Part shown: positions 1-64,000 of the stretch, in pieces
Position numbering within the stretch: the first letter of the stretch is position 1
Layout: every line of letters begins with the position of its first letter
IMG/VR virus record: IMGVR_UViG_3300021256_000073
Location: 1-64,000 of that record
Strand: one strand, 5' to 3'
DNA: 64,000 bases
Source: a virus
Taxonomy: Duplodnaviria > Caudoviricetes
The notes under the pieces: model-generated
What the model was told of the DNA's origin: nothing
The model's input: the letters and a program-made list of their open reading frames with translations, nothing else
The model's database searches: none
Translations under genes and position numbers: made by a program

Positions 1-397
1 TAAGCTTTCCAGAACCCTTTGGATTAGTAACAAACTTTTCTATAAAGTTATTTAGTAATTTAAATTGGTTAACTGGACCTTTTACTACATCATTAAACTC
101 TTTAGCAACTCTTGCAGTTCTTACTAGGTTTCCAAAGTTCTTTATTCCTACACCTGGAGCTTCTCCATAATGCACATCTGGGTCTTCTGGGTTGTAACCC
201 CCAAATAAAGCAGAAACTGCATTTCCGAAGTTTGATATACTTGGACCTGATTTTAAAAAGTTAGAAGCTATATTTAAATTCCTTTTTAGTTTCTAACCTA
301 TAGGAAGCTAAGAATATTCTTTAAATTTTCTCCTTGCTTCTCGTTTTTCATCAGATTCTACTTTAAATTTATCTCCATTTTGTAATTTTATTACCAT
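1..397 (-). CDS. hypothetical protein, runs off left edge (code 15)
   Basis: ATG at 397 overlaps the end of the upstream gene. MVIKLQNGDKF... stays open to position 1 with two in-frame TAG and no TAA/TGA. Confidence 0.7.
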
Positions 398-573
398 GTT
401 ATATAATAAAAATCAGTTCTTAACTTCTCATCTTTTAAATCATACTTCTTATAATCTCCATTTTGCATATAAACACAATCCTTAGCATAGTCCCATTTAA
501 AGTATCCCTTATAATTTGGAAGCATACCTACTTTGCCTCTCCTTATTAAATATGCAACTTGCTCGAATGTCAT
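391..573 (-). CDS. small hypothetical protein (60 aa)
   Basis: In the ORF track; coupled to neighbouring genes at both ends. Confidence 0.75.
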   Translation of the reverse strand: MTFEQVAYLIRRGKVGMLPNYKGYFKWDYAKDCVYMQNGDYKKYDLKDEKLRTDFYYITW

Positions 574-722
574 TTTGTTTTTCTTTTAATTAATTTCTTT
601 TTTCTGTCTACATAATCTCCTTTCATATTAGATAGTGTAGGGTTACTATCCACAGTTCTATTAGGTCTAAAGTCAAACCCTTTATTTGGTCTTCCTCCAT
701 TTTTCAGTCCTAAAATTTTCAT
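570..722 (-). CDS. small basic hypothetical protein (50 aa)
   Basis: MKILGLKNGGRPNKGFDF...KKKLIKRKTK; its TGA overlaps the next ATG (ATGA). Confidence 0.6.
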   Translation of the reverse strand: MKILGLKNGGRPNKGFDFRPNRTVDSNPTLSNMKGDYVDRKKKLIKRKTK

Positions 723-755
723 AGTATCAAATTATTAAATTAAAAATTAATTTAC

Positions 756-786
756 TTTGGTTATTCTAAAAATAATACTAAGTTTG
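756..786 (+). promoter_or_regulatory. Bacteroidota sigmaA-type promoter (-33 TTTG / -7 TAnnTTTG)
   Basis: TTTG at 756-759, 19-nt spacer, TAAGTTTG at 779-786, in the divergent intergenic region upstream of the holin. Confidence 0.7.
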
Positions 787-889
787 AGTAGTTCAAAATT
801 CGTAGACAACAATATAAAAATATAATAGATAAATATGCTATATCTTAGTAGTATATATCTTGGACTTCTCATTAATTAAATTAGAAAAC

Positions 890-1162
890 ATGCAAAGTAA
901 TACTAAGGATTGGATTCAGTATGGTTCTGCTATAGCTATGATATTAAGTGCTATTGTTTTAGCCTTTTTATCTTTCTTTGCTATATAGGCCATTGAGGCT
1001 AGCGTACTATGGTACGTAGCTCAAGCTCTTGCTTATGCAGGCGGTATTTTTGGTGTAAGTATTTACATTAAATCTAAATTAGGAGAAGCTACAAGTGTAG
1101 TAAATTAGAGAATAAGAGAAGAAGTTAGAGATTAGATAGACAGACATTCTAGAAATAATTAA
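890..1162 (+). CDS. putative holin (90 aa, two TM helices; code 15)
   Basis: KDWIQYGSAIAMILSAIVLAFLSFF and VLWYVAQALAYAGGIFGVSIYI hydrophobic helices, then a charged tail. TAG at 986, 1106 and 1133. Confidence 0.7.
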
Positions 1163-1164
1163 TT

Positions 1165-2067
1165 ATGCAAATCGACAAGAAGAATGGAAGTGTATGTTTT
1201 TCTGAGAAGGAACACGTATACTGGAATGAAAATGACAATGCTAAGTACATATCTGTAACAACTTTAATTGAGAGATATGCCCAGCCTTTTGACAGGGATT
1301 TTTGGTCAGCATACAAAGCTTTAGAACAATTATTACCTGCTTCAGCTTGGGGAATTGAAAAGAAATCGCTGCTTGCTACTCACAAATTAGATAAGGAACT
1401 GCTTAGTACTTATGATATTAGTGAGTTAGATTTTAACAAAGCACAACAAGGAATTTTAGATGAATGGGATAAAACTAATAGAGACTCATGTGAGCGAGGA
1501 ACCAAAATTCATGCAAAACTTGAACAAAGTATGTATGATATGGGTGCTAACGTGTCCTTAAAGAAATTTGGTGTTGGAGGAAAATTTGTTTGTGACAAAG
1601 GTCGAACATCTTTAGACTTAGAAAATGGAGTCTATCCAGAATATTTAATTTCTTATTCGTCCGAAGATAAACTACTAAGATTGGCAGGACAGATAGACCT
1701 ATTAGTTATTTCAGGCAATCAATTTTATATATTGGACTGGAAGACTAATAAGGAAATCAAGACTAAGTCTGGATTTAATACATAGACTAAGAGTAGTGCT
1801 AAAATGTTATATCCTCTTAATAATTTAGATGACTGTAATTTCTATCATTATACATTGCAGTTGTCTACATATGCTTGGATGATACAACAAATAAGACCTG
1901 ACCTACAACTAAAGGAACTTATCATGGTTCACTTTGACCATAATGATAAGCAAACTATTTATCATCTTGACTATTTAAAAGATGAAGTAGAGAAAATGTT
2001 TAAGCACTACAAAAAAGAAGTGCAGAAAGAGAAACAAAGAAATAAATACAAAAGAATAGAGTACTAA
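1165..2067 (+). CDS. PD-(D/E)xK (RecB/Cas4-like) nuclease, 300 aa
   Basis: SVTT, RGTKIH, AGQIDL, DWKT and YTLQLSTY motifs; two same-frame fragments joined by TAG at 1783. Confidence 0.85.
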
Positions 2068-2333
2068 TGGAAATTGGACAAATAGTTAAAGGGCATGTTA
2101 ATGAAGTCTTGGGACTTAATGAGGATCTAAAAGAAAAAAGAATGAAAATCTGTCTCAAGTGTCCTCTTTATAAGGATACTTTAGGTGGAATATGTAATAG
2201 TAATTTATGGTTAAACCCTAAAACTGGAGATGTAAGTACAGAACAAGAAGATGGTTATTATAGAGGATGTGGATGCCGTTTGCAAGCAAAAACAACATTA
2301 GCAACAGCATCTTGTCCAGTTAAAAAATGGTAA
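2067..2333 (+). CDS. small Cys-rich, probably Zn-binding protein (88 aa)
   Basis: CLKC...C...GCGC...CPVKKW; TAATG coupling. Confidence 0.75.
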   Translation: MEIGQIVKGHVNEVLGLNEDLKEKRMKICLKCPLYKDTLGGICNSNLWLNPKTGDVSTEQEDGYYRGCGCRLQAKTTLATASCPVKKW

Positions 2334-2339
2334 TGTATT

Positions 2340-2939
2340 ATGGAAACGATCAATGGACATGATTTTAACAGTATTCCTACTGAAAAGGAAAAAATTGCAA
2401 GACAAGTATCAGATGGACAGCTTTTTTATGCTAATAAACAGTCGGTAGATGATTTAGTAATTGACCAGGCAAAAGCTAAATTTAATGACCAGGTAGAAGA
2501 GTATGTAAAGAAACTTGATGATCATGCTGAGCTTCTTAAGAAGTATCAAGAGTCTTTATGTGATGACTTGGAGAAACTTGAAATTAAGGCTATCGGTGCA
2601 GGATTACTAATCAAACCGTTTGAGGAAAATCCATTCCAGACTATTAAGAGAGTTGGTAGTATTATTACTGACCTTGGAGGAATGAAACCTACATATAAGA
2701 GTCACGAAACTGGTGATGTCGAAGAGGAAGAGCAGTTTATCCATGTAGGTACTGTAATAGATAATGGACCTGCTTGTAAATGGGTTCGTGAAGGAGATAT
2801 CGTTATGTGGAGAAAAGTATCTGAAACTCCTGTTCCTTTCTACAAGCAAGGTCTAGTACTTGTAAATGAACAGAGCATTATGACTGCTGTAAACCAAGGT
2901 CTTACTGCTCGCTTTAATGAATTAAAGAACAATGGATGA
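2340..2939 (+). CDS. GroES-like co-chaperonin with N-terminal extension (199 aa)
   Basis: IKAIGAGLLIKP...GTVIDNGPACKWVREGDIVMW...LVNEQSIM follows the GroES pattern. Confidence 0.7.
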   Translation: METINGHDFNSIPTEKEKIARQVSDGQLFYANKQSVDDLVIDQAKAKFNDQVEEYVKKLDDHAELLKKYQESLCDDLEKLEIKAIGAGLLIKPFEENPFQTIKRVGSIITDLGGMKPTYKSHETGDVEEEEQFIHVGTVIDNGPACKWVREGDIVMWRKVSETPVPFYKQGLVLVNEQSIMTAVNQGLTARFNELKNNG

Positions 2940-3153
2940 TAAAGTATATTTTATGCCTGGTGACTTGGTAACTATTAAATAGGACTTACCAAACAAGCCA
3001 GTTATGTTAGTAGTAAAGAAAGAAACTTACATATATAAAAACAAAGAAGATTAGAACTTGAAAGGAATCCGTTGTAGATGGTTTACTTCAGACGGAGTAC
3101 TTCAAGAGGAAGTATTTAATACGAAAGACCTAATTAAAGTAGAAAATGATTAA
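2932..3153 (+). CDS. DUF2158/YodC-like small protein (73 aa; code 15)
   Basis: FMPGDLVTIK...PVMLV...RCRWFTSDGVLQEEVFNTKDL; two TAG; overlaps both neighbours. Confidence 0.7.
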
Positions 3154-3652
3154 TAAATTTCAACAAGGAGGTGCTGCTCCACAATAGGGTGGAGGCATTT
3201 TAGCTTAGATTCAGCAATTACCACAAGAGCAACAACAGTAGATAATGTAGGCTTTTGGTCAATGGGTACAACAAAAAGGAATCGATCCTAGCCAACTTCA
3301 AGATCCAGCTGCTCTTGAACAAGCTCTTGGTCAGTTTATGCAAGAAATGCAACAGCAATAGGCACAAATGGCTAAACATGGTGCTAAGCTTAACTACATC
3401 AAGAAACTAAAGCATCAGTGTGCTGAAGATGAGGAACTCAAGTTCTTTGCTAAAGGTGGTAATATTGACTGTGGCTGTGTTAAGAAAGATATGAAAGGTG
3501 GTAAAGCAGAACCTAAGAAAAACGCACTACAGCAATTTAAAGACAGTAAGAAGCCATCAAAAAAATGTGGTGGTAAGATGAAGAAACATCAGATTGGTGG
3601 AACACTAGAGACCCTTAGACAATCTTTGGGGCTCGAAAAAAAAAATAATTAA
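3146..3652 (+). CDS. Gln-rich hypothetical protein with several xxGG motifs (168 aa; code 15)
   Basis: MINKFQQGGAAP...; TAGs fall inside poly-Gln runs; same frame as the 3368 fragment. Confidence 0.8.
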
Positions 3653-4415
3653 GAATTAGCAGGGAGGTAGTGTCAATCTATTTAAAAATCCCTTGAAGGA
3701 ATCTCCTAAAGAGCGATCATAGGTAACTTATAAAACTCCTGAGTTTGTTCCTACTTATAATAAAACTGTTCCAGAAGTTAATGTTATCTCAGCAAAACTT
3801 CCTGGTATAGAAGTAACTGCCACAGATTTATCTAAAACATAGAGATTCCCATATGGAGGAATAAATGTTATATCTAAATCTATAAATGGAGGTCTAGATA
3901 GAAAACAACGTACATTTATAAATCCATTTGAAAGCAGTGATTTGGTAGCTAGTAAGTAGGAGGGAGGACTTATTGAAAAATCTGATAATACTAGGGTTCA
4001 AAAGCCTATTCCTGGAATGATTTCTCCTGATTCAGAAGTTAGAACATATGATAATATTCCAGTAAGAGTTAGTAAGCATTATCCATATCAAGATAAGTAT
4101 TATCTTGGAAATCCAGCTAGGCCTATGTATTCTCGTGATAAGAATGTAAAGCTTAATGGAATCTATCCAAGTGTGTATGGAGTTGAATTAGACGTACTTG
4201 CTCCAGAATATATACAAAAAATAAATGGTAATGATACTACATACTATGTTCAAGGAGGAGATAAGAATTACTATCCAGTAGCAGGATAGCAAGACCGTCC
4301 AGCTTTTAGAGAAGCTTTTAAAAATCCAAAGGCTAGAGGTAACAGACCTAATTACTTTGATACACCTGAAAAAATAGATAAGTGGAAGCAAATAATTGCT
4401 AATTGGCAAAAATAA
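3636..4415 (+). CDS. open frame without a clear start, probably the frameshifted continuation of 3146..3652
   Basis: Open in code 15 from the A10 run to TAA at 4413-4415, which is coupled to the next ATG. First ATG only at 4017. Contains KNQQGG and KQEGG. Confidence 0.65.
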
Positions 4416-5002
4416 TGTTACATATTTTCCAGTATAATAATGTTAATGGTAAGGTTGAACTAGAAAAACCTGAAATTCTACTGATAAGTGAGTTTAAGGC
4501 ACTAGTACAGAAGAGTAGAAATGTATGTGATGCTGATAAAACTGGAGAAAAATGTTTGAGGGCATTTAAAGAATTTACATATATATGGCTTGCACTTGAT
4601 TGGCAGTCATTATATGCTGGATATACAGAGCAAGAGCGTCATGAAGAAGCTCTAAAAGACTCTGGACTTACAGAGGAAGAATTCAATGACCCTTTGTTTA
4701 GAGCTGCTTGTAGAAAGTATCGTGCTTTACAAGAAAGTAATAGAACTATACGTATGCTACATGCAGCACAACTCACGGTAGATAAGTTTATAGACTATTT
4801 TAATAATATTGACCCTGAAGAGCGTGATGCTCAAACAGGAAAGCCTATATTCAAGGTCAAAGATATAATGGCAGAAATTTCTAACCTATCTAAAGTACAC
4901 GAGGAGTTGAAAACTCTTGAATCTGCGGTTAAGAAGGAGATGGAAGAAGCTTCTCAATTACGTGCAGGTGCTGTAGAAGGTTATTTACCAACTGATTTCT
5001 AA
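4415..5002 (+). CDS. helical protein upstream of terminase (195 aa; possible small terminase subunit)
   Basis: Clean ORF, TAATG-coupled at both ends; function inferred from position only. Confidence 0.6.
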   Translation: MLHIFQYNNVNGKVELEKPEILLISEFKALVQKSRNVCDADKTGEKCLRAFKEFTYIWLALDWQSLYAGYTEQERHEEALKDSGLTEEEFNDPLFRAACRKYRALQESNRTIRMLHAAQLTVDKFIDYFNNIDPEERDAQTGKPIFKVKDIMAEISNLSKVHEELKTLESAVKKEMEEASQLRAGAVEGYLPTDF

Positions 5003-7329
5003 TGGCCGAAGAAGTTAAGAAAAAACGTGGACGTCCTAAAAAGAAATCTGCATTACTTCCAGTACCTGATGAGGTACAAACTATTATATAGGAAGCAATA
5101 CAAAAAGAAGAAAAGGAAATTCACGAAGAAGTGCAACAGTACGTTGCAGAGGTTAAATAGCAGCGTTCTGAGTGGGATGTTCCCAAGGACGCTGCTATTA
5201 CTTTTTTTGATAAAAGATTATCTTATGAAATCACTGGTTATAAACCAATCGATGAAAAGAGAGGTTTAGACTTTAGACCAGAGTGGTTTACAGAAGCTAG
5301 AGATAATAAAGAGAGGACAGGAAAATACTGTTAGTTTGTTCCTGGCTCAAAAGCATATGCTGATTTCTGGCATGGTGAGTATGTAAAGTGTAGAGAAGGA
5401 TGTACTATTAATGGTTATACTATTACAGGTCCACATTACTTCTTCCTTAACTACTACCAGTTGCCTAATACAGATGCAGGTAAAGCAGGTAGTTCCCGTG
5501 GAGTTATTTACCCAAGATTCTATGTATATCAATATGAGTTCTTTCATTACTATGAGATATGTAGAATTTTACGTAAGAATTGTGGGCTTATGAAGTCCAG
5601 AGGTATCGGATTCTCAGAAATCAATGCTTGCTTATGTGCTTGTATGTACTCTACATTTAGAGGTTCTAATACTCTAATGACTGCTGCATCTAAAAACTAC
5701 GTTGATAAGACACTTGAAAAGATTTGGGGAGAACTTAACTTCCTAAATGATAATACTGAAGGAGGATTCTTCAAACTTAGATAGGTATCTGATACAGCTT
5801 ATAAGAAGAGAGCCTCATATTATAAAATAGTACAAGGACAGAAAATTGAAGATGGTTGGAAATCTCAAATTGAAGGTATTGTTGCAGACGATGACTCTAA
5901 GATAAGAGGTGACCGTGTAGATTTGCTGGTACTTGAGGAGGCTGGTTCTAATCCAAAGTTCAGACGCTCCTTCATTAAAGGTGAAGCTCTTGTATCTCTT
6001 GGAGGTAACAAGTTCGGAATTATCCTTGCGGGAGGTACGGGAGGAGACTCTGGTCCTAATCTGGAAGGACTTAGCAATATGTACTATGATCCAGAAGGTC
6101 ATGATGTACTGCCATTCTTCCACAACTATACATAGGATGGAGATTGGAAGAAGACTTGTTATTTCATTCCTGCTTATATAGCTCTATATAACGGAGACTA
6201 TATGGATGAAAGAGGTTATTGTGATGCTAAGAGAGGTAGAGAGTATTATGAAAGTGAAAGAAGAAAAAGAGCTGGAGACCCTAGAGGCCTAGTTGAATAT
6301 TCTGCTGAGTATTGTTTTAATGCAGAAGAAGCTTTCGCTCTTGAAGGAACTAATAAGTTCAATAAAACTCTTATAGCTGAACAAATAACAAAGATTAAAG
6401 TTCTTAAAGAAGGTCCAACTATAGAAAATGGAGAATTTCAATTCCTATTTAAATAGGGTACCGACCATAAAAACTTAAGAAATGTATCTGGAGTTAGGTG
6501 GGTTCCTGGTAATACAGGATTAGTACATATAATTGAACATCCTATATGGTTAGGAGTTCATGAAGATGAGGAAGGTAATACTATATCATACGGTTAGAAA
6601 CGTAACCTTTATGTAGCCGGAATTGATGGTATTGATATTGGTATGGACTAGACATCTGATGAAACTAAAGACCCTTCTAATTTCTGTATAGTTATAAAGA
6701 AAAGAGCTTTTGGATTACAAGATCCTAAATATGTTGCTTACTATATGTTTAGACCTGATGATGAAAGACAGGCTTTCTAGACAGCTATGAAACTAATGCT
6801 TTACTATAATTGTAGAGCTAATATAGAAGCAACTCGTTTGTCTATGTTAAACTGGGCAAAAGGAAATGGATGGGGAGACTATTTTATGAGAAGACCTCGT
6901 GCTACATATCCAGAAGCTACAAGAAAAATAGGTAATGCAATTGGTACACCTGCTACTCCTACTATTATTAATCACCAGACGGACCTTATAGCTAACTATG
7001 TAGAAGACTATTGTCATAATATATGGTTTCCAGAATTCCTGGACTAGTTAAATAGATACACTGATGAAAAGAAAGGTAAGTTTGATATTATAGCCGCTAT
7101 GGGCATGGCGGAACTTGCTGATGAAGAGTTAGGAGGAGTTGTTGCCACTGATGTAGAACCTGATGAAGAAAACACATTCCAAGATATAGGTTATTACAGA
7201 GATGAAAATGGAATACGACACTTTGGAGTGATACCTAAAGTTCAGTAGCCTAAAGTAAGAGTAATGCAAGAATTTACTAATGAAGTAGTTAACAGAAATA
7301 GAACAAGCGATCCTCGAAAGTATACGTAA
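5002..7329 (+). CDS. terL: terminase large subunit (775 aa; code 15)
   Basis: Walker A-like LMKSRGIGFSE, Walker B LLVLEEAG, GGTGG, RNase H-like YVAGIDGID, FDIIAA; all fragments in one frame. Confidence 0.93.
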
Positions 7330-7582
7330 TGTATATTGTGTCGAGTATACAGGAACTCTTGATGTAGAAGAACTTAAACCTGTAGGATATAAGGTACGTC
7401 TTGGTATTTAGAATGCCGATAAGCCTATTACAATTATGGCAGAGCTTCCACTCTAGAAGTTTCTGAAGTTCTTTGTTCAAGAGTTAAGAGATAGACATTT
7501 AAATGACATCCATTATTACACAGGTTATAGGGTTCCCCCTGATGACTAGTGTTTTGATACAAGCTGTGCATGTAAGAAATGA
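7280..7582 (+). CDS. hypothetical protein (100 aa; code 15)
   Basis: MKQLTEIEQAILESIRNVY...SCACKK; overlaps the terL 3' end by 50 nt; TGA coupled to the portal ATG. Confidence 0.7.
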
Positions 7583-9768
7583 AAACAGATAACCAATATA
7601 TAGAAATGACTAACAAAATTATAGCGGAACTAGTCAAACCCAAGTGGGAACTATAGAAAGCATATAACTATTATAATGGAAAAAGAGATGCTGAACAATT
7701 CCGCTACTTAGAAGAAAATTATGGAATAGGAAATCCTACTTCTGTAGAGTTCATTCCTCTAATTCGTAAGCACGTGGATGCCTTAGTAGGTGAATATCTT
7801 GGTGTACCAATTTAGCCAAGAGTAACCTGCAAGGATACACGTACTCTTAGTAAGATTACTAGAGAGAAAGAACTTAAAATAAAAACTGAAGTATATAACT
7901 TCCTAAAGGAAAGATATAAAAATAAGATCCTTCAATCACTACAAGGACCTCAATAGATAGTAGACTAGAGTATAGAAAGAGATATGTAGGAACTTATAGA
8001 AGACCTGGATGCTAACTTTGTTTCAGAATATGAACAAGCAGCATAGAATGTAATCCAATTCATTTTACAAAGTAGAGAGGCTGACATTATTACTAAACAT
8101 AAGATGTTACTTCTAGATCTACTTATAACTGGATGGACATTCTATAGAGTTAAACCTTCTAGTTCAGGTTCTAATGTAAATGTAGAGGTACTTAATCCTT
8201 TAAATACATTTATCGATCCTAATCCAGAGAGTCCATATGTAAAACATTCTCATAGGGTTGTAGTTCGTAAATGGCTTACTAGACAACAAGTTCTTAACCA
8301 ATATGGTGAGCAACTTAGTAAGGAAGACATTGCAACTTTAAAAGAAGCATGGAGAGATACATTTGATAATGATTCATACTATGTACGTTCATTCGCATAT
8401 TGTGATGGACGCCCTGCTACAGATGGTATACGAGCTGGTAAGGAGATAATTCCTGGATATCCTGTTGATACTTATCATTCTCATCACTTTGAACTCATTC
8501 CAGTTTATGAAGTAGAATGGCTGGAAGCTGATAAGGACTTTACTATGTAGAGATATAAGACTACACGTATTGGTGAGAACATTTATATAATTACAGGTAA
8601 GGATGATACAGTAGTTAGAAGTCAAGACAATCCTACAGAATGTACACTATCAGTAAATGGAATCTATTTTACTAATAGAGGTACAGAACCTTACTCTCTT
8701 GTATTAGCTTGTGCTACTCTACAAGATAAGTATGACTTACTACACTTCTATAGAGACAATCTTATAGCCTCATCTGGAAGTGTTGGTGATTGGATTGATG
8801 TATCAGTACTTCCTAAGTTCTTAGGTAAAGACCTTCCTGAAAGACTTCAAAAGTTCTTAGCTTATAAGAAAACAGGTATGGCTCTTATTGATACTCAATA
8901 GGAAGGAGGAGCACTTGGCTCATAGACACCTATGAATACTATCTATAATGGATTTGATGATACAGTCAAGTCACAAGCTATCCAAGCTATTTAGATGGCT
9001 ATTGATTCAGTAGAATAGACAGCCTCATCAATTACTGGAGTATTCCGTGAAAGATTAAATGGAATATAGTAGCGAGATGCTGTTACTAATGTACAAACAT
9101 CTGTAAACAATTCATTTACTATTACAAAGTAGTACTATCAATAGATGGACTGTCTTACAGAGGAGATGATGTTAGATATACTTAATACTGCTAAAGTAGT
9201 ATTTAAGAAAGGAGTTAAGGGAGTCATAGTTCTTGGAGACAAACTCCAGAAAGTATTTACAGCTCTTCCTGAACACTTTACAGTATCTGACTATGATGTT
9301 CATGTTACTACGTCTACTGATATTATAAAGGATTCTGAATAGTTGCGTGCTCTTGTTCCTGAATTTGTAAAGGCTCAACTAATAGATCCTGAAGTTACTG
9401 TGGATATTATGACTACAAGAGACTTAACAGGAATTAAAGCTAGACTACGTAAAGCCTTATAGAAATAGAAGAAGGAAAACAGTCAAGTTCAGCAACTTAC
9501 TCAACAGAATGAATAGTTGTAGCAACAACTACAAGAATTACAATCACAATTATAGAAAGCACAAGGTCAAGTTCAACAACTTAATGAACGTAAGTTACAA
9601 ATTGAACAAGACAAGGTTAATAAAGATTATGAAGTTAAGAAACGTCAAGTGGAAGCCACAGATGCATATCAGACTGAGAAGAATCGTATCGAAGATGAAC
9701 GTACTAAGTTGGAAATTATGCAACTTAATGATGGCAATCCATATAATGATACAATTAGAAAATCATGA
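7579..9768 (+). CDS. portal protein (729 aa; code 15)
   Basis: AYNYYNG, PLIRKHVDALVGEYL, DLLITG, VYEVEWL, ITGVFRERLNG and a C-terminal coiled coil; follows terL. Confidence 0.88.
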
Positions 9769-10610
9769 CACCTAAGAAAATATCGCAATTAGTAGAAACC
9801 ACAGACTTAAGTTCTTTAGGTACTTGGATTCCTTTATGTTTAAAAACAGCAGGTGATCAGTATGAAAATAGAAAGATATCGCTTAATTCTATTGTAAATA
9901 AAATTACTTAGTAGATTCAGCAAAATATTAGTGACAGTTATGACCAAAGTGAACTTGGAATTCTAAGAAGTTAGATATAGACTTTATAGTAGAATTATGA
10001 TGATTTATCATCTAGATACTCTACTTTACTTAGTAATCTTAACAGCTTAGATTCTGCAGTACGTTCAAGTACTAACTTTCCAGAACATATTATCAAAATA
10101 TCTAATGGAACTGAGGTTATATATACTGAGACACTTCCTACTTGTATGAACGGTGAAAGAAAGGAATTGTTAATTGTATCTTCACAGTCTGTTGCTCCTA
10201 TGTACAGGGTTAGACTGATTCCTTCTCCTGTAACAGAAATAAATGGAAGAAGTTTTGTAATAAACTTTAGTGGAACTGTAGATACTAATAATGGACAATT
10301 TGTTGGAGGAAGCTATGGAGACATTAAAGCTAATATAGCATATTATATAAATGGAAGTTTATCTCCTTATGTATATGATAGTGCTGTTAAGTTATTTAAT
10401 GCTGGAAGTATCCAGAAAACTGATTCTACACAATCCTCAGGAACTAAAGCTATAGAAATTACTCCTCCAAATTTGTCAGAAGATATTTAGACTGTAGAAA
10501 TAAGACTTACTCTTATTATAGGCAGTACAACTTATACAGAATCTACAGCTAATGCTAGTACAACTAGTGCAACTGCACTTTCTAAATTAATGTATAGTAA
10601 TGCAAGCTAA
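9765..10610 (+). CDS. putative structural/fibre protein (281 aa)
   Basis: MTPKKISQLVET start, coiled coil, beta-rich C-terminus; tandem TAG TAG at 9909. Confidence 0.65.
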
Positions 10611-11355
10611 ATGTAAAGTATGTAAGAATGGAGCTTGTAGTATACAAGTAATAGGGTTAGAAAGAGACTCTAACCAGTATCTTGATGAGGAACAAGTAAG
10701 TTTTAGAAACTATACTTTTGAACAAACAGTCACTTTAAATAGTGTTACTTCTCTTAATTCTAAAGAAGAAGAAACAAGAGAATAGTATAGTCTTGTTCCT
10801 CATTTTGATATAGATATAGATGAAATTGAAATAAAAACAGATGGACTCAAACAAATTGACCATTTTATTATCCCAACAAAAGAATGGCTTGATTATGTAC
10901 TTGAAAGAGAAATAACTGCACTTGATTCCTATAGTATTGTTTATTATTTTGACAATGATAAGTTCTATAAATATGTTGCAGGCAAAGAAGTAGAAGTAGG
11001 AGTTGATGAGATACTTGAAGTAAATCATGAAAACACTACTGTTATCAAAGAGTCTGTGCATATATTCTAGTTATGCCATTTAGAAGAGTGCTTCTTTAAA
11101 TTATGTATGTATCTTTTAAATAATATTCCATGTACAGATCCTTGTATTACAGATAAAATAAAAGGATTTAAATTGGATATTCTTAATAGAGATATAGTGT
11201 GGATGGCTATCAATGCAATTAAATATTGTATTGAGTAGCAATAGTTCTTTAGAGCTTAGAAACTATTAGAGCATATTGAAACATGTTGGGGAATATGTAA
11301 AGATACCAATAATATAAATAAATCTAATTATAAAGGCTGTGGATGCTCTGCTTAA
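10600..11355 (+). CDS. putative tail hub-like structural protein (251 aa)
   Basis: Single code-15 frame ending in KGCGCSA; Cys-rich helical C-terminus; function from context. Confidence 0.6.
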
Positions 11356-11521
11356 TTTAAAAAATAAAGTTATTTCAGACTTTGAAAACTTAATAGAGCA
11401 ACTTGATAGAGGATACACTAATGTTGATTATTGTAAAATACTACTGACCATATCCTTTATTTAGAATGCTTCAAAAATAGATAAAGTAAATAGTTTATAT
11501 GATACACTTATAAATCTATGA
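11339..11521 (+). CDS. small hypothetical protein (60 aa, GTG start)
   Basis: MDALLNLKNKVISDFENLIEQLDRGY... fills the gap; TGA coupled to ATG 11518. Confidence 0.55.
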
Positions 11522-12465
11522 GAAATAAATTTGCTTGTACTGATGACCTTTTGAATTATTTTAAAAAATCAGATTTATTAAAAGGCCTTACTCTTACAGA
11601 ACAGGCTCAACTTAGAAAAAATATAGGAATAGTAGACTATACAGGAGAAGGTGGACAATCTTCTCCTATTAGTCTGTCCTATACTCAATTCAATGATTTA
11701 CAGAGAGCTGGGCAGTTAATTACAGGAGCTTGCTATGTTATAAATGACTTTTAGACCATATATAGTTCAAACACTATGAATAGTCTTGGACAATATGTAA
11801 CTTGGGGCTCTACTATAAATCCATCTTAGGTTTATAAGTTATATGTAAGAGCAATTTCAAATAGAGAATTAGATAAAGAGATATAGATAGAAGGAAAGGA
11901 ATGGAAAGTAGAATATGATTCAACCTAGAGAGTTCTTTCTGATGGAATAACTACTAAAGGAAGTATTACTTATTTGGAAGATGAAAATGGAAATAGTGCA
12001 TACTATGATTTTAAAAATATAAAGTGGAACTGGTCTAAAGAGAAACTAAATGAAGCTGGTATTAGAACTACTAAAAACTTAGCTTTGTATACATTCTCTG
12101 AAATTATAAACGAATAGGTTTCCGATTCTTCTGAATTACATAATACTAAACACAATATTATAAAGAGAGACTGCTTTAATAATATATTTATAGGAGATAC
12201 CTACTATAATACTATAGAATAGGAATGCTCTAACAACATATTTGCAAAAGGGTGTCATGATTCTGTAATTAAATGGAATTCAGTTAATAATAGGTTTAAT
12301 GAACCTGTAACATATTTAACTGGTTCTATCTATAATAAAAACATCGACACTGGTGATACAGTTTTATCTACAGCTATTAGTAAAACAGTACATAAGGTAA
12401 ATGATGCTACCATTATATCTTTCCTAGATCCAATAACTTATGCCTATCAAGTAGTAATATTATGA
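11518..12465 (+). CDS. putative fibre-associated protein (315 aa)
   Basis: EQAQLRKNIGI, LITGACYVINDFQT, GNSAYYDFKNI and Asn-rich beta-helix-like repeats. Confidence 0.7.
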
Positions 12466-13406
12466 TTAATTTTACAGATATATCTCAAGAAAATAATCCT
12501 AAAATTGATATATAGCGTATAACTATAAGTAATGATGCTCCTTCAGAAGAAATAAGCATAACTCCAAATAAAATAGACATCGTTGAGTCTGAACCTGAAT
12601 CTGAAGGATGTATATAGGATGAATGTAAACTTTAGATAGGTTGTCCTACTGAATACTTTTCAGTCAAAAATTTATTTTCAGAACTAACTGATGATTATCA
12701 AAGAGCTATTATTAGACAAAATCTAGGTATTACTGATAATTCAGCAGCTGTCTGGGGAAAGATTGAAGGTAATTTGATTAATTAGAAGGATTTAGCTAAT
12801 TTCATATAGAAAACATTACAAAACGACTCAGAAGGACTTTTGGAAAAAATTAATCTCGAATTAAAGTACTGGAGTCGTTAGATAGAAAATAAGATAGAGT
12901 CTTTAGCTAGTAATATTACTGAACTTTCAATTACTCCTAGATATGGAATAGTAACAGATATTCCAATTGATATCTTAGTTACTTGGGAGTATGATTAGCC
13001 AGTGCAAGCTCAATCTATAAATGGAATTAGTTTAGATACGGAAGTACGTAGTTACATATTTCATAATATAACAGATACTTAGAATATTAGGTTGTCTTAT
13101 TATTATAACAATACCTGGTTATCTAGAAATACTTCTTTTGTAATTGAATATCCAACGTACTTTGGAACTTCTAATGATTATTTATAGGATTAGTCCACTA
13201 TTAATAATAAATTTAATGTTAATGCTTAGGAAAATGAGTACATATATGTACTTAGTAAAAATCCAATAGATTTGTCTGTTAATGGTTTAATTGGAGGTTT
13301 CGAACAAGAAGGTTATTCTTATATATCTGAGACTAGATATTATGTATATAAGAGTGTATAGCCTAATTTAGGAAATACTACAATTAGAATTCATGATTCA
13401 GAATAA
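12462..13406 (+). CDS. putative fibre-associated protein (314 aa)
   Basis: KNLFSEL...RQNLGI and WGKIEGNLINQKDL motifs; ATGA coupling. Confidence 0.7.
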
Positions 13407-13740
13407 ACAAGTTAACTTATGGAGAGGTAATTTAGAACCTCCAACATAGTATCATATCTGGTTAAGAAATGAAAGCTAGCTATTAAGATATGATGAAGAA
13501 TTAAAGGACTGGGTGGTATTCTTAGATAGTTCTAAAATAGGATAGATAATATCTGATTTTATGGACTAGGTTGAAGACTTAGTAAGTGGTAGCATTAATG
13601 GTTACTTAGTAAGAGACCACCCAGTTTTAAATGCAAAAGACATAAAGATTACTCAAAATGGTACATATATAAAGATGAATGATACCACAGAATAGGCATT
13701 ACTAAAACTCGATACTTTACTTACTACTGAAATACTATGA
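13393..13740 (+). CDS. hypothetical structural protein (115 aa)
   Basis: WRGNLEPPTQYHIWL; ATGA coupling to the next gene. Confidence 0.65.
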
Positions 13741-14792
13741 AAAACAGTAAGTTTTTATATTTTACCAAGAGAAGTACCTTTGATTAGCTAGTAAGTGATT
13801 TTCCTGCATGGCTGAGTCCAATATGCTTTATAGAGGACACAAATGAAATATGGTTCAATAACCATTTCTTTCAAGCAGGAAATGAAAGGGTAAGGATATC
13901 TGAAATGAATGGAGCTGTAACAGTTTCTCTTTCAGATAGCGGGTTTAATCTAGTGCCAGGTTCTTCTAGTATTGGAATTACATCTAATGAAAACAACATA
14001 GTAATATCTTGTAATGCTCTTACAAGAATAGATACAGATAATTGGTTAGAATGGAAGAATGATAGATTATATCATAAAGATTCTGGAGTTACACAAGGAA
14101 CATATGGACAAAATGCTGATGCTTCTGGTGCTAATTCAATAACAGTTCCCAAAATTACTGTAGACAGTAAAGGACATTCTACCAAAATAGAAAATAAGAC
14201 AGTAACTATTAGAGACTATGTAGAGCAACGTAAGTCTGACAATAGTAATTCTGATAGACCTGTACTTATAGCAGAAAGAGATACTGACTTTGATGATACT
14301 AATACAACACGTAAAGGTAAAAACATTACCTACAACAACATGAACCAAATCTTAAAGGTTCCTAATGTTGAGATTTCAGGTACTAAACAACATAGTGTTG
14401 TTGTAAAGAATGGAGACTTGGTTGTAGAGGAAGGTATGATTATTGGTAATATTCAAGGTAATGTAACTGGTACAGCTACTCCTAAAATTCACTTATCTGA
14501 AAACCCTGATTATGGAGGTGCATCTAAGAACTTATATGGACACGTAAAGTTGGTTGACCAGATGCCAGCTAATCCATCTCCTTCAAGTGATAACCAAGAT
14601 CCAAATAATTAGGAAGTAGAAGCAAAAGCTGCTTCCCCTTACTTAGTATATAATTATGTATAGGCAAGCAAAATTAAAGTCAATGCTATTAATGCTTCTA
14701 AATAGAAGGTTGATATTAGTGACCAATTTGACTTTACTGATGACTTCGTTGTACAAAATTCTAAAATATCAATAAATTGGATTGAATTATGA
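13737..14792 (+). CDS. tail fibre protein (351 aa)
   Basis: VPKITVDSKGH, GNIQGNVTGTA and YGHVKL...AASP fibre repeats. Confidence 0.75.
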
Positions 14793-16819
14793 GTAAACTA
14801 ATATATGCACATACCTCTGCGCTTGCGGAAAGTACTTTTACAGGAATAAACAATCCTGATCAAACCATGAATGAAGTGTACCGATCTGTTGCTTTTACAG
14901 GTGATGGCTATATGTATACTCATGGAAAGAAATTTAGATTATTTAATGTAGATAATGCTGGATTACAAGGCATATCATTTTCAGCTGCTAACGGTACAGT
15001 ATCATTAAGTATTGATGGTGCTACAATTGGTTCTGGAGATATTATACAATCTATTACAGGTGATGGAATAGTAATTCCTACTACATAGAATGGAGCTACA
15101 GCATTAACCCATAAGACTTATATATCTAGTCCTGGTACTTATGGAGCAAATCTACAAATACCTATCATTACTGTTGATGCATATGGACATATTTCTGCAG
15201 TATCTAATGGCACTGAAATTAATGTAACTAAAGTTTAGGCTAGTCCTACTACAACTCTTGGTACATATTATTTGACAGGTGTTACGAATGCAAATCTACA
15301 AAATCCTGTATACCATACTGGAGCTTACTTTGATAATGCTGGAAATATTTATGCTACAAACTTCTACCTAAATGGAAGTACTCTAAGTACTATATTTGCT
15401 CCATTAGCTCACACATCAGTTTTAGCTACTGACTAGGCTCTTGGACATGTATATCTTTATGATACTTATGATTCTGAGAAAGATATATAGTCTACATTTG
15501 CAGCTACTCCTAAAGCTGTATATGCAGCACTTACTGCATCTAAAGCATATACAGATTCTATTCTTGCTTCTTAGGATGCTATGGTATTTGTGGGTACTAT
15601 TACACATCAAGGAGTTATTACTAACCACAACTCAATAGTAGTAGAAGCTACAGATAATACTACAAATGTTACTAGTGTACCTTATAATGCTGGATGGACA
15701 TTTAGATTCACTTCAGCAGGAACATTCCAAGGAATCGAGGTTGAAGTTGGAGATATGTTAATTGCTGTTAAGGATAGAAATGAAGTATTTGATATTGATG
15801 ATTGGTCAGTTATACAGACAAATATAAGTGGAGCGCTTACAGCCTCATCACTTTTAAATGGAATACTATATGCTAATAATTCAAGAGCAATACAAAGCTT
15901 GGCTTTATCAAATGGAGTTCTTACTTCAAATGGCTCTACACTATCATTTGTAAATAAGAATACATTATGGAGAGATATTCAAGTTAAGGGTGATTCAATA
16001 GGAACTAACACACTTAATCTTAAATAGTCAGGCAGTGTAACTTTAACAGTGAATAATGGAGAAGTAACTATTGGAGTTAATGCTTCAGACATTATATCTG
16101 GAGGAGCATCTCTAACATTAGTTAAAGGAAATACGTCATTTGTATATTAGCCAAGTGCTAATGCTACTTTGAATGTAGGAAGTAAATTAACTCTTAGATA
16201 TGATAACGATGATTGCATTTTAGAACATGAGTCAGCTAGTGTAATAACAGGTAAATTAGGTAAGATTACTACTGATGGTTATGGACATATTTCATCAATA
16301 GAAGAAGTTACTTCTTTAAAGAATCCTAATGCATTCAAGATTCAAAATGCAAATAGTGATGTTATAACATATGATGGTAGTGATGCTGCAATACTTAAAG
16401 TAGTTAATGGCACTGATGTTAATCTTACACTAGCTACAAGTAATGGAGTAACAACCCTGACTCCTTCTATTACACATAAATATAGACCAGTACAATTCTT
16501 AGCAACTGCTTCATCTTCTCCTACTAACCTTATTAACACAGGAGATAGCACTACACTAACATTAGTTGGAGGTGAAAATGTATCACTTAGAAATACTGCT
16601 TCTAATGGAGACCCATTATCTGCTGGTACTTTGGTTATTGATGCTGAAGATACTTGGAGAGCAGTAGAAGCCTATAAGTTTGTCAGCAATGTAATGTCTA
16701 GATCTTCAATAGGAGTTGCTACACTTAAATTTAGTAATAACTTTATATGGACTGATAATGAAATAGATTTATGCTGGACTGAAATAGATGAAGAAGGACG
16801 AGTAACATATGTAAAATAA
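14789..16819 (+). CDS. tail fibre protein (676 aa)
   Basis: IPIITVDAYGHI, LGHVYL...AATPKAV and EVGDMLIA...WSVIQTNI; three same-frame fragments. Confidence 0.8.
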
Positions 16820-16820
16820 A

Positions 16821-19800
16821 ATGGGAAAACTTACAGCTATTAAAACCAAAAGTATATTTCAATCTCTGTTAAATAGTTCTAGCATAAATGAACACAATAT
16901 ACACTTTATATTAGATACAGGATAGATATACACTCATGGAATTTATATAAATGGAGCTGCGTATGGAACAGAAGTTAATGGAACTATAAATCTCTCTATT
17001 GCTGGAGTTACTAAAACCTTGGCTCTTTCTACACATACACACTCCACTTATTTAGAAAAAGATTCCAATATAGATATAGGTTCTTATATTATAAAGTCTG
17101 GAGACAATGAACTCCTAAAATGGTCTAGTAATAAACTTATTTTAGGAAGTCCTACTTATATTACAGGAACTGCACATACAACAAGAAATAGTACAAATTA
17201 TGATGTTCTAGATACAGGTAATTTTAGTGTTGAGGCTAAGACCAGCACTAATATTCCTCTATAGAATGTTGCAACAATAAAATATGGAGGTTCTACTTTT
17301 TAGATAGATTATGTAAGAAGAATTAACGGAGTATATACATTTGATAATATTACATATACATCTGTTGGCACAACTAGTGTAAATAACCAATAGTATGGTA
17401 TTATTACAATGTATACTGATGGTACCACTCCAGCTTCTTATGCATAGATAAGAGCAGACATTCCAAATGGAAAACTTGAATATAGAACAAGTGGTTCTAC
17501 TGCTTGGAAAACTATAGTAACTGGTGCACTTCCAACTGTATTTGTTGGTTCGGGTAGTAATCATGCTAGTGGTCTTGTACCTGACCCAGGAGCAACTGCT
17601 GGAACTACTAAATTTCTATGTGAAGATGGTACTTGGCGTACTCCATCTTATACAAGTGATACAAACACTTGGCGTAAGATTTTGGTAAATGGTACACAAA
17701 AATTAGGAGATTCTATAACTACAGGAAGTCTTGATATTATTAATGGTACTAACACTACAGTTGAATGGACATCAGCAAATAAACTTAAAATAAATGCTAC
17801 TGATACTTGGAACGCTAATGCTTTAGGAGTAGCGGGTTATGTAGCAGCACCTACTAGAGAAGCTAATGCTAATATGACTTGGTAGACTGATGCTGATGGT
17901 AATCCTGCTTGGAGAGCATCTAATAATCATAGTCATAGTTATTTACCTTTAAGTGGTGGTACAATAACGGGAATTATAACCCGTGATGCGGGGGGTTCTT
18001 GGATTTATGGTCGTGATAACGCTATTATAAAAACAACACGTACAAGTAGCGAGGGTGGTGATTGGCATCCAGCAGTAGCAGTTAAGACAAGCATAGGTTG
18101 TTGGACTTTTGGTAGTGTTGGTGGTGAGCATCTTGGTTTCTCTTATGATACTGATTCGGATTATAATGTTGGCAACAACACTTCTACTGTTATAAGTCTA
18201 CCTACAGCAGGAAGTAGTGGCACGTTAGCTCTTACATCGCAGATACCAACAAACAATAATCAGTTAACTAATGGAGCAGGATATATTACGTTATCAAATG
18301 TAAAGGGAAACTTCTCTTCTTGGGATAACTCACCAATGAGTTGGGGCACTCTTACTACTGCAAATGGATATACTATTGGTGTTCATGCTTCATCTGAAGA
18401 TGGGGGTGATTGGGGTATGACATATAAAGGTGGTCAAATCTCTATGCAACTTGATGGCTTCTTTTATCAAAACGAAGGCCAATATAGAGTGCTTGACACA
18501 AGTGATATTGGAGTAAATATAGCGTCACAAAGTGCACTAAGTAGCTATCTGCCACTTAGTGGTGGTACGATGACGGGTGACTTGAAAATTGGTGGTTCTT
18601 ACAATCTCTATCATTCGGGCGTTTGGGATAATGGTGTTATTGCGGGTGCTGATGGACACGACAAGGTAGTACTTACATACTTAGCATCTAGTACCAACGG
18701 AGCTGTAATCGGTGCTCATAATTCTGCTCTAGGCAATTGGGCACCTCTCAATATTTCTGGTACTACTCTGATATTTAGAAGTAGCGAGACAGAAAAGATG
18801 CGTATGGATTCTAGTGGTAATCTTGGTATAGGTACAGACAGTCCAGGATATAAACTTGATGTAAATGGAACAGCTAGAGTAAGAGATAGTTTGATCGTAT
18901 CATCAAACAATTCTACAGGAGGAGGTATTATATTAGCAGATGATGGAGATATTGTTGATTTGAATGATGCTTACTGTACTATGAGATTCTCTTATGGCGT
19001 TAGAATTACTAATGCAAATAGAGGAGGTAGTACTGTACATGAACTTAACGCAAATGGTAAATTGTATAATTATGGACTTTATCATTTATCTTATGGATCT
19101 TCGGATTATTTCTTAACATCAGATGGTGGTGCAAAACATTGGTCATGGTTAGATAATTATTATCTTAGATTATTTAGAAGAATAAATTCTAGTGGTGCTT
19201 CTACTAATTCTGGAACTATTCCACCATCATTATTAGAATTCAAAAGTGGATATCCTTTACATACTGATCCAGAATTTGCATCTGGTTATAATGATATAAA
19301 TATTTATGATAACAATGGAAGCGGTAATACATATTTAACAAGAGAAATAAGTTCTAATTGTGGTAATTCATCAGGATATGTTATTAAAGTAACTTCTGGA
19401 TCAGGAGCATCTCCTGGTTATGGTGGATGGTATTTTGGTGATTAGTGTACAGTTAATACTGATATGACTTGTATATTTAGAGCTCTTATACCTGAAGGTG
19501 TATCTGTAGAATGGGCATCTAACTCAATTGGTTCTGGTGGTACTGGATATTGGTTAACTAATAATGTTGGTACTGGTAGATATGAATGGTATGCATATCA
19601 TGTTAAATGTGGTACTGGTAGTGAAGCAAATACATTCTTCTTCTATGTTACAACACCATGTACTTGGTATTTATCATTTGCAAATACATATAGAAATACT
19701 TGGGCTAATTATGATGGATTAAGAACAAGATATAGTGATTATGCAAATAGTACAGGCAATGCAGACACTGTTGATGGTTTACATGCAAGTGACTTTATAA

Positions 19801-22442
19801 GAAATCTTGGAGGAGACGGAGGTTCTATTTCAGGATTTTATAATACTGCGGCTAGTAATAGAGACTTTTATTGGGGGTTTAATGGTGGAGGATCAAATAC
19901 GTATGCTGTTCATTGGACAAATTTATAGGCTGGATATGCTAGTAATGCAGATACTGTAGACGGTTATCATTATAATAACTTACCGTATTTGCCTATATCT
20001 GGAGGTACTTTGACCGGAAATCTTTCATTTAGTAATAGTGGTACTGAATTTAGAGGTATAAATTATGGTACAATGGGAGACAATGACCAATGGCGTATAG
20101 GAGGTGCTGCAACGGCATCAAATTCAGGATACATGGAAATCGCTACAGCAGACGATGGAACTGAACCCATATACGTTAGACAATATACAGGAGTATTTTC
20201 ATCTTTGACAAGAACTCTAACTTTGTTAGATGCTAGTGGTAATACTAGTCTTCCTGGTGATTTATCATGTGGATCCATAACAACTAGTGGAGTAACAGCA
20301 AGTGGTACCTCAAATAGACTCACATTTAGACATTTAGATGGATAGAATTGTGGAGGAGATTATGGACTGTATTTATAGTATCATACAGGAGCTACAATAT
20401 ATCTTGGAGGTAGTAGTTATTATATTACAAATAGTGGAAGTTACTATAATGGTACAAGCGCTTACGCTAATAGTTGTGCTTGGGGAAATGTAACAGATAA
20501 ACCATTTACTGGAACTACATTCAACTCTGGAGATAATTCTAATCATACACATGATTGTAATGAAGCTTGGCAAAATGGGCATTACTATTATTACTCAAAC
20601 GGTCCCAGTGGATTAGGAGAGTCAACTGGAGATGGAGCATTATATGTTTAGAATTATTCATCATCTTGGGTTGGACAAATAGCACAGGATTATAGAAACG
20701 GAAGACTGTTCATGCGCGGAAAAAATAATGGTTCTTGGACAAGCTGGATGGTTAACCTTGATAGTCAAAATTATTCTTCTTATACAGATGGTCGCTATTT
20801 AAGATATGAAGGTTGGTGGAATGATGGAAGTGGTCAAAATGTTAATGATTCATGTGGAATGAACTTCACATATACTAGTCATGGAGCTCCTCATCATTGG
20901 GGAACTACTGTTACTTTTGAATGTGATAGAGGTTCATCATATAGATTACAATTACATGGAACTGGCGATAACTATTTATACTTTAGAAACAGAAGTGCAG
21001 ACTATGGTGGATGGCATTCTAGTGGATGGAAGCAAATTTTAACCAATCAAGATACTTATGTTGCAAGTGACGGTACAAACAGAGGAATAATAAATGGAAC
21101 TGAAGTTGCTTCTGCTAGACATTTATTAATTAATGGTGTTACATGGAACAGTGACTGGCATTGGTCTGGTCAAAGTGGACAACCTTCGTGGTTATGGGGT
21201 AGTAATGACGGAGTTAATATGTATGTATGGAATCCAAGTAACTTTAGTGTAAGTTATGCGTCGAGAGCAGCTTACTTAGATGGGCATGGTACAAATCCAG
21301 ATAATTCTCATCCTGGATATGGAGCAAGAGTTTTTTATTCTTGGAATATAGGACAGGCTGGTAATTCATCTGCAGGATATTCGAATGGTATAACAATAGG
21401 TTCACATCCTAGTGATCAAGCTTATGGATTTCAAATAGTCCAAAATATGTGGGATGACAGAACTTACACTAGAAGATACAATGGTGGATGGCAAGAATGG
21501 AAAACTTTAGCTTGGACTTCTGATCTTAATGGTTACCTTGCATTATCAGGTGGCACCATGACAGGAGTTCTATCTTTAGCTTCAAATAGATATAGTAAAG
21601 AATCTGATTATGCTCTTAATCTTAATAACTCTGATATAGTTGGAGTAAATAGTATTTGTACAGCTGACTTATCAGATGAATGGGGAGAAGGATTCCAATT
21701 TAAACGTTCTAATGGAAACTGGGATTCATTTAGAGCTGCAGATGGCACATTCTACTTTGCAGCTAATAGTGGATCTGAGAAGGATACAGCTGCTATTTGT
21801 AGTGCCTCAACTAATTTAAATGTCGTTTATTCTAATAGATTACATGGTGGTAATAATAATAATCTATGGTTACAATCCGCTAACAATGTTTATATAACTC
21901 CAAGTTCTGCAAGTATTGATGGTAATAATTGTATAATATTTGGTACTAATTATATGCATATAAAGGGCACTACTAATGCTACTATGACCTCTTCTTCAAG
22001 TAATCCACGTATACTATTTTCTGAAAATGGAGACTAGCCTGTATTTTTAACTTATACTGATTATGATGCATATCGTAATCCTGCAGGCTTAAAAGTAGTT
22101 GGAGGCACTGATGCTACTCCAGCTTGGTTTGAGGCAGAAGGTAATATGTATGCAACTAATTTCTATACTACATCAGATCGTAATAAAAAGAAAAACATAA
22201 CTATATTATCAGAACATATCCGCAAGTTTACATTGAAGGATAATAATAAGGATATGTATGGAGTGATTGCTTAGGAGGTTCCCGAAATGTTCCGTGAAGG
22301 AGAGGAAGGAAATATGACTGTTAACTATAGCTCTGTATTGTCCTATTATATAGGTCTATTAGAAAATAAGGTAGAACTTTTAGGAAAAGAATTAAATGAG
22401 TTAAAACAAAAGTATAATAATTATGACAGAACCTTCAAGTAA
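16821..22442 (+). CDS. long modular tail fibre with C-terminal peptidase S74 intramolecular chaperone (1873 aa)
   Basis: Four YLxxSGGTxTG repeats, NADTVDG repeats, GNLGIGTDSP; C-terminal TSDRNKKKNI...YGVIA(TAG=Q)EV...TVNY followed by a coiled coil. Confidence 0.9.
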
Positions 22443-23256
22443 TTAGATGTGTACTTTACAGTTACTACATCAAGAAAACCTATTATATACGAGCGATGCC
22501 TAGATGGCTGCTGAAGATATTTGGGGCACTTCTAATGCTTCATATAATGCATAGCATAGATTATTTACAAAAGCAGATTATGTTAGAGGAAATGATTGGT
22601 ATGCATCCAATGTACTATCAGGATATAGTGATAATCAATGTATTCCTTTCAGTGTTTTTAAGAACTGGAATTGGTCTCAATTTGGTAATAATACAATGAA
22701 TTTTACTAGGAACTTAGGTCTTAATACCGGTGGAACTATAAATGTTTATTATTATTCTCCTAATATTAATTTAAAAGTATGGGAAGTTAGCTGGTTATAC
22801 AAAGGCGGATTATCTGTAGTAAATTGGAATGGTGATAAAGACAGACCTACTGGAGTATGGCAATGTGCTATTGGTTCCCCTAGTACTAATACTGTTCTTT
22901 ATCAACATACATACGGTTATGGAACATCTAAAAAAGTATATAAGCCATTAAGTTATAATTATAGTACAGGATGGGTGCATTTATTCAGTACAACATGGGG
23001 TCATAATGGTCCTCTATATCCATATATATCTGTATGTATGTTATTTAATGAAACTGATTATGGCAGTGCTTATAAACGTGAATGTTCTATAGATGGAGTA
23101 GCAGGTACAGGAGATAGATAGTTAAGAACTCTTACTTCTACTGCAGTTTCTTTAAATATTGGTGGATATACACATAGAATGTATTCTATACATGATCCAG
23201 TAGCTATCTCAAATAACTCAACTGCTAACATTTATATATATACAGATCCAGTATAA
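22423..23256 (+). CDS. hypothetical fibre-associated/receptor-binding protein (277 aa)
   Basis: Open code-15 frame directly after the S74 fibre; aromatic, beta-rich sequence. Confidence 0.65.
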
Positions 23257-23340
23257 TTCTTTAGTTAAAATTTAATAACTTATTTTGATTTTAAAGAATT
23301 AATGATATCTTTAAACAGAGTTTAATAAAAAGTAAATACT

Positions 23341-23634
23341 ATGATTGAAATTACTCAAACCTCTCAAAATTATACTGTAACTAATGAGTCTGGTAATTAC
23401 AAACTCACTATGACTGCTACAGTATCTAAAAATCAGACTATGCCAATGACGGCTAATGGTACTTTTACAGATACAGAAGGTTTACATCTTGGTAACTTTA
23501 ATTATTCAGAGGATGTAAATGGCAAAGTAAGTAAGAGTATTTATGGTATAGATAAACAGAACATGAGTGCCCTTGAAACACTCTTAGATGAAACTATTAC
23601 TCAATTTAATGCTAATGTAAATGACGACGAATGA
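23341..23634 (+). CDS. hypothetical protein (97 aa)
   Basis: ORF track; no TAG; A-rich leader. Confidence 0.75.
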   Translation: MIEITQTSQNYTVTNESGNYKLTMTATVSKNQTMPMTANGTFTDTEGLHLGNFNYSEDVNGKVSKSIYGIDKQNMSALETLLDETITQFNANVNDDE

Positions 23635-24070
23635 AGCTTTAATTAAACAAAACTTTATTACAAAGATTTTGCTTAAAAAGGATGACAATGAACTTTCTAA
23701 GGAATTGAAAGTTAAAATTATGGGTATGAGAATCAAACTCGGTAAGGTTAGAAAAGAGTTTGATGAAGATGTACAAGAAGCAGTTAAAGGTTTTACTCCA
23801 GAAGGATTTGCCGAACTTGCTCAAAAACAGGATAAAACAGAAGAAGAAGTTAAGAATTTCGAAGAGATGAATAAGAAGATTAATGATGAGTATCAAGCTT
23901 ACATTATTAAGAGAGGTCAGGAAGAAGTGTCTATAGATGCTAAATTAACAGAAGATGAGTATAATGAGCTTATCGAAGTTAATGCCGATAATAATGTTGA
24001 AATTAATGGCCAAAAAATTAATGCCGCAGACTTCTTGGAAATTCTTTATACTTTATTTGTCGAAGAATAA
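23621..24070 (+). CDS. acidic helical hypothetical protein (149 aa)
   Basis: ORF track; no TAG; followed by a terminator. Confidence 0.8.
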   Translation: MTTNEALIKQNFITKILLKKDDNELSKELKVKIMGMRIKLGKVRKEFDEDVQEAVKGFTPEGFAELAQKQDKTEEEVKNFEEMNKKINDEYQAYIIKRGQEEVSIDAKLTEDEYNELIEVNADNNVEINGQKINAADFLEILYTLFVEE

Positions 24071-24077
24071 AATAAAT

Positions 24078-24105
24078 AGGCGGGCAGTTACTGTCCGCCT
24101 TTTTT
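24078..24105 (+). terminator. intrinsic terminator
   Basis: AGGCGGGCAG-TTA-CTGTCCGCCT followed by TTTTT. Confidence 0.85.
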
Positions 24106-24108
24106 CTT

Positions 24109-27100
24109 ATGAATCAATATTTAGAAGTTATTTCCGAATTTAGACCTAAGAATGGTCAGAAATTTGCTATAGCTGATGTCAATGACTTACGAGGTGGATA
24201 CATCTAGGTAAATACTATTGAAGAAATGAATGCCTTCCTTCTTACTAACAAGTTAAAGTATGGAATGCTTTGCTATGTTAAGTATGTAGAAGATACAAAC
24301 CATATGTTCATTTATAGAGGAGAATGGGAAGTATGGGAAGGACAAGGTGGTTCTGGAGGCGGAGGTGTAAATCTTGTAGTAGTTGAAGACCTTACCGAAT
24401 TGGAAGGTAAGACTGCTTTACAAACTAAAGGACAGCTTATATATGTTGAGTCTATTGATGACCTTAGATATTGGAATGGTCAATACTGGGAATCATTTAG
24501 AAAGATATATATTTAGGATACACCTCCAGAAGACAAAGGTGGAATATGGATTGATACATCTGAAAAAGGATATACTTCTAGCTCAGATGTTGTACAAAAT
24601 ATGTTAGCAGTAATATCACTGCTGTAGCAAAGAATTAAGAGATTAGAATATTTTTATAAAGAAATAGATCCTGGAGACTTTACTAACAACCAAAGTACTT
24701 CATTAGATGGTTAGCCATCTTAGGAGCCACAATACGGAACCTCAGTAGAGGAAGATAGTGCTACTCAGCAAGAAAATATGTAGACTGAGCCAACAGAAGC
24801 TGATGAACCTACAGATATAAATGATAACTATTCTCCAAATACTAAAGTACTTAAAGTTAAAAGTGGTACTTAGGCTTACATGAAGGCACATGCAGATGTA
24901 TTTGCTGAGAGAGAATTGCTTTGGTGTTATGATACTCAAACATTATGGATTAAAGACCCAAAAACATTACAATTAATAAGAATTGGAGCTACTTCAGGAA
25001 GCGAAGAAGATCCATAGCTAGACGATATTATGGACGGTATTATACAAGAAACTATTAGTAATTACAAACGAATTACAGGTATTGAGTTCGTTGACATGAA
25101 GAATAACCAAGACCTTTATATGTTAAGAGTAAAGGATGGCAATCTTCACTTGGTAGATAAGACACATAAGGTACTTAGAACTGAATAGAAAGTACTCTCT
25201 TCTGGATTATATAGTCCATTGTATTATCCTTTAAATGAGCACTCTTCAGTTGAAAGTCCTTTTGTATATATAAATATGGTATATTGTGGAGGAGATTCAG
25301 ACAAATACAGTTATAATCCTGTATCTCACAACTTTATAGAGCTCTGTAATATATCTACACAAGATTTAAACTTAAATGGACTTTATCTACACTACTCAGA
25401 AGGAACAGCAGATGCATCTGGAAGAAAATGGATAACTCTTCCACTTACAGGGCATATACCTGCTGGTAAAACATTCTTAATTAAAGGTGCTCCTTGTTCT
25501 GTAGATAACTCTAATACAACACTTATTCACGTTGGAGAGCCTGATATGTATTGGAATTATGAAAGTACTAAGAACCCTGAAGTACTTGAGATTCCTGAGA
25601 CATCAGAAACAGATGCACATTCTGTTTGGGATGAGAATAAACTTTTGAAATTAGCACATTCTTGTTCTATTTACTTGAGTGGAGGTTTTGAAGAAGTTAC
25701 CCAAGAAGATTATAATCTAGAGCTAGCTACTCCTTATGATTCTTCTCCACTAGTTACAACCCAACTATTTAATAAGGGAAATGTAGCTAAGTATTTCATT
25801 GACTTACTTGGTATAGGAGAGGGAATGGAAGCCTGTGGTTCTCCATTTAATAATGTAAGAACTGGACTTACTCCTAATAACTGTCTCATATTTAGATACT
25901 TTAATATGGACCCTGTTAAGCAGGCTCTGAAAGCTCCTTCAGCACTAGATAATAGTAACAACCAGCAATGGACATATTTTAACTTAGCTAATATAGCTCC
26001 ACAAGTAGATATTCAAAGATATACTCCAAAAAATTCAAAACAGAATAAGAATATATTCTTCAATAAAGCAATGCTTACTGAAGGACCTAATGTAATTACT
26101 TGTTCTTTTGGATTTAATGCACATACTACTCGTTGCTTTAACTGGTTATCTAAAGGATACTATGATGAGTTTATAAAGATATGGCCTGTCGGAGAATCTG
26201 AAGACAATGCAGAAATCTTTGAATCATTTAAAGAGGGAGATAATCGTGACGGAAATGGTCGTAATTGGGACAATCCTATCTATAATAGAATAAGAAATGT
26301 GGCAACTTCTGGTGAAGACTACACTGTACATAAATTTATCCATGATTTCCCTGAGCCAGTAGATACTCAAGTCTATAATTACAAAGTAGGACGTGATGGA
26401 TTCTGGTCAGATGTACATCAATTTACAATGCGTAACAGAGACAAAGTAATTGAAAGAGGATTCCAATTCATACAAACTACTGACCAACAAGGTTTCCATG
26501 ATGAAGAGTATGAAACTTGGGGTGTTACTTCTGAGTTTATTAAGGCTGATGGAGAAAATAATCCTGCACAGGCATATGAATGGCAAATGAATACAGGTGA
26601 CCAAACACAAAATGGTAATAGACTTAATGAGTGGCTTGCTTTCTATAGATGTGGTAAGAACTTCTATAAGAATATAGAACAAATGTTTACCATTGGTAAT
26701 AATGACTTGTGTTCTGCTGATCCAAAAGTACTTGGAACTGGAGAAGACCTTAATAAAGTAAACCCTGAGAACATTAATTTCTTCTTCACATTTGAATTTC
26801 CTTATGATATTCCTGAAGTAGATAGCACTGGTAAATATATTCCTTCTGTATATTCATTTATATATGGAGATACTTATTTCCTATGTATGAATTCAGAGTT
26901 TACACTTACTACATAGCAAGAACTTTACGGAGTTGATAGTAGTTATAGTGTTGACAATGATGCTTCTGGACCTAAGGGTATATATAGCATTATTAAACAA
27001 TGGTGTGTTAATGACCTACAACATATAGATAATAAGATAAAATGGAAGATTGCATTTACACATGATAATCCATTTACTTTGCTTACCAAAGCTCAGATTT

Positions 27101-27978
27101 ATGGAACATCTAGTGGTGATACTGTTAAGTACAATTACTTAGGAGAAGATATGCAAACTGAGAATATATCTTACAGTAGAGGAGGTTCTCATCTAAATTC
27201 CGTAGGTAATTATTGGTTCAGTAAATTCTTAGAGGACAATAACTTTAGACTCTGTATAGGAGGACATAAACATACATATACCTGCTCTCGTCTTATGAGA
27301 GATAATCCTGACAACAGAATGAAACCTTATGTATATGATCCAGATTATGATGCTTAGAGTCAAACCTATCCACAGTGGTACAATTCTTTAGGAGATGCTA
27401 AAGAACATCTTATACAGTTTGGACCTCTTAAAGATTAGAATGACCATGAGCTTACATATGTTAGATATGTAACATTGTAGGCTACTGGATTTAAGACCAC
27501 ATCAAATAAAGAACTTCCTACAAGAAATATTCCTTGGTTAGAAGCATATTATCCAGCTACTGGAGATGCTCCTACTACTGATAGATTCTCAGCAGATAAA
27601 AAGAATGGAGGACAAAACTATCCTCACTATATATTATGGAACATAGGTAAGGGTACTGAAGTTAAAAATCCTACAGGTTCTACAACAGAAAGAGATAGAA
27701 TTCTTGGTAGAGTATTTAAAGTACAGCCTTCTACTAATAGAAAGAGTGGATGGACTTACTCTTATAATATTCCTTATCCTGCAAACGTTCTAGAAAAGAT
27801 TCCTGGTAATGGATAGGATAATCCTTCTAATAATATCATAGTGGAATTAAGCTATGATACAGGTGAAGAGCCAAGTGGTGGGGATGACCCACAAGAAGAA
27901 AATAATGTATATTCGGTAGTTAACGCAGAGTTAACAGGTAATAACGGAGAACAAGTAACCTTATTAAATAATAACTAA
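24109..27978 (+). CDS. large tail-module protein with lamin-tail-like, FN3-like and calcineurin-like metallophosphoesterase domains (1289 aa)
   Basis: FIELCN...LNLNGLYLHY; YNYKVG...WS; motifs TDQQG (26482), GDQTQNG (26596), GNND (26695), H (27061), GHKH (27262). Confidence 0.8.
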
Positions 27979-29585
27979 TGGCAGTAACTAAGATACTAGT
28001 GGATGGAGAGGAAATTAAAAACCTCTCCACTCCAGTTAGATACACGTTAAAAGGTAACGGAAAACACAAAGTGCAATATGTAATGGACACTGATACAATT
28101 AAGGCCGAAGCCTTTAAAAATTGTAATATTGAAAAAATTACTATTCCACATACAATAACAGAAATTAAGTAGGATGCCTTTAAAGACTCTGATGTTATAG
28201 AGGTAGTTCTACAAGGAACTTAGAAGAAAACACTAGCTGATGGAGTAATACCTCAATAGGCAACTCTTATAGCTAGTCATGAAACTGTAGGATATTATAA
28301 TAAGTTTAATGCTCAAGAAGCTACATCTAAAACTAAAGACTTTGTCTCAGACATACCTGTAGGGTGTGTTCTTTACGAGCGAAGTAATGGAGAACTTTAT
28401 ACAGCAGAATACGATGAAAATATAACAGACTTAGCTCTTGGAGTTTGTGTTATTCCAAAGGGTATGTTTGATGAACATGCACATTTTATAGGTTTAGAAA
28501 ATTTAGCTTATGACAACACTGATGGTCACGTAAAGAGCTGTGAAGACCATTATGAAGAGTGGTGTATGTTTGCACCTAAACTTGATAATATGCTATGGCA
28601 TCAGGATAATATAGAATGCTATTCATAGATACCTTATACTGGACTACTATATCACACAGGTGAGTACAATGGACCAATTCAATATGATACTGAGGACCAA
28701 ATGCCAGACTTAGTTAGTACAAATAAGCCATCTGGCAATATGAGCTATACAGAAAACGTAGACTTTAGAAGTGGATATGATTTACTTGGAGTCTATGATT
28801 GGAGTGAAAAAGGACATACTCCTTTTGTAGAGTGCTGTATGGATGGTGACCCAGTATATGTTTTACCTGGAAGTAATAGTATGAGCAATCCTTATTATAG
28901 AGGAAGTTATTATGCTCCATAGACTATTCAAGTACAGGCTACTTCTGATTAGTCAGATCATAAATATCAGTACAGTAGACATTACTATTCTCCCTGCCCT
29001 TACATGCAGGTATCTGCAAGTGATGAGGTAACTGCTAACCCAGTACTTATTAAAGAGTTAGCTCCTTCCCAAAACTTACAGAACTGTAAAGGTAATCCTT
29101 ATAGATTCTATGGTTCAGCTAATGAGTTCTTAATTCCAAATATTATTAGTAGATGTACTAAACCACAAGTTAATACAAATGGAGATTATTATACAGTATG
29201 GCAAATGGGAACTGCAGATGGAGGCACTCCTACATTCTTCCCAGCTCCTTATTTATGCTATGAATATGCTCCTGGAACTGGTGGAACTCAACACCAATGG
29301 GCTCTTGGTACACCACTAGAATGGATATGCGCATTTACTAAGATAGCTAAGATTTAGAATGTTCTTTAGAATCTAAAATGCCCATTACTTCCAACTAAGC
29401 CTGCTGATCTTATATAGGCTAGAAACTTTAATGATTATCATAGTTCAGATTCAGGCTGGTATTGGGGAGGACTTATGGTTAATGATGGAAATTGCTTCCT
29501 ATTTGATGGTAATTCACAGAGAGTTGAGAGCATGATAACAACTAACCAACCAAGATTAAGTACAAGACCTTTTATTGTAATATGA
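27978..29585 (+). CDS. BspA-type LRR protein with possible C-type-lectin-fold C-terminus (535 aa)
   Basis: TIKAEAFKNCNIEKITIPHTITEIKQDAF; C-terminal CYEY...WALGTPLEW...YW...STRPFIVI. Confidence 0.65.
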
Positions 29586-32500
29586 GTAAAATAAAACATT
29601 GGGACGAACAAACCCAATAGTGGGTAATTGATGGAGCCTCTAATGCAGCTAATATTGAACTCTCCAATCCTGGATTTGTAAACGAGGATGGAGAGTCAAT
29701 ATCAGTTGACGAAGGCTTTACTAAAATTGATAATAGATTACACAAGATAGAACAGAATGTAGCTTGGATTTACCAAAACGGAGCCAAAGGAGGTTCTGGT
29801 GGAGGAGGTGGTGGAGGTATAGACTCTACTGCTTATGCTATTGACATAGAGGAAGGTTCTAGAGTATATACTTCAGGAACTTCTGTTACTATTCATCTTA
29901 CAATTACAGGAGGAAGTGTTAAGAAAACTTTCCAAGTAGTTGTACAGGATGATAATGGTAATACCAAAGGAACATATGTAGTTACAGGTCTTACTCGTAC
30001 AGAGATTACTATAAACAATCTTAGTGATACAAGTAACCACTTAACTATAAATGCTAATTCTGGTTAGAATTATGCTACACCTACAGCTATTACTGTTATA
30101 GCAGGAGCTATTAAACTATCTCAATCAACAATTCCTAATAGCACTATATATCCACAAAACACAGTTGGATAGGTAATTTTAAATGCACAAAATAGTACTG
30201 ATAGTGCTCTTAACATAATAGTGCTCTGTAATGGGCAATAGATAGATAATTTCGAAATTCCTCAAGCTAAAGAAACTCAGTTTAGAATAGACTCAATAAT
30301 TGCACTACTTGATGAATCTAAAACCTCTTCAATAGGTGAAACTTTTGTATTTGAGATTTATGCTAGAGGAGTTCTTAATGATAATATACTTCAATCAAAT
30401 ACTATTAGTTTTAGCTGTACTATAGTATAGCCAAATACTTTGTATATTCTTACATATGGAGTAGATAAAAGTACTCCCACAAATAATGGAGACTTAGAGC
30501 AACTTTCTAAGTTTGTATATGGTAATAGTATATAGTTTAATTATTAGCTTACATACTCAAAAGTAGCTTTCTCTTACTATAATATCTACTATACAGTAAC
30601 TCCTTGTTATTTTGAATCTGGAGTATTAGTAACAGATGAATATCACCAAGTTAGTGGTGCTATAAATAGAGTAGCAAAAGATTAGAACTAGCAATTCTTA
30701 TTTAATACTTCATCACTTCCTGATGATACTATCTATAATACGGGTTCTAACCAATTTAAATTTGTAAAAGTAACATTACATGCTGTATCAGTAGATACTG
30801 ATTCTATTGAGGACTATAAGACATTGTACTTTACATTGTCAGAAGCTACAACTAAATATATTACTGCTACAAACTTTAATAATAGTTTGATTGCTTACTT
30901 TAGTCCTGTAATGGGCGTTCCTAGTGACACAACTTGGAGATATGACAATAGAAACTCTAAGTTCCCATATAGTAGTCAAGGAGCAGTTCAATAGAGATAC
31001 ATTTCCCTACTTGGACATAACCTTAACTATTTTATGTCTTAGACAGATATGTAGGGTATACACCTTACAGGTCAATCTTGGGCAGACCTAGGTATTAATC
31101 TGTTCTCGGACGATGATAATGAAGTTAACTTATTTAAAGGCAATGGATGGTCATTATCATTTACATTTAGAACTGATGCTAATGTTGATGATACCGACGT
31201 AGTTGTAAGTATGGGTAAGTACAGAAATGGATAGTTACTTGCTGGCCTTGAAATTACTGCCACTAAAATTACATATGCTGTTCAGACTACTTAGTATGAA
31301 AGAAACATTACTAAAGGTGATTTGATTACAATTGACTTAGTAGCTCAAAGATATGTTGGACCTGGTGATGTAGAAACTAATCCAACTCACTGGTTTATTA
31401 AAACTTATCTTAATGGAGTACTATCTCTTATTACTAGTCATACACAGAACGAGATATTTAATACTGATAATAGTGGTGCATATGGATGGTACTTTACTGA
31501 TTATATGCATCTAGGAGGAAGAGTTATAAATGGAAGTATTGAAAATGCTGCTTCTGTACATATTTATGATATAAAAGCTTATAGCTCTGCTCTTTCCGAC
31601 AATGAGATTATTCAAAATCAGGTTTCTTCTTACATATATTCAGAACTTGGTCCTAATAGTAATCCTGATATGTCATTATAGAATGAATTACTGCAGAAGA
31701 ACTTTATTGAAATTGGAACTGATGGTAATTATCATAGCATTCTTTTTGATAGCTAGGACGAGACATAGTATAAAGATGCAACTTCACTCTTAAATAGCTT
31801 AGTAAGTGCTTTAGCTGAATCAAGAATACCTTATCCTATTGTAGTAGTAAACCAATTAGAAGCTGATTCAAACTTCTTAGGTATTACAGAGTCTAAATTT
31901 AATGAGGATCTTAAGGAGACTGTAATGAATTCAAGATTCTCAATTAATATAGACTACTACACTATGGGTAATCAAACTCCTACTCGTATTTAGAATCAAT
32001 CAGGTACTGGTATGAGTATAGGTATCCAGGGTACATCTTCTCTTAGATATAATAGTAAGAACTATGAAATCTATATGGGACAAGATGACATGGGTAAGGA
32101 TGTGCTTGTTCAGATGAGAGAAGATTGGCTACCAGAAAATCGTTATACTCTTAAGGCTGACGTTATGGACTCTTCTCATGTTAATAACGTACTTATTGGT
32201 AAAATTATTAATGGACTTGTAACTACTAAAGACTCACAAGGTAATGAAGTAGCTATTAAACCTCTTGATAATACACCTCCAATGTCTAAGAGTGGATATG
32301 CTTGGGCTAGTAAAGTTAAGCATACATCTGAAGGTTATCCTTGTATCTTGTTTATAAGATTTAAGGCTACAGGAAGTAATACATACAATACTCGTTGTAT
32401 GGGTATTTACAACTTTAACTTAGGTAGATATGCTTACTTTAACTTAGGTCTAAAACTATTATCAAGTGTTACATATGCAGATACATCTGAAACTTATCCA

Positions 32501-35500
32501 AGAATGATTTCTGATTATACAGAAAATCTAGAAATTGAGGAAGGTGCACCTGTATATTCTATGGAAGTATAGGAGAACAGTGCCATAGCAATGTTTGACT
32601 AGGCTGATCCAGATATACTTGGTGAAGGTGTATTTGAATTCCCTTATAATAGTGATGGTTAGGGTATGACTAATCTAGGTAAGCTTCTCAACTTCCTAGC
32701 TTCATTTGGATATAATATAGAAACTGATAAAAAAGTATATATTGATAATGACTGGAAAACTCCGAAACTTAAGAAGATTAATGGTACATGGTAGGAATCA
32801 GGTCAATATTATGATAGCTTTGACCCAGTAAACTATGTAAAATCTACCTTAGATTTACATATGAACTGGAATAATATGGTAGGATACTATATGATTGCTA
32901 TTGTATTTGGACTTGTAGACTCTATGGCTAAGAACTTAACTTTACGTTCATGGGGTAAATCTAGCTCAGGAGATAACATATGGTATATGTGCTTCTATGA
33001 TATGGATACAGGACTTAGACTTAACAACGTAGGTGCTGAAACAGTTCCATACAATGCACATTTACATAGATATTATACAGATACTTCAGCTATTGCAGAA
33101 GCTCGTGTTATTAATCACTGCCCATCTATAGCAGGAGTATTTAACCAGGAATATTCTGGATATAACACAAGACTACAAGAGATTGTAGAAAATATAAATG
33201 TAAGTTATGATAGCTCTAATGCTAAAACTTTACAATCAGTATATAAAGATTTACGTACTAACCTATTCCCAGATCCAGAGGCTTTCATAGATACATACTA
33301 TGGAGGACAAATTGGTTAGGTAGGAGCTGCACTTTATAATTATGACTATTATTTAAAGTACTTACAGGTAGAAAAGACTTATAACCCTGCTACTGGTAAA
33401 TATGGAGATAACAGCTATAGTTATAGTGAAATATCTTATTTACATGGTAATGGTAGTACAAATGTTAAAGACTGGTTTGTAAAGAGAATTAGATTCTTGG
33501 ATGGAGTATATGGAGTAACAGGTAAGATAAGTAACCTTGATGGTATTACTAATACACCTCTTTCTCAGAGATGGCTTGATAACAATGCTACATATATTAC
33601 TAATGTAAGTCCTTCTAGTGTTCAGCTTGTACTACAGGCAGAGAGTCAAATGAGAATAACCATAGCTACATCTGGTGAAGCTAATTCGTTCTGGATTGAC
33701 TAGACTGCAAGACCTTACAGAATTAACAATGTAGGTGCTAGACAGGTTGTAACTATATATGCTAATACATATCTAACTCAATTAGGAAACTTTAATCAGT
33801 TTACATGGGATACTATAGGTTCTCTTACATTCCCTCTTATTAAAGAGCTAAGTCTTAGAGACTAGACAAATATTAAAAGTGATAACTTCTTAAGAAACAC
33901 CAATAATCTACAATCTCTAGTTAAATTGGATTTGCATAATGTAGTACTTATAGATTCAAACTCTAATCCTGTATATCAACCACTTACTATAGCATAGCAA
34001 CTTCCAAATCTTGAAGACCTAGATGTATCAGGTTCATCATTTAGTGAAGTACCTCTTTCTTCTAGTAGTACTCTAAGATCTCTAAACCTATCTGAAACAA
34101 AAATTAAGTCACTTAATTATAGTAACCAGCCTATGCTTGAGGAGTTAATAATTGATGGTTGTGAAGATTTGGAAACTATAGATTTGAGAGACTGTCCAAA
34201 GCTAAAGAGTATTATTGTTCCTTCAAGTGTTAAAACAGTCTTTATAGGTAACTGTGAGGGAATGGAATCTATTACTGCTATTTATAATGGAAATGTTATA
34301 GTACAAAGTAATCTAGTATCTGTAACAGTTACTTCTTGTCCTAACCTTAAGTATATTAATCTTACTAATTAGAATAATGTAGATTTAGAGGTTAGCTTAG
34401 TAGGTGCTCCTAATTTGGAAACGCTTATACTATCAAGAGTAGTAACTACTAACATTACCTTACCTTCAAAGTCTATATGGACTTCTTTGAAGCACTTAGA
34501 TTTAAATAGTACTACTATAACCAGTATGAATTACTATGACTCTATAGTTCATAATGATTACTTAGACTTAGATTAGTTTGAACAATTAGAGACTGTAATA
34601 TTACACGATAACCAAGCAGTTAAATCTCTTAAATGTTCTCAAGCTACTTAGATAGAATTAGCTAGTTCTTCTTTAGTTAACTGTTCTAGTCTTACTAATA
34701 TTTATGGTAACTTCTTAATAACTGGTACTAGAGTGTTCTCTGGATGTACAGGACTTAGATTAAATAATGATAGTGTTTATAACACTTACCCATTGTTATC
34801 TTATCCTGTTCCATTTATAAACAACGAATGGGTATGTAATATTAGATTTGCTAACACTCTAAACTCTTTAGAAGAAATGTTTAGTGGATGTCGTACTCTT
34901 ACAGGTAATGACTTTACAATGGTTATGTTACTATTACATGATGGTATTACTAACTTAGTAAAGACATTCTTAAACTGTTCTGGTGCTGATGCAATTATTA
35001 AGTATGACTTATTTAGACATTGTCCTAATGTAACTAATATAAGTTCGTTCTGTGAAGGTGCCGGAATAAAAGGAGGAATTTACTCTAGAATGCCAGATTA
35101 TAATTCAAATGATACTACAACATATGGAACATTCGACTTTATAAGAAATCTATAGTCTGCATCTAATGCATTCTTTAACTCAAGTATAGAGTTTATAGAT
35201 AATGATATATTTGCACCTTATGAAGAAGATGGAGACTTAAAATATTTTGGATTACAAGATGTAGACTTTATGTTTGGTTAGTGTTAGTCACTTAAAACAT
35301 ATAGTAAAGTTACAAGAACTACTATTACTCCTGGAAATCTAAAATCTAAGACATTCTTTACTAATATGAGAGGTCTTGGTAAGTTCCCACAATATATGTT
35401 CTTAGGTTGTGAATAGGTTAATATGGATATAGATTCAGAACTTGTAGGCAATATACAGTTTGACTATCTTTTCCACTGGCCTACTTAGTTAAATTCTAGA

Positions 35501-37267
35501 ATTATAAATGAGAGTATTTATACAGGTATAAATCTTATAGGTACAATCCATAATAATGTATTTGGAGGAGTTCTAAACACAGATGGTGAGAACTACATTA
35601 CTACATTTACTGTAATTGATGGACCATTCAAACAGTCTGGAAATGGAATATATTGTGACTTAAGTACTATGGGATCTATGTTTACTAACATTAGAGACAC
35701 TATACTACAAGCAAAGAACGTGCTTGCAGGACTTAAGTTTACAAACTCTACTATTCCTACTAATATATTTGAAGGATGTACTAGATTAAATAACATTGAA
35801 GGATTCTTTGCTAATCCTGAGATTACAAATGAAGGAGAAGTATTTGAATTCCCTCAAGCTTAGATGCTACAAGATTGTACATCTCTAACTAATGTTTCTG
35901 GACTATTTGAGGGAACACATTATCTTAATATTAAGTTATTAGGTAAAGGATTCTAGAATTGTCCTATTACAAATGTCAAAGGTATATTTAAGAAGTCTGG
36001 AGTATTTGGAATGATACCTTATCAATTATTCTATACTTCAAATCAGTCAATCGATAATATATCAGAGGTATTTGATGGTTGTTACAAACTAGGATACAGT
36101 GCTAACAGAACATTACTTGTAGGAGCTGAATATACACAAGGAGATATAACTCTAACTACTACTTGGGATGATGCAGTTATACAGAATGCTGGAACAAGAG
36201 TTCCTTTCCAACTTGATTTTACTGATTTTGATGGAGAAGATACTTGGTATATAGATGGAAGAGACTGGAAGGATATTAATCCTGATCTAGAGCAGTCTTC
36301 TGGTTATAGCTAGCTTTCTGACATATTCTACTATGATAATCTTTAGAAAGAAGCTCTAAGCGATACTCGTGATAGAGAGGTAGGTTATCAAAATTATATG
36401 TTCCCTGCAGATTACTTTAAATACTGTAGTAGTGCTTGTACTATGGAAGATGCTTTCAAGGGTCTTACATATACAACCAAGAGACTTACAGATGACGGTA
36501 CAGGTGTTTATAGCCTTGTTATAGGAGAAAAAGATGGACTAGTTGGAAGACTTCCATGTAAGCTATTTGCAGCAAACACAGAAAATAAGATATTTAAGAA
36601 TATATTTAAAGACTTAGACTTCTGTGCTTTTGTTAACTTTAATAGTTATAAGTTTAATACTCTTAGAGCTGATGCTTCAGAATGTAGAGGTATTAAATTC
36701 CCTTATGATTTATTAAAGAATAATGTAGCACTTACATGTATTTCTGGACTATTCTATGGAACTCATATAGAAACAGGTGTAGATATTAATAGTGACTTAC
36801 TAGTAAACAATATAAATCTTACAGATATAAATAGTTTATTTAGAAATGTATTATTCTCTGAATATACATACTATGGAGTATAGATTGGAGAGAATGCATA
36901 GATAGATTTTGAAAATATGTTTAAAACCTGTGGATAGCTACAAGATGTTAGTAGCCTATTTGCAGTTGATAGTCCAGAAGATAGTGATAAAGGCCTTAGA
37001 TTTATAGGTTCTTCTCTATTTGGAATGAGTGAAAATAATGGTACGACATCTATTAACAACCCACGTATTATTAATATTTCAAATATGTTCTGGAATAACA
37101 GAAGACTATAGGGTACTATACCTTTATTTGATGAAGGTTCTTATACTAGAATCCTTATATATAGTAATTATGTAGAAGGAGTAGATAGAGGCAGAATTCA
37201 AAATGCTGCAGCCTTTATTAATAGTCACGATGCTTCTTGGATACCACAATCTTGGTTTGAACAATGA
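29582..37267 (+). CDS. giant tail-module protein with CotH-like kinase domain and leucine-rich repeats (2561 aa)
   Basis: IQGTSSLRYNSKNY, YTLKADVMDSSH, GYP, GIYNFN, DSMAKN, FYDMDTG; later LEELIIDGCEDLETIDLRDCPKL and MFSGC-type repeats; nine same-frame fragments. Confidence 0.8.
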
Positions 37268-40200
37268 GTGAATTAATAAGAACAGATACTGTATTTGGCA
37301 AAAGAGCCAATATAGTTGGTAATATTTCGGCAGACTTGGTGCTAGAATCCTTAGGGAATGTCTACATCAAGTCCCGAAATAGTGCCAAAACTCTTGAGGA
37401 AGTTATAAAGTCACTAGTATCTGATGATCTTAATACAACTTCCTCTAAAATATAGATAATAGATGGACTTGAGGAAGCTGGAAATTTAAAAGATGGTCTA
37501 TTAGTATATGATAAATCTAGTAAGATTCTATATCTAACATTAGATGGTTAGTTAATAGAACTTATTAACGTAACTCCAGAAGGAACTGGATTTGTTAAGA
37601 GGTCTGGAGATACAATGACCGGAAAGCTTTCTATAGAGGTTCCTAATGGCCCTCCATTATATGTAAATTCTACAGAACTAGTACAAAATCTTAATGCTAA
37701 TTACTTACAAGGAGAAACTGCTAAGAACTTTACACGTAGAGCTGTTAATGAAATTATAACAGGTAGTTGGAAGTTCTAGGCTCCTACTCAGTTTGGAGCT
37801 AATACCTTATTCTCATAGGATGCAGTTATAAATGGAAGTCTTGGTAGCTCAGATTTTGCAGGAGGTTTTGGAGGATATGGATGGAGACTTGAAGCCTCAA
37901 CTAATACACTTACTATAGATAATCTTGTAGTGCGTAAACTTATGAAAGTATATGAACTAGTTGTTAGTAGAATATCAGCAACTAATGGCTCTTTATGGGT
38001 ATCTAATGCTGGAAAAGTTTATAAAGCAGAACCCTTATTAATAGTAAGTAATATAGCAGGTTAGTCCGTAAATCTTGATGAGATTTAGACAGCTTATAGT
38101 GAAGAATTTACACAAATTACTGGATTTGATAAGGACCAGAAATTCGTGATAGTTACAGACCCTTCAACAGTAACTCTAACTACTAATGATGTGATGAGTT
38201 CAGAAGGAAGAGCAATGATAACTCCAGGAAGTGTATATAGTACAGCTAGTAGAAGAACTATGCGTCTTATTACTATTAAAGACCCTGAGCAGTTATATAA
38301 GTATGCTGTAGATGAAAATCAAAATAATGTTGTTGAAGCTGCAGTAGACTTTACAAATGTATATTATGGCAAAACAGAAGAAGAAATAGCAGCAATGCAA
38401 GAAGAAATAGCTGCAAACAATGAGTATAATCCAAATAATATGGATATGCTCAGCAATGAAGCTTTTTATTCTTAGTTACTGTTTGATCCAGACTTTAAGT
38501 TTGATGTAACTCTTCCAATAATTCCTAAGAACTATAATTAGGCATTTGAGATTTCAGAAGAGTACAGAAAGCAATCCTTAAAAGAACATGATGCTAACAA
38601 AGCAACAAAGGTTGCAGAAGCTAAACAAGCTATAAATGCCATTGGTATTACATAGTTTGATACTCAGTTAGCATCAGACTTTTTGGCTCCTAATGATGTC
38701 ATAGTATGTACAAAACCTTATTATAAATACTTCTGTAATGGAAATTTCTATTATATAGAGCTTGATAATGAATTTTTACCAACATTAGCAGTTGGAGATT
38801 TATTACGTTGCTAGAAATGGACATATGGAGGAATAAAATATTATGATGCTATAGTATGTGCACATCTTGGTGCTTATTCATTTATAATATAGCTTGGTAA
38901 CAGTTTCCAAGATAATACTAGTAGAATATATTATGATAATGATACATTACAGACTAAAGTAGAGGAGAATACTGAAATGTATAATACATCTTTGATAAAA
39001 GCTGCAGATCCATTTGGAACTGTAGAAAAAGATGATTCTCTAGTTTAGATAGGAAGTTTATGGGATGCTCAGAGACAAAATGCAGTATATATTACATCAA
39101 CTGATGATGGCGCCCCATACCTTGATGTTCTTGCAGGTATTAACAGACCTGACTACTCTGTAATATATTATGTACCATAGTTTAATACCATTAAATTAAA
39201 TGCTACTACTACAGGTAAGACTTCTGATAAGGTAAACATACCAGTACCTTTTACAGGTAATTACTATGTTTAGAATGGAGCTTATGAGTATGAGTATATA
39301 CTTGTAGACCATGTAGAATCTGGAGGAAGTACTCAGACATTGCTACTATCTAAAGGAAGTTCTCTGACAGAAGGTGTAGACTTAAATAGACGTTATTTAA
39401 GTACTTATCCAAACTATTATACATAGTTAGCTGATGTTGATGAGTACTATGAAATACTTCTTGAAGATGGAAGTATGATGCTTACTGAGGACGATAACTA
39501 CTTTATAAATGAAGAAGAAAGATATGGATTAAATTCTATAGCTACCAAAACAACAAAAGTACGACTTGGTAATCTGGATGGAATTCAAGACTCTACATTC
39601 CCAAAAGATAAACAACCTTATGGTTATGGTTTATATGGTTAGAATGTATTCCTAGTTGGAGAATTCTATTTAAATAATGGCCGTTCATTAGCTGATATAG
39701 GAAATGATGCTATTACTTTTGCTATAGCTGCAAGAGATGCATCGGAGCAAGGTATATATCAATTGTAGCAAGATTTAAAATCTGCCAAAACTGTACTTCA
39801 AAATAATATACAAAATGCAATTAATGAGTCTAAGTTATATACAGATGCTGGAATGCATAGAGTAGAAGATAGCTACTATAGTAAAACTTACTTAAAGACT
39901 GCAGGACTTAGTATATTTGATGCAGATGTAACAGAACAAGGTGTTACTACAAGAAGACCTGTAATGGCAATATGGGCAAACTGGATAATGATTGCCACAA
40001 CATAGGAAGAATTAGACGGAGTTGAAGGACATGAACCTACAGCTTTATTCCATGATGGAATAATAGATGCTAATTTTATTAGACTTTATGGAATGCATAG
40101 TAAGGAACATACCAAAGATTTCACTTATTACTTAGGAGAAGAAGTTGTAACATATGATTCTTCTGCAGACAAGTTCTATAAATAGGATAATACAGAACTA

Positions 40201-41775
40201 ACAGTAGATGAAACTACACAAGTTAAAAGAGTATATAAATATTATAAATGGGCAATAAATCCTAAGGGTGATGGTTACTTTGCATCAAATAATTTTAATT
40301 GGGATGAGGAAGGTAACATTGAAATCAGAGGTATGATTACTCTTGGAGGAAGTGATGATTCAGGCAGTGTTAGGAAAAACATTCTTAGAGTTCTAAATCT
40401 AAATGGTGAGGAAGTAGTTAATGTAGGAAACTATACTGCAAATAAAATACAAGATTGGCTTGAATCAAGTCCAGCACAATTCTGGAATTATGATAAAGTA
40501 TTCAATACCTCCTATGTTACTATACTGGATAAAAGTGGACTAAGTATTTCAAATCAAGTCTGTGAGTTAACATTAAAGGTAGCTAAAATATAGTATTCTT
40601 CAGTAATATAGGCATAGTTTTATATACAGCTATTTAATGGAGATACAGCTTTTACTTCTGAAACTGTTACATTATCATAGGAATAGAGTGTTACTTTATC
40701 TAGAGATTTAACTAACAGTGGCTAGTATGCATCTCAGACAGTTACAAGAATATTAATCCAGGTTAGGAAATATACAACCACTCCTCTTAGAACAAGAGGT
40801 ATATAGGATAATGTTCCTACACCATATCCTTATGAAGATATTGTAGATGAAGACTATGAAAGTGGTAGTTCTGGAGGAGGCTCTAGTAGTGGAGGAGGTT
40901 CCGCTATGCAATCTATTATATCAGGATATGTACAAGCTAGAGTTGCCACCACACAAAAGACTTAGATAGGTGCAGATTTCTTAGGTGTTAGTCCAGATCC
41001 TAATACTTTCCTATGGGCAGGACAAGACTGCTTAATGCAAATTAAAGGAGGATCTCTTAGTGACCCAGGTACTGTTAAATTCTCTGGATTTTAGGTAACA
41101 AAGGATGAAATATACTTTGCAATTGGTCAACAAATCGTAGGAGTAAGTGACTTGAGAAGTTATATAAAAACTGATACATTACATACAAGTTTGACTCTTG
41201 CATCAATTGCTGATAGAAGAGCACAAAATATAAGTATGTCATTCAACTAGCAAACAGAAGCTGGAAGTGATGATTATAGTTTAGCAAAAGTAGAATAGGA
41301 TGTTTATTCTATTAGAAACTTAAATATGCTTATAGAGGGAAGAGTATCTAAAACATATATAGTATGGATTCGCCCATCTTCTAATATTGAACCTGGATAT
41401 ACAATAAGTATAAGTAATACTATAATGTAGAACCACGAAGGAACTTTCTTATTATGTTGTACAAGTGATGTCAAGACAATAACTGGCTAGCTCAGAACAA
41501 TAGAAGTTCCTAGATGGTGGAATACTGATATGAGTACTAAATCAGATACTAACCCTGGAGATGAATGTAATATAAGAGTAGATTTCCCATATAGATAGGT
41601 TATTGAGTATGGTAGTGATGATTTTGGATCAGCCTATACTGAAGAAATATTTAAATATAATGTTACTTGGACAAAATTTGTACTACTTTATAAAGAAGAC
41701 GACTACCTTACTAGAACCCCTTAGGGATTTAAATTAATGTATTTAGGAAGCAATCGATGGAAACTTTTAAGATGA
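37264..41775 (+). CDS. large tail protein (1503 aa)
   Basis: FAGGFGGYGWRL...LTIDNLVVRKLMKVYELVV...NGSLWVSNAGK, GDLLRCQ, APYLDV, KVRLGNLDG and GYGLYGQNVFL motifs typical of Bacteroidota phage tail proteins. Confidence 0.75.
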
Positions 41776-42077
41776 ATATAAAGGAAAGACTATCTCTTTT
41801 ACAGTTACTTCCAACTTAGGGAAGCATTACTGAGATGGTTGATGTGTATGATTTAGCTAGGGAGCTAAAATTAAGTGATGATGAGAAGGGATTGATTAAC
41901 TATTCTGAAGATGATAACAATATTAGATGGGATTCTACTAAAGACCCAAATAAAGAGATTAATATTAATTCTAGTCAATATAAGATACTTATGGAATCTA
42001 TAGATAAATTAGATTCTCAAAAATAGATTCCATTATCTATGATACCACTAATTTTAAAACTAAAACACAATGGCTGA
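41772..42077 (+). CDS. hypothetical protein (101 aa)
   Basis: MNIKERLSLLQLLPTQGSITEM...; coupled at both ends. Confidence 0.75.
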
Positions 42078-42591
42078 TTTTAAGAAATTAATTCCACATG
42101 TACTTAAATGGGAAGGTGGATGGTCAAATGATCCAAATGATAAGGGAGGTCCTACAATGAAAGGCATTACCTTAGCCACTTACACTGCTTATCGTGCTAA
42201 GAAAGGATTAAAAGCACCTTCACTTGCTCAATTAAAAGCTATTAGTAAAGAAGAATGGGAAGACATATTTAAGAGTATGTATTGGGATAGATGGAAGGCT
42301 GACGAGATAAAAAGTCAATCTATTGCTAATCTAGTTGTAGATTGGTTATGGACAAGTGGTGTTTATGGCATTAAATACCCTTAGAAAGTACTTGGACTAC
42401 TAGATGATGGAGTAGTTGGACCTAAAACACTTGCAGCTATAAATGGCTATTAGAACCAAGTAGAGCTCTTTAAACTTTTATGGAAGAGACGCGAACAACA
42501 CTTTACTGCTATTGCCAACTCCCGCCCAGAGAATAAAAAGTTCTTAAAAGGATGGTTGAATCGTCTAAATGATATGAAGTATACAGATTAA
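42070..42591 (+). CDS. endolysin, glycoside hydrolase family 108 with PG-binding domain (173 aa)
   Basis: WEGGWSNDPNDKGGPTMKGIT, DGVVGPKTLAAIN and KFLKGWLNRL; TAG at 42382 and 42451. Confidence 0.92.
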
Positions 42592-42599
42592 TAAGGAAT

Positions 42600-42670
42600 A
42601 CTCTATGTTCAGATATGTATTATCTTAATTTTCACATATAAGATGCTGCATATTTTGAATATAGAGTTTT
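42600..42670 (+). terminator. long imperfect hairpin after the endolysin (terminator or structured RNA)
   Basis: ACTCTATGTTCAGATATGTATTATCTTA pairs with TAAGATGCTGCATATTTTGAATATAGAGT, mostly via G-U wobbles; followed by TTT. Confidence 0.55.
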
Positions 42671-42683
42671 CTATATATATTTG
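42654..42683 (+). promoter_or_regulatory. Bacteroidota sigmaA-type promoter for the capsid operon
   Basis: TTTG at 42654-42657, 18-nt spacer, TATATTTG at 42676-42683. Confidence 0.55.
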
Positions 42684-42709
42684 TGATGTACTATAAATTA
42701 ATATGAATT

Positions 42710-43798
42710 ATGCCAATAGGAATTGATGATTTAGACTTTTATGAGGAAGAGCAGTTGCAGGAACCACCTGTAAGTGAATAGACTCCTCCTGAAACTCCTC
42801 CAGCTAGTGAGGAAAAACCATTAGATAACCAAAATAATAATACACCTCAACCTGGTGGAGCTACACCTCCTCCAGCAGCAGAGGAAGAAGATATAATTAC
42901 AACATTATTAAAAGAAAAAGGTATAAATGACCCTACAAAGATTAAATTTGAGGGAGATAATAATGAAACAGTCGACAGAGATTGGAATGACCTTTCTAGA
43001 GAAGAGCAGCTTAATATTTTAAGATAGTCAACAACTCAGACAGAGCCTCCAACAGAGGAAAACGATTTGTCAGATGAGGAGATTGAGTTCTTGAATATGT
43101 TACGTACTAACAATTTAAGTCCAGCCCAATATTTAGAGCAGGTTAGAAATTCTGTTCAACCAGAATCTACACCAAGCTATACTGTAGATGACTTGTCAGA
43201 TGATGATTTATACGTTTTAGATTTGCAAGCTAGAGTAGAAGGTATTACTGAGGAACAGCTCGCTAAGTCACTTGAAAATGCTAAGCAAGATGAAGCTTTA
43301 TTTGCTAAGCAGATGCAAGGTATCCGTAAGGAATACAAGGATTTGGAAGACCAGAATCGTCAGCAGGAAGAACTCCGTCTACAGCAACAGCAAGAAGAAC
43401 AATATCAGCAATTCTCTAATACTATTCTAGGTGAGATTGACAAACTAAACTCAATCGCTGGACTAGATATAGAATTAGAACAAGACGATAAAGAACAGCT
43501 CGCCCAGTTTATCCTTGGAAGAGATGAAGCAGGCGTAAGTAATTTAGGAAAGGTACTAAACGACCCAGAATCACTAGTACTAATGGCTTGGTATGCTTTA
43601 AATGGTGACCAAGTAGTAGATGATATTACAACAATGTATCAGAATGCTCTTAAGAAAGCTAAACAAGATGCTTATAATAAGGGACTTGAAGATGGTAAGA
43701 AGGGTATTCAACCTGGACACGTTGTTGTAACCCCACCTCAAAAGAAAGAAGAGGCTCCTAAGAAGGAGATATCTTCAATCGATGATTTGGATTTTTAA
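42710..43798 (+). CDS. acidic scaffold-like protein preceding the MCP (362 aa)
   Basis: Very acidic, Pro-rich N-terminus and coiled coil; directly upstream of the MCP; TAG at 42779 and 43025. Confidence 0.75.
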
Positions 43799-43825
43799 TT
43801 TTTAACTTAAAATAAGATTTTAATT

Positions 43826-45247
43826 ATGATTGTAGCTAATTTTGTAACAAACAGATCTACTATGTCTGAAACAAGAACCTACGAGGACTTCTATAAGTTC
43901 CTAGGTACTCAGCCTTATAAGTTAGGCGTAGTTTCAAGACTTTACCCTGAGTTAACTGCTTCTTATCTCACAGAATCACTTAGAAACATTTTCTATCAGG
44001 ATAGAAAACAAGGTAATAAGTATCAGTCAATTGACGCTATGTACTTTGAGTGGGAAGTAGAAACTAACTATATTAAGAGAGTTGAATTCGCTGCAGTTCC
44101 TGAGCAAGATGGAGCTGATGGAAGCGAAATCGTAATGGCTTTCAAAGAAAGATATTATGAGAAGTATGACATCTTCAAGATTGATGAAACAGGTCAGCAA
44201 TGTTTCGTTGTAGCACGTCCAGTTCGTAAGGCTGATGATTACTGGGAAGTAACAGTTCGTCTTATTGACAATGACTATAAGTCAGTACTTGACCTTAGTG
44301 GTTGTCAGATTGGTATGACTACAAGATTCCAGTCTAACGCTATGCCTGAAATGCACGAGGAAGGTTACGTTAAGTATCAGTCTAACATTGAGAAGCATAG
44401 AAACTACATCACAACTCACCGTGTTGATGATAGCTATTCTGCTCAGTATGGTGCTTTCGAGGACAAGTTCATTTCTATCGGTGAAGGTAAAGGTCAAGGT
44501 AATCTAACTGAGACTATTTATAGAATGGATAAGTTAGAGAAGAACCTTCTTGACAACTTCCTATATGTAAGAAATAATGGTTTGCTTTTCAATAAGACTA
44601 ACGTTGATGTAAATGGCAAGCCAACTATTTCTGATCCAGATACAGGTCGTCCTATCTACATTGGTGATGGTATCATTCCACAGGTTGAAAGATTCGCTAG
44701 CAAGTATGCATTCGTTAAGCTAACTATTGATGTATTCAATGTAGTTATCGCTACTTTGAATGAGAAAGCTAAGAAACCTACAGGTAACAAGTACATGTTC
44801 ATCTGTAATGAAAGAATGTGGAACCTAATCCAAACTGTTCTTGGTGATTTCCTCGCTAAGTATAAGACAGAAGGAACATATATTTACAGTAAGCAAGCTA
44901 ATGACTACATTAAAGTTGGTGCTACATTTGATTCTTATGAGTATGGTGGTAACCAAATCAGCTTTAAGGTAGATAGAACATTCTCAAGAGAGTATGGATT
45001 CCAGAAAGCTTATTGCTTATGCTTAGATTTAACTGCTGATGCTACTGAGGCTGAGCCACCAATCCAGATGTTTACATTAAAGGGTGGTGACTTTATCACT
45101 AACAAATACCTTGGTGTAGGTGGACGTAATGGACTAAGCTCTGGTGAGGTTTCAAGTCCAGTTGCTGCTTCTAAGGTTATCAACTGGGGTTACTCAGGTG
45201 TTGGTGTATTCAATCCTTACAGAAGCTTCATTCTAAGAGAAGTGTGA
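43826..45247 (+). CDS. major capsid protein (473 aa)
   Basis: Size, position after the scaffold-like gene, crAss-type motifs (YFEWEV, GRPIYIGDGIIPQ), strong codon bias, no TAG, downstream hairpin. Confidence 0.9.
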   Translation: MIVANFVTNRSTMSETRTYEDFYKFLGTQPYKLGVVSRLYPELTASYLTESLRNIFYQDRKQGNKYQSIDAMYFEWEVETNYIKRVEFAAVPEQDGADGSEIVMAFKERYYEKYDIFKIDETGQQCFVVARPVRKADDYWEVTVRLIDNDYKSVLDLSGCQIGMTTRFQSNAMPEMHEEGYVKYQSNIEKHRNYITTHRVDDSYSAQYGAFEDKFISIGEGKGQGNLTETIYRMDKLEKNLLDNFLYVRNNGLLFNKTNVDVNGKPTISDPDTGRPIYIGDGIIPQVERFASKYAFVKLTIDVFNVVIATLNEKAKKPTGNKYMFICNERMWNLIQTVLGDFLAKYKTEGTYIYSKQANDYIKVGATFDSYEYGGNQISFKVDRTFSREYGFQKAYCLCLDLTADATEAEPPIQMFTLKGGDFITNKYLGVGGRNGLSSGEVSSPVAASKVINWGYSGVGVFNPYRSFILREV

Positions 45248-45268
45248 TAAATAATAGTTCGAGATAAG

Positions 45269-45297
45269 GGAAGTGGGGCTTATAATCCCCCACTTCC
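45269..45297 (+). terminator. hairpin/terminator after the MCP
   Basis: GGAAGTGGGG pairs with CCCCACTTCC (10 bp); AT-rich tail. Confidence 0.7.
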
Positions 45298-45324
45298 ATA
45301 TTTATAATTTATTCAAATGTTAAT

Positions 45325-46176
45325 ATGAGTATGCAAAAAGAAAACTACATAGTTTTACGTAGTGTTTATGGTAAAGTAGGAATAAAATATTATATACAGC
45401 CATGTAAAGATCCAAAAACAGGCAGATATCCTGATTGTGTAAAGGCTACTAATTCTTTAGGAGATTTACTTCTTACTGATGCCGAAAGAAATAGTGGAAG
45501 ATACTTCGTTAAAGAGGGAGAGCAGATTATCGTTGAAGATGGAACAGTATTTAATCTTGACGATGAGATTTAGGCTGCTCAGTGGGAGGCTATCAAGCAC
45601 TGTCCTCTTATTGCTCCAGAAAGATGGGCTAAAGATTCAAATGGTAACTATCTAATTGATGGTACAATGGATTGGAAAGCTAAGAAACCACGTTATGGTG
45701 TTGCTGAGCTTTATGTAGACCGTCCAGGAGAAGAAGTTAAACTACGTGTTTCTAAGAAGAAGAAGATTTTGCAGGCTTCCGACTTCATTATTAATGATGA
45801 TAATGGTGTAGACGGAAGACTTACAATGGCTAAGATTTTAGGTAAAAAGATGTCAGGTCAGTCTGATGCTGATGTTGAAGATTATCTATTGCAAATAGCC
45901 GAGAAAGACCCAGATAAGATTATTAAGCTATACACAGGAGGCGATCTTACTTTACGTATTCTTCTTGTTGATGCTCGTGAGGCTGGAATCATCTTTGTAC
46001 GCGACAAGATGTATTGGTACAGTGATAAAATTCTAGGTGGAACAGATGATGCAGCTATTACTTGGATGAAAAATCCAAAGAATAAAAAAATCTTAGAACT
46101 TATTAAGAAAGATACTTATCCACATTTGTACCCTGATACAGTAGATGAACCTCAGGGAAAAGATAAGGCAAAATAA
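45325..46176 (+). CDS. conserved hypothetical protein after the MCP (283 aa)
   Basis: Two same-frame fragments joined by TAG at 45571. Confidence 0.8.
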
Positions 46177-46196
46177 ACTAATAAAGTTTATAAACA

Positions 46197-47282
46197 ATGA
46201 CCGCAAGACAGGTTTATGAAGGAGTTTTAATTGAATTAAATAAAGTTAATGCTCCTAGCTTACTACTAGAAGATTTTAATTACTTCTTTAACAAGGCCGT
46301 TGACTAGTATGTAAATAAGCGTTACAATGCTTATGATATTAATCAGCAAACTACTGATGATGTTAGAGTTTTAAAATCTACAATAGCTCTTGAAGTTCAG
46401 AATAACAATAATTCTAACAATGTAGATGTAACTCTGAAGGGTGCTCTTTACAATTCTATTTATGAATTTGACTTACCTTCAGATTACCTACACCTACTAA
46501 ACTGCATTTGTGAGTATAAGGTTACTAAACCATTTAAATGCTACGATGCAAATACCTATGTACAATTCCCAGCAGAGAGACTTACTGCTGATAGCTGGTC
46601 TACTGTAATTAACAACGTTTATACACGTCCTACTTATAAGAGACCATACTACTACTTGCATAACGTAAATAGAGACCTTATTTCTACTACTGCTGGAGAT
46701 CCTCCTGCAACTACATATAGTGATAGTTCTGCCCATATTTACAATGGAACTAGTGGAAATTCTGTTCCACAGGGCAATATTAATATTCCTACTGACCCTT
46801 ATGGTTCAGATATTACCGAAATAGGAGTATCTAATATCACTGATAAGAAAGGTAATAAGTATGTAGATCCAACCTCTGTAGATGGAGGTATTAGCAGAAT
46901 AATTGATATCAAGAATCCTAAGGGAGGTACATCAGTTCAAGCTAATGCTGTAGAAAGAGTTGGACAATTACGTTATGGTAACCCAGGTAATGTACGTATT
47001 GAAATTAGATACGGAAAAGATAACTCTCTTTTCCAGCTTGAAAGAGTTTATGTAGATTATATTAAGGCTCCTCAATATATAAGACTAACTCAAGAACAGT
47101 TAGACTTAACAGAAGATACTTCTCAAATGATGGAGTTCCCAGATTACGTATGTCAAGAGATTATTAATGAGTTGGTGCACATTGTAATGGAGAATGGTAA
47201 GGATGACAGATTACCAGCCCATGCTCAAGTTTCTCAATCTATTGCCAATCCAACTCAGCAATAGGAACAGCCTAAGCGCTAA
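46197..47282 (+). CDS. tail ring/adaptor-like protein (361 aa)
   Basis: EDFNYFFNKA, LPSDYLHLL, VDYIKAP and EFPDYVCQEIINELV; synteny with crAss ring proteins. Confidence 0.7.
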
Positions 47283-47303
47283 TTTTAATTTAATTTAAAA
47301 GTT

Positions 47304-48221
47304 ATGTTTCAATTTACAACAACAACTATCTTAAATAGTCTTCAGGACTATAATGATTCTAGTAAAAACCTTATTGGTGAGGTTAAAGACGGTGCTACCG
47401 TAATTGGAATTCACATCAAGAGAGATTTTAAGTTCTTGGCCGCTAATGTTGAGGCTATTTACAAGAGAGCTGCTTATGATCCAGAAATGGCAGAAGCTAC
47501 TATCGATCTAACAGAAGTTACTGCTCCTGTAGAAGATACTACTTTCAGAATTGCAGTTTATATAAGACTTTCAGGTTCACAGAATTCATATTATGCAAAT
47601 GACTTCGTTTTCAAAGGCAAGCCATTCTATATTGAGTTCCTCTGGAGAGTAGGTGAGACAGCTGCTAATGTAGCTAAGAAAGTAATCAAGGTAGCTAAGA
47701 AATATCAGCAAATGGTTTATGAATATCAGTTACTTGATATTACAGAATCAGCTGGTGTAGTAACAATCAAAGGTACAGATGAATATCAGACTCTTACTAA
47801 GGTTGACTTAGAGAAGTTTGATGTAAATGCAGGTCCTTGGCAGGAAGGTGGACACGTTGGTGAGTTTATCCCAGTTGACACTCTTGATGAGGAAAGTGTT
47901 TATCATACTGGAGACGTTGTTACTCTAGTTAAGCAGGCTAAACAAGGTTTCGGTACATACCGCAACATGATTAAAGATTACAGACTTCCTACTGCTGCAA
48001 ATACTCGCTGGACAAAGATTATTCAGGACGAGACTCCAGTTGTAGGTGCAAAATACAATCAGTACACTATTGTACAGTGTGTCAATAGAGGTATTATGGG
48101 TGGAGATGCTGTTGGTGAAGTTGCTAAATCTAAGACTACTCACGTATTCTTCGTTAAGCAAGACCTAGCTACAGCTTTCGAAGCTGAACTCGCAAAGATT
48201 GGTACAGTTGAAACTGTTTGA
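47304..48221 (+). CDS. abundant structural protein, probably auxiliary capsid protein (305 aa)
   Basis: No TAG, MCP-like codon bias, own terminator; product inferred from synteny. Confidence 0.65.
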   Translation: MFQFTTTTILNSLQDYNDSSKNLIGEVKDGATVIGIHIKRDFKFLAANVEAIYKRAAYDPEMAEATIDLTEVTAPVEDTTFRIAVYIRLSGSQNSYYANDFVFKGKPFYIEFLWRVGETAANVAKKVIKVAKKYQQMVYEYQLLDITESAGVVTIKGTDEYQTLTKVDLEKFDVNAGPWQEGGHVGEFIPVDTLDEESVYHTGDVVTLVKQAKQGFGTYRNMIKDYRLPTAANTRWTKIIQDETPVVGAKYNQYTIVQCVNRGIMGGDAVGEVAKSKTTHVFFVKQDLATAFEAELAKIGTVETV

Positions 48222-48228
48222 TTTATAT

Positions 48229-48260
48229 GGGCAGGGGCTCGATTGCCCTTGCCCTTTTTT
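48229..48260 (+). terminator. intrinsic terminator
   Basis: GGGCAGGGGC-TCGATT-GCCCTTGCCC followed by TTTTTT. Confidence 0.88.
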
Positions 48261-48265
48261 ATTTT

Positions 48266-48937
48266 ATGTATATAAAGAAATTAGCAGACGCAATATACAA
48301 CGATGTTGTATCAGGTCTTTAGGGATACCATCATAACCCATCCATGTCAATGGAATAGCTGGAAGATGATGTAGTTGATGAGCGTCTTCAAATAATAAGT
48401 GAATATATCCATAAAGGAACACTTCCTTTTAAAGACTTATTAATAGCTATCAATTGTATTCCAGTTGATTGTAAAGACCTTGAAAAGTGTAGATGTAGAG
48501 AAACTACAGGTACTCCTATGGCACACTTTGAAATGCCTCAAACTATAAATGGAACTCGCTCTATAGATTATATAGGCTCTATAGATAAGCAGCTTCCATT
48601 TATGTTCTATACTTCAATATATTAGAAAGACTTCTATCATAAATATAGAAAGAGAGGTAAGGATAAGCCATATGTATGGATTGATACAACTCCAAATGAA
48701 AATGGAATGTATGATGGATACATATTTAATGCTCCTATGATTAAATAGATATCTGTAGTTGCTATATTTAAGGACCCAAGACAATTAGAAGATTATAGCT
48801 GCTGTAGTGATTTAGATGATGATAACTACTCTGCCCTTAATAATGAGATTAAGAGAAGACTTACCGAGAAGAAACTACGTTATTATCGTCAATTAGCTAT
48901 GTAGCCTCAACCTAATGATCAAACTTATCAGCCATAA
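48266..48937 (+). CDS. putative tail ring protein (223 aa; absent from ORF track)
   Basis: MYIKKLADAIYNDVVSG...VAIFKDPR...QPNDQ; several TAG; TAATG coupling. Confidence 0.7.
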
Positions 48938-49629
48938 TGGAAAAGTTCGGATACGCAATGTTCTTAGCTAATGAGCTTTATGATTTAGAGCTCCTTCCCG
49001 ATGACTTTGAGGAAATTGGCCTGGTGGCTTTTAATAGGATTGGGAATAAAAGATAGAGATTATATAGATATTGTACTGAAGTAGATTGCAAAACTAATAC
49101 TATAAAGTTACCTTGTAATTGTGATGAAATTGAAGCAATTACATATGGATTTGAAGATTGGAACTTTGTTTCTAATATGTATCCAAATGGAGATTCTTAC
49201 TCTTCTTGGGTTGAAGACTATATAGAATCAAGGAAAGCATTTGAAAATCCATTATACATAAGTGGACGTTTTGTAAGATACGAAAGAGTAGGAGATACAC
49301 TATATTTAGATGGAAGTTATAAAGGCAAGATATTCATTCTTTATAGAGGAGATATTCTCGATGATGATGGTCTTCCAGAAATAACAGAAGAAGAAGCCGA
49401 TGCTATAGCAGCATTTTGTGCATATACTATTAAGTTTAAGGATGCAATTAAAAATAATAATCCTAATACCATGAAGATGGCTGAATATCTTAAGAGAGAA
49501 TGGCTAACTAAATGCTCTCAAGCTAGATTACCATAGTATATATCACAGAATGAGTGGAATGAAATCCTAGATGCTAAAGTCAATTGGAATAGAAAAATTT
49601 ATAATAAATCTTATAAACCTTTAAAATAA
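48937..49629 (+). CDS. putative tail ring/tubular protein (230 aa)
   Basis: KLPCNC, ILYRG...DDDGLPEI and EWLTKCSQAR. Confidence 0.7.
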
Positions 49630-50012
49630 TGTATCAGAAAGCAATGCCTGCAGGAAGTGCAGGAATAATGGCAGCTTCCTATGGAATGGAAGCAATTTTA
49701 AGACCAGCAGAAGTAACTCCTGTAACTCCAGAAGAGCCTGTATTTACTCCTGTGGTTTATAATTTTGAATCATTTGATTCTACAGGTGCTATAAAATATG
49801 GAGAAGGTACAGTACAAACTACAGGAAATACATCAGACGGTAGAACTGAAGTTGAGGTACTAACTAATACTTCTACAGATCCAAATGCTATAGATTTTGT
49901 AGGTCTTAAATTTTGGATAAATAGTAATGCTTTAGTAAATAGCGATACTCTTTATGTTTTATATGACTCTGAAGGAAACAATACAGGAATTAAAGTAAAA
50001 GTTACACAATGA
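49629..50012 (+). CDS. hypothetical protein (127 aa)
   Basis: ORF track; no TAG; coupled at both ends. Confidence 0.7.
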   Translation: MYQKAMPAGSAGIMAASYGMEAILRPAEVTPVTPEEPVFTPVVYNFESFDSTGAIKYGEGTVQTTGNTSDGRTEVEVLTNTSTDPNAIDFVGLKFWINSNALVNSDTLYVLYDSEGNNTGIKVKVTQ

Positions 50013-50452
50013 ACTACGCAACAGGTTATGCATTTAATACGGATGAAATATTCGAAAACTTTCCTTATGACAAATTGCTTGTAACCTGTGATGACTGTAA
50101 TATAGTAAATGGTGATTACCATAAAGATAAGTTAGTTAAGCGCGTTTTTAAGGACGCGCTTAAACTAATTTTATAGGACATTATAGAAAATAATGTTACT
50201 TTTTAGTTGCCTACAGGAAGTCGCAAAGCAGAAATACATGTGGATAATGTTCAAGGAAAGAAATTTGAAGAAGCGAGAAGACATGGTAAATGGTTAGATG
50301 TGGATTTCTTAACTTCCAACTTTACAGGTAATTTACTTGTACTAGATATGTACAGTAAAGAAGGAATGAGAAGACGTAAGCCTATCTATGTAGATAAAAT
50401 TTTACGAGATAGATTAGTAGAGCTTACTAATGAAGGTAAAATGTACTGTTAA
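50009..50452 (+). CDS. putative IHF/HU-like protein 1 (147 aa)
   Basis: LVKRVFKDALKLILQDIIENNVTFQLP resembles the HU/IHF helix-strand pattern; crAss synteny. Confidence 0.55.
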
Positions 50453-51045
50453 TGGAAATAAAGACTATAAATGATTATTATGAGGATGTAAGAAAGCTCT
50501 GGCCTAGGCTTCCTGAGAAAGATATAAAGAGAATTTTAAATTTTGGATTTAAATCTTTATATTTACATAATAGTTATGGTGGCGATACACTTATTAAAGA
50601 TAAGGACTTTCTATGCTATATAGGGTATTTACGTAATAATTCTATATCTCACTATAGCTACTATATAAAGAAATTATGTATAAAACTTCGAGTTCTATAC
50701 AAAAGACGTAAAATTGAATGGGATGGTTACTATTATTTTGCTCTTACTGATACTTAGTATGAAAACTATATAAAGTAGAAGAAAAGTAGAGGCCGTCCAA
50801 GAAAATGGTTTGATTATGGCCAAATTATGCTATACAGAATTAAAGATGAATGCTCTTTAAGTTAGCATAATTGTCGATATATATTTAAGGTTCCTTATCC
50901 AAGTGAAATAGGATATAAATCTTTACAAAGAAATTATACTAGTGATAAGGCTGAATTAATAGAAATTAGGGAACCTTTAAAGCTTGAAGATATTTTAATA
51001 ACAAATTATAATTATTCTATTTTAAATGAAAAAAGAAACATTTAA
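50452..51045 (+). CDS. putative IHF/HU-like protein 2 with AT-hook (197 aa)
   Basis: Basic protein with DIKRILNFGF and SRGRPRK; tandem with the previous gene. Confidence 0.5.
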
Positions 51046-54000
51046 TACATTTGATGGTGGAATGGTTAGGGATTTAAACCCTATTACTACTCCAAATAAT
51101 GTATTAACTGATGCTCTAAATGCTACTTTAGTTACATTCAATGGTAATGAAAATATACTATAGAATGATATGGGAAATACTGAAGTAGGCACTGCTTTTC
51201 TTCCAGCTGGTTATGTCCCTGTAGGAATGAAAGAACATGGTGGTATTATATATGTTGCTGCTTGGAATCCTGAAAGTAAAAAAGGATAGATAGGCTCATT
51301 TCCTTCTCCAAAAAGAATATGGGAAAGTGGAGATTGGAATGTTAATGCATCTGGTGCTACTATAGTTGGAGTGCAGTTTAATACTACTGATTTCTATGAA
51401 GAAAATTCAGATTTTATTCACACAGAGATAGTAAAGAAGGAACTATTTACATATTCAGATAGTACATCTAAGGATCTGCATCCTGGAGATAGATTTTGTA
51501 TTACTTTAGAGAAATCTATGAACACACTACTTCATAATTATGTAGTAGAAGATAAAATTGATATACAATTAGCAGTAGTTAAAGAAGACGGAACCATAGA
51601 AATAATTGATAATGCTAAAGATAATTGGTTCTTTACCGAAGTCGAAGTAACTGATGAGGATATAGAAGCTACTTCTGAAATGACTGAAGAGTAGAAACAG
51701 GAACTTAAAGAAAGTTACTTACCTACTAAATAGACATAGATAGCCTCATCAAGTATTTCTACTAAGAATTGTCAAGTATTTAAAGGTTCATCTTCAGGAA
51801 GACTACTATTAATAATATCCATTAAAACTCTTGATTCATTTGACCTTACAAGAACTTATTCACTAGAAGGAGATAGCATAGTAGTTAAGTTTAAGGGAAT
51901 AGGCACAATTGACAATAATGTTATTACTTCTGAGGCTGGGCAACTTGGACTTTATAAGGATTCTGAAAATGCTAATAATTCTGAAATAACAATAACATAG
52001 CCATAGGAAGGAAGTTCAGTTGAATATTCTATTTATCCAAGAATTGATTCTGGAATAATTAAAAGATTTAAACGTTCTGGAGTTATTAATTTTGATAAAA
52101 TAAAAAAGAGTCAAGATGACTTCCATGAATGGAGATATTTTGTAGCTGATGACTACTTAAAGATTGGATGGGCATATGAGTTCTATAATCTAGATGCATC
52201 TAAGCAAATTGAGTATATTGAATTAGCTTTCTATGATTATGAAAAACCTAGTTCTTATCCTAACAGTCCTAGCCAAATAATTCAACTAGTCAAGGATTCT
52301 TACAGTGGTAATTTTGAAGAAATATTCAGAAATGAAAGTCTAACTATTTAGAAAGGAAGAATTTATATAGTAGAATTTAGACGTAGAACTACCGATGGGG
52401 TTACTACAGTTATTGCAGACAAGATGCTATATTATAGTAAATTATATAACTCTTATTATAATAACTTGTACGCAGATAGTTCTAACATAGATTCTGTAGA
52501 GTTTTAGCCTATTAATACTTTATCTGCTCAACTAGATTTTACATCTAATCTAGAATATAGTAAAGATGGAGTTACAAAAGTACATGTTAAAAATCCTGCA
52601 AGTACTGAATATCAAGATGTAGGAGGAATCAATGGACTAACCTAGGGCTACTATGTTACAGATGTAGATAACATTAATGATGGCGAAACTGACACATCAG
52701 AAAATGCACATGAATATGTGACCAAGTTAACTAATAATTATAGTGCTTCTATAAATCTTACTCCTAAACTCAACTTTGGTGTTGAAGGTATTATAGGACA
52801 ACCTAAAGATTTAAATACTATTGTAAACAACTTTGGACTTAAAAATGTATCTTCTACTTCTGACAATAGTTGGGTTTCTACTTCAAGTAATGCTGTATTC
52901 TCTAATATTTCAGATACAAACATTACTACAGATACTACTAGTATGACTAAAACTATGTCTGGAGGTAATCTAAATATTAATGGAATTAAGTTTAGTTAGA
53001 ATAGATATGTACAAGGTAAGTCTACTGATGTGCAGCAAAATACCTATTCTATACAGGAACTAGCTCCTTTATATAGTCCACAGCTTTCTACAGAGAAGAA
53101 AAGAATGGTATTCTCAGCATTTAATAGAGAGTCACCTATAGTTGTAGCAATGCAAAGAGAGGACTCTTATTATAATTGCACTATACATGGTAATGATGTT
53201 ATCTTAGGTCCAAATACAGGAGCAGGAGACGATGATGACGCTCTTGATACTGCAGTACGTAGACTCAATGAGTCATTTATACCTACAGTATCAATAATGA
53301 CTGGAATTGGAGGAGATTATGGATCTCTTTGGATGAAAGGCGGTACTAGAAGAGCTGGTAGTTATATGGGTGGATGGTCATGTGGTAAGAATGAAGTAGA
53401 TGGAGGAGATAACTTCATGATTGCTGTATGGAAATTTGACAACGGTTACTCTAGAATAGTAAACTTATTCAGTCCAAGAACATGGAAAGCTTAGTCTGGT
53501 ATTGCATGGCCAAGACTTGATGTAATGCTTAAATGTTTACTTAGTTAGATATTTATCTTACAACAAGTTACTAAGAATGGTAAGTATATTACTACTAACA
53601 ATAAGTACTATAGATACCAAGAAGGAGAATCACTAATAAACTTTAGTGTAGGAATTCCTGATGGAACTGATGTTTCAGGCCTTACATCTAATATAATGTA
53701 TCCTTACTCTCCAGATTCTGAATACATCAATACAAGTTTATATGATTTGTGTGCTGTATGGAAAGCAAAAGGAAGTGCAAATAACAAGCTTGCTAATCTT
53801 GTTAATCTTGTACCTAAAGTAAATCTTAATTATACAAATAGTATAGATTTACAATAGACTATTAATGAGGACTTTGGTGTAAATGATGTACTAAGATACT
53901 ATCTTGGAGGTAAATTAGAATTGTCTGCAAGTGATAATGGTAATACTCCTGGAGATATCTATATTGTGGACAAATCATAGAGTACTTATAATAAAACTGT

Positions 54001-54355
54001 ATGTGCTAATAGTAATAGTACTTAGCCTCTTCCAAATAATGATGGCACATTTGAGTGGACAGGAATGCCTATACTTAAAAAGTGCTTATCTAGTGCTTCT
54101 ACTGGAGAAAGTCTTTATGACTGGAATGGAGGTAGCTGGACAATGAAATATCCATTTAAAAAGATGTTCATTACAAAAGGAGAGTTTGAGGGTTGGACAA
54201 GTATTCCTGAAAATGAAAATAATGAATTGCTTGGAAGAAGTTCATTTGCTGAAGGAAAGAGCTATATAGGTCAATGGGTTAAACATACAGACCAACAAGC
54301 TCCTGATCTATTCTATAGTGTACTCAGTTCTAACAAATCACTTTATAGTGTTTAA
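51026..54355 (+). CDS. tail stabilization/muzzle-related protein A (1109 aa)
   Basis: N-terminal NTFDGGMVRD...DALNAT...NGNENIL(Q)NDMGN...KEHGGIIYV...QIGSFPSP, typical of crAss stabilization proteins. Confidence 0.7.
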
Positions 54356-54357
54356 TA

Positions 54358-57300
54358 ATGGCTTTAAATCTATAGTTTTCAATTGGGCAGGCAGCTAAGT
54401 GCCTAGCTTAGAAAGGAGACCTTGTATATGAGTATAATCCTTTCAAAACTTTTAGAATAAATGGTCCAGATACAGAGCTTGGGGATGAACCTCCAGGCTC
54501 TATACTGGATTTAGATACAGAAAAACTACAATTTGATCTTAACCATCCAGTAGATATTATTACATAGCCCTCTTATGATGGTTCTGTTAATCTTATCTTA
54601 AATGATGGTATACACTCTCCAAAACTTATAAATAGCAGATTCTCAGTTATAGGAGATGGATAGTATTAGATTGTAGATAGACAAGGAGATAATGATACAA
54701 ACATATATGATAAAGAATCATTTGATACTGATGTATCTCTATATAAAAAGGCTACTACAATAGCTAAAATTAAATTCATAGGTCTTACCTCTGGAGGAAA
54801 CTTAAAAGTAGGAAATTACCATTTCTATTTTAAATTAGCCGACTCTGACGGAAATGAAACAGACTTTATAGGAGAATCTGGAATGGTAACTTGTTATATA
54901 GGAAACCTTAATGAGCCATACTCTATTTAGGGAGGAATTCGTGACCAAAGTAGTTTTAAAGCAGCCCACTTTGAGCTATCTAATTTGGATTCATCTTATG
55001 ACCATGTTGTTATTTACTATACACGTAGTTCATCAGATAATCTAAGTAATAGAGAAACTACTGCATTTAAGATATTAAAGGATTATCCTATATATAATTC
55101 AAGATGTATAGTGAGAGTTAATGGTTATGAGGATATTTTAGGTGTAAGTATCAATGATATTAATGTCCAATATAATATTATAGATTCTGCTTTTACATAG
55201 GAAGCATCACAAAACATGCTTTTCCTAGGAAATGTAAATAAACCTAGAATTCCTTATAAAGAACTTGCTGACCTATCATTAAGAATCTTCCCTACAATCA
55301 CCTAGGAAGAAGATATTGGATTTGTGGATTAGAATTATAGAGACAGTTCTGGTAAGTATGAGTACTATAATGTAAATAATATATACTATAAATTAGGATA
55401 TTGGAATGATGAAATCTATCGTTTCGGAGTTGTTTATATTATGAATGACTTTACACTTTCTCCTGTTTTTAATGTAAGAGGTAGAAGTATCCTTGATAGT
55501 ACAGCTTGTGTTGTTGAGAGTGTATATGATGGCTCTGGAAATAGAGTGTATATTCCAATTGATAAAGAATATAACAGAATAAATTCTACTGATAATAGTA
55601 AAGGAGTTTCAAGAATAGTTACCACTATTCCATAGATAAATAGTACTTAGAGAAAAGTACATCCAATAGGTATTAAGTTCAATATAAATAGTGATGTTAA
55701 ACAAGAGCTTAGTAAATATACAATAGGATTCTTTTTTGTAAGATAGCAACGTATAGCTACTACTCTATGTGAAGCAGCTACTATTGGAGTAGAACAAGTT
55801 AGTCACCTTCCTACTCTTCCAGTTAGTGGTAATAAGTATATAATGGAAAGCTTCCTTACTAAGAATAGATTATTATCTCATACATTCCAGGATAGAAAAA
55901 ATACTATTACTGATGCCTATGTAAATAGTAGTAGTGCAGCAATATGTCCTGAATATGAACTAAACTATGCTTTCTTTAATTAGTTCTTTACAGGTTCTAA
56001 ATTTCTAGTAAAAACTTCTGTAAATAACTACAGTCAAACATACTGTAATGCTTCTAATTTCCACTTCTATAATATGACATAGGGAAATTCTAGTAATAGT
56101 GTACAAGAAGAATTTCAAATTGTTGCCATAAAAGATGGATAGGCACTAGCAAAGAATACTAATTCGCTGTATTCGGCATTAGCAGGTACTGCTGAAGAGG
56201 TATTTAGAGTTTCATATTTTCAATTTAAAAGTCCTTCTGAGAAAGCTACAAACTTACTAAGAGGTGTGTATGGACCTTATATAGGACTTGAAGGAAGTAT
56301 AGGACTGCCAGGTAATATGTAGTTGATTGATATAAAGATTCCTAACTATAATGAGGCTAATATGGATGAGTACTTCCAAATTAGATATTAGGACTCTTCT
56401 CCTTTCTTCCCAATTTCTGATAGAATAGCTTGGAAAGATGCTAGTTCAGATACTATATATTATAGAGGTGACTGTTTTATAGGTAACTTTACACATAGAA
56501 TGGTTAGAAACTTTGCAGACCCATCTGCCCCATATAATGATGATATTATTGATATTAATGTATGGGCGGATAAGATGGATTTGTCGGATAAAGACTCATT
56601 TGAAAAAGTAAATAGAGGTGATGTAAATGCAGTTAAAATGGGGCACTGGTTTACAACTAAAGTTTGTAGTAATTTAAATATATCTTTAAGAAGTGTAGAT
56701 CATTCTTGGGCTTCAGAAGAAGGTATTACAAATAAACCTAGAGCTTTCTATCCTCTTTATGCAATGAGTACATCTGGAGAAAATAAAGTTCCAGAATCTA
56801 ATGTATATAATAAGGGTTACCATAACACTCTTTCTTCAAGATATAATTATGAGACTCCTAATGTTCCAGCTATAAAAGATGTATTTACTACGAGAATAAT
56901 GTACTCTGACATAGCAATAAACGATGCTTTTAGAAATGGCTATAGAGTATTTGATTTAATGCACTATCGTGATTATACCTTAACATATGGTTCTTTAAAA
57001 CGCCTGGTTGAATGGTAGAGTAATCTTATTGCTGTTTTTGAACATGGAGTTTGTTTAATACCAGTTAATGAAAGAGTAGTTTCAGGACGAGGTGCAGGCG
57101 GAAATGTTTTCATAAACACCTCTAACGTACTCCCTGAGACTCCATTAGTTCTTAGTGATATGTTTGGTAGTCAGTGGGCAGAAAGTGTCTTGAAGACTCC
57201 AAATTATGTATATGGTGTAGATACAGTTGGTAAGAAGATTTGGAGAACAAATGGAAAATCTTTTGAAATTATATCTAATTTAAAAGTTTAGAAGTTCCTT

Positions 57301-58989
57301 ATTGATAATATATCTCTTACAGAAACAGAGTCTACCCCAATTATAGGTATTAGAAATGTAAAAACTCATTACAATGCCTATAAAGAAGATGTAATGTTCA
57401 CTTTCTATGATGATATTAATAATATAGAAGAGAAAGTTTGGAATTTATGTTGGAATGAACTTACAAATAAATTTACAACATTCTATTCTTGGGTTCCTTC
57501 TTACTCAGCTAATATTGATAATATAATGTTTACTTTTGACAGGGATACCTCTAAGATAATTACTAAACTTACAGAGTATTATCCTAAAATTAAACTATCT
57601 CCTACAACAGAATCATATAGAAATGCATAGTATACAGGAGGGGATACATGGATTGAACTAGGAACACTGAGTATTAATGGTTCAGATTCAAACTACACAT
57701 TTGAAATCTACAATGATAACTCTAATAATAAGGATTATTTCTATATTACTAATAACAAATTATATGTTTCAAGGGCTGCTTACATAACCTTGAATTTCTG
57801 GTCAGCAACAGTAAAAGCTATTATTGTTACTTCTAATAGTGATATTGAAAGAGAAAATAGATATGTTTCAGGAGCTATATATGGAGTGGTTACAGCTTGT
57901 AAAGATGCTTATAAGAACACTCTTACTACTTCATTCTGGAAGCATGGTTAGGCTGGACTTATGAAACACAGGGATATCAAACCTTGTTTCTGGTATGGTA
58001 AATAGCATCCATTTGAGTTTGAATTTGTAGTTTTAGATAACCCTTAGACTCATAAAGTATTCGATAATTTAGAGATTATAAGTAATAAAGCACAACCAGA
58101 ATCATTCCACTTTGAAATAGTTGGAGAAGTTTATGATTTTGCAGATGACAAATTAAATATGTATTATAGACAAGAAGCCACTAAATAGGTATTTTAGAGA
58201 TTAGGTTCTAACATTAAGTTTAATAGGAATTTTACATCTCTACTACCTAAATAGGAAAAGATAATAGGCTCTACCTATAATAAAAAGTCTACATACTTAC
58301 CTCTATATTATCAACGTATTGAAAACCTAGATAAGATATATAATTCTTATACTTAGATGCAGTACAATAATGGAAAGAATTGGAATAATCTAGTTCCTAG
58401 AGATTATTGTCATTTATCTGGTTCTGAAATAGTATATGATCCATAGTTATCTGAGTTTAGAATAGCTACACATATAAAATGTTGTCCTTTAGATGGATAT
58501 TATGATAAAGAGATTACTAAAGATGAGTACAACTACATAGTATCTCATTTTAATCCAGCATTTAAAAAGGCTTTTGCTTGGACTACAGATAATGGAACTA
58601 AATTCTATGAAAGAGTATTCTATGGAAGAATAAAAGGTAATTCTGATTATAAAGAGGATAAATGGTATGTATAGATTCCTTCTATTACATTTATGTAGAA
58701 AAATGAAGCTACATGGAGTAAACCACCACTTGTTATAAGTCCTCTCGAATTACCTAGTGATATAACAAGTACCCAACTTAATTAGGCTTTGCTACCAGAG
58801 GGTTATACACTTGAAGATATAGATGTACTACCTAATACTTATGAACAAGGAAATAGATTAAGTGGGTGGACTAATAGAAAGGAAACTAAACTAAGAGATA
58901 AGTATATGAAAGTACGCATTAGATATACAGGTAATGATCTGGCAGTTATATCTGCTATTAAAACTATTTATACAGAGAGTTATGCGTAA
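54358..58989 (+). CDS. tail stabilization/muzzle-related protein B (1543 aa)
   Basis: LILNDG...PKLINSRF, LFLGNV, EIYRFGVVY, FGSQW, YGVD, FYSWVP and C-terminal KLRDKYMKVRIRY. Confidence 0.75.
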
Positions 58990-60664
58990 ACAATTAATAA
59001 AAAGAAAGTAGCTGGGAGGGGTTTTAGGACCCCTCACAGATGCTGCTAAAAACGCTATTGCAGATACTGAAGAAGATACTATTGCCAGTAACCTTTTCGG
59101 AAGTTCTGCAGCAGCAAAAAATGTAGATAACTTCTCAGCTAGTAATTGGACTGAGAATTTTAAGCCTACTTCTAAGGTAAGTTTATTGGATAAAATAAAA
59201 GGATTTGGACAAGGAGCTTTAAATTCTTTAGGAGGTGTATCAGGTGCCACCAATTTAGCAAGTAATATGTTGGGGTCTATTATAGGCAAGCCTGATATAA
59301 ATTCTGGAGGGTTCAAGACTGTAGATAATATACTTGGAATAGCACAAAATTTTCCTATTGTTGACCAATATGCATCTCTTTTAAAATTTGGAATGAATAC
59401 TCTTAATTCGTTAGGAGCTAAGAAACTAAAAGAGGTTAAAGATGACTAGGCTACTGCTGATACTCTTGCAAATACTGGAGGAGGTTACGGTGGGTTTATG
59501 AAAGACTGGGATGAGGCTAGTAACCTATCAGGAAAAAGTGTTGGATTTTTTACAGGTTCATCTAAGTACAATAGAATGATTGAAAAAGCTAATGCAGACT
59601 TAGCAAAAGTAGAGAAAATTACTAATGCTAATACTACTAATAACCTACTTACTGCTTAGATGGGAGATGTTTGGAATCAAAGAACAATGAATGAAATGAA
59701 TGGAGGTTTTGGAAACATTTCATTTGGACGTCTTGGATTAAAGGTAGATATCCTTCCAAAAGTACATGCTATTTTAAATACTCCTAAAGTAGTAGCAACT
59801 CTTACAGAGTATGAGGAAGAAACTCCTCTATTTAAAGAGGGTGGTAAAATGAATGTAATTCCAGAAGGTTCTCTTCATGCTAGACTTCACCATATGGAAA
59901 ATGCAGATGGACTCACCAAGAAAGGTATTCCAGTTGTATCTATTTAGGAAGGAGAGCAGCAAGCAGAAATTGAGCTTAATGAGATAATCTTTAGACTTGA
60001 AGTTACCAAAAAGATTGAAAAACTTATGGAAGATGGTTCAGAAAGTGCAGCTATTGAAGCAGGTAAACTACTTGTAAAAGAGATATTTGAAAATACTGAT
60101 GATAGAACTGGACTTATCGACACTCTTAAGCCAGAAGAAAAGAAACAAACTACTGAAGATATAGTAAAGAATCATCAAGTATTTTAGAAAGGTGGAGAAC
60201 TTCCAAATCTAAAATCCATAGAAGAACTTGTAGATTTAGCTATTAAATAGAGTCCAGCTTTTGTAAAGAGAATTGGAGATGATATGGGATATGCTGAATT
60301 TACAGATGAAGAAGGTAAAATTCAGAGAGGAACCCATTTATTAAGCTATGCAGAAGATGATGGCGAATATGTAGTGTATCCAGAAATCTAGATGGAAAAT
60401 GGAAGACTGCAATATGAAAAAGATTGGAGAAAAGCATTTGACAAAGCTAAGAGAACTGGAAATGTTATAAGATTTAAAGATCGGGCTGATGCAGAAAAGT
60501 TTACTAAAGAGTATAAGAATTCTAAATAGTGGAAGAACTACTTCGATAAGTGGAATCAACGCTATGGTTCTTATAAGTATGGAGGTATAATTGAAAAATT
60601 AGATACCCTTTCTGATGAAGAACTTCAAGAATTAAGAAAATATTTAAAAATTGAGGAAGCATGA
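58982..60664 (+). CDS. putative cargo/ejection protein (560 aa)
   Basis: Gly/Ala-rich amphipathic N-half; GSLHARLHH...KGIPV...AEIELNEIIF domain; several xxGG motifs; follows the muzzle genes. Confidence 0.7.
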
Positions 60665-61233
60665 TTAATATTACTTTAGGAGACAAATAGTTTAGGGTAG
60701 AAGAAGCTGCCTCATATAAAGAAAGAAGAGATGGATTACAGGGGGTTACAGATCTTCCACCTAATTAGGGAATGATTTTCTATTTTGACGAACCAGACTT
60801 AGTTGAAATGTGGATGAAAGATACTCCAATACCATTAGATATAATCTTTATAAATAGTGACCAAGAAGTTACAGCTGTTGAAAAAGGCAAGCCAAATGAT
60901 GAGACTCTTCTTGGACACGATGATACTCTATATGTAGTAGAACTTAATTAGAATTCTGGAGTAAAAGTTGGAGATGAATTGGAATTTGATGATGACCAAG
61001 CTCCTCAAATGAAAGTACTTGCACCCGATGGTTCTACTTAGATGGAACTTTGGGGAGGAGAAAGAATAGTATCCCGTAGAGAAACTAAAGTTCTTATATC
61101 TAAAGCATTTAGAGCAAGAGAAAGTCATAACGATAAGGACTATAAAGCATTAGGTAAATATATATTTAAGGTATTTAAAAAATAGGATTCACGAGAACCA
61201 GAATATGTTCAAAGTCCTGAATCTAAATCTTAA
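60661..61233 (+). CDS. DUF192-domain protein with C-terminal extension (190 aa; absent from ORF track)
   Basis: GL...LPPNQGMIFYF...MWMKDTPIPLDIIFI...YVVELN...VKVGD matches the DUF192 pattern. Confidence 0.8.
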
Positions 61234-61321
61234 ATATATAAAAGTTGCTAACGAAGTTGTAAATAGATGTATAAATTAATATATTCACTGTACTTAAGAG
61301 TTTAATTAAACTATTTGATTT

Positions 61322-61645
61322 ATGAAATTTAAGACATTAAAATTTTAGGAAGGTGGAGCAATGCCTCCACAAGAAGCACCAGCAGGCGCACCTGAAGCAG
61401 GTGGAGCACCAGCAGGCGCACCAGCAGAGGAAGGTCCTGAAGCTGGAGGTCAAGATCCACTACAGCAATTAGTTCAGATGAGTATGCAGGCTCTTTAGAG
61501 TCAAGATTGCCAAGCAGCAATGGCTGTATGTCAGGCCTTTGTTCAGTTAGCACAGCAGCAAGGTGGTGCTGAACAGCAACCAGAACCACAAGGCGAGCCT
61601 GTTTATAAGAAAGGCGGTAAATTCGCTAGACTCATAAAGAAATGA
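61322..61645 (+). CDS. small Ala/Pro/Gln-rich protein bracketed by xxGG motifs (107 aa)
   Basis: MKFKTLKFQEGG...PVYKKGGKF; ends TGA TAA; followed by a terminator. Confidence 0.8.
61375..61422 (+). repeat. 18-nt direct repeat (30-nt period) encoding APAGAP
   Basis: AGCACCAGCAGGCGCACC at 61375 and 61405. Confidence 0.8.
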
Positions 61646-61654
61646 TAACTGAAT

Positions 61655-61687
61655 TGGGGTGTACGTTAGCTCGTATACCCCATTTTT
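61655..61687 (+). terminator. intrinsic terminator
   Basis: TGGGGTGTACG-TTAGCT-CGTATACCCCA followed by TTTTT. Confidence 0.85.
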
Positions 61688-61699
61688 AATATATAACAT

Positions 61700-64000
61700 A
61701 TGGCAGATCCAAAAAATCCTTTTGATTTCGGTACAGGAAGTATCGATAAAGACCAATGGCTAAAGGATATAGACAATGAATAGGAAGGCTTTGTATCACA
61801 ATATGCAAATGCAGCTAATAAGCATAGAACTACATTGCTTAGATAGGCTTTCCAGGATTTGAGAAATCGAATAGCTAGTGGTGACATGCTGAGCCGTACT
61901 GCGGATGGATAGTATCAATTCGGTTCAGCATTAATAAGTGGAGATAAACACATGCAAGAAGCTTATCAAAGAGCTCTTGGATTTATGGGAAATCTAGCAA
62001 GGAGACAAATCAATACTCCTGCTCCAGAACCCGAAAAGAAAAGTATAGGAAACATAGAAGAAAGATGGATAAAGTCGCTTAACCCATCTGGAAATTATAA
62101 TAAAACTGCTTACTGGAAGAATCAAACTGATGAGGAAAGAAGAAACAACCTAAAAACTTTCTTAAACAATGAACTTACTAAGGTAAATAATCATGAGTAT
62201 AATGATTATGGAGGTTTTAATGATGAGGCTACCCTTACTAATAGACTTAAGTCAGTACTAACTGCTTTAGAAAGTCAGAAAGCTAATGATTGGACTCTTC
62301 AACAGCTTGGTTTTACAAAGAATTGGTTACAGCAACCAGAAGAAGAAAAAGAAGAGGAGGCACCAAAAACTAGATTAGAGCAAGCACAAGAAAACTATCA
62401 AGCAGCAATAGCTGATTAGCAAGCCGCTTAGATAGAACAATAGACAGCTGCTTTAAATACCCCATCTCCAGTAACAAAGTCTGTATTTTAGGACGATCCT
62501 AACAAATTCTGGAACTATATGTCATATAAAAGATAGGAACAGAATAGAATAAACAATCTTAAATATATAGATGAAAATGGAAATGTATTTTTAAAAGCAG
62601 GAGTAGGATTTAACTACGCCCCAATGGGTAATGGAGTAACATCCTATACTAAAACCACAAGAAATACTGCTTGGAATGGACAAGTGGCTAATGCTGCAAG
62701 AACTCAAGCAGCTAACTAGTATAACTCTGAGTACAATAAAGAACTTGACTCTTATTTTAAAAACTTAGGAATAAGTTATGAATCTTTAAAAGACAAAAAG
62801 TTTACTAATCCATTGATGACTAATTTAGCTAAGTTATTCACATATAAAGCCTCTAAAGATGGTAACCAGTATGTGGCAGCTAATACTATAAGAAAATATT
62901 TTACTCAGCTGGAAAATGGAACATATGGATTGAAAGGAACTAATTTCTCTTATGATCCTACTCAAGGTATCATATATCAAACTTCTAACATTGATAATTA
63001 TAAAGAAGGAGGGGTAATTAAGGCTTAGCAAGGTTATGTTTTTGATGATTCAGAGTATGTAAGTACTCCTAAACCTAAGCAAGTTCAACCAGGTGAATCT
63101 ATTAAAGGAAAGCCTGTTAAAAGTCCTTTTGATGGATGGTCTGCAGGTGATTATGCTTTACTAGGTAGTGCTGCTGCAGATGTAGCTTCAATGGCTGCTT
63201 CATTTGTTCCTGGAGGACAATTAGCTTCTGGACTTATAGGAGCTGGAAGTACTTTAACTTCTAGTATGGTAGACTTCTCTAGAGGTAATCTTAAATCTGG
63301 AGGTCTCAACTTAATTCTTGGTTTAGGTGCAGATGCAGCTGGTATGCTGCCTGTTATTGGTACAGCAACAAAGACTGCAAAGATAGCAAAGACTATAGGT
63401 AAACTATCAAAGGTATTAGTTCCAGCATTTGCTATGAGTGGTGCTACTGCTGCAGCTTAGGCAACTTCTAAGCTTATTAAAGGTGAGGCATTGACTCCAC
63501 AGGAATGGCAGGATTTGGCTCAAGGTTTCCAACTAATTGTAAGTGGAGGTGCCAAGGGTATTGCAGGACACAAGAATGCTGCATTTAAACGTACTCAAGC
63601 AGAAGGAGTAACTCACTATGATGTAAATCTAAAAGATGGAGCTACCACTAGAATAACTAGAGAAGAATTTGAGGGTGCTAAAAGAAATGATTATAAGGGA
63701 ACTGCTGAATAGAATATATTTGGAAAAATAAAAGGTAAACCAGTAGTTACTAAAGAAGGTCTAAATAATGCTCATAAAAAGATAGTATCTGAAAGTCTTA
63801 ATCCTTTAAACTCAGCTTCTACTAGTCAGTACAATTATATGTTAGGCAAAGCTGGAGATAATGGATATTAGATTAAATCATGGGATACTCCAGAATGGGC
63901 ACCATTAAAGAGCTTATAGGAAAAGCGTTTAGCTTCTATATAGGAAGTTAAGTCTTAGACACCAAAAAGAAAAAGAAAAGGAAAATCTAAGGCTTCTAAA
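61700..64000 (+). CDS. large cargo/ejection protein, runs off right edge
   Basis: One code-15 frame to the window end; YKEGGVIKAQQG motif; Gly/Ala hydrophobic helices at about 63150-63560. Confidence 0.75.

Follow-up and report, generated by a model that had tools for sequence, protein, structure and literature searches.

Small and cargo-type proteins of a crAss-like phage carry a short tag ending in Gly-Gly, with the consensus [basic-hydrophobic stretch]-[F/Y/K/L]-[Q/K/R]-x-G-G-x-[I/L/V]. This motif has been conserved across thousands of relatives, and a literature search returned no paper describing it. It is found in one protein class only, where it marks disordered borders between modules, and selection on it acts at the protein level; modules have been swapped, fused and split at these points. 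We favor, with a probability of about 0.4, the reading that it is a putative loading or docking tag, either uncut or trimmed at its ends. Judging from gene order only, the tagged proteins would lie inside the virion, and we infer that a partner reads the tag and that the tag stays uncut.

The window (64,000 nucleotides of a 103.6 kb contig) was read with TAG as Gln. All peptides quoted in the initial annotation were found in their places, 16 of 16 tag copies being recovered from the DNA, as was the single internal LKGG of the major capsid protein (MCP). The motif is wider than the five-residue core first proposed: terminal copies have a basic-hydrophobic stretch of the K-L-I-K-R type outside Gly-Gly, Gly-Gly is often followed by x-[ILV]-[KE], and N-terminal copies frequently have another residue in place of the second Gly (QNGD, QNGV, QLGN). 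The pattern [KFY][QK]xGG occurs 13 times on the contig, compared to 2.97 +/- 1.70 when residues are shuffled within each protein, its own composition being kept (n = 2000); none of the 2000 shuffles reached 13, which contradicts composition as the explanation of the motif frequency. The pattern [FY][KQR]xGG was matched 8 times in the tagged small and medium-sized proteins (3,281 aa in total), once in the giant cargo proteins (8,677 aa) and nowhere in the remaining proteins (21,714 aa; shell, tail, fibre, enzyme). Thus, the motif is not evenly spread over protein classes, and its proposed restriction to cargo-type, small basic or Gln-rich proteins was borne out. Because both the pattern and the protein classes were picked after the data had been viewed, these match statistics are too favorable; an independent and decisive test is whether homologues conserve the motif, and they do.

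The tag occupies residues 4-12 in five proteins (genes 3146, 58982, 61322 and 65791, and a 50-aa gene), and C-terminal tags lie 8-25 residues from the C-ends. M-[KR]-x(1-8)-K-[FYL]-Q-x-G-G is found inside the first 13 residues of 3146, 58982, 61322 and 65791 and is conserved in their families; across these four unrelated families the tag keeps its position in homologues as distant as about 30% identity, and in the 65791 family the N-terminal tag is present in 107/120 homologues. The codons differ between tag copies, so that selection acts on the peptide and the motif is not a DNA repeat. The initial annotation was right to regard it as a real protein-level signal and to place it at termini and domain borders (residues 4-12, C-ends and low-pLDDT linkers).

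Several tagged genes follow the muzzle gene (54358-58989; PF25731, E 2.1e-26). Directly after it, in the position of cargo protein 1, gene 58982 (58982..60664, + strand) encodes a 560-aa protein; 58982 is the true start, as first annotated, and the longest open reading frame, from 58934, is not the gene. Its four tags, KQLGG (MRKQLIKRKQLGG, 59006-59020), FKEGG (59831-59845), FQKGG (60182-60196) and YKYGG (60572-60586), all lie in dips of pLDDT<50 between confident modules of the AlphaFold model, and their positions are conserved in this family, which has 4,878 homologues. The conserved core (ORF residues 284-350) likewise has pLDDT<50, and a Foldseek search against PDB gave no match at E<=0.001. 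Among 188 distinct copies from this family, which were selected with [FYMLW][KQRE]xGG so that positions -3 and -2 were already restricted, -3 is F/Y/M/L, with F/Y in 165/188, -2 is K/Q in 182/188, and -1 is variable. The joint HQVFQxGG is followed by at least four different continuations, inserted modules are bracketed by extra copies, and some homologues stop two residues past Gly-Gly.

Gene 61322 (61322..61645, +) encodes a 107-aa micro-protein with a two-Cys helical hairpin as its core and a tag at both ends: FQEGG (MKFKTLKFQEGG, 61343-61357) and YKKGG (PVYKKGGKFARLIKK, 61604-61618). In its family of 363 homologues the N-terminal tag is retained in 119/120 and the C-terminal tag in 112/120, and in the AlphaFold model residues 46-80 are helical and both termini are disordered. 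Gene 61700 (61700..64000, +) continues to 65794 on the contig; the first 767 of its 1,364 aa are in the window, including a double tag, YKEGGVIKAQQG (62999-63034). Further seams follow past the window, namely LRKGGIIK (residue 777) and AKNGG (residue 1326); four homologues of 28-59% identity retain the residue-434 and residue-777 seams. Between the tagged genes 58982 and 61322 lies an untagged DUF192 protein of 190 aa (60661..61233, +; PF02643, E 2.3e-22), whose gene retains its position in relatives G001, G002 and G004.

At the left end of the window, gene 3146 (3146..3652, +) encodes a 168-aa, Gln-rich, Cys-rich basic protein that starts MINKFQQGG (KFQQGG, 3155-3172) and whose N-terminal half shares its design with 61322. 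It further contains the variant AKHGAK (AKHGAKLNYIKK, 3371-3388) and the tags FAKGG (3446-3460), KKCGG (3560-3574) and KHQIGG (3584-3601), all of them conserved in the IMG/VR relatives L002-L005, L012, L013 and L017. A downstream module in the +1 frame (3594..4415, +), reached across an A10 run (3636-3645), starts ...KKIIKNQQGG (KNQQGG, 3651-3668) and has an internal KQEGG (3954-3968). This module is joined in frame to the 3146-like module in L002 and L013, is a gene of its own starting MKLIKKHQFGG in L004, and is not present in L003 and L005; the L002 fusion has an internal LNKFQYGG, and comparison of L004 with L002 shows that, when the fused protein is split, the downstream gene retains the tag behind a new Met. 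On the minus strand, the 50-aa basic protein (570..722; MKILGLKNGG...KKKLIKRKTK, tag LKNGG at 693-707) is conserved as MKIYGLKFGG...KKKLIKRKKK in L002, L003 and L004, and the gene cut by the contig end (2..397; start MVIKLQNGDKFKV) carries the variant KLQNGD (371-388) in an N-terminus, MI[IV]KLQ[NS]GDK, conserved in L002 and L003. At the same place the close relative L004 keeps the tag on a different body, which is 70% identical to residues 371-423 of crAss001 gp45 and represents a free-standing gp45-type module with a tag at each end.

If the tag serves loading, it would be a short linear signal common to the internal proteins of the phage, placed in flexible segments at N-termini, C-termini and every joint between small modules, and a candidate common partner (portal, tail-channel rings, scaffold or packaged DNA) would read it in assembly. 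The tag would load the proteins and position them in the particle, and would remain uncut or be trimmed at the extreme ends only. With every module bounded by one tag, we propose, fusion, splitting and exchange at tags could proceed without loss of loading. In the AlphaFold monomers of 58982 and 61322, which are uninformative on docking, every copy falls in a dip of pLDDT or in a disordered terminus.

A structural comparison is available in the crAss001 cargo protein C1 (gp45; PF25725, crAss_CARG1), modelled as one thread through the portal with resolved partner-bound pieces at residues 214-245 and 425-552 (Bayfield et al. 2023; PMC10172136). The former piece follows SAYGG at residue 209, and the latter starts A-F-G-G and contains I-N-E-G-G; since AFGG and INEGG lie inside one modelled chain (425-552), those joints of C1 are uncut. 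The text of that paper uses the word 'motif' once, does not describe the tag and makes no mention of cleavage or proteolysis. Like 58982, C1 is encoded directly after the muzzle gene, and, as in the tagged proteins, its N-terminal leader is basic and it contains a hydrophobic stretch rich in Gly. Gly-Gly occurs 21 times in C1, the module borders being marked by aromatic-x-x-GG or A-[FY]-GG. NAFGG (427) and FAYGG (562) flank its portal-bound domain in the way that FKEGG and FQKGG flank the conserved core of 58982. However, C1 joints favor Ala and an aromatic residue beside Gly-Gly, whereas the tags here have [FY]-[KQ]-x, and hmmsearch against PDB, hhalign, Pfam and six-frame PF25725 searches detected no sequence similarity between C1 and either 58982 or any other contig protein. 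With A-[FY]-G-G, the crAss001 joints follow the motif less strictly and stand in a dissimilar protein, so that the evidence for uncut tags is borrowed; moreover, the only joints visible in the structure are those within a folded domain or at its edge, and cutting may still occur at joints in disordered linkers.

Neither 58982 nor 61700 matched the crAss_CARG1 model, as hmmscan gave no match at E<=1 (the gp45 control scored 222 bits, the cut-off being 27 bits) and a six-frame search of the whole contig with PF25725 gave none at E<=10; 58982 does have the gene position of that family, directly downstream of the muzzle, and the one link to PF25725 is a weak lead from a language-model (Atlas) feature search (score 0.87). 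The crAss_CARGO2 model (PF25712) likewise matched nothing on the contig at E<=10 (gp46 control, E 6e-219).

Cleavage during maturation, with a phage protease cutting after Gly-Gly, is the alternative that we take most seriously, although we consider it unlikely. The most plausible enzyme would be the zincin-like HExxH protein of the cargo block (839 aa, 86544-89063, outside the window), which probably enters the particle together with the cargo; cleavage, either in the procapsid or following ejection, would take off the basic leaders and tails and release the modules, much as in the internal proteins of T4, the core proteins of adenovirus and polyvalent proteins. Of the full-length homologues of this protein, 121/121 have HExxH, H681, E682, H685, E735 and E736 (HExxH plus a downstream acidic ligand) are invariant in the family, and the zincin-like domain is present in 5/5 complete relatives. 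Its conservation within the cargo block argues for cleavage, as do the polyprotein-like layout with one motif at each joint, the short basic N-leaders and C-tails outside Gly-Gly and the homologues that end two residues past it; furthermore, Drobysheva et al. (10.1101/2020.03.07.982082), who named the zincin-like domain, expected crAss cargo polyproteins to be cleaved. The same authors, however, also proposed peptidoglycan digestion for this domain; the zincin-like protein had no Pfam match at E<=0.01, no PHROG annotation and no PDB sequence match, and nothing links it to Gly-Gly specificity. Also against cleavage, C1 is intact at AFGG and INEGG in the crAss001 virion (PMC10172136), and neither split genes nor free-standing modules start past Gly-Gly, the tag being retained in both.

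Profile searches of five relatives, each at least 90% complete, found no known Gly-Gly protease or prohead protease family: Peptidase_C48 (PF02902) had no match over the cut-off (one 15.8-bit match, in G005 only), C5 (PF00770) had none in a search run without a positive control, C39 (PF03412) was absent with positive controls, and, for prohead proteases, the search covered Peptidase_S78 and did not find it. The C39 result in these five relatives speaks against a double-glycine leader/Peptidase_C39 system. The site consensus likewise speaks against adenain or Ulp1-type (clan CE) processing: in adenain numbering of the 188 copies of the 58982 family, -3 is P5, -2 (P4) is K/Q and -1 (P3) is variable, so that the hydrophobic residue falls at P5 and not at P4 as in (M/I/L)-X-G-G|X.

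Quite improbable, in our view, is a passive hinge and recombination seam, where Gly-Gly would provide flexibility between modules that unfold and thread through the tail, nothing would read the motif, and recombination at the shared flanks, by which modules spread, would be all that maintains them. The location of copies in disordered linkers, the several continuations of HQVFQxGG with bracketed inserts in the 58982 family, and the fusion and split variants of 3146 and the +1-frame module all agree with a hinge. However, copies at the extreme termini join nothing, so that a simple hinge does not explain them; unrelated families agree at positions -3 and -2 (165/188 and 182/188 in the 58982 family, in copies preselected at both positions); and, codons not being conserved, homologous recombination at the DNA level lacks a substrate.

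Somewhat less probable still is a role after ejection and not in loading, with tags and basic amphipathic flanks binding DNA, membrane or peptidoglycan of the host envelope or zipping successive cargo proteins to one another for ordered ejection. Such a role fits the basic tails (KLVRRIKK) and leaders (RKLIKR) beside the tags, the repeated KCGGKMKK units of the 3146 family, and residues C4 and C838 of the zincin family, which are invariant or nearly so; but AlphaFold did not pair the two tagged termini of 61322, and mutual pairing is unlikely because both flanks are basic. A chance effect of composition in Lys-, Gln- and Gly-rich proteins is very improbable, since, even though the pattern was defined after the data were viewed and 3146 and 61322 are compositionally biased, no composition-preserving shuffle reached the count, and homologues numbering from hundreds to thousands keep the motif in place.

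The tag has parallels in several known systems. In T4, the capsid-targeting sequence (CTS) is an N-terminal tag of ~10 residues on otherwise unrelated internal proteins, which are packed into the head and injected, and it is cut off by the prohead protease gp21 at L/I-x-E. The likeness is one N-terminal tag common to unrelated proteins (3146, 58982, 61322, 65791), but the tag described here ends in Gly-Gly and also stands at C-termini and internal joints, and no S78 protease was found in the five relatives. Adenovirus protease sites, (M/I/L)-X-G-G|X, occur in core and cement precursors, and polyproteins of ASFV are cut at Gly-Gly-X; Gly-Gly with an upstream hydrophobic residue, virion-internal DNA-associated proteins (putatively so here) and short basic end peptides outside are common to these cases and ours, whereas the hydrophobic residue is at P4 there and P5 here, no clan CE protease was detected (the C5 search having no control), and the virus lineage is unrelated to the phage. 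Polyvalent proteins of phages and conjugative elements are reportedly (Iyer et al. 2017) chains of interchangeable modules that are delivered along with the DNA, and processing by an accompanying zincin-like peptidase is often predicted for them; we know of no shared junction peptide described for them, and here single-module proteins of 50 to 107 aa are tagged as well. Encapsulin peptides dock unrelated cargo inside an HK97-fold shell; shell binding has been demonstrated there, and for the tags here it would be putative. These cargo-loading peptides (PMC8346489) are short, Gly-containing and terminal, but their consensus differs and the tags here are found at internal joints also.

A broader version of the loading reading, tentative and on the doubtful side, is a Crassvirales-wide peptide 'cargo code', in which one receptor would read any module that has [F/Y]-[K/Q]-x-G-G at its borders and, where an end is free, basic flanks; candidate receptors are the portal or ring channel, a scaffold or the packaged zincin. 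Such a code, if true, would set what loads, the order of threading out and possibly the place of later cutting, and a tag of ~12 residues could address foreign proteins to a crassvirus capsid.

Several copies were initially said to contain a TAG-encoded Gln and to be hidden by standard annotation; we counted four such copies, and for some copies gene calling with code 11 does hide the tag. Database homologues of 65791 start 'MGGEF...' or 'MQLGGEF...', just past the expected TAG-Gln site.

The source record is linear and 103.6 kb long (CheckV completeness 57%), the window being its first 64 kb, and long ORFs are obtained when TAG is read as Gln. Along the window lie terL (5002-7329), portal (7579-9768), endolysin (from 42070), the MCP (43826-45247), a ring-1-like protein (from 48937) and the crassvirus muzzle protein (54358-58989; PF25731). 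Then follow genes named here by start coordinate: 58982 (560 aa), 61322 (107 aa), 61700 (61700-65794; 1,364 aa) and 65791 (627 aa), with four giant genes after these, as far as 93706. The post-muzzle genes occupy the place of the cargo block of Bacteroides phage crAss001 (PMC10172136), whose cargo proteins C1 (gp45, PF25725) and C2 (gp46, PF25712) are both undetected by Pfam on the contig. Close IMG/VR relatives have genomes of 163-195 kb and the same gene order. A DUF192 gene (60661-61233; PF02643) lies between the tagged cargo-type genes 58982 and 61322, a position kept in three relatives (G001, G002 and G004). In crAss001, gp46 follows gp45 with nothing in between; the literature being uninformative as well, DUF192 was dropped as a candidate tag reader or protease.

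The initial annotation had described a short peptide ending in Gly-Gly (the tag) in otherwise unrelated proteins, with TAG-encoded Gln in several copies; every peptide that it quoted is found in the DNA, and four copies do use TAG for Gln. The pattern [KFY][QK]xGG occurs 13 times on the whole record compared to 2.97 ± 1.70 in protein-by-protein shuffles, none of 2,000 reaching 13, and [FY][KQR]xGG has 8 matches among the tagged proteins of small and medium size (3,281 aa in total), 1 among the giant proteins (8,677 aa) and 0 among capsid, portal, ring, muzzle, fibre and enzyme proteins (21,714 aa), these enrichment numbers being supporting only, given that the pattern and protein classes were picked post hoc. 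The tag is also borne by small proteins near terL and by the two leftward genes (2-397 and 570-722, minus strand), outside the cargo block. Because the 15-nt coding stretches differ in codons among copies (GGA GGT, GGT GGT or GGC GGT; AAA or AAG; CAA or TAG), the repeat exists at the protein level only, which rules out an underlying conserved DNA repeat or recombination site.

Conservation in homologues provides an independent test. The 58982 family, with 4,878 homologues that all lack a Pfam domain and a name, has four positionally conserved copies: N-terminal MRKLIK[KR]YQxGG; xEFKEGGKMNV immediately upstream of a nearly invariant core, IPEGxLHARLHHME ... KKGIPVV ... EQQAEIELNEIIF (the middle block also given as TKKGIPVV); HQVF[QK]xGG downstream of the core; and YGSYKYGGIIEK close to the C-end. 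Among the members listed, a copy lies at most 25 residues upstream of the core in 97 of 120 and 60-140 residues downstream in 86 of 120. In the 61322 family (363 homologues), 119 of the 120 members listed carry KFQxGG at the N-end and 112 have a C-terminal PVY[KR]xGG with a basic tail behind it. Proteins of the 65791 family start MK[LIV]xIxK[FL]QxGG in 107 of 120 listed, and the exceptions, starting MGGEF, MQLGGEF or MSLFTQY, look like starts mis-called downstream of an in-frame TAG. The 61700 family keeps the double tag K[EN]GG[VKI]I[KE]xxQxG and the joint (tag-bearing module border) IGGILxxLRxGGIIKA at 28-59% identity, and both leftward genes are conserved, including their N-terminal tag variants. 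The family of gene 3146 keeps MINK[FY]QQGG, AK[HF]GAKLxYIK, [YF][FY]xxGG ahead of a Cys pair, and KCGGKMKKHQIGG. The C-terminal half of this last protein (3400-3600) consists of basic Cys units (KCGxKMKKKKCExGG...) in a variable array; the related loci L015 and L016 have more of them (around 3300-3530), which would fit a DNA-associated protein of protamine-like or zinc-binding type.

Modules come and go at the tag. Downstream of the common HQVFQxGG joint, 58982 homologues have at least four different continuations or end two residues on, and additional modules are inserted between additional tag copies. The module of gene 3146 and that of the +1 frame starting at 3594 form one ORF with an internal ...LNKFQYGG in L002 and L013 and two genes in L004, the second starting MKLIKKHQFGG; L003 and L005 are without the second module. 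In the window itself, an A10 run (within 3636-3652) is the only link between the two modules, which could reflect slippage, a homopolymer assembly error or a separate gene starting at ATA (3645) or ATT (3648). The product of such a start would begin MIKNQQGG, resembling the MINKFQQGG of 3146, and relatives have both fused and separate forms. KKQQGG lies between an N-terminal extension and a Gln-rich core in L014, and the L015 and L016 proteins start directly after its position, without the tag. The positional counterpart of window gene 2-397 in the leftward block of L004, a free-standing 72-aa gene (41-256, minus strand), keeps the tag (MILYLKDGN...) on a different body, which is 70% identical to crAss001 gp45 371-423 (E = 2e-23), a module lying between AKDGG (GG at 373) and NAFGG (GG at 427) and ending ...HEEGGKLCLIPRN.

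In the AlphaFold model of 58982 (ORF numbered from 58934), pLDDT is below 50 at residues 20-142, 284-350, 413-422 and 548-551, and the tag copies, at 25-29, 300-304, 417-421 and 547-551, coincide exactly with these dips; between them are confident modules, residues 430-540 averaging 86-96. The core (59831-60180; residues 300-416) is the most conserved part of the family, H315 being invariant and H319 and H320 almost so; residues 284-350 are modelled below 50. The core may need a partner such as the portal in order to fold, or may bind metal. In the 107-aa protein 61322, the ordered part is confined to a helical hairpin (46-80), both tagged ends are predicted to be disordered, and no pairing between them is predicted. 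Copies at free ends have a basic-hydrophobic stretch on the outer side of the Gly-Gly (N-end RKLIKR-YQxGG-body, C-end body-YRxGG-KLVRRIKK).

Our leading reading, to which we assign a probability of about 0.4, is that the tag serves in loading or docking and is read but left uncut or trimmed at the ends. Modules split into separate genes keep it, and a sole role as module separator would there be pointless. In crAss001, C1 425-552 is modelled as a single domain seated on the portal wing (PMC10172136); this stretch begins AFGG and contains INEGG, and the C1 piece bound to the tail barrel (214-245) starts four residues past SAYGG. In the authors' view, gp45 runs uninterrupted through the portal as a thread (PMC10172136). 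In five relatives at least 90% complete, none of Peptidase_C48, S78 and C39 exceeded the cut-off, and no C5 was found in a search run without a positive control. Terminal copies, tag retention, the C1 structure and the protease absence together favour a tag that is read, not necessarily cut; against this count the lack of a detectable relation between C1 and the window proteins, the looser tag variant at the C1 joints, and the fact that the structure reveals no joints other than those within or beside a folded domain.

Cleavage at the tag is possible but doubtful. The study of phi14:2 describes fused cargo polyproteins as 'likely cleaved', naming a zincin-like domain (10.1101/2020.03.07.982082), and the sole HExxH of the contig is in an 839-aa cargo protein (86544-89063). 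The motif is present in 121 of 121 full-length homologues, with H681, E682, H685, E735 and E736 invariant, and the domain in all five near-complete relatives. The protein, a putative zincin-like peptidase, has no match in Pfam, PHROG or PDB. It lies 22.5 kb past the window end (L019: 545-3061), has 364 homologues, and shows an invariant HExxH...EE signature together with Cys 838, also invariant, and Cys 4, nearly so. A passive hinge or seam is unlikely: terminal copies join nothing, and thus a hinge alone is insufficient. A binding role after ejection is still less likely, and chance, which would have to produce copies kept in place across homologues, is very improbable.

None of the tagged proteins is named by PHROGs or Pfam. 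For 58982, tblastn against GenBank phages retrieved only two unannotated records, matching the conserved core; the family profile had no match in PDB or to gp45, and Foldseek with the AlphaFold model none at E ≤ 0.001. No description of the motif was found in the literature searched. The nearest system is crAss001 C1, which has the same punctuation, absent from its description in PMC10172136. The tag is similar in concept to the T4 capsid targeting sequence, adenovirus and ASFV Gly-Gly sites, encapsulin loading peptides and polyvalent proteins, but the defining sequence or enzyme features tested for each were not found.

Crassviruses pack ~5 MDa of protein beside the DNA (PMC10172136). With a tag common to thousands of cargo proteins, selection, ordering and release of packed proteins become testable, and for uncultured crAss-like genomes, in which HMMs fail, the tag offers a practical way to mark proteins that are internal or ejected. 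In public protein sets, TAG-recoded copies also lead to gene calls that are too short. An apparent enzyme of 201 aa (99830-100435 of the contig, minus strand) starts with an N-terminal look-alike, MEIITKYQSGD, a resemblance probably due to chance. Directly upstream of terL lies a candidate for the small terminase subunit, a 199-aa gene (4403-5002; phrog_16390, function unassigned) with high conservation in each relative examined.
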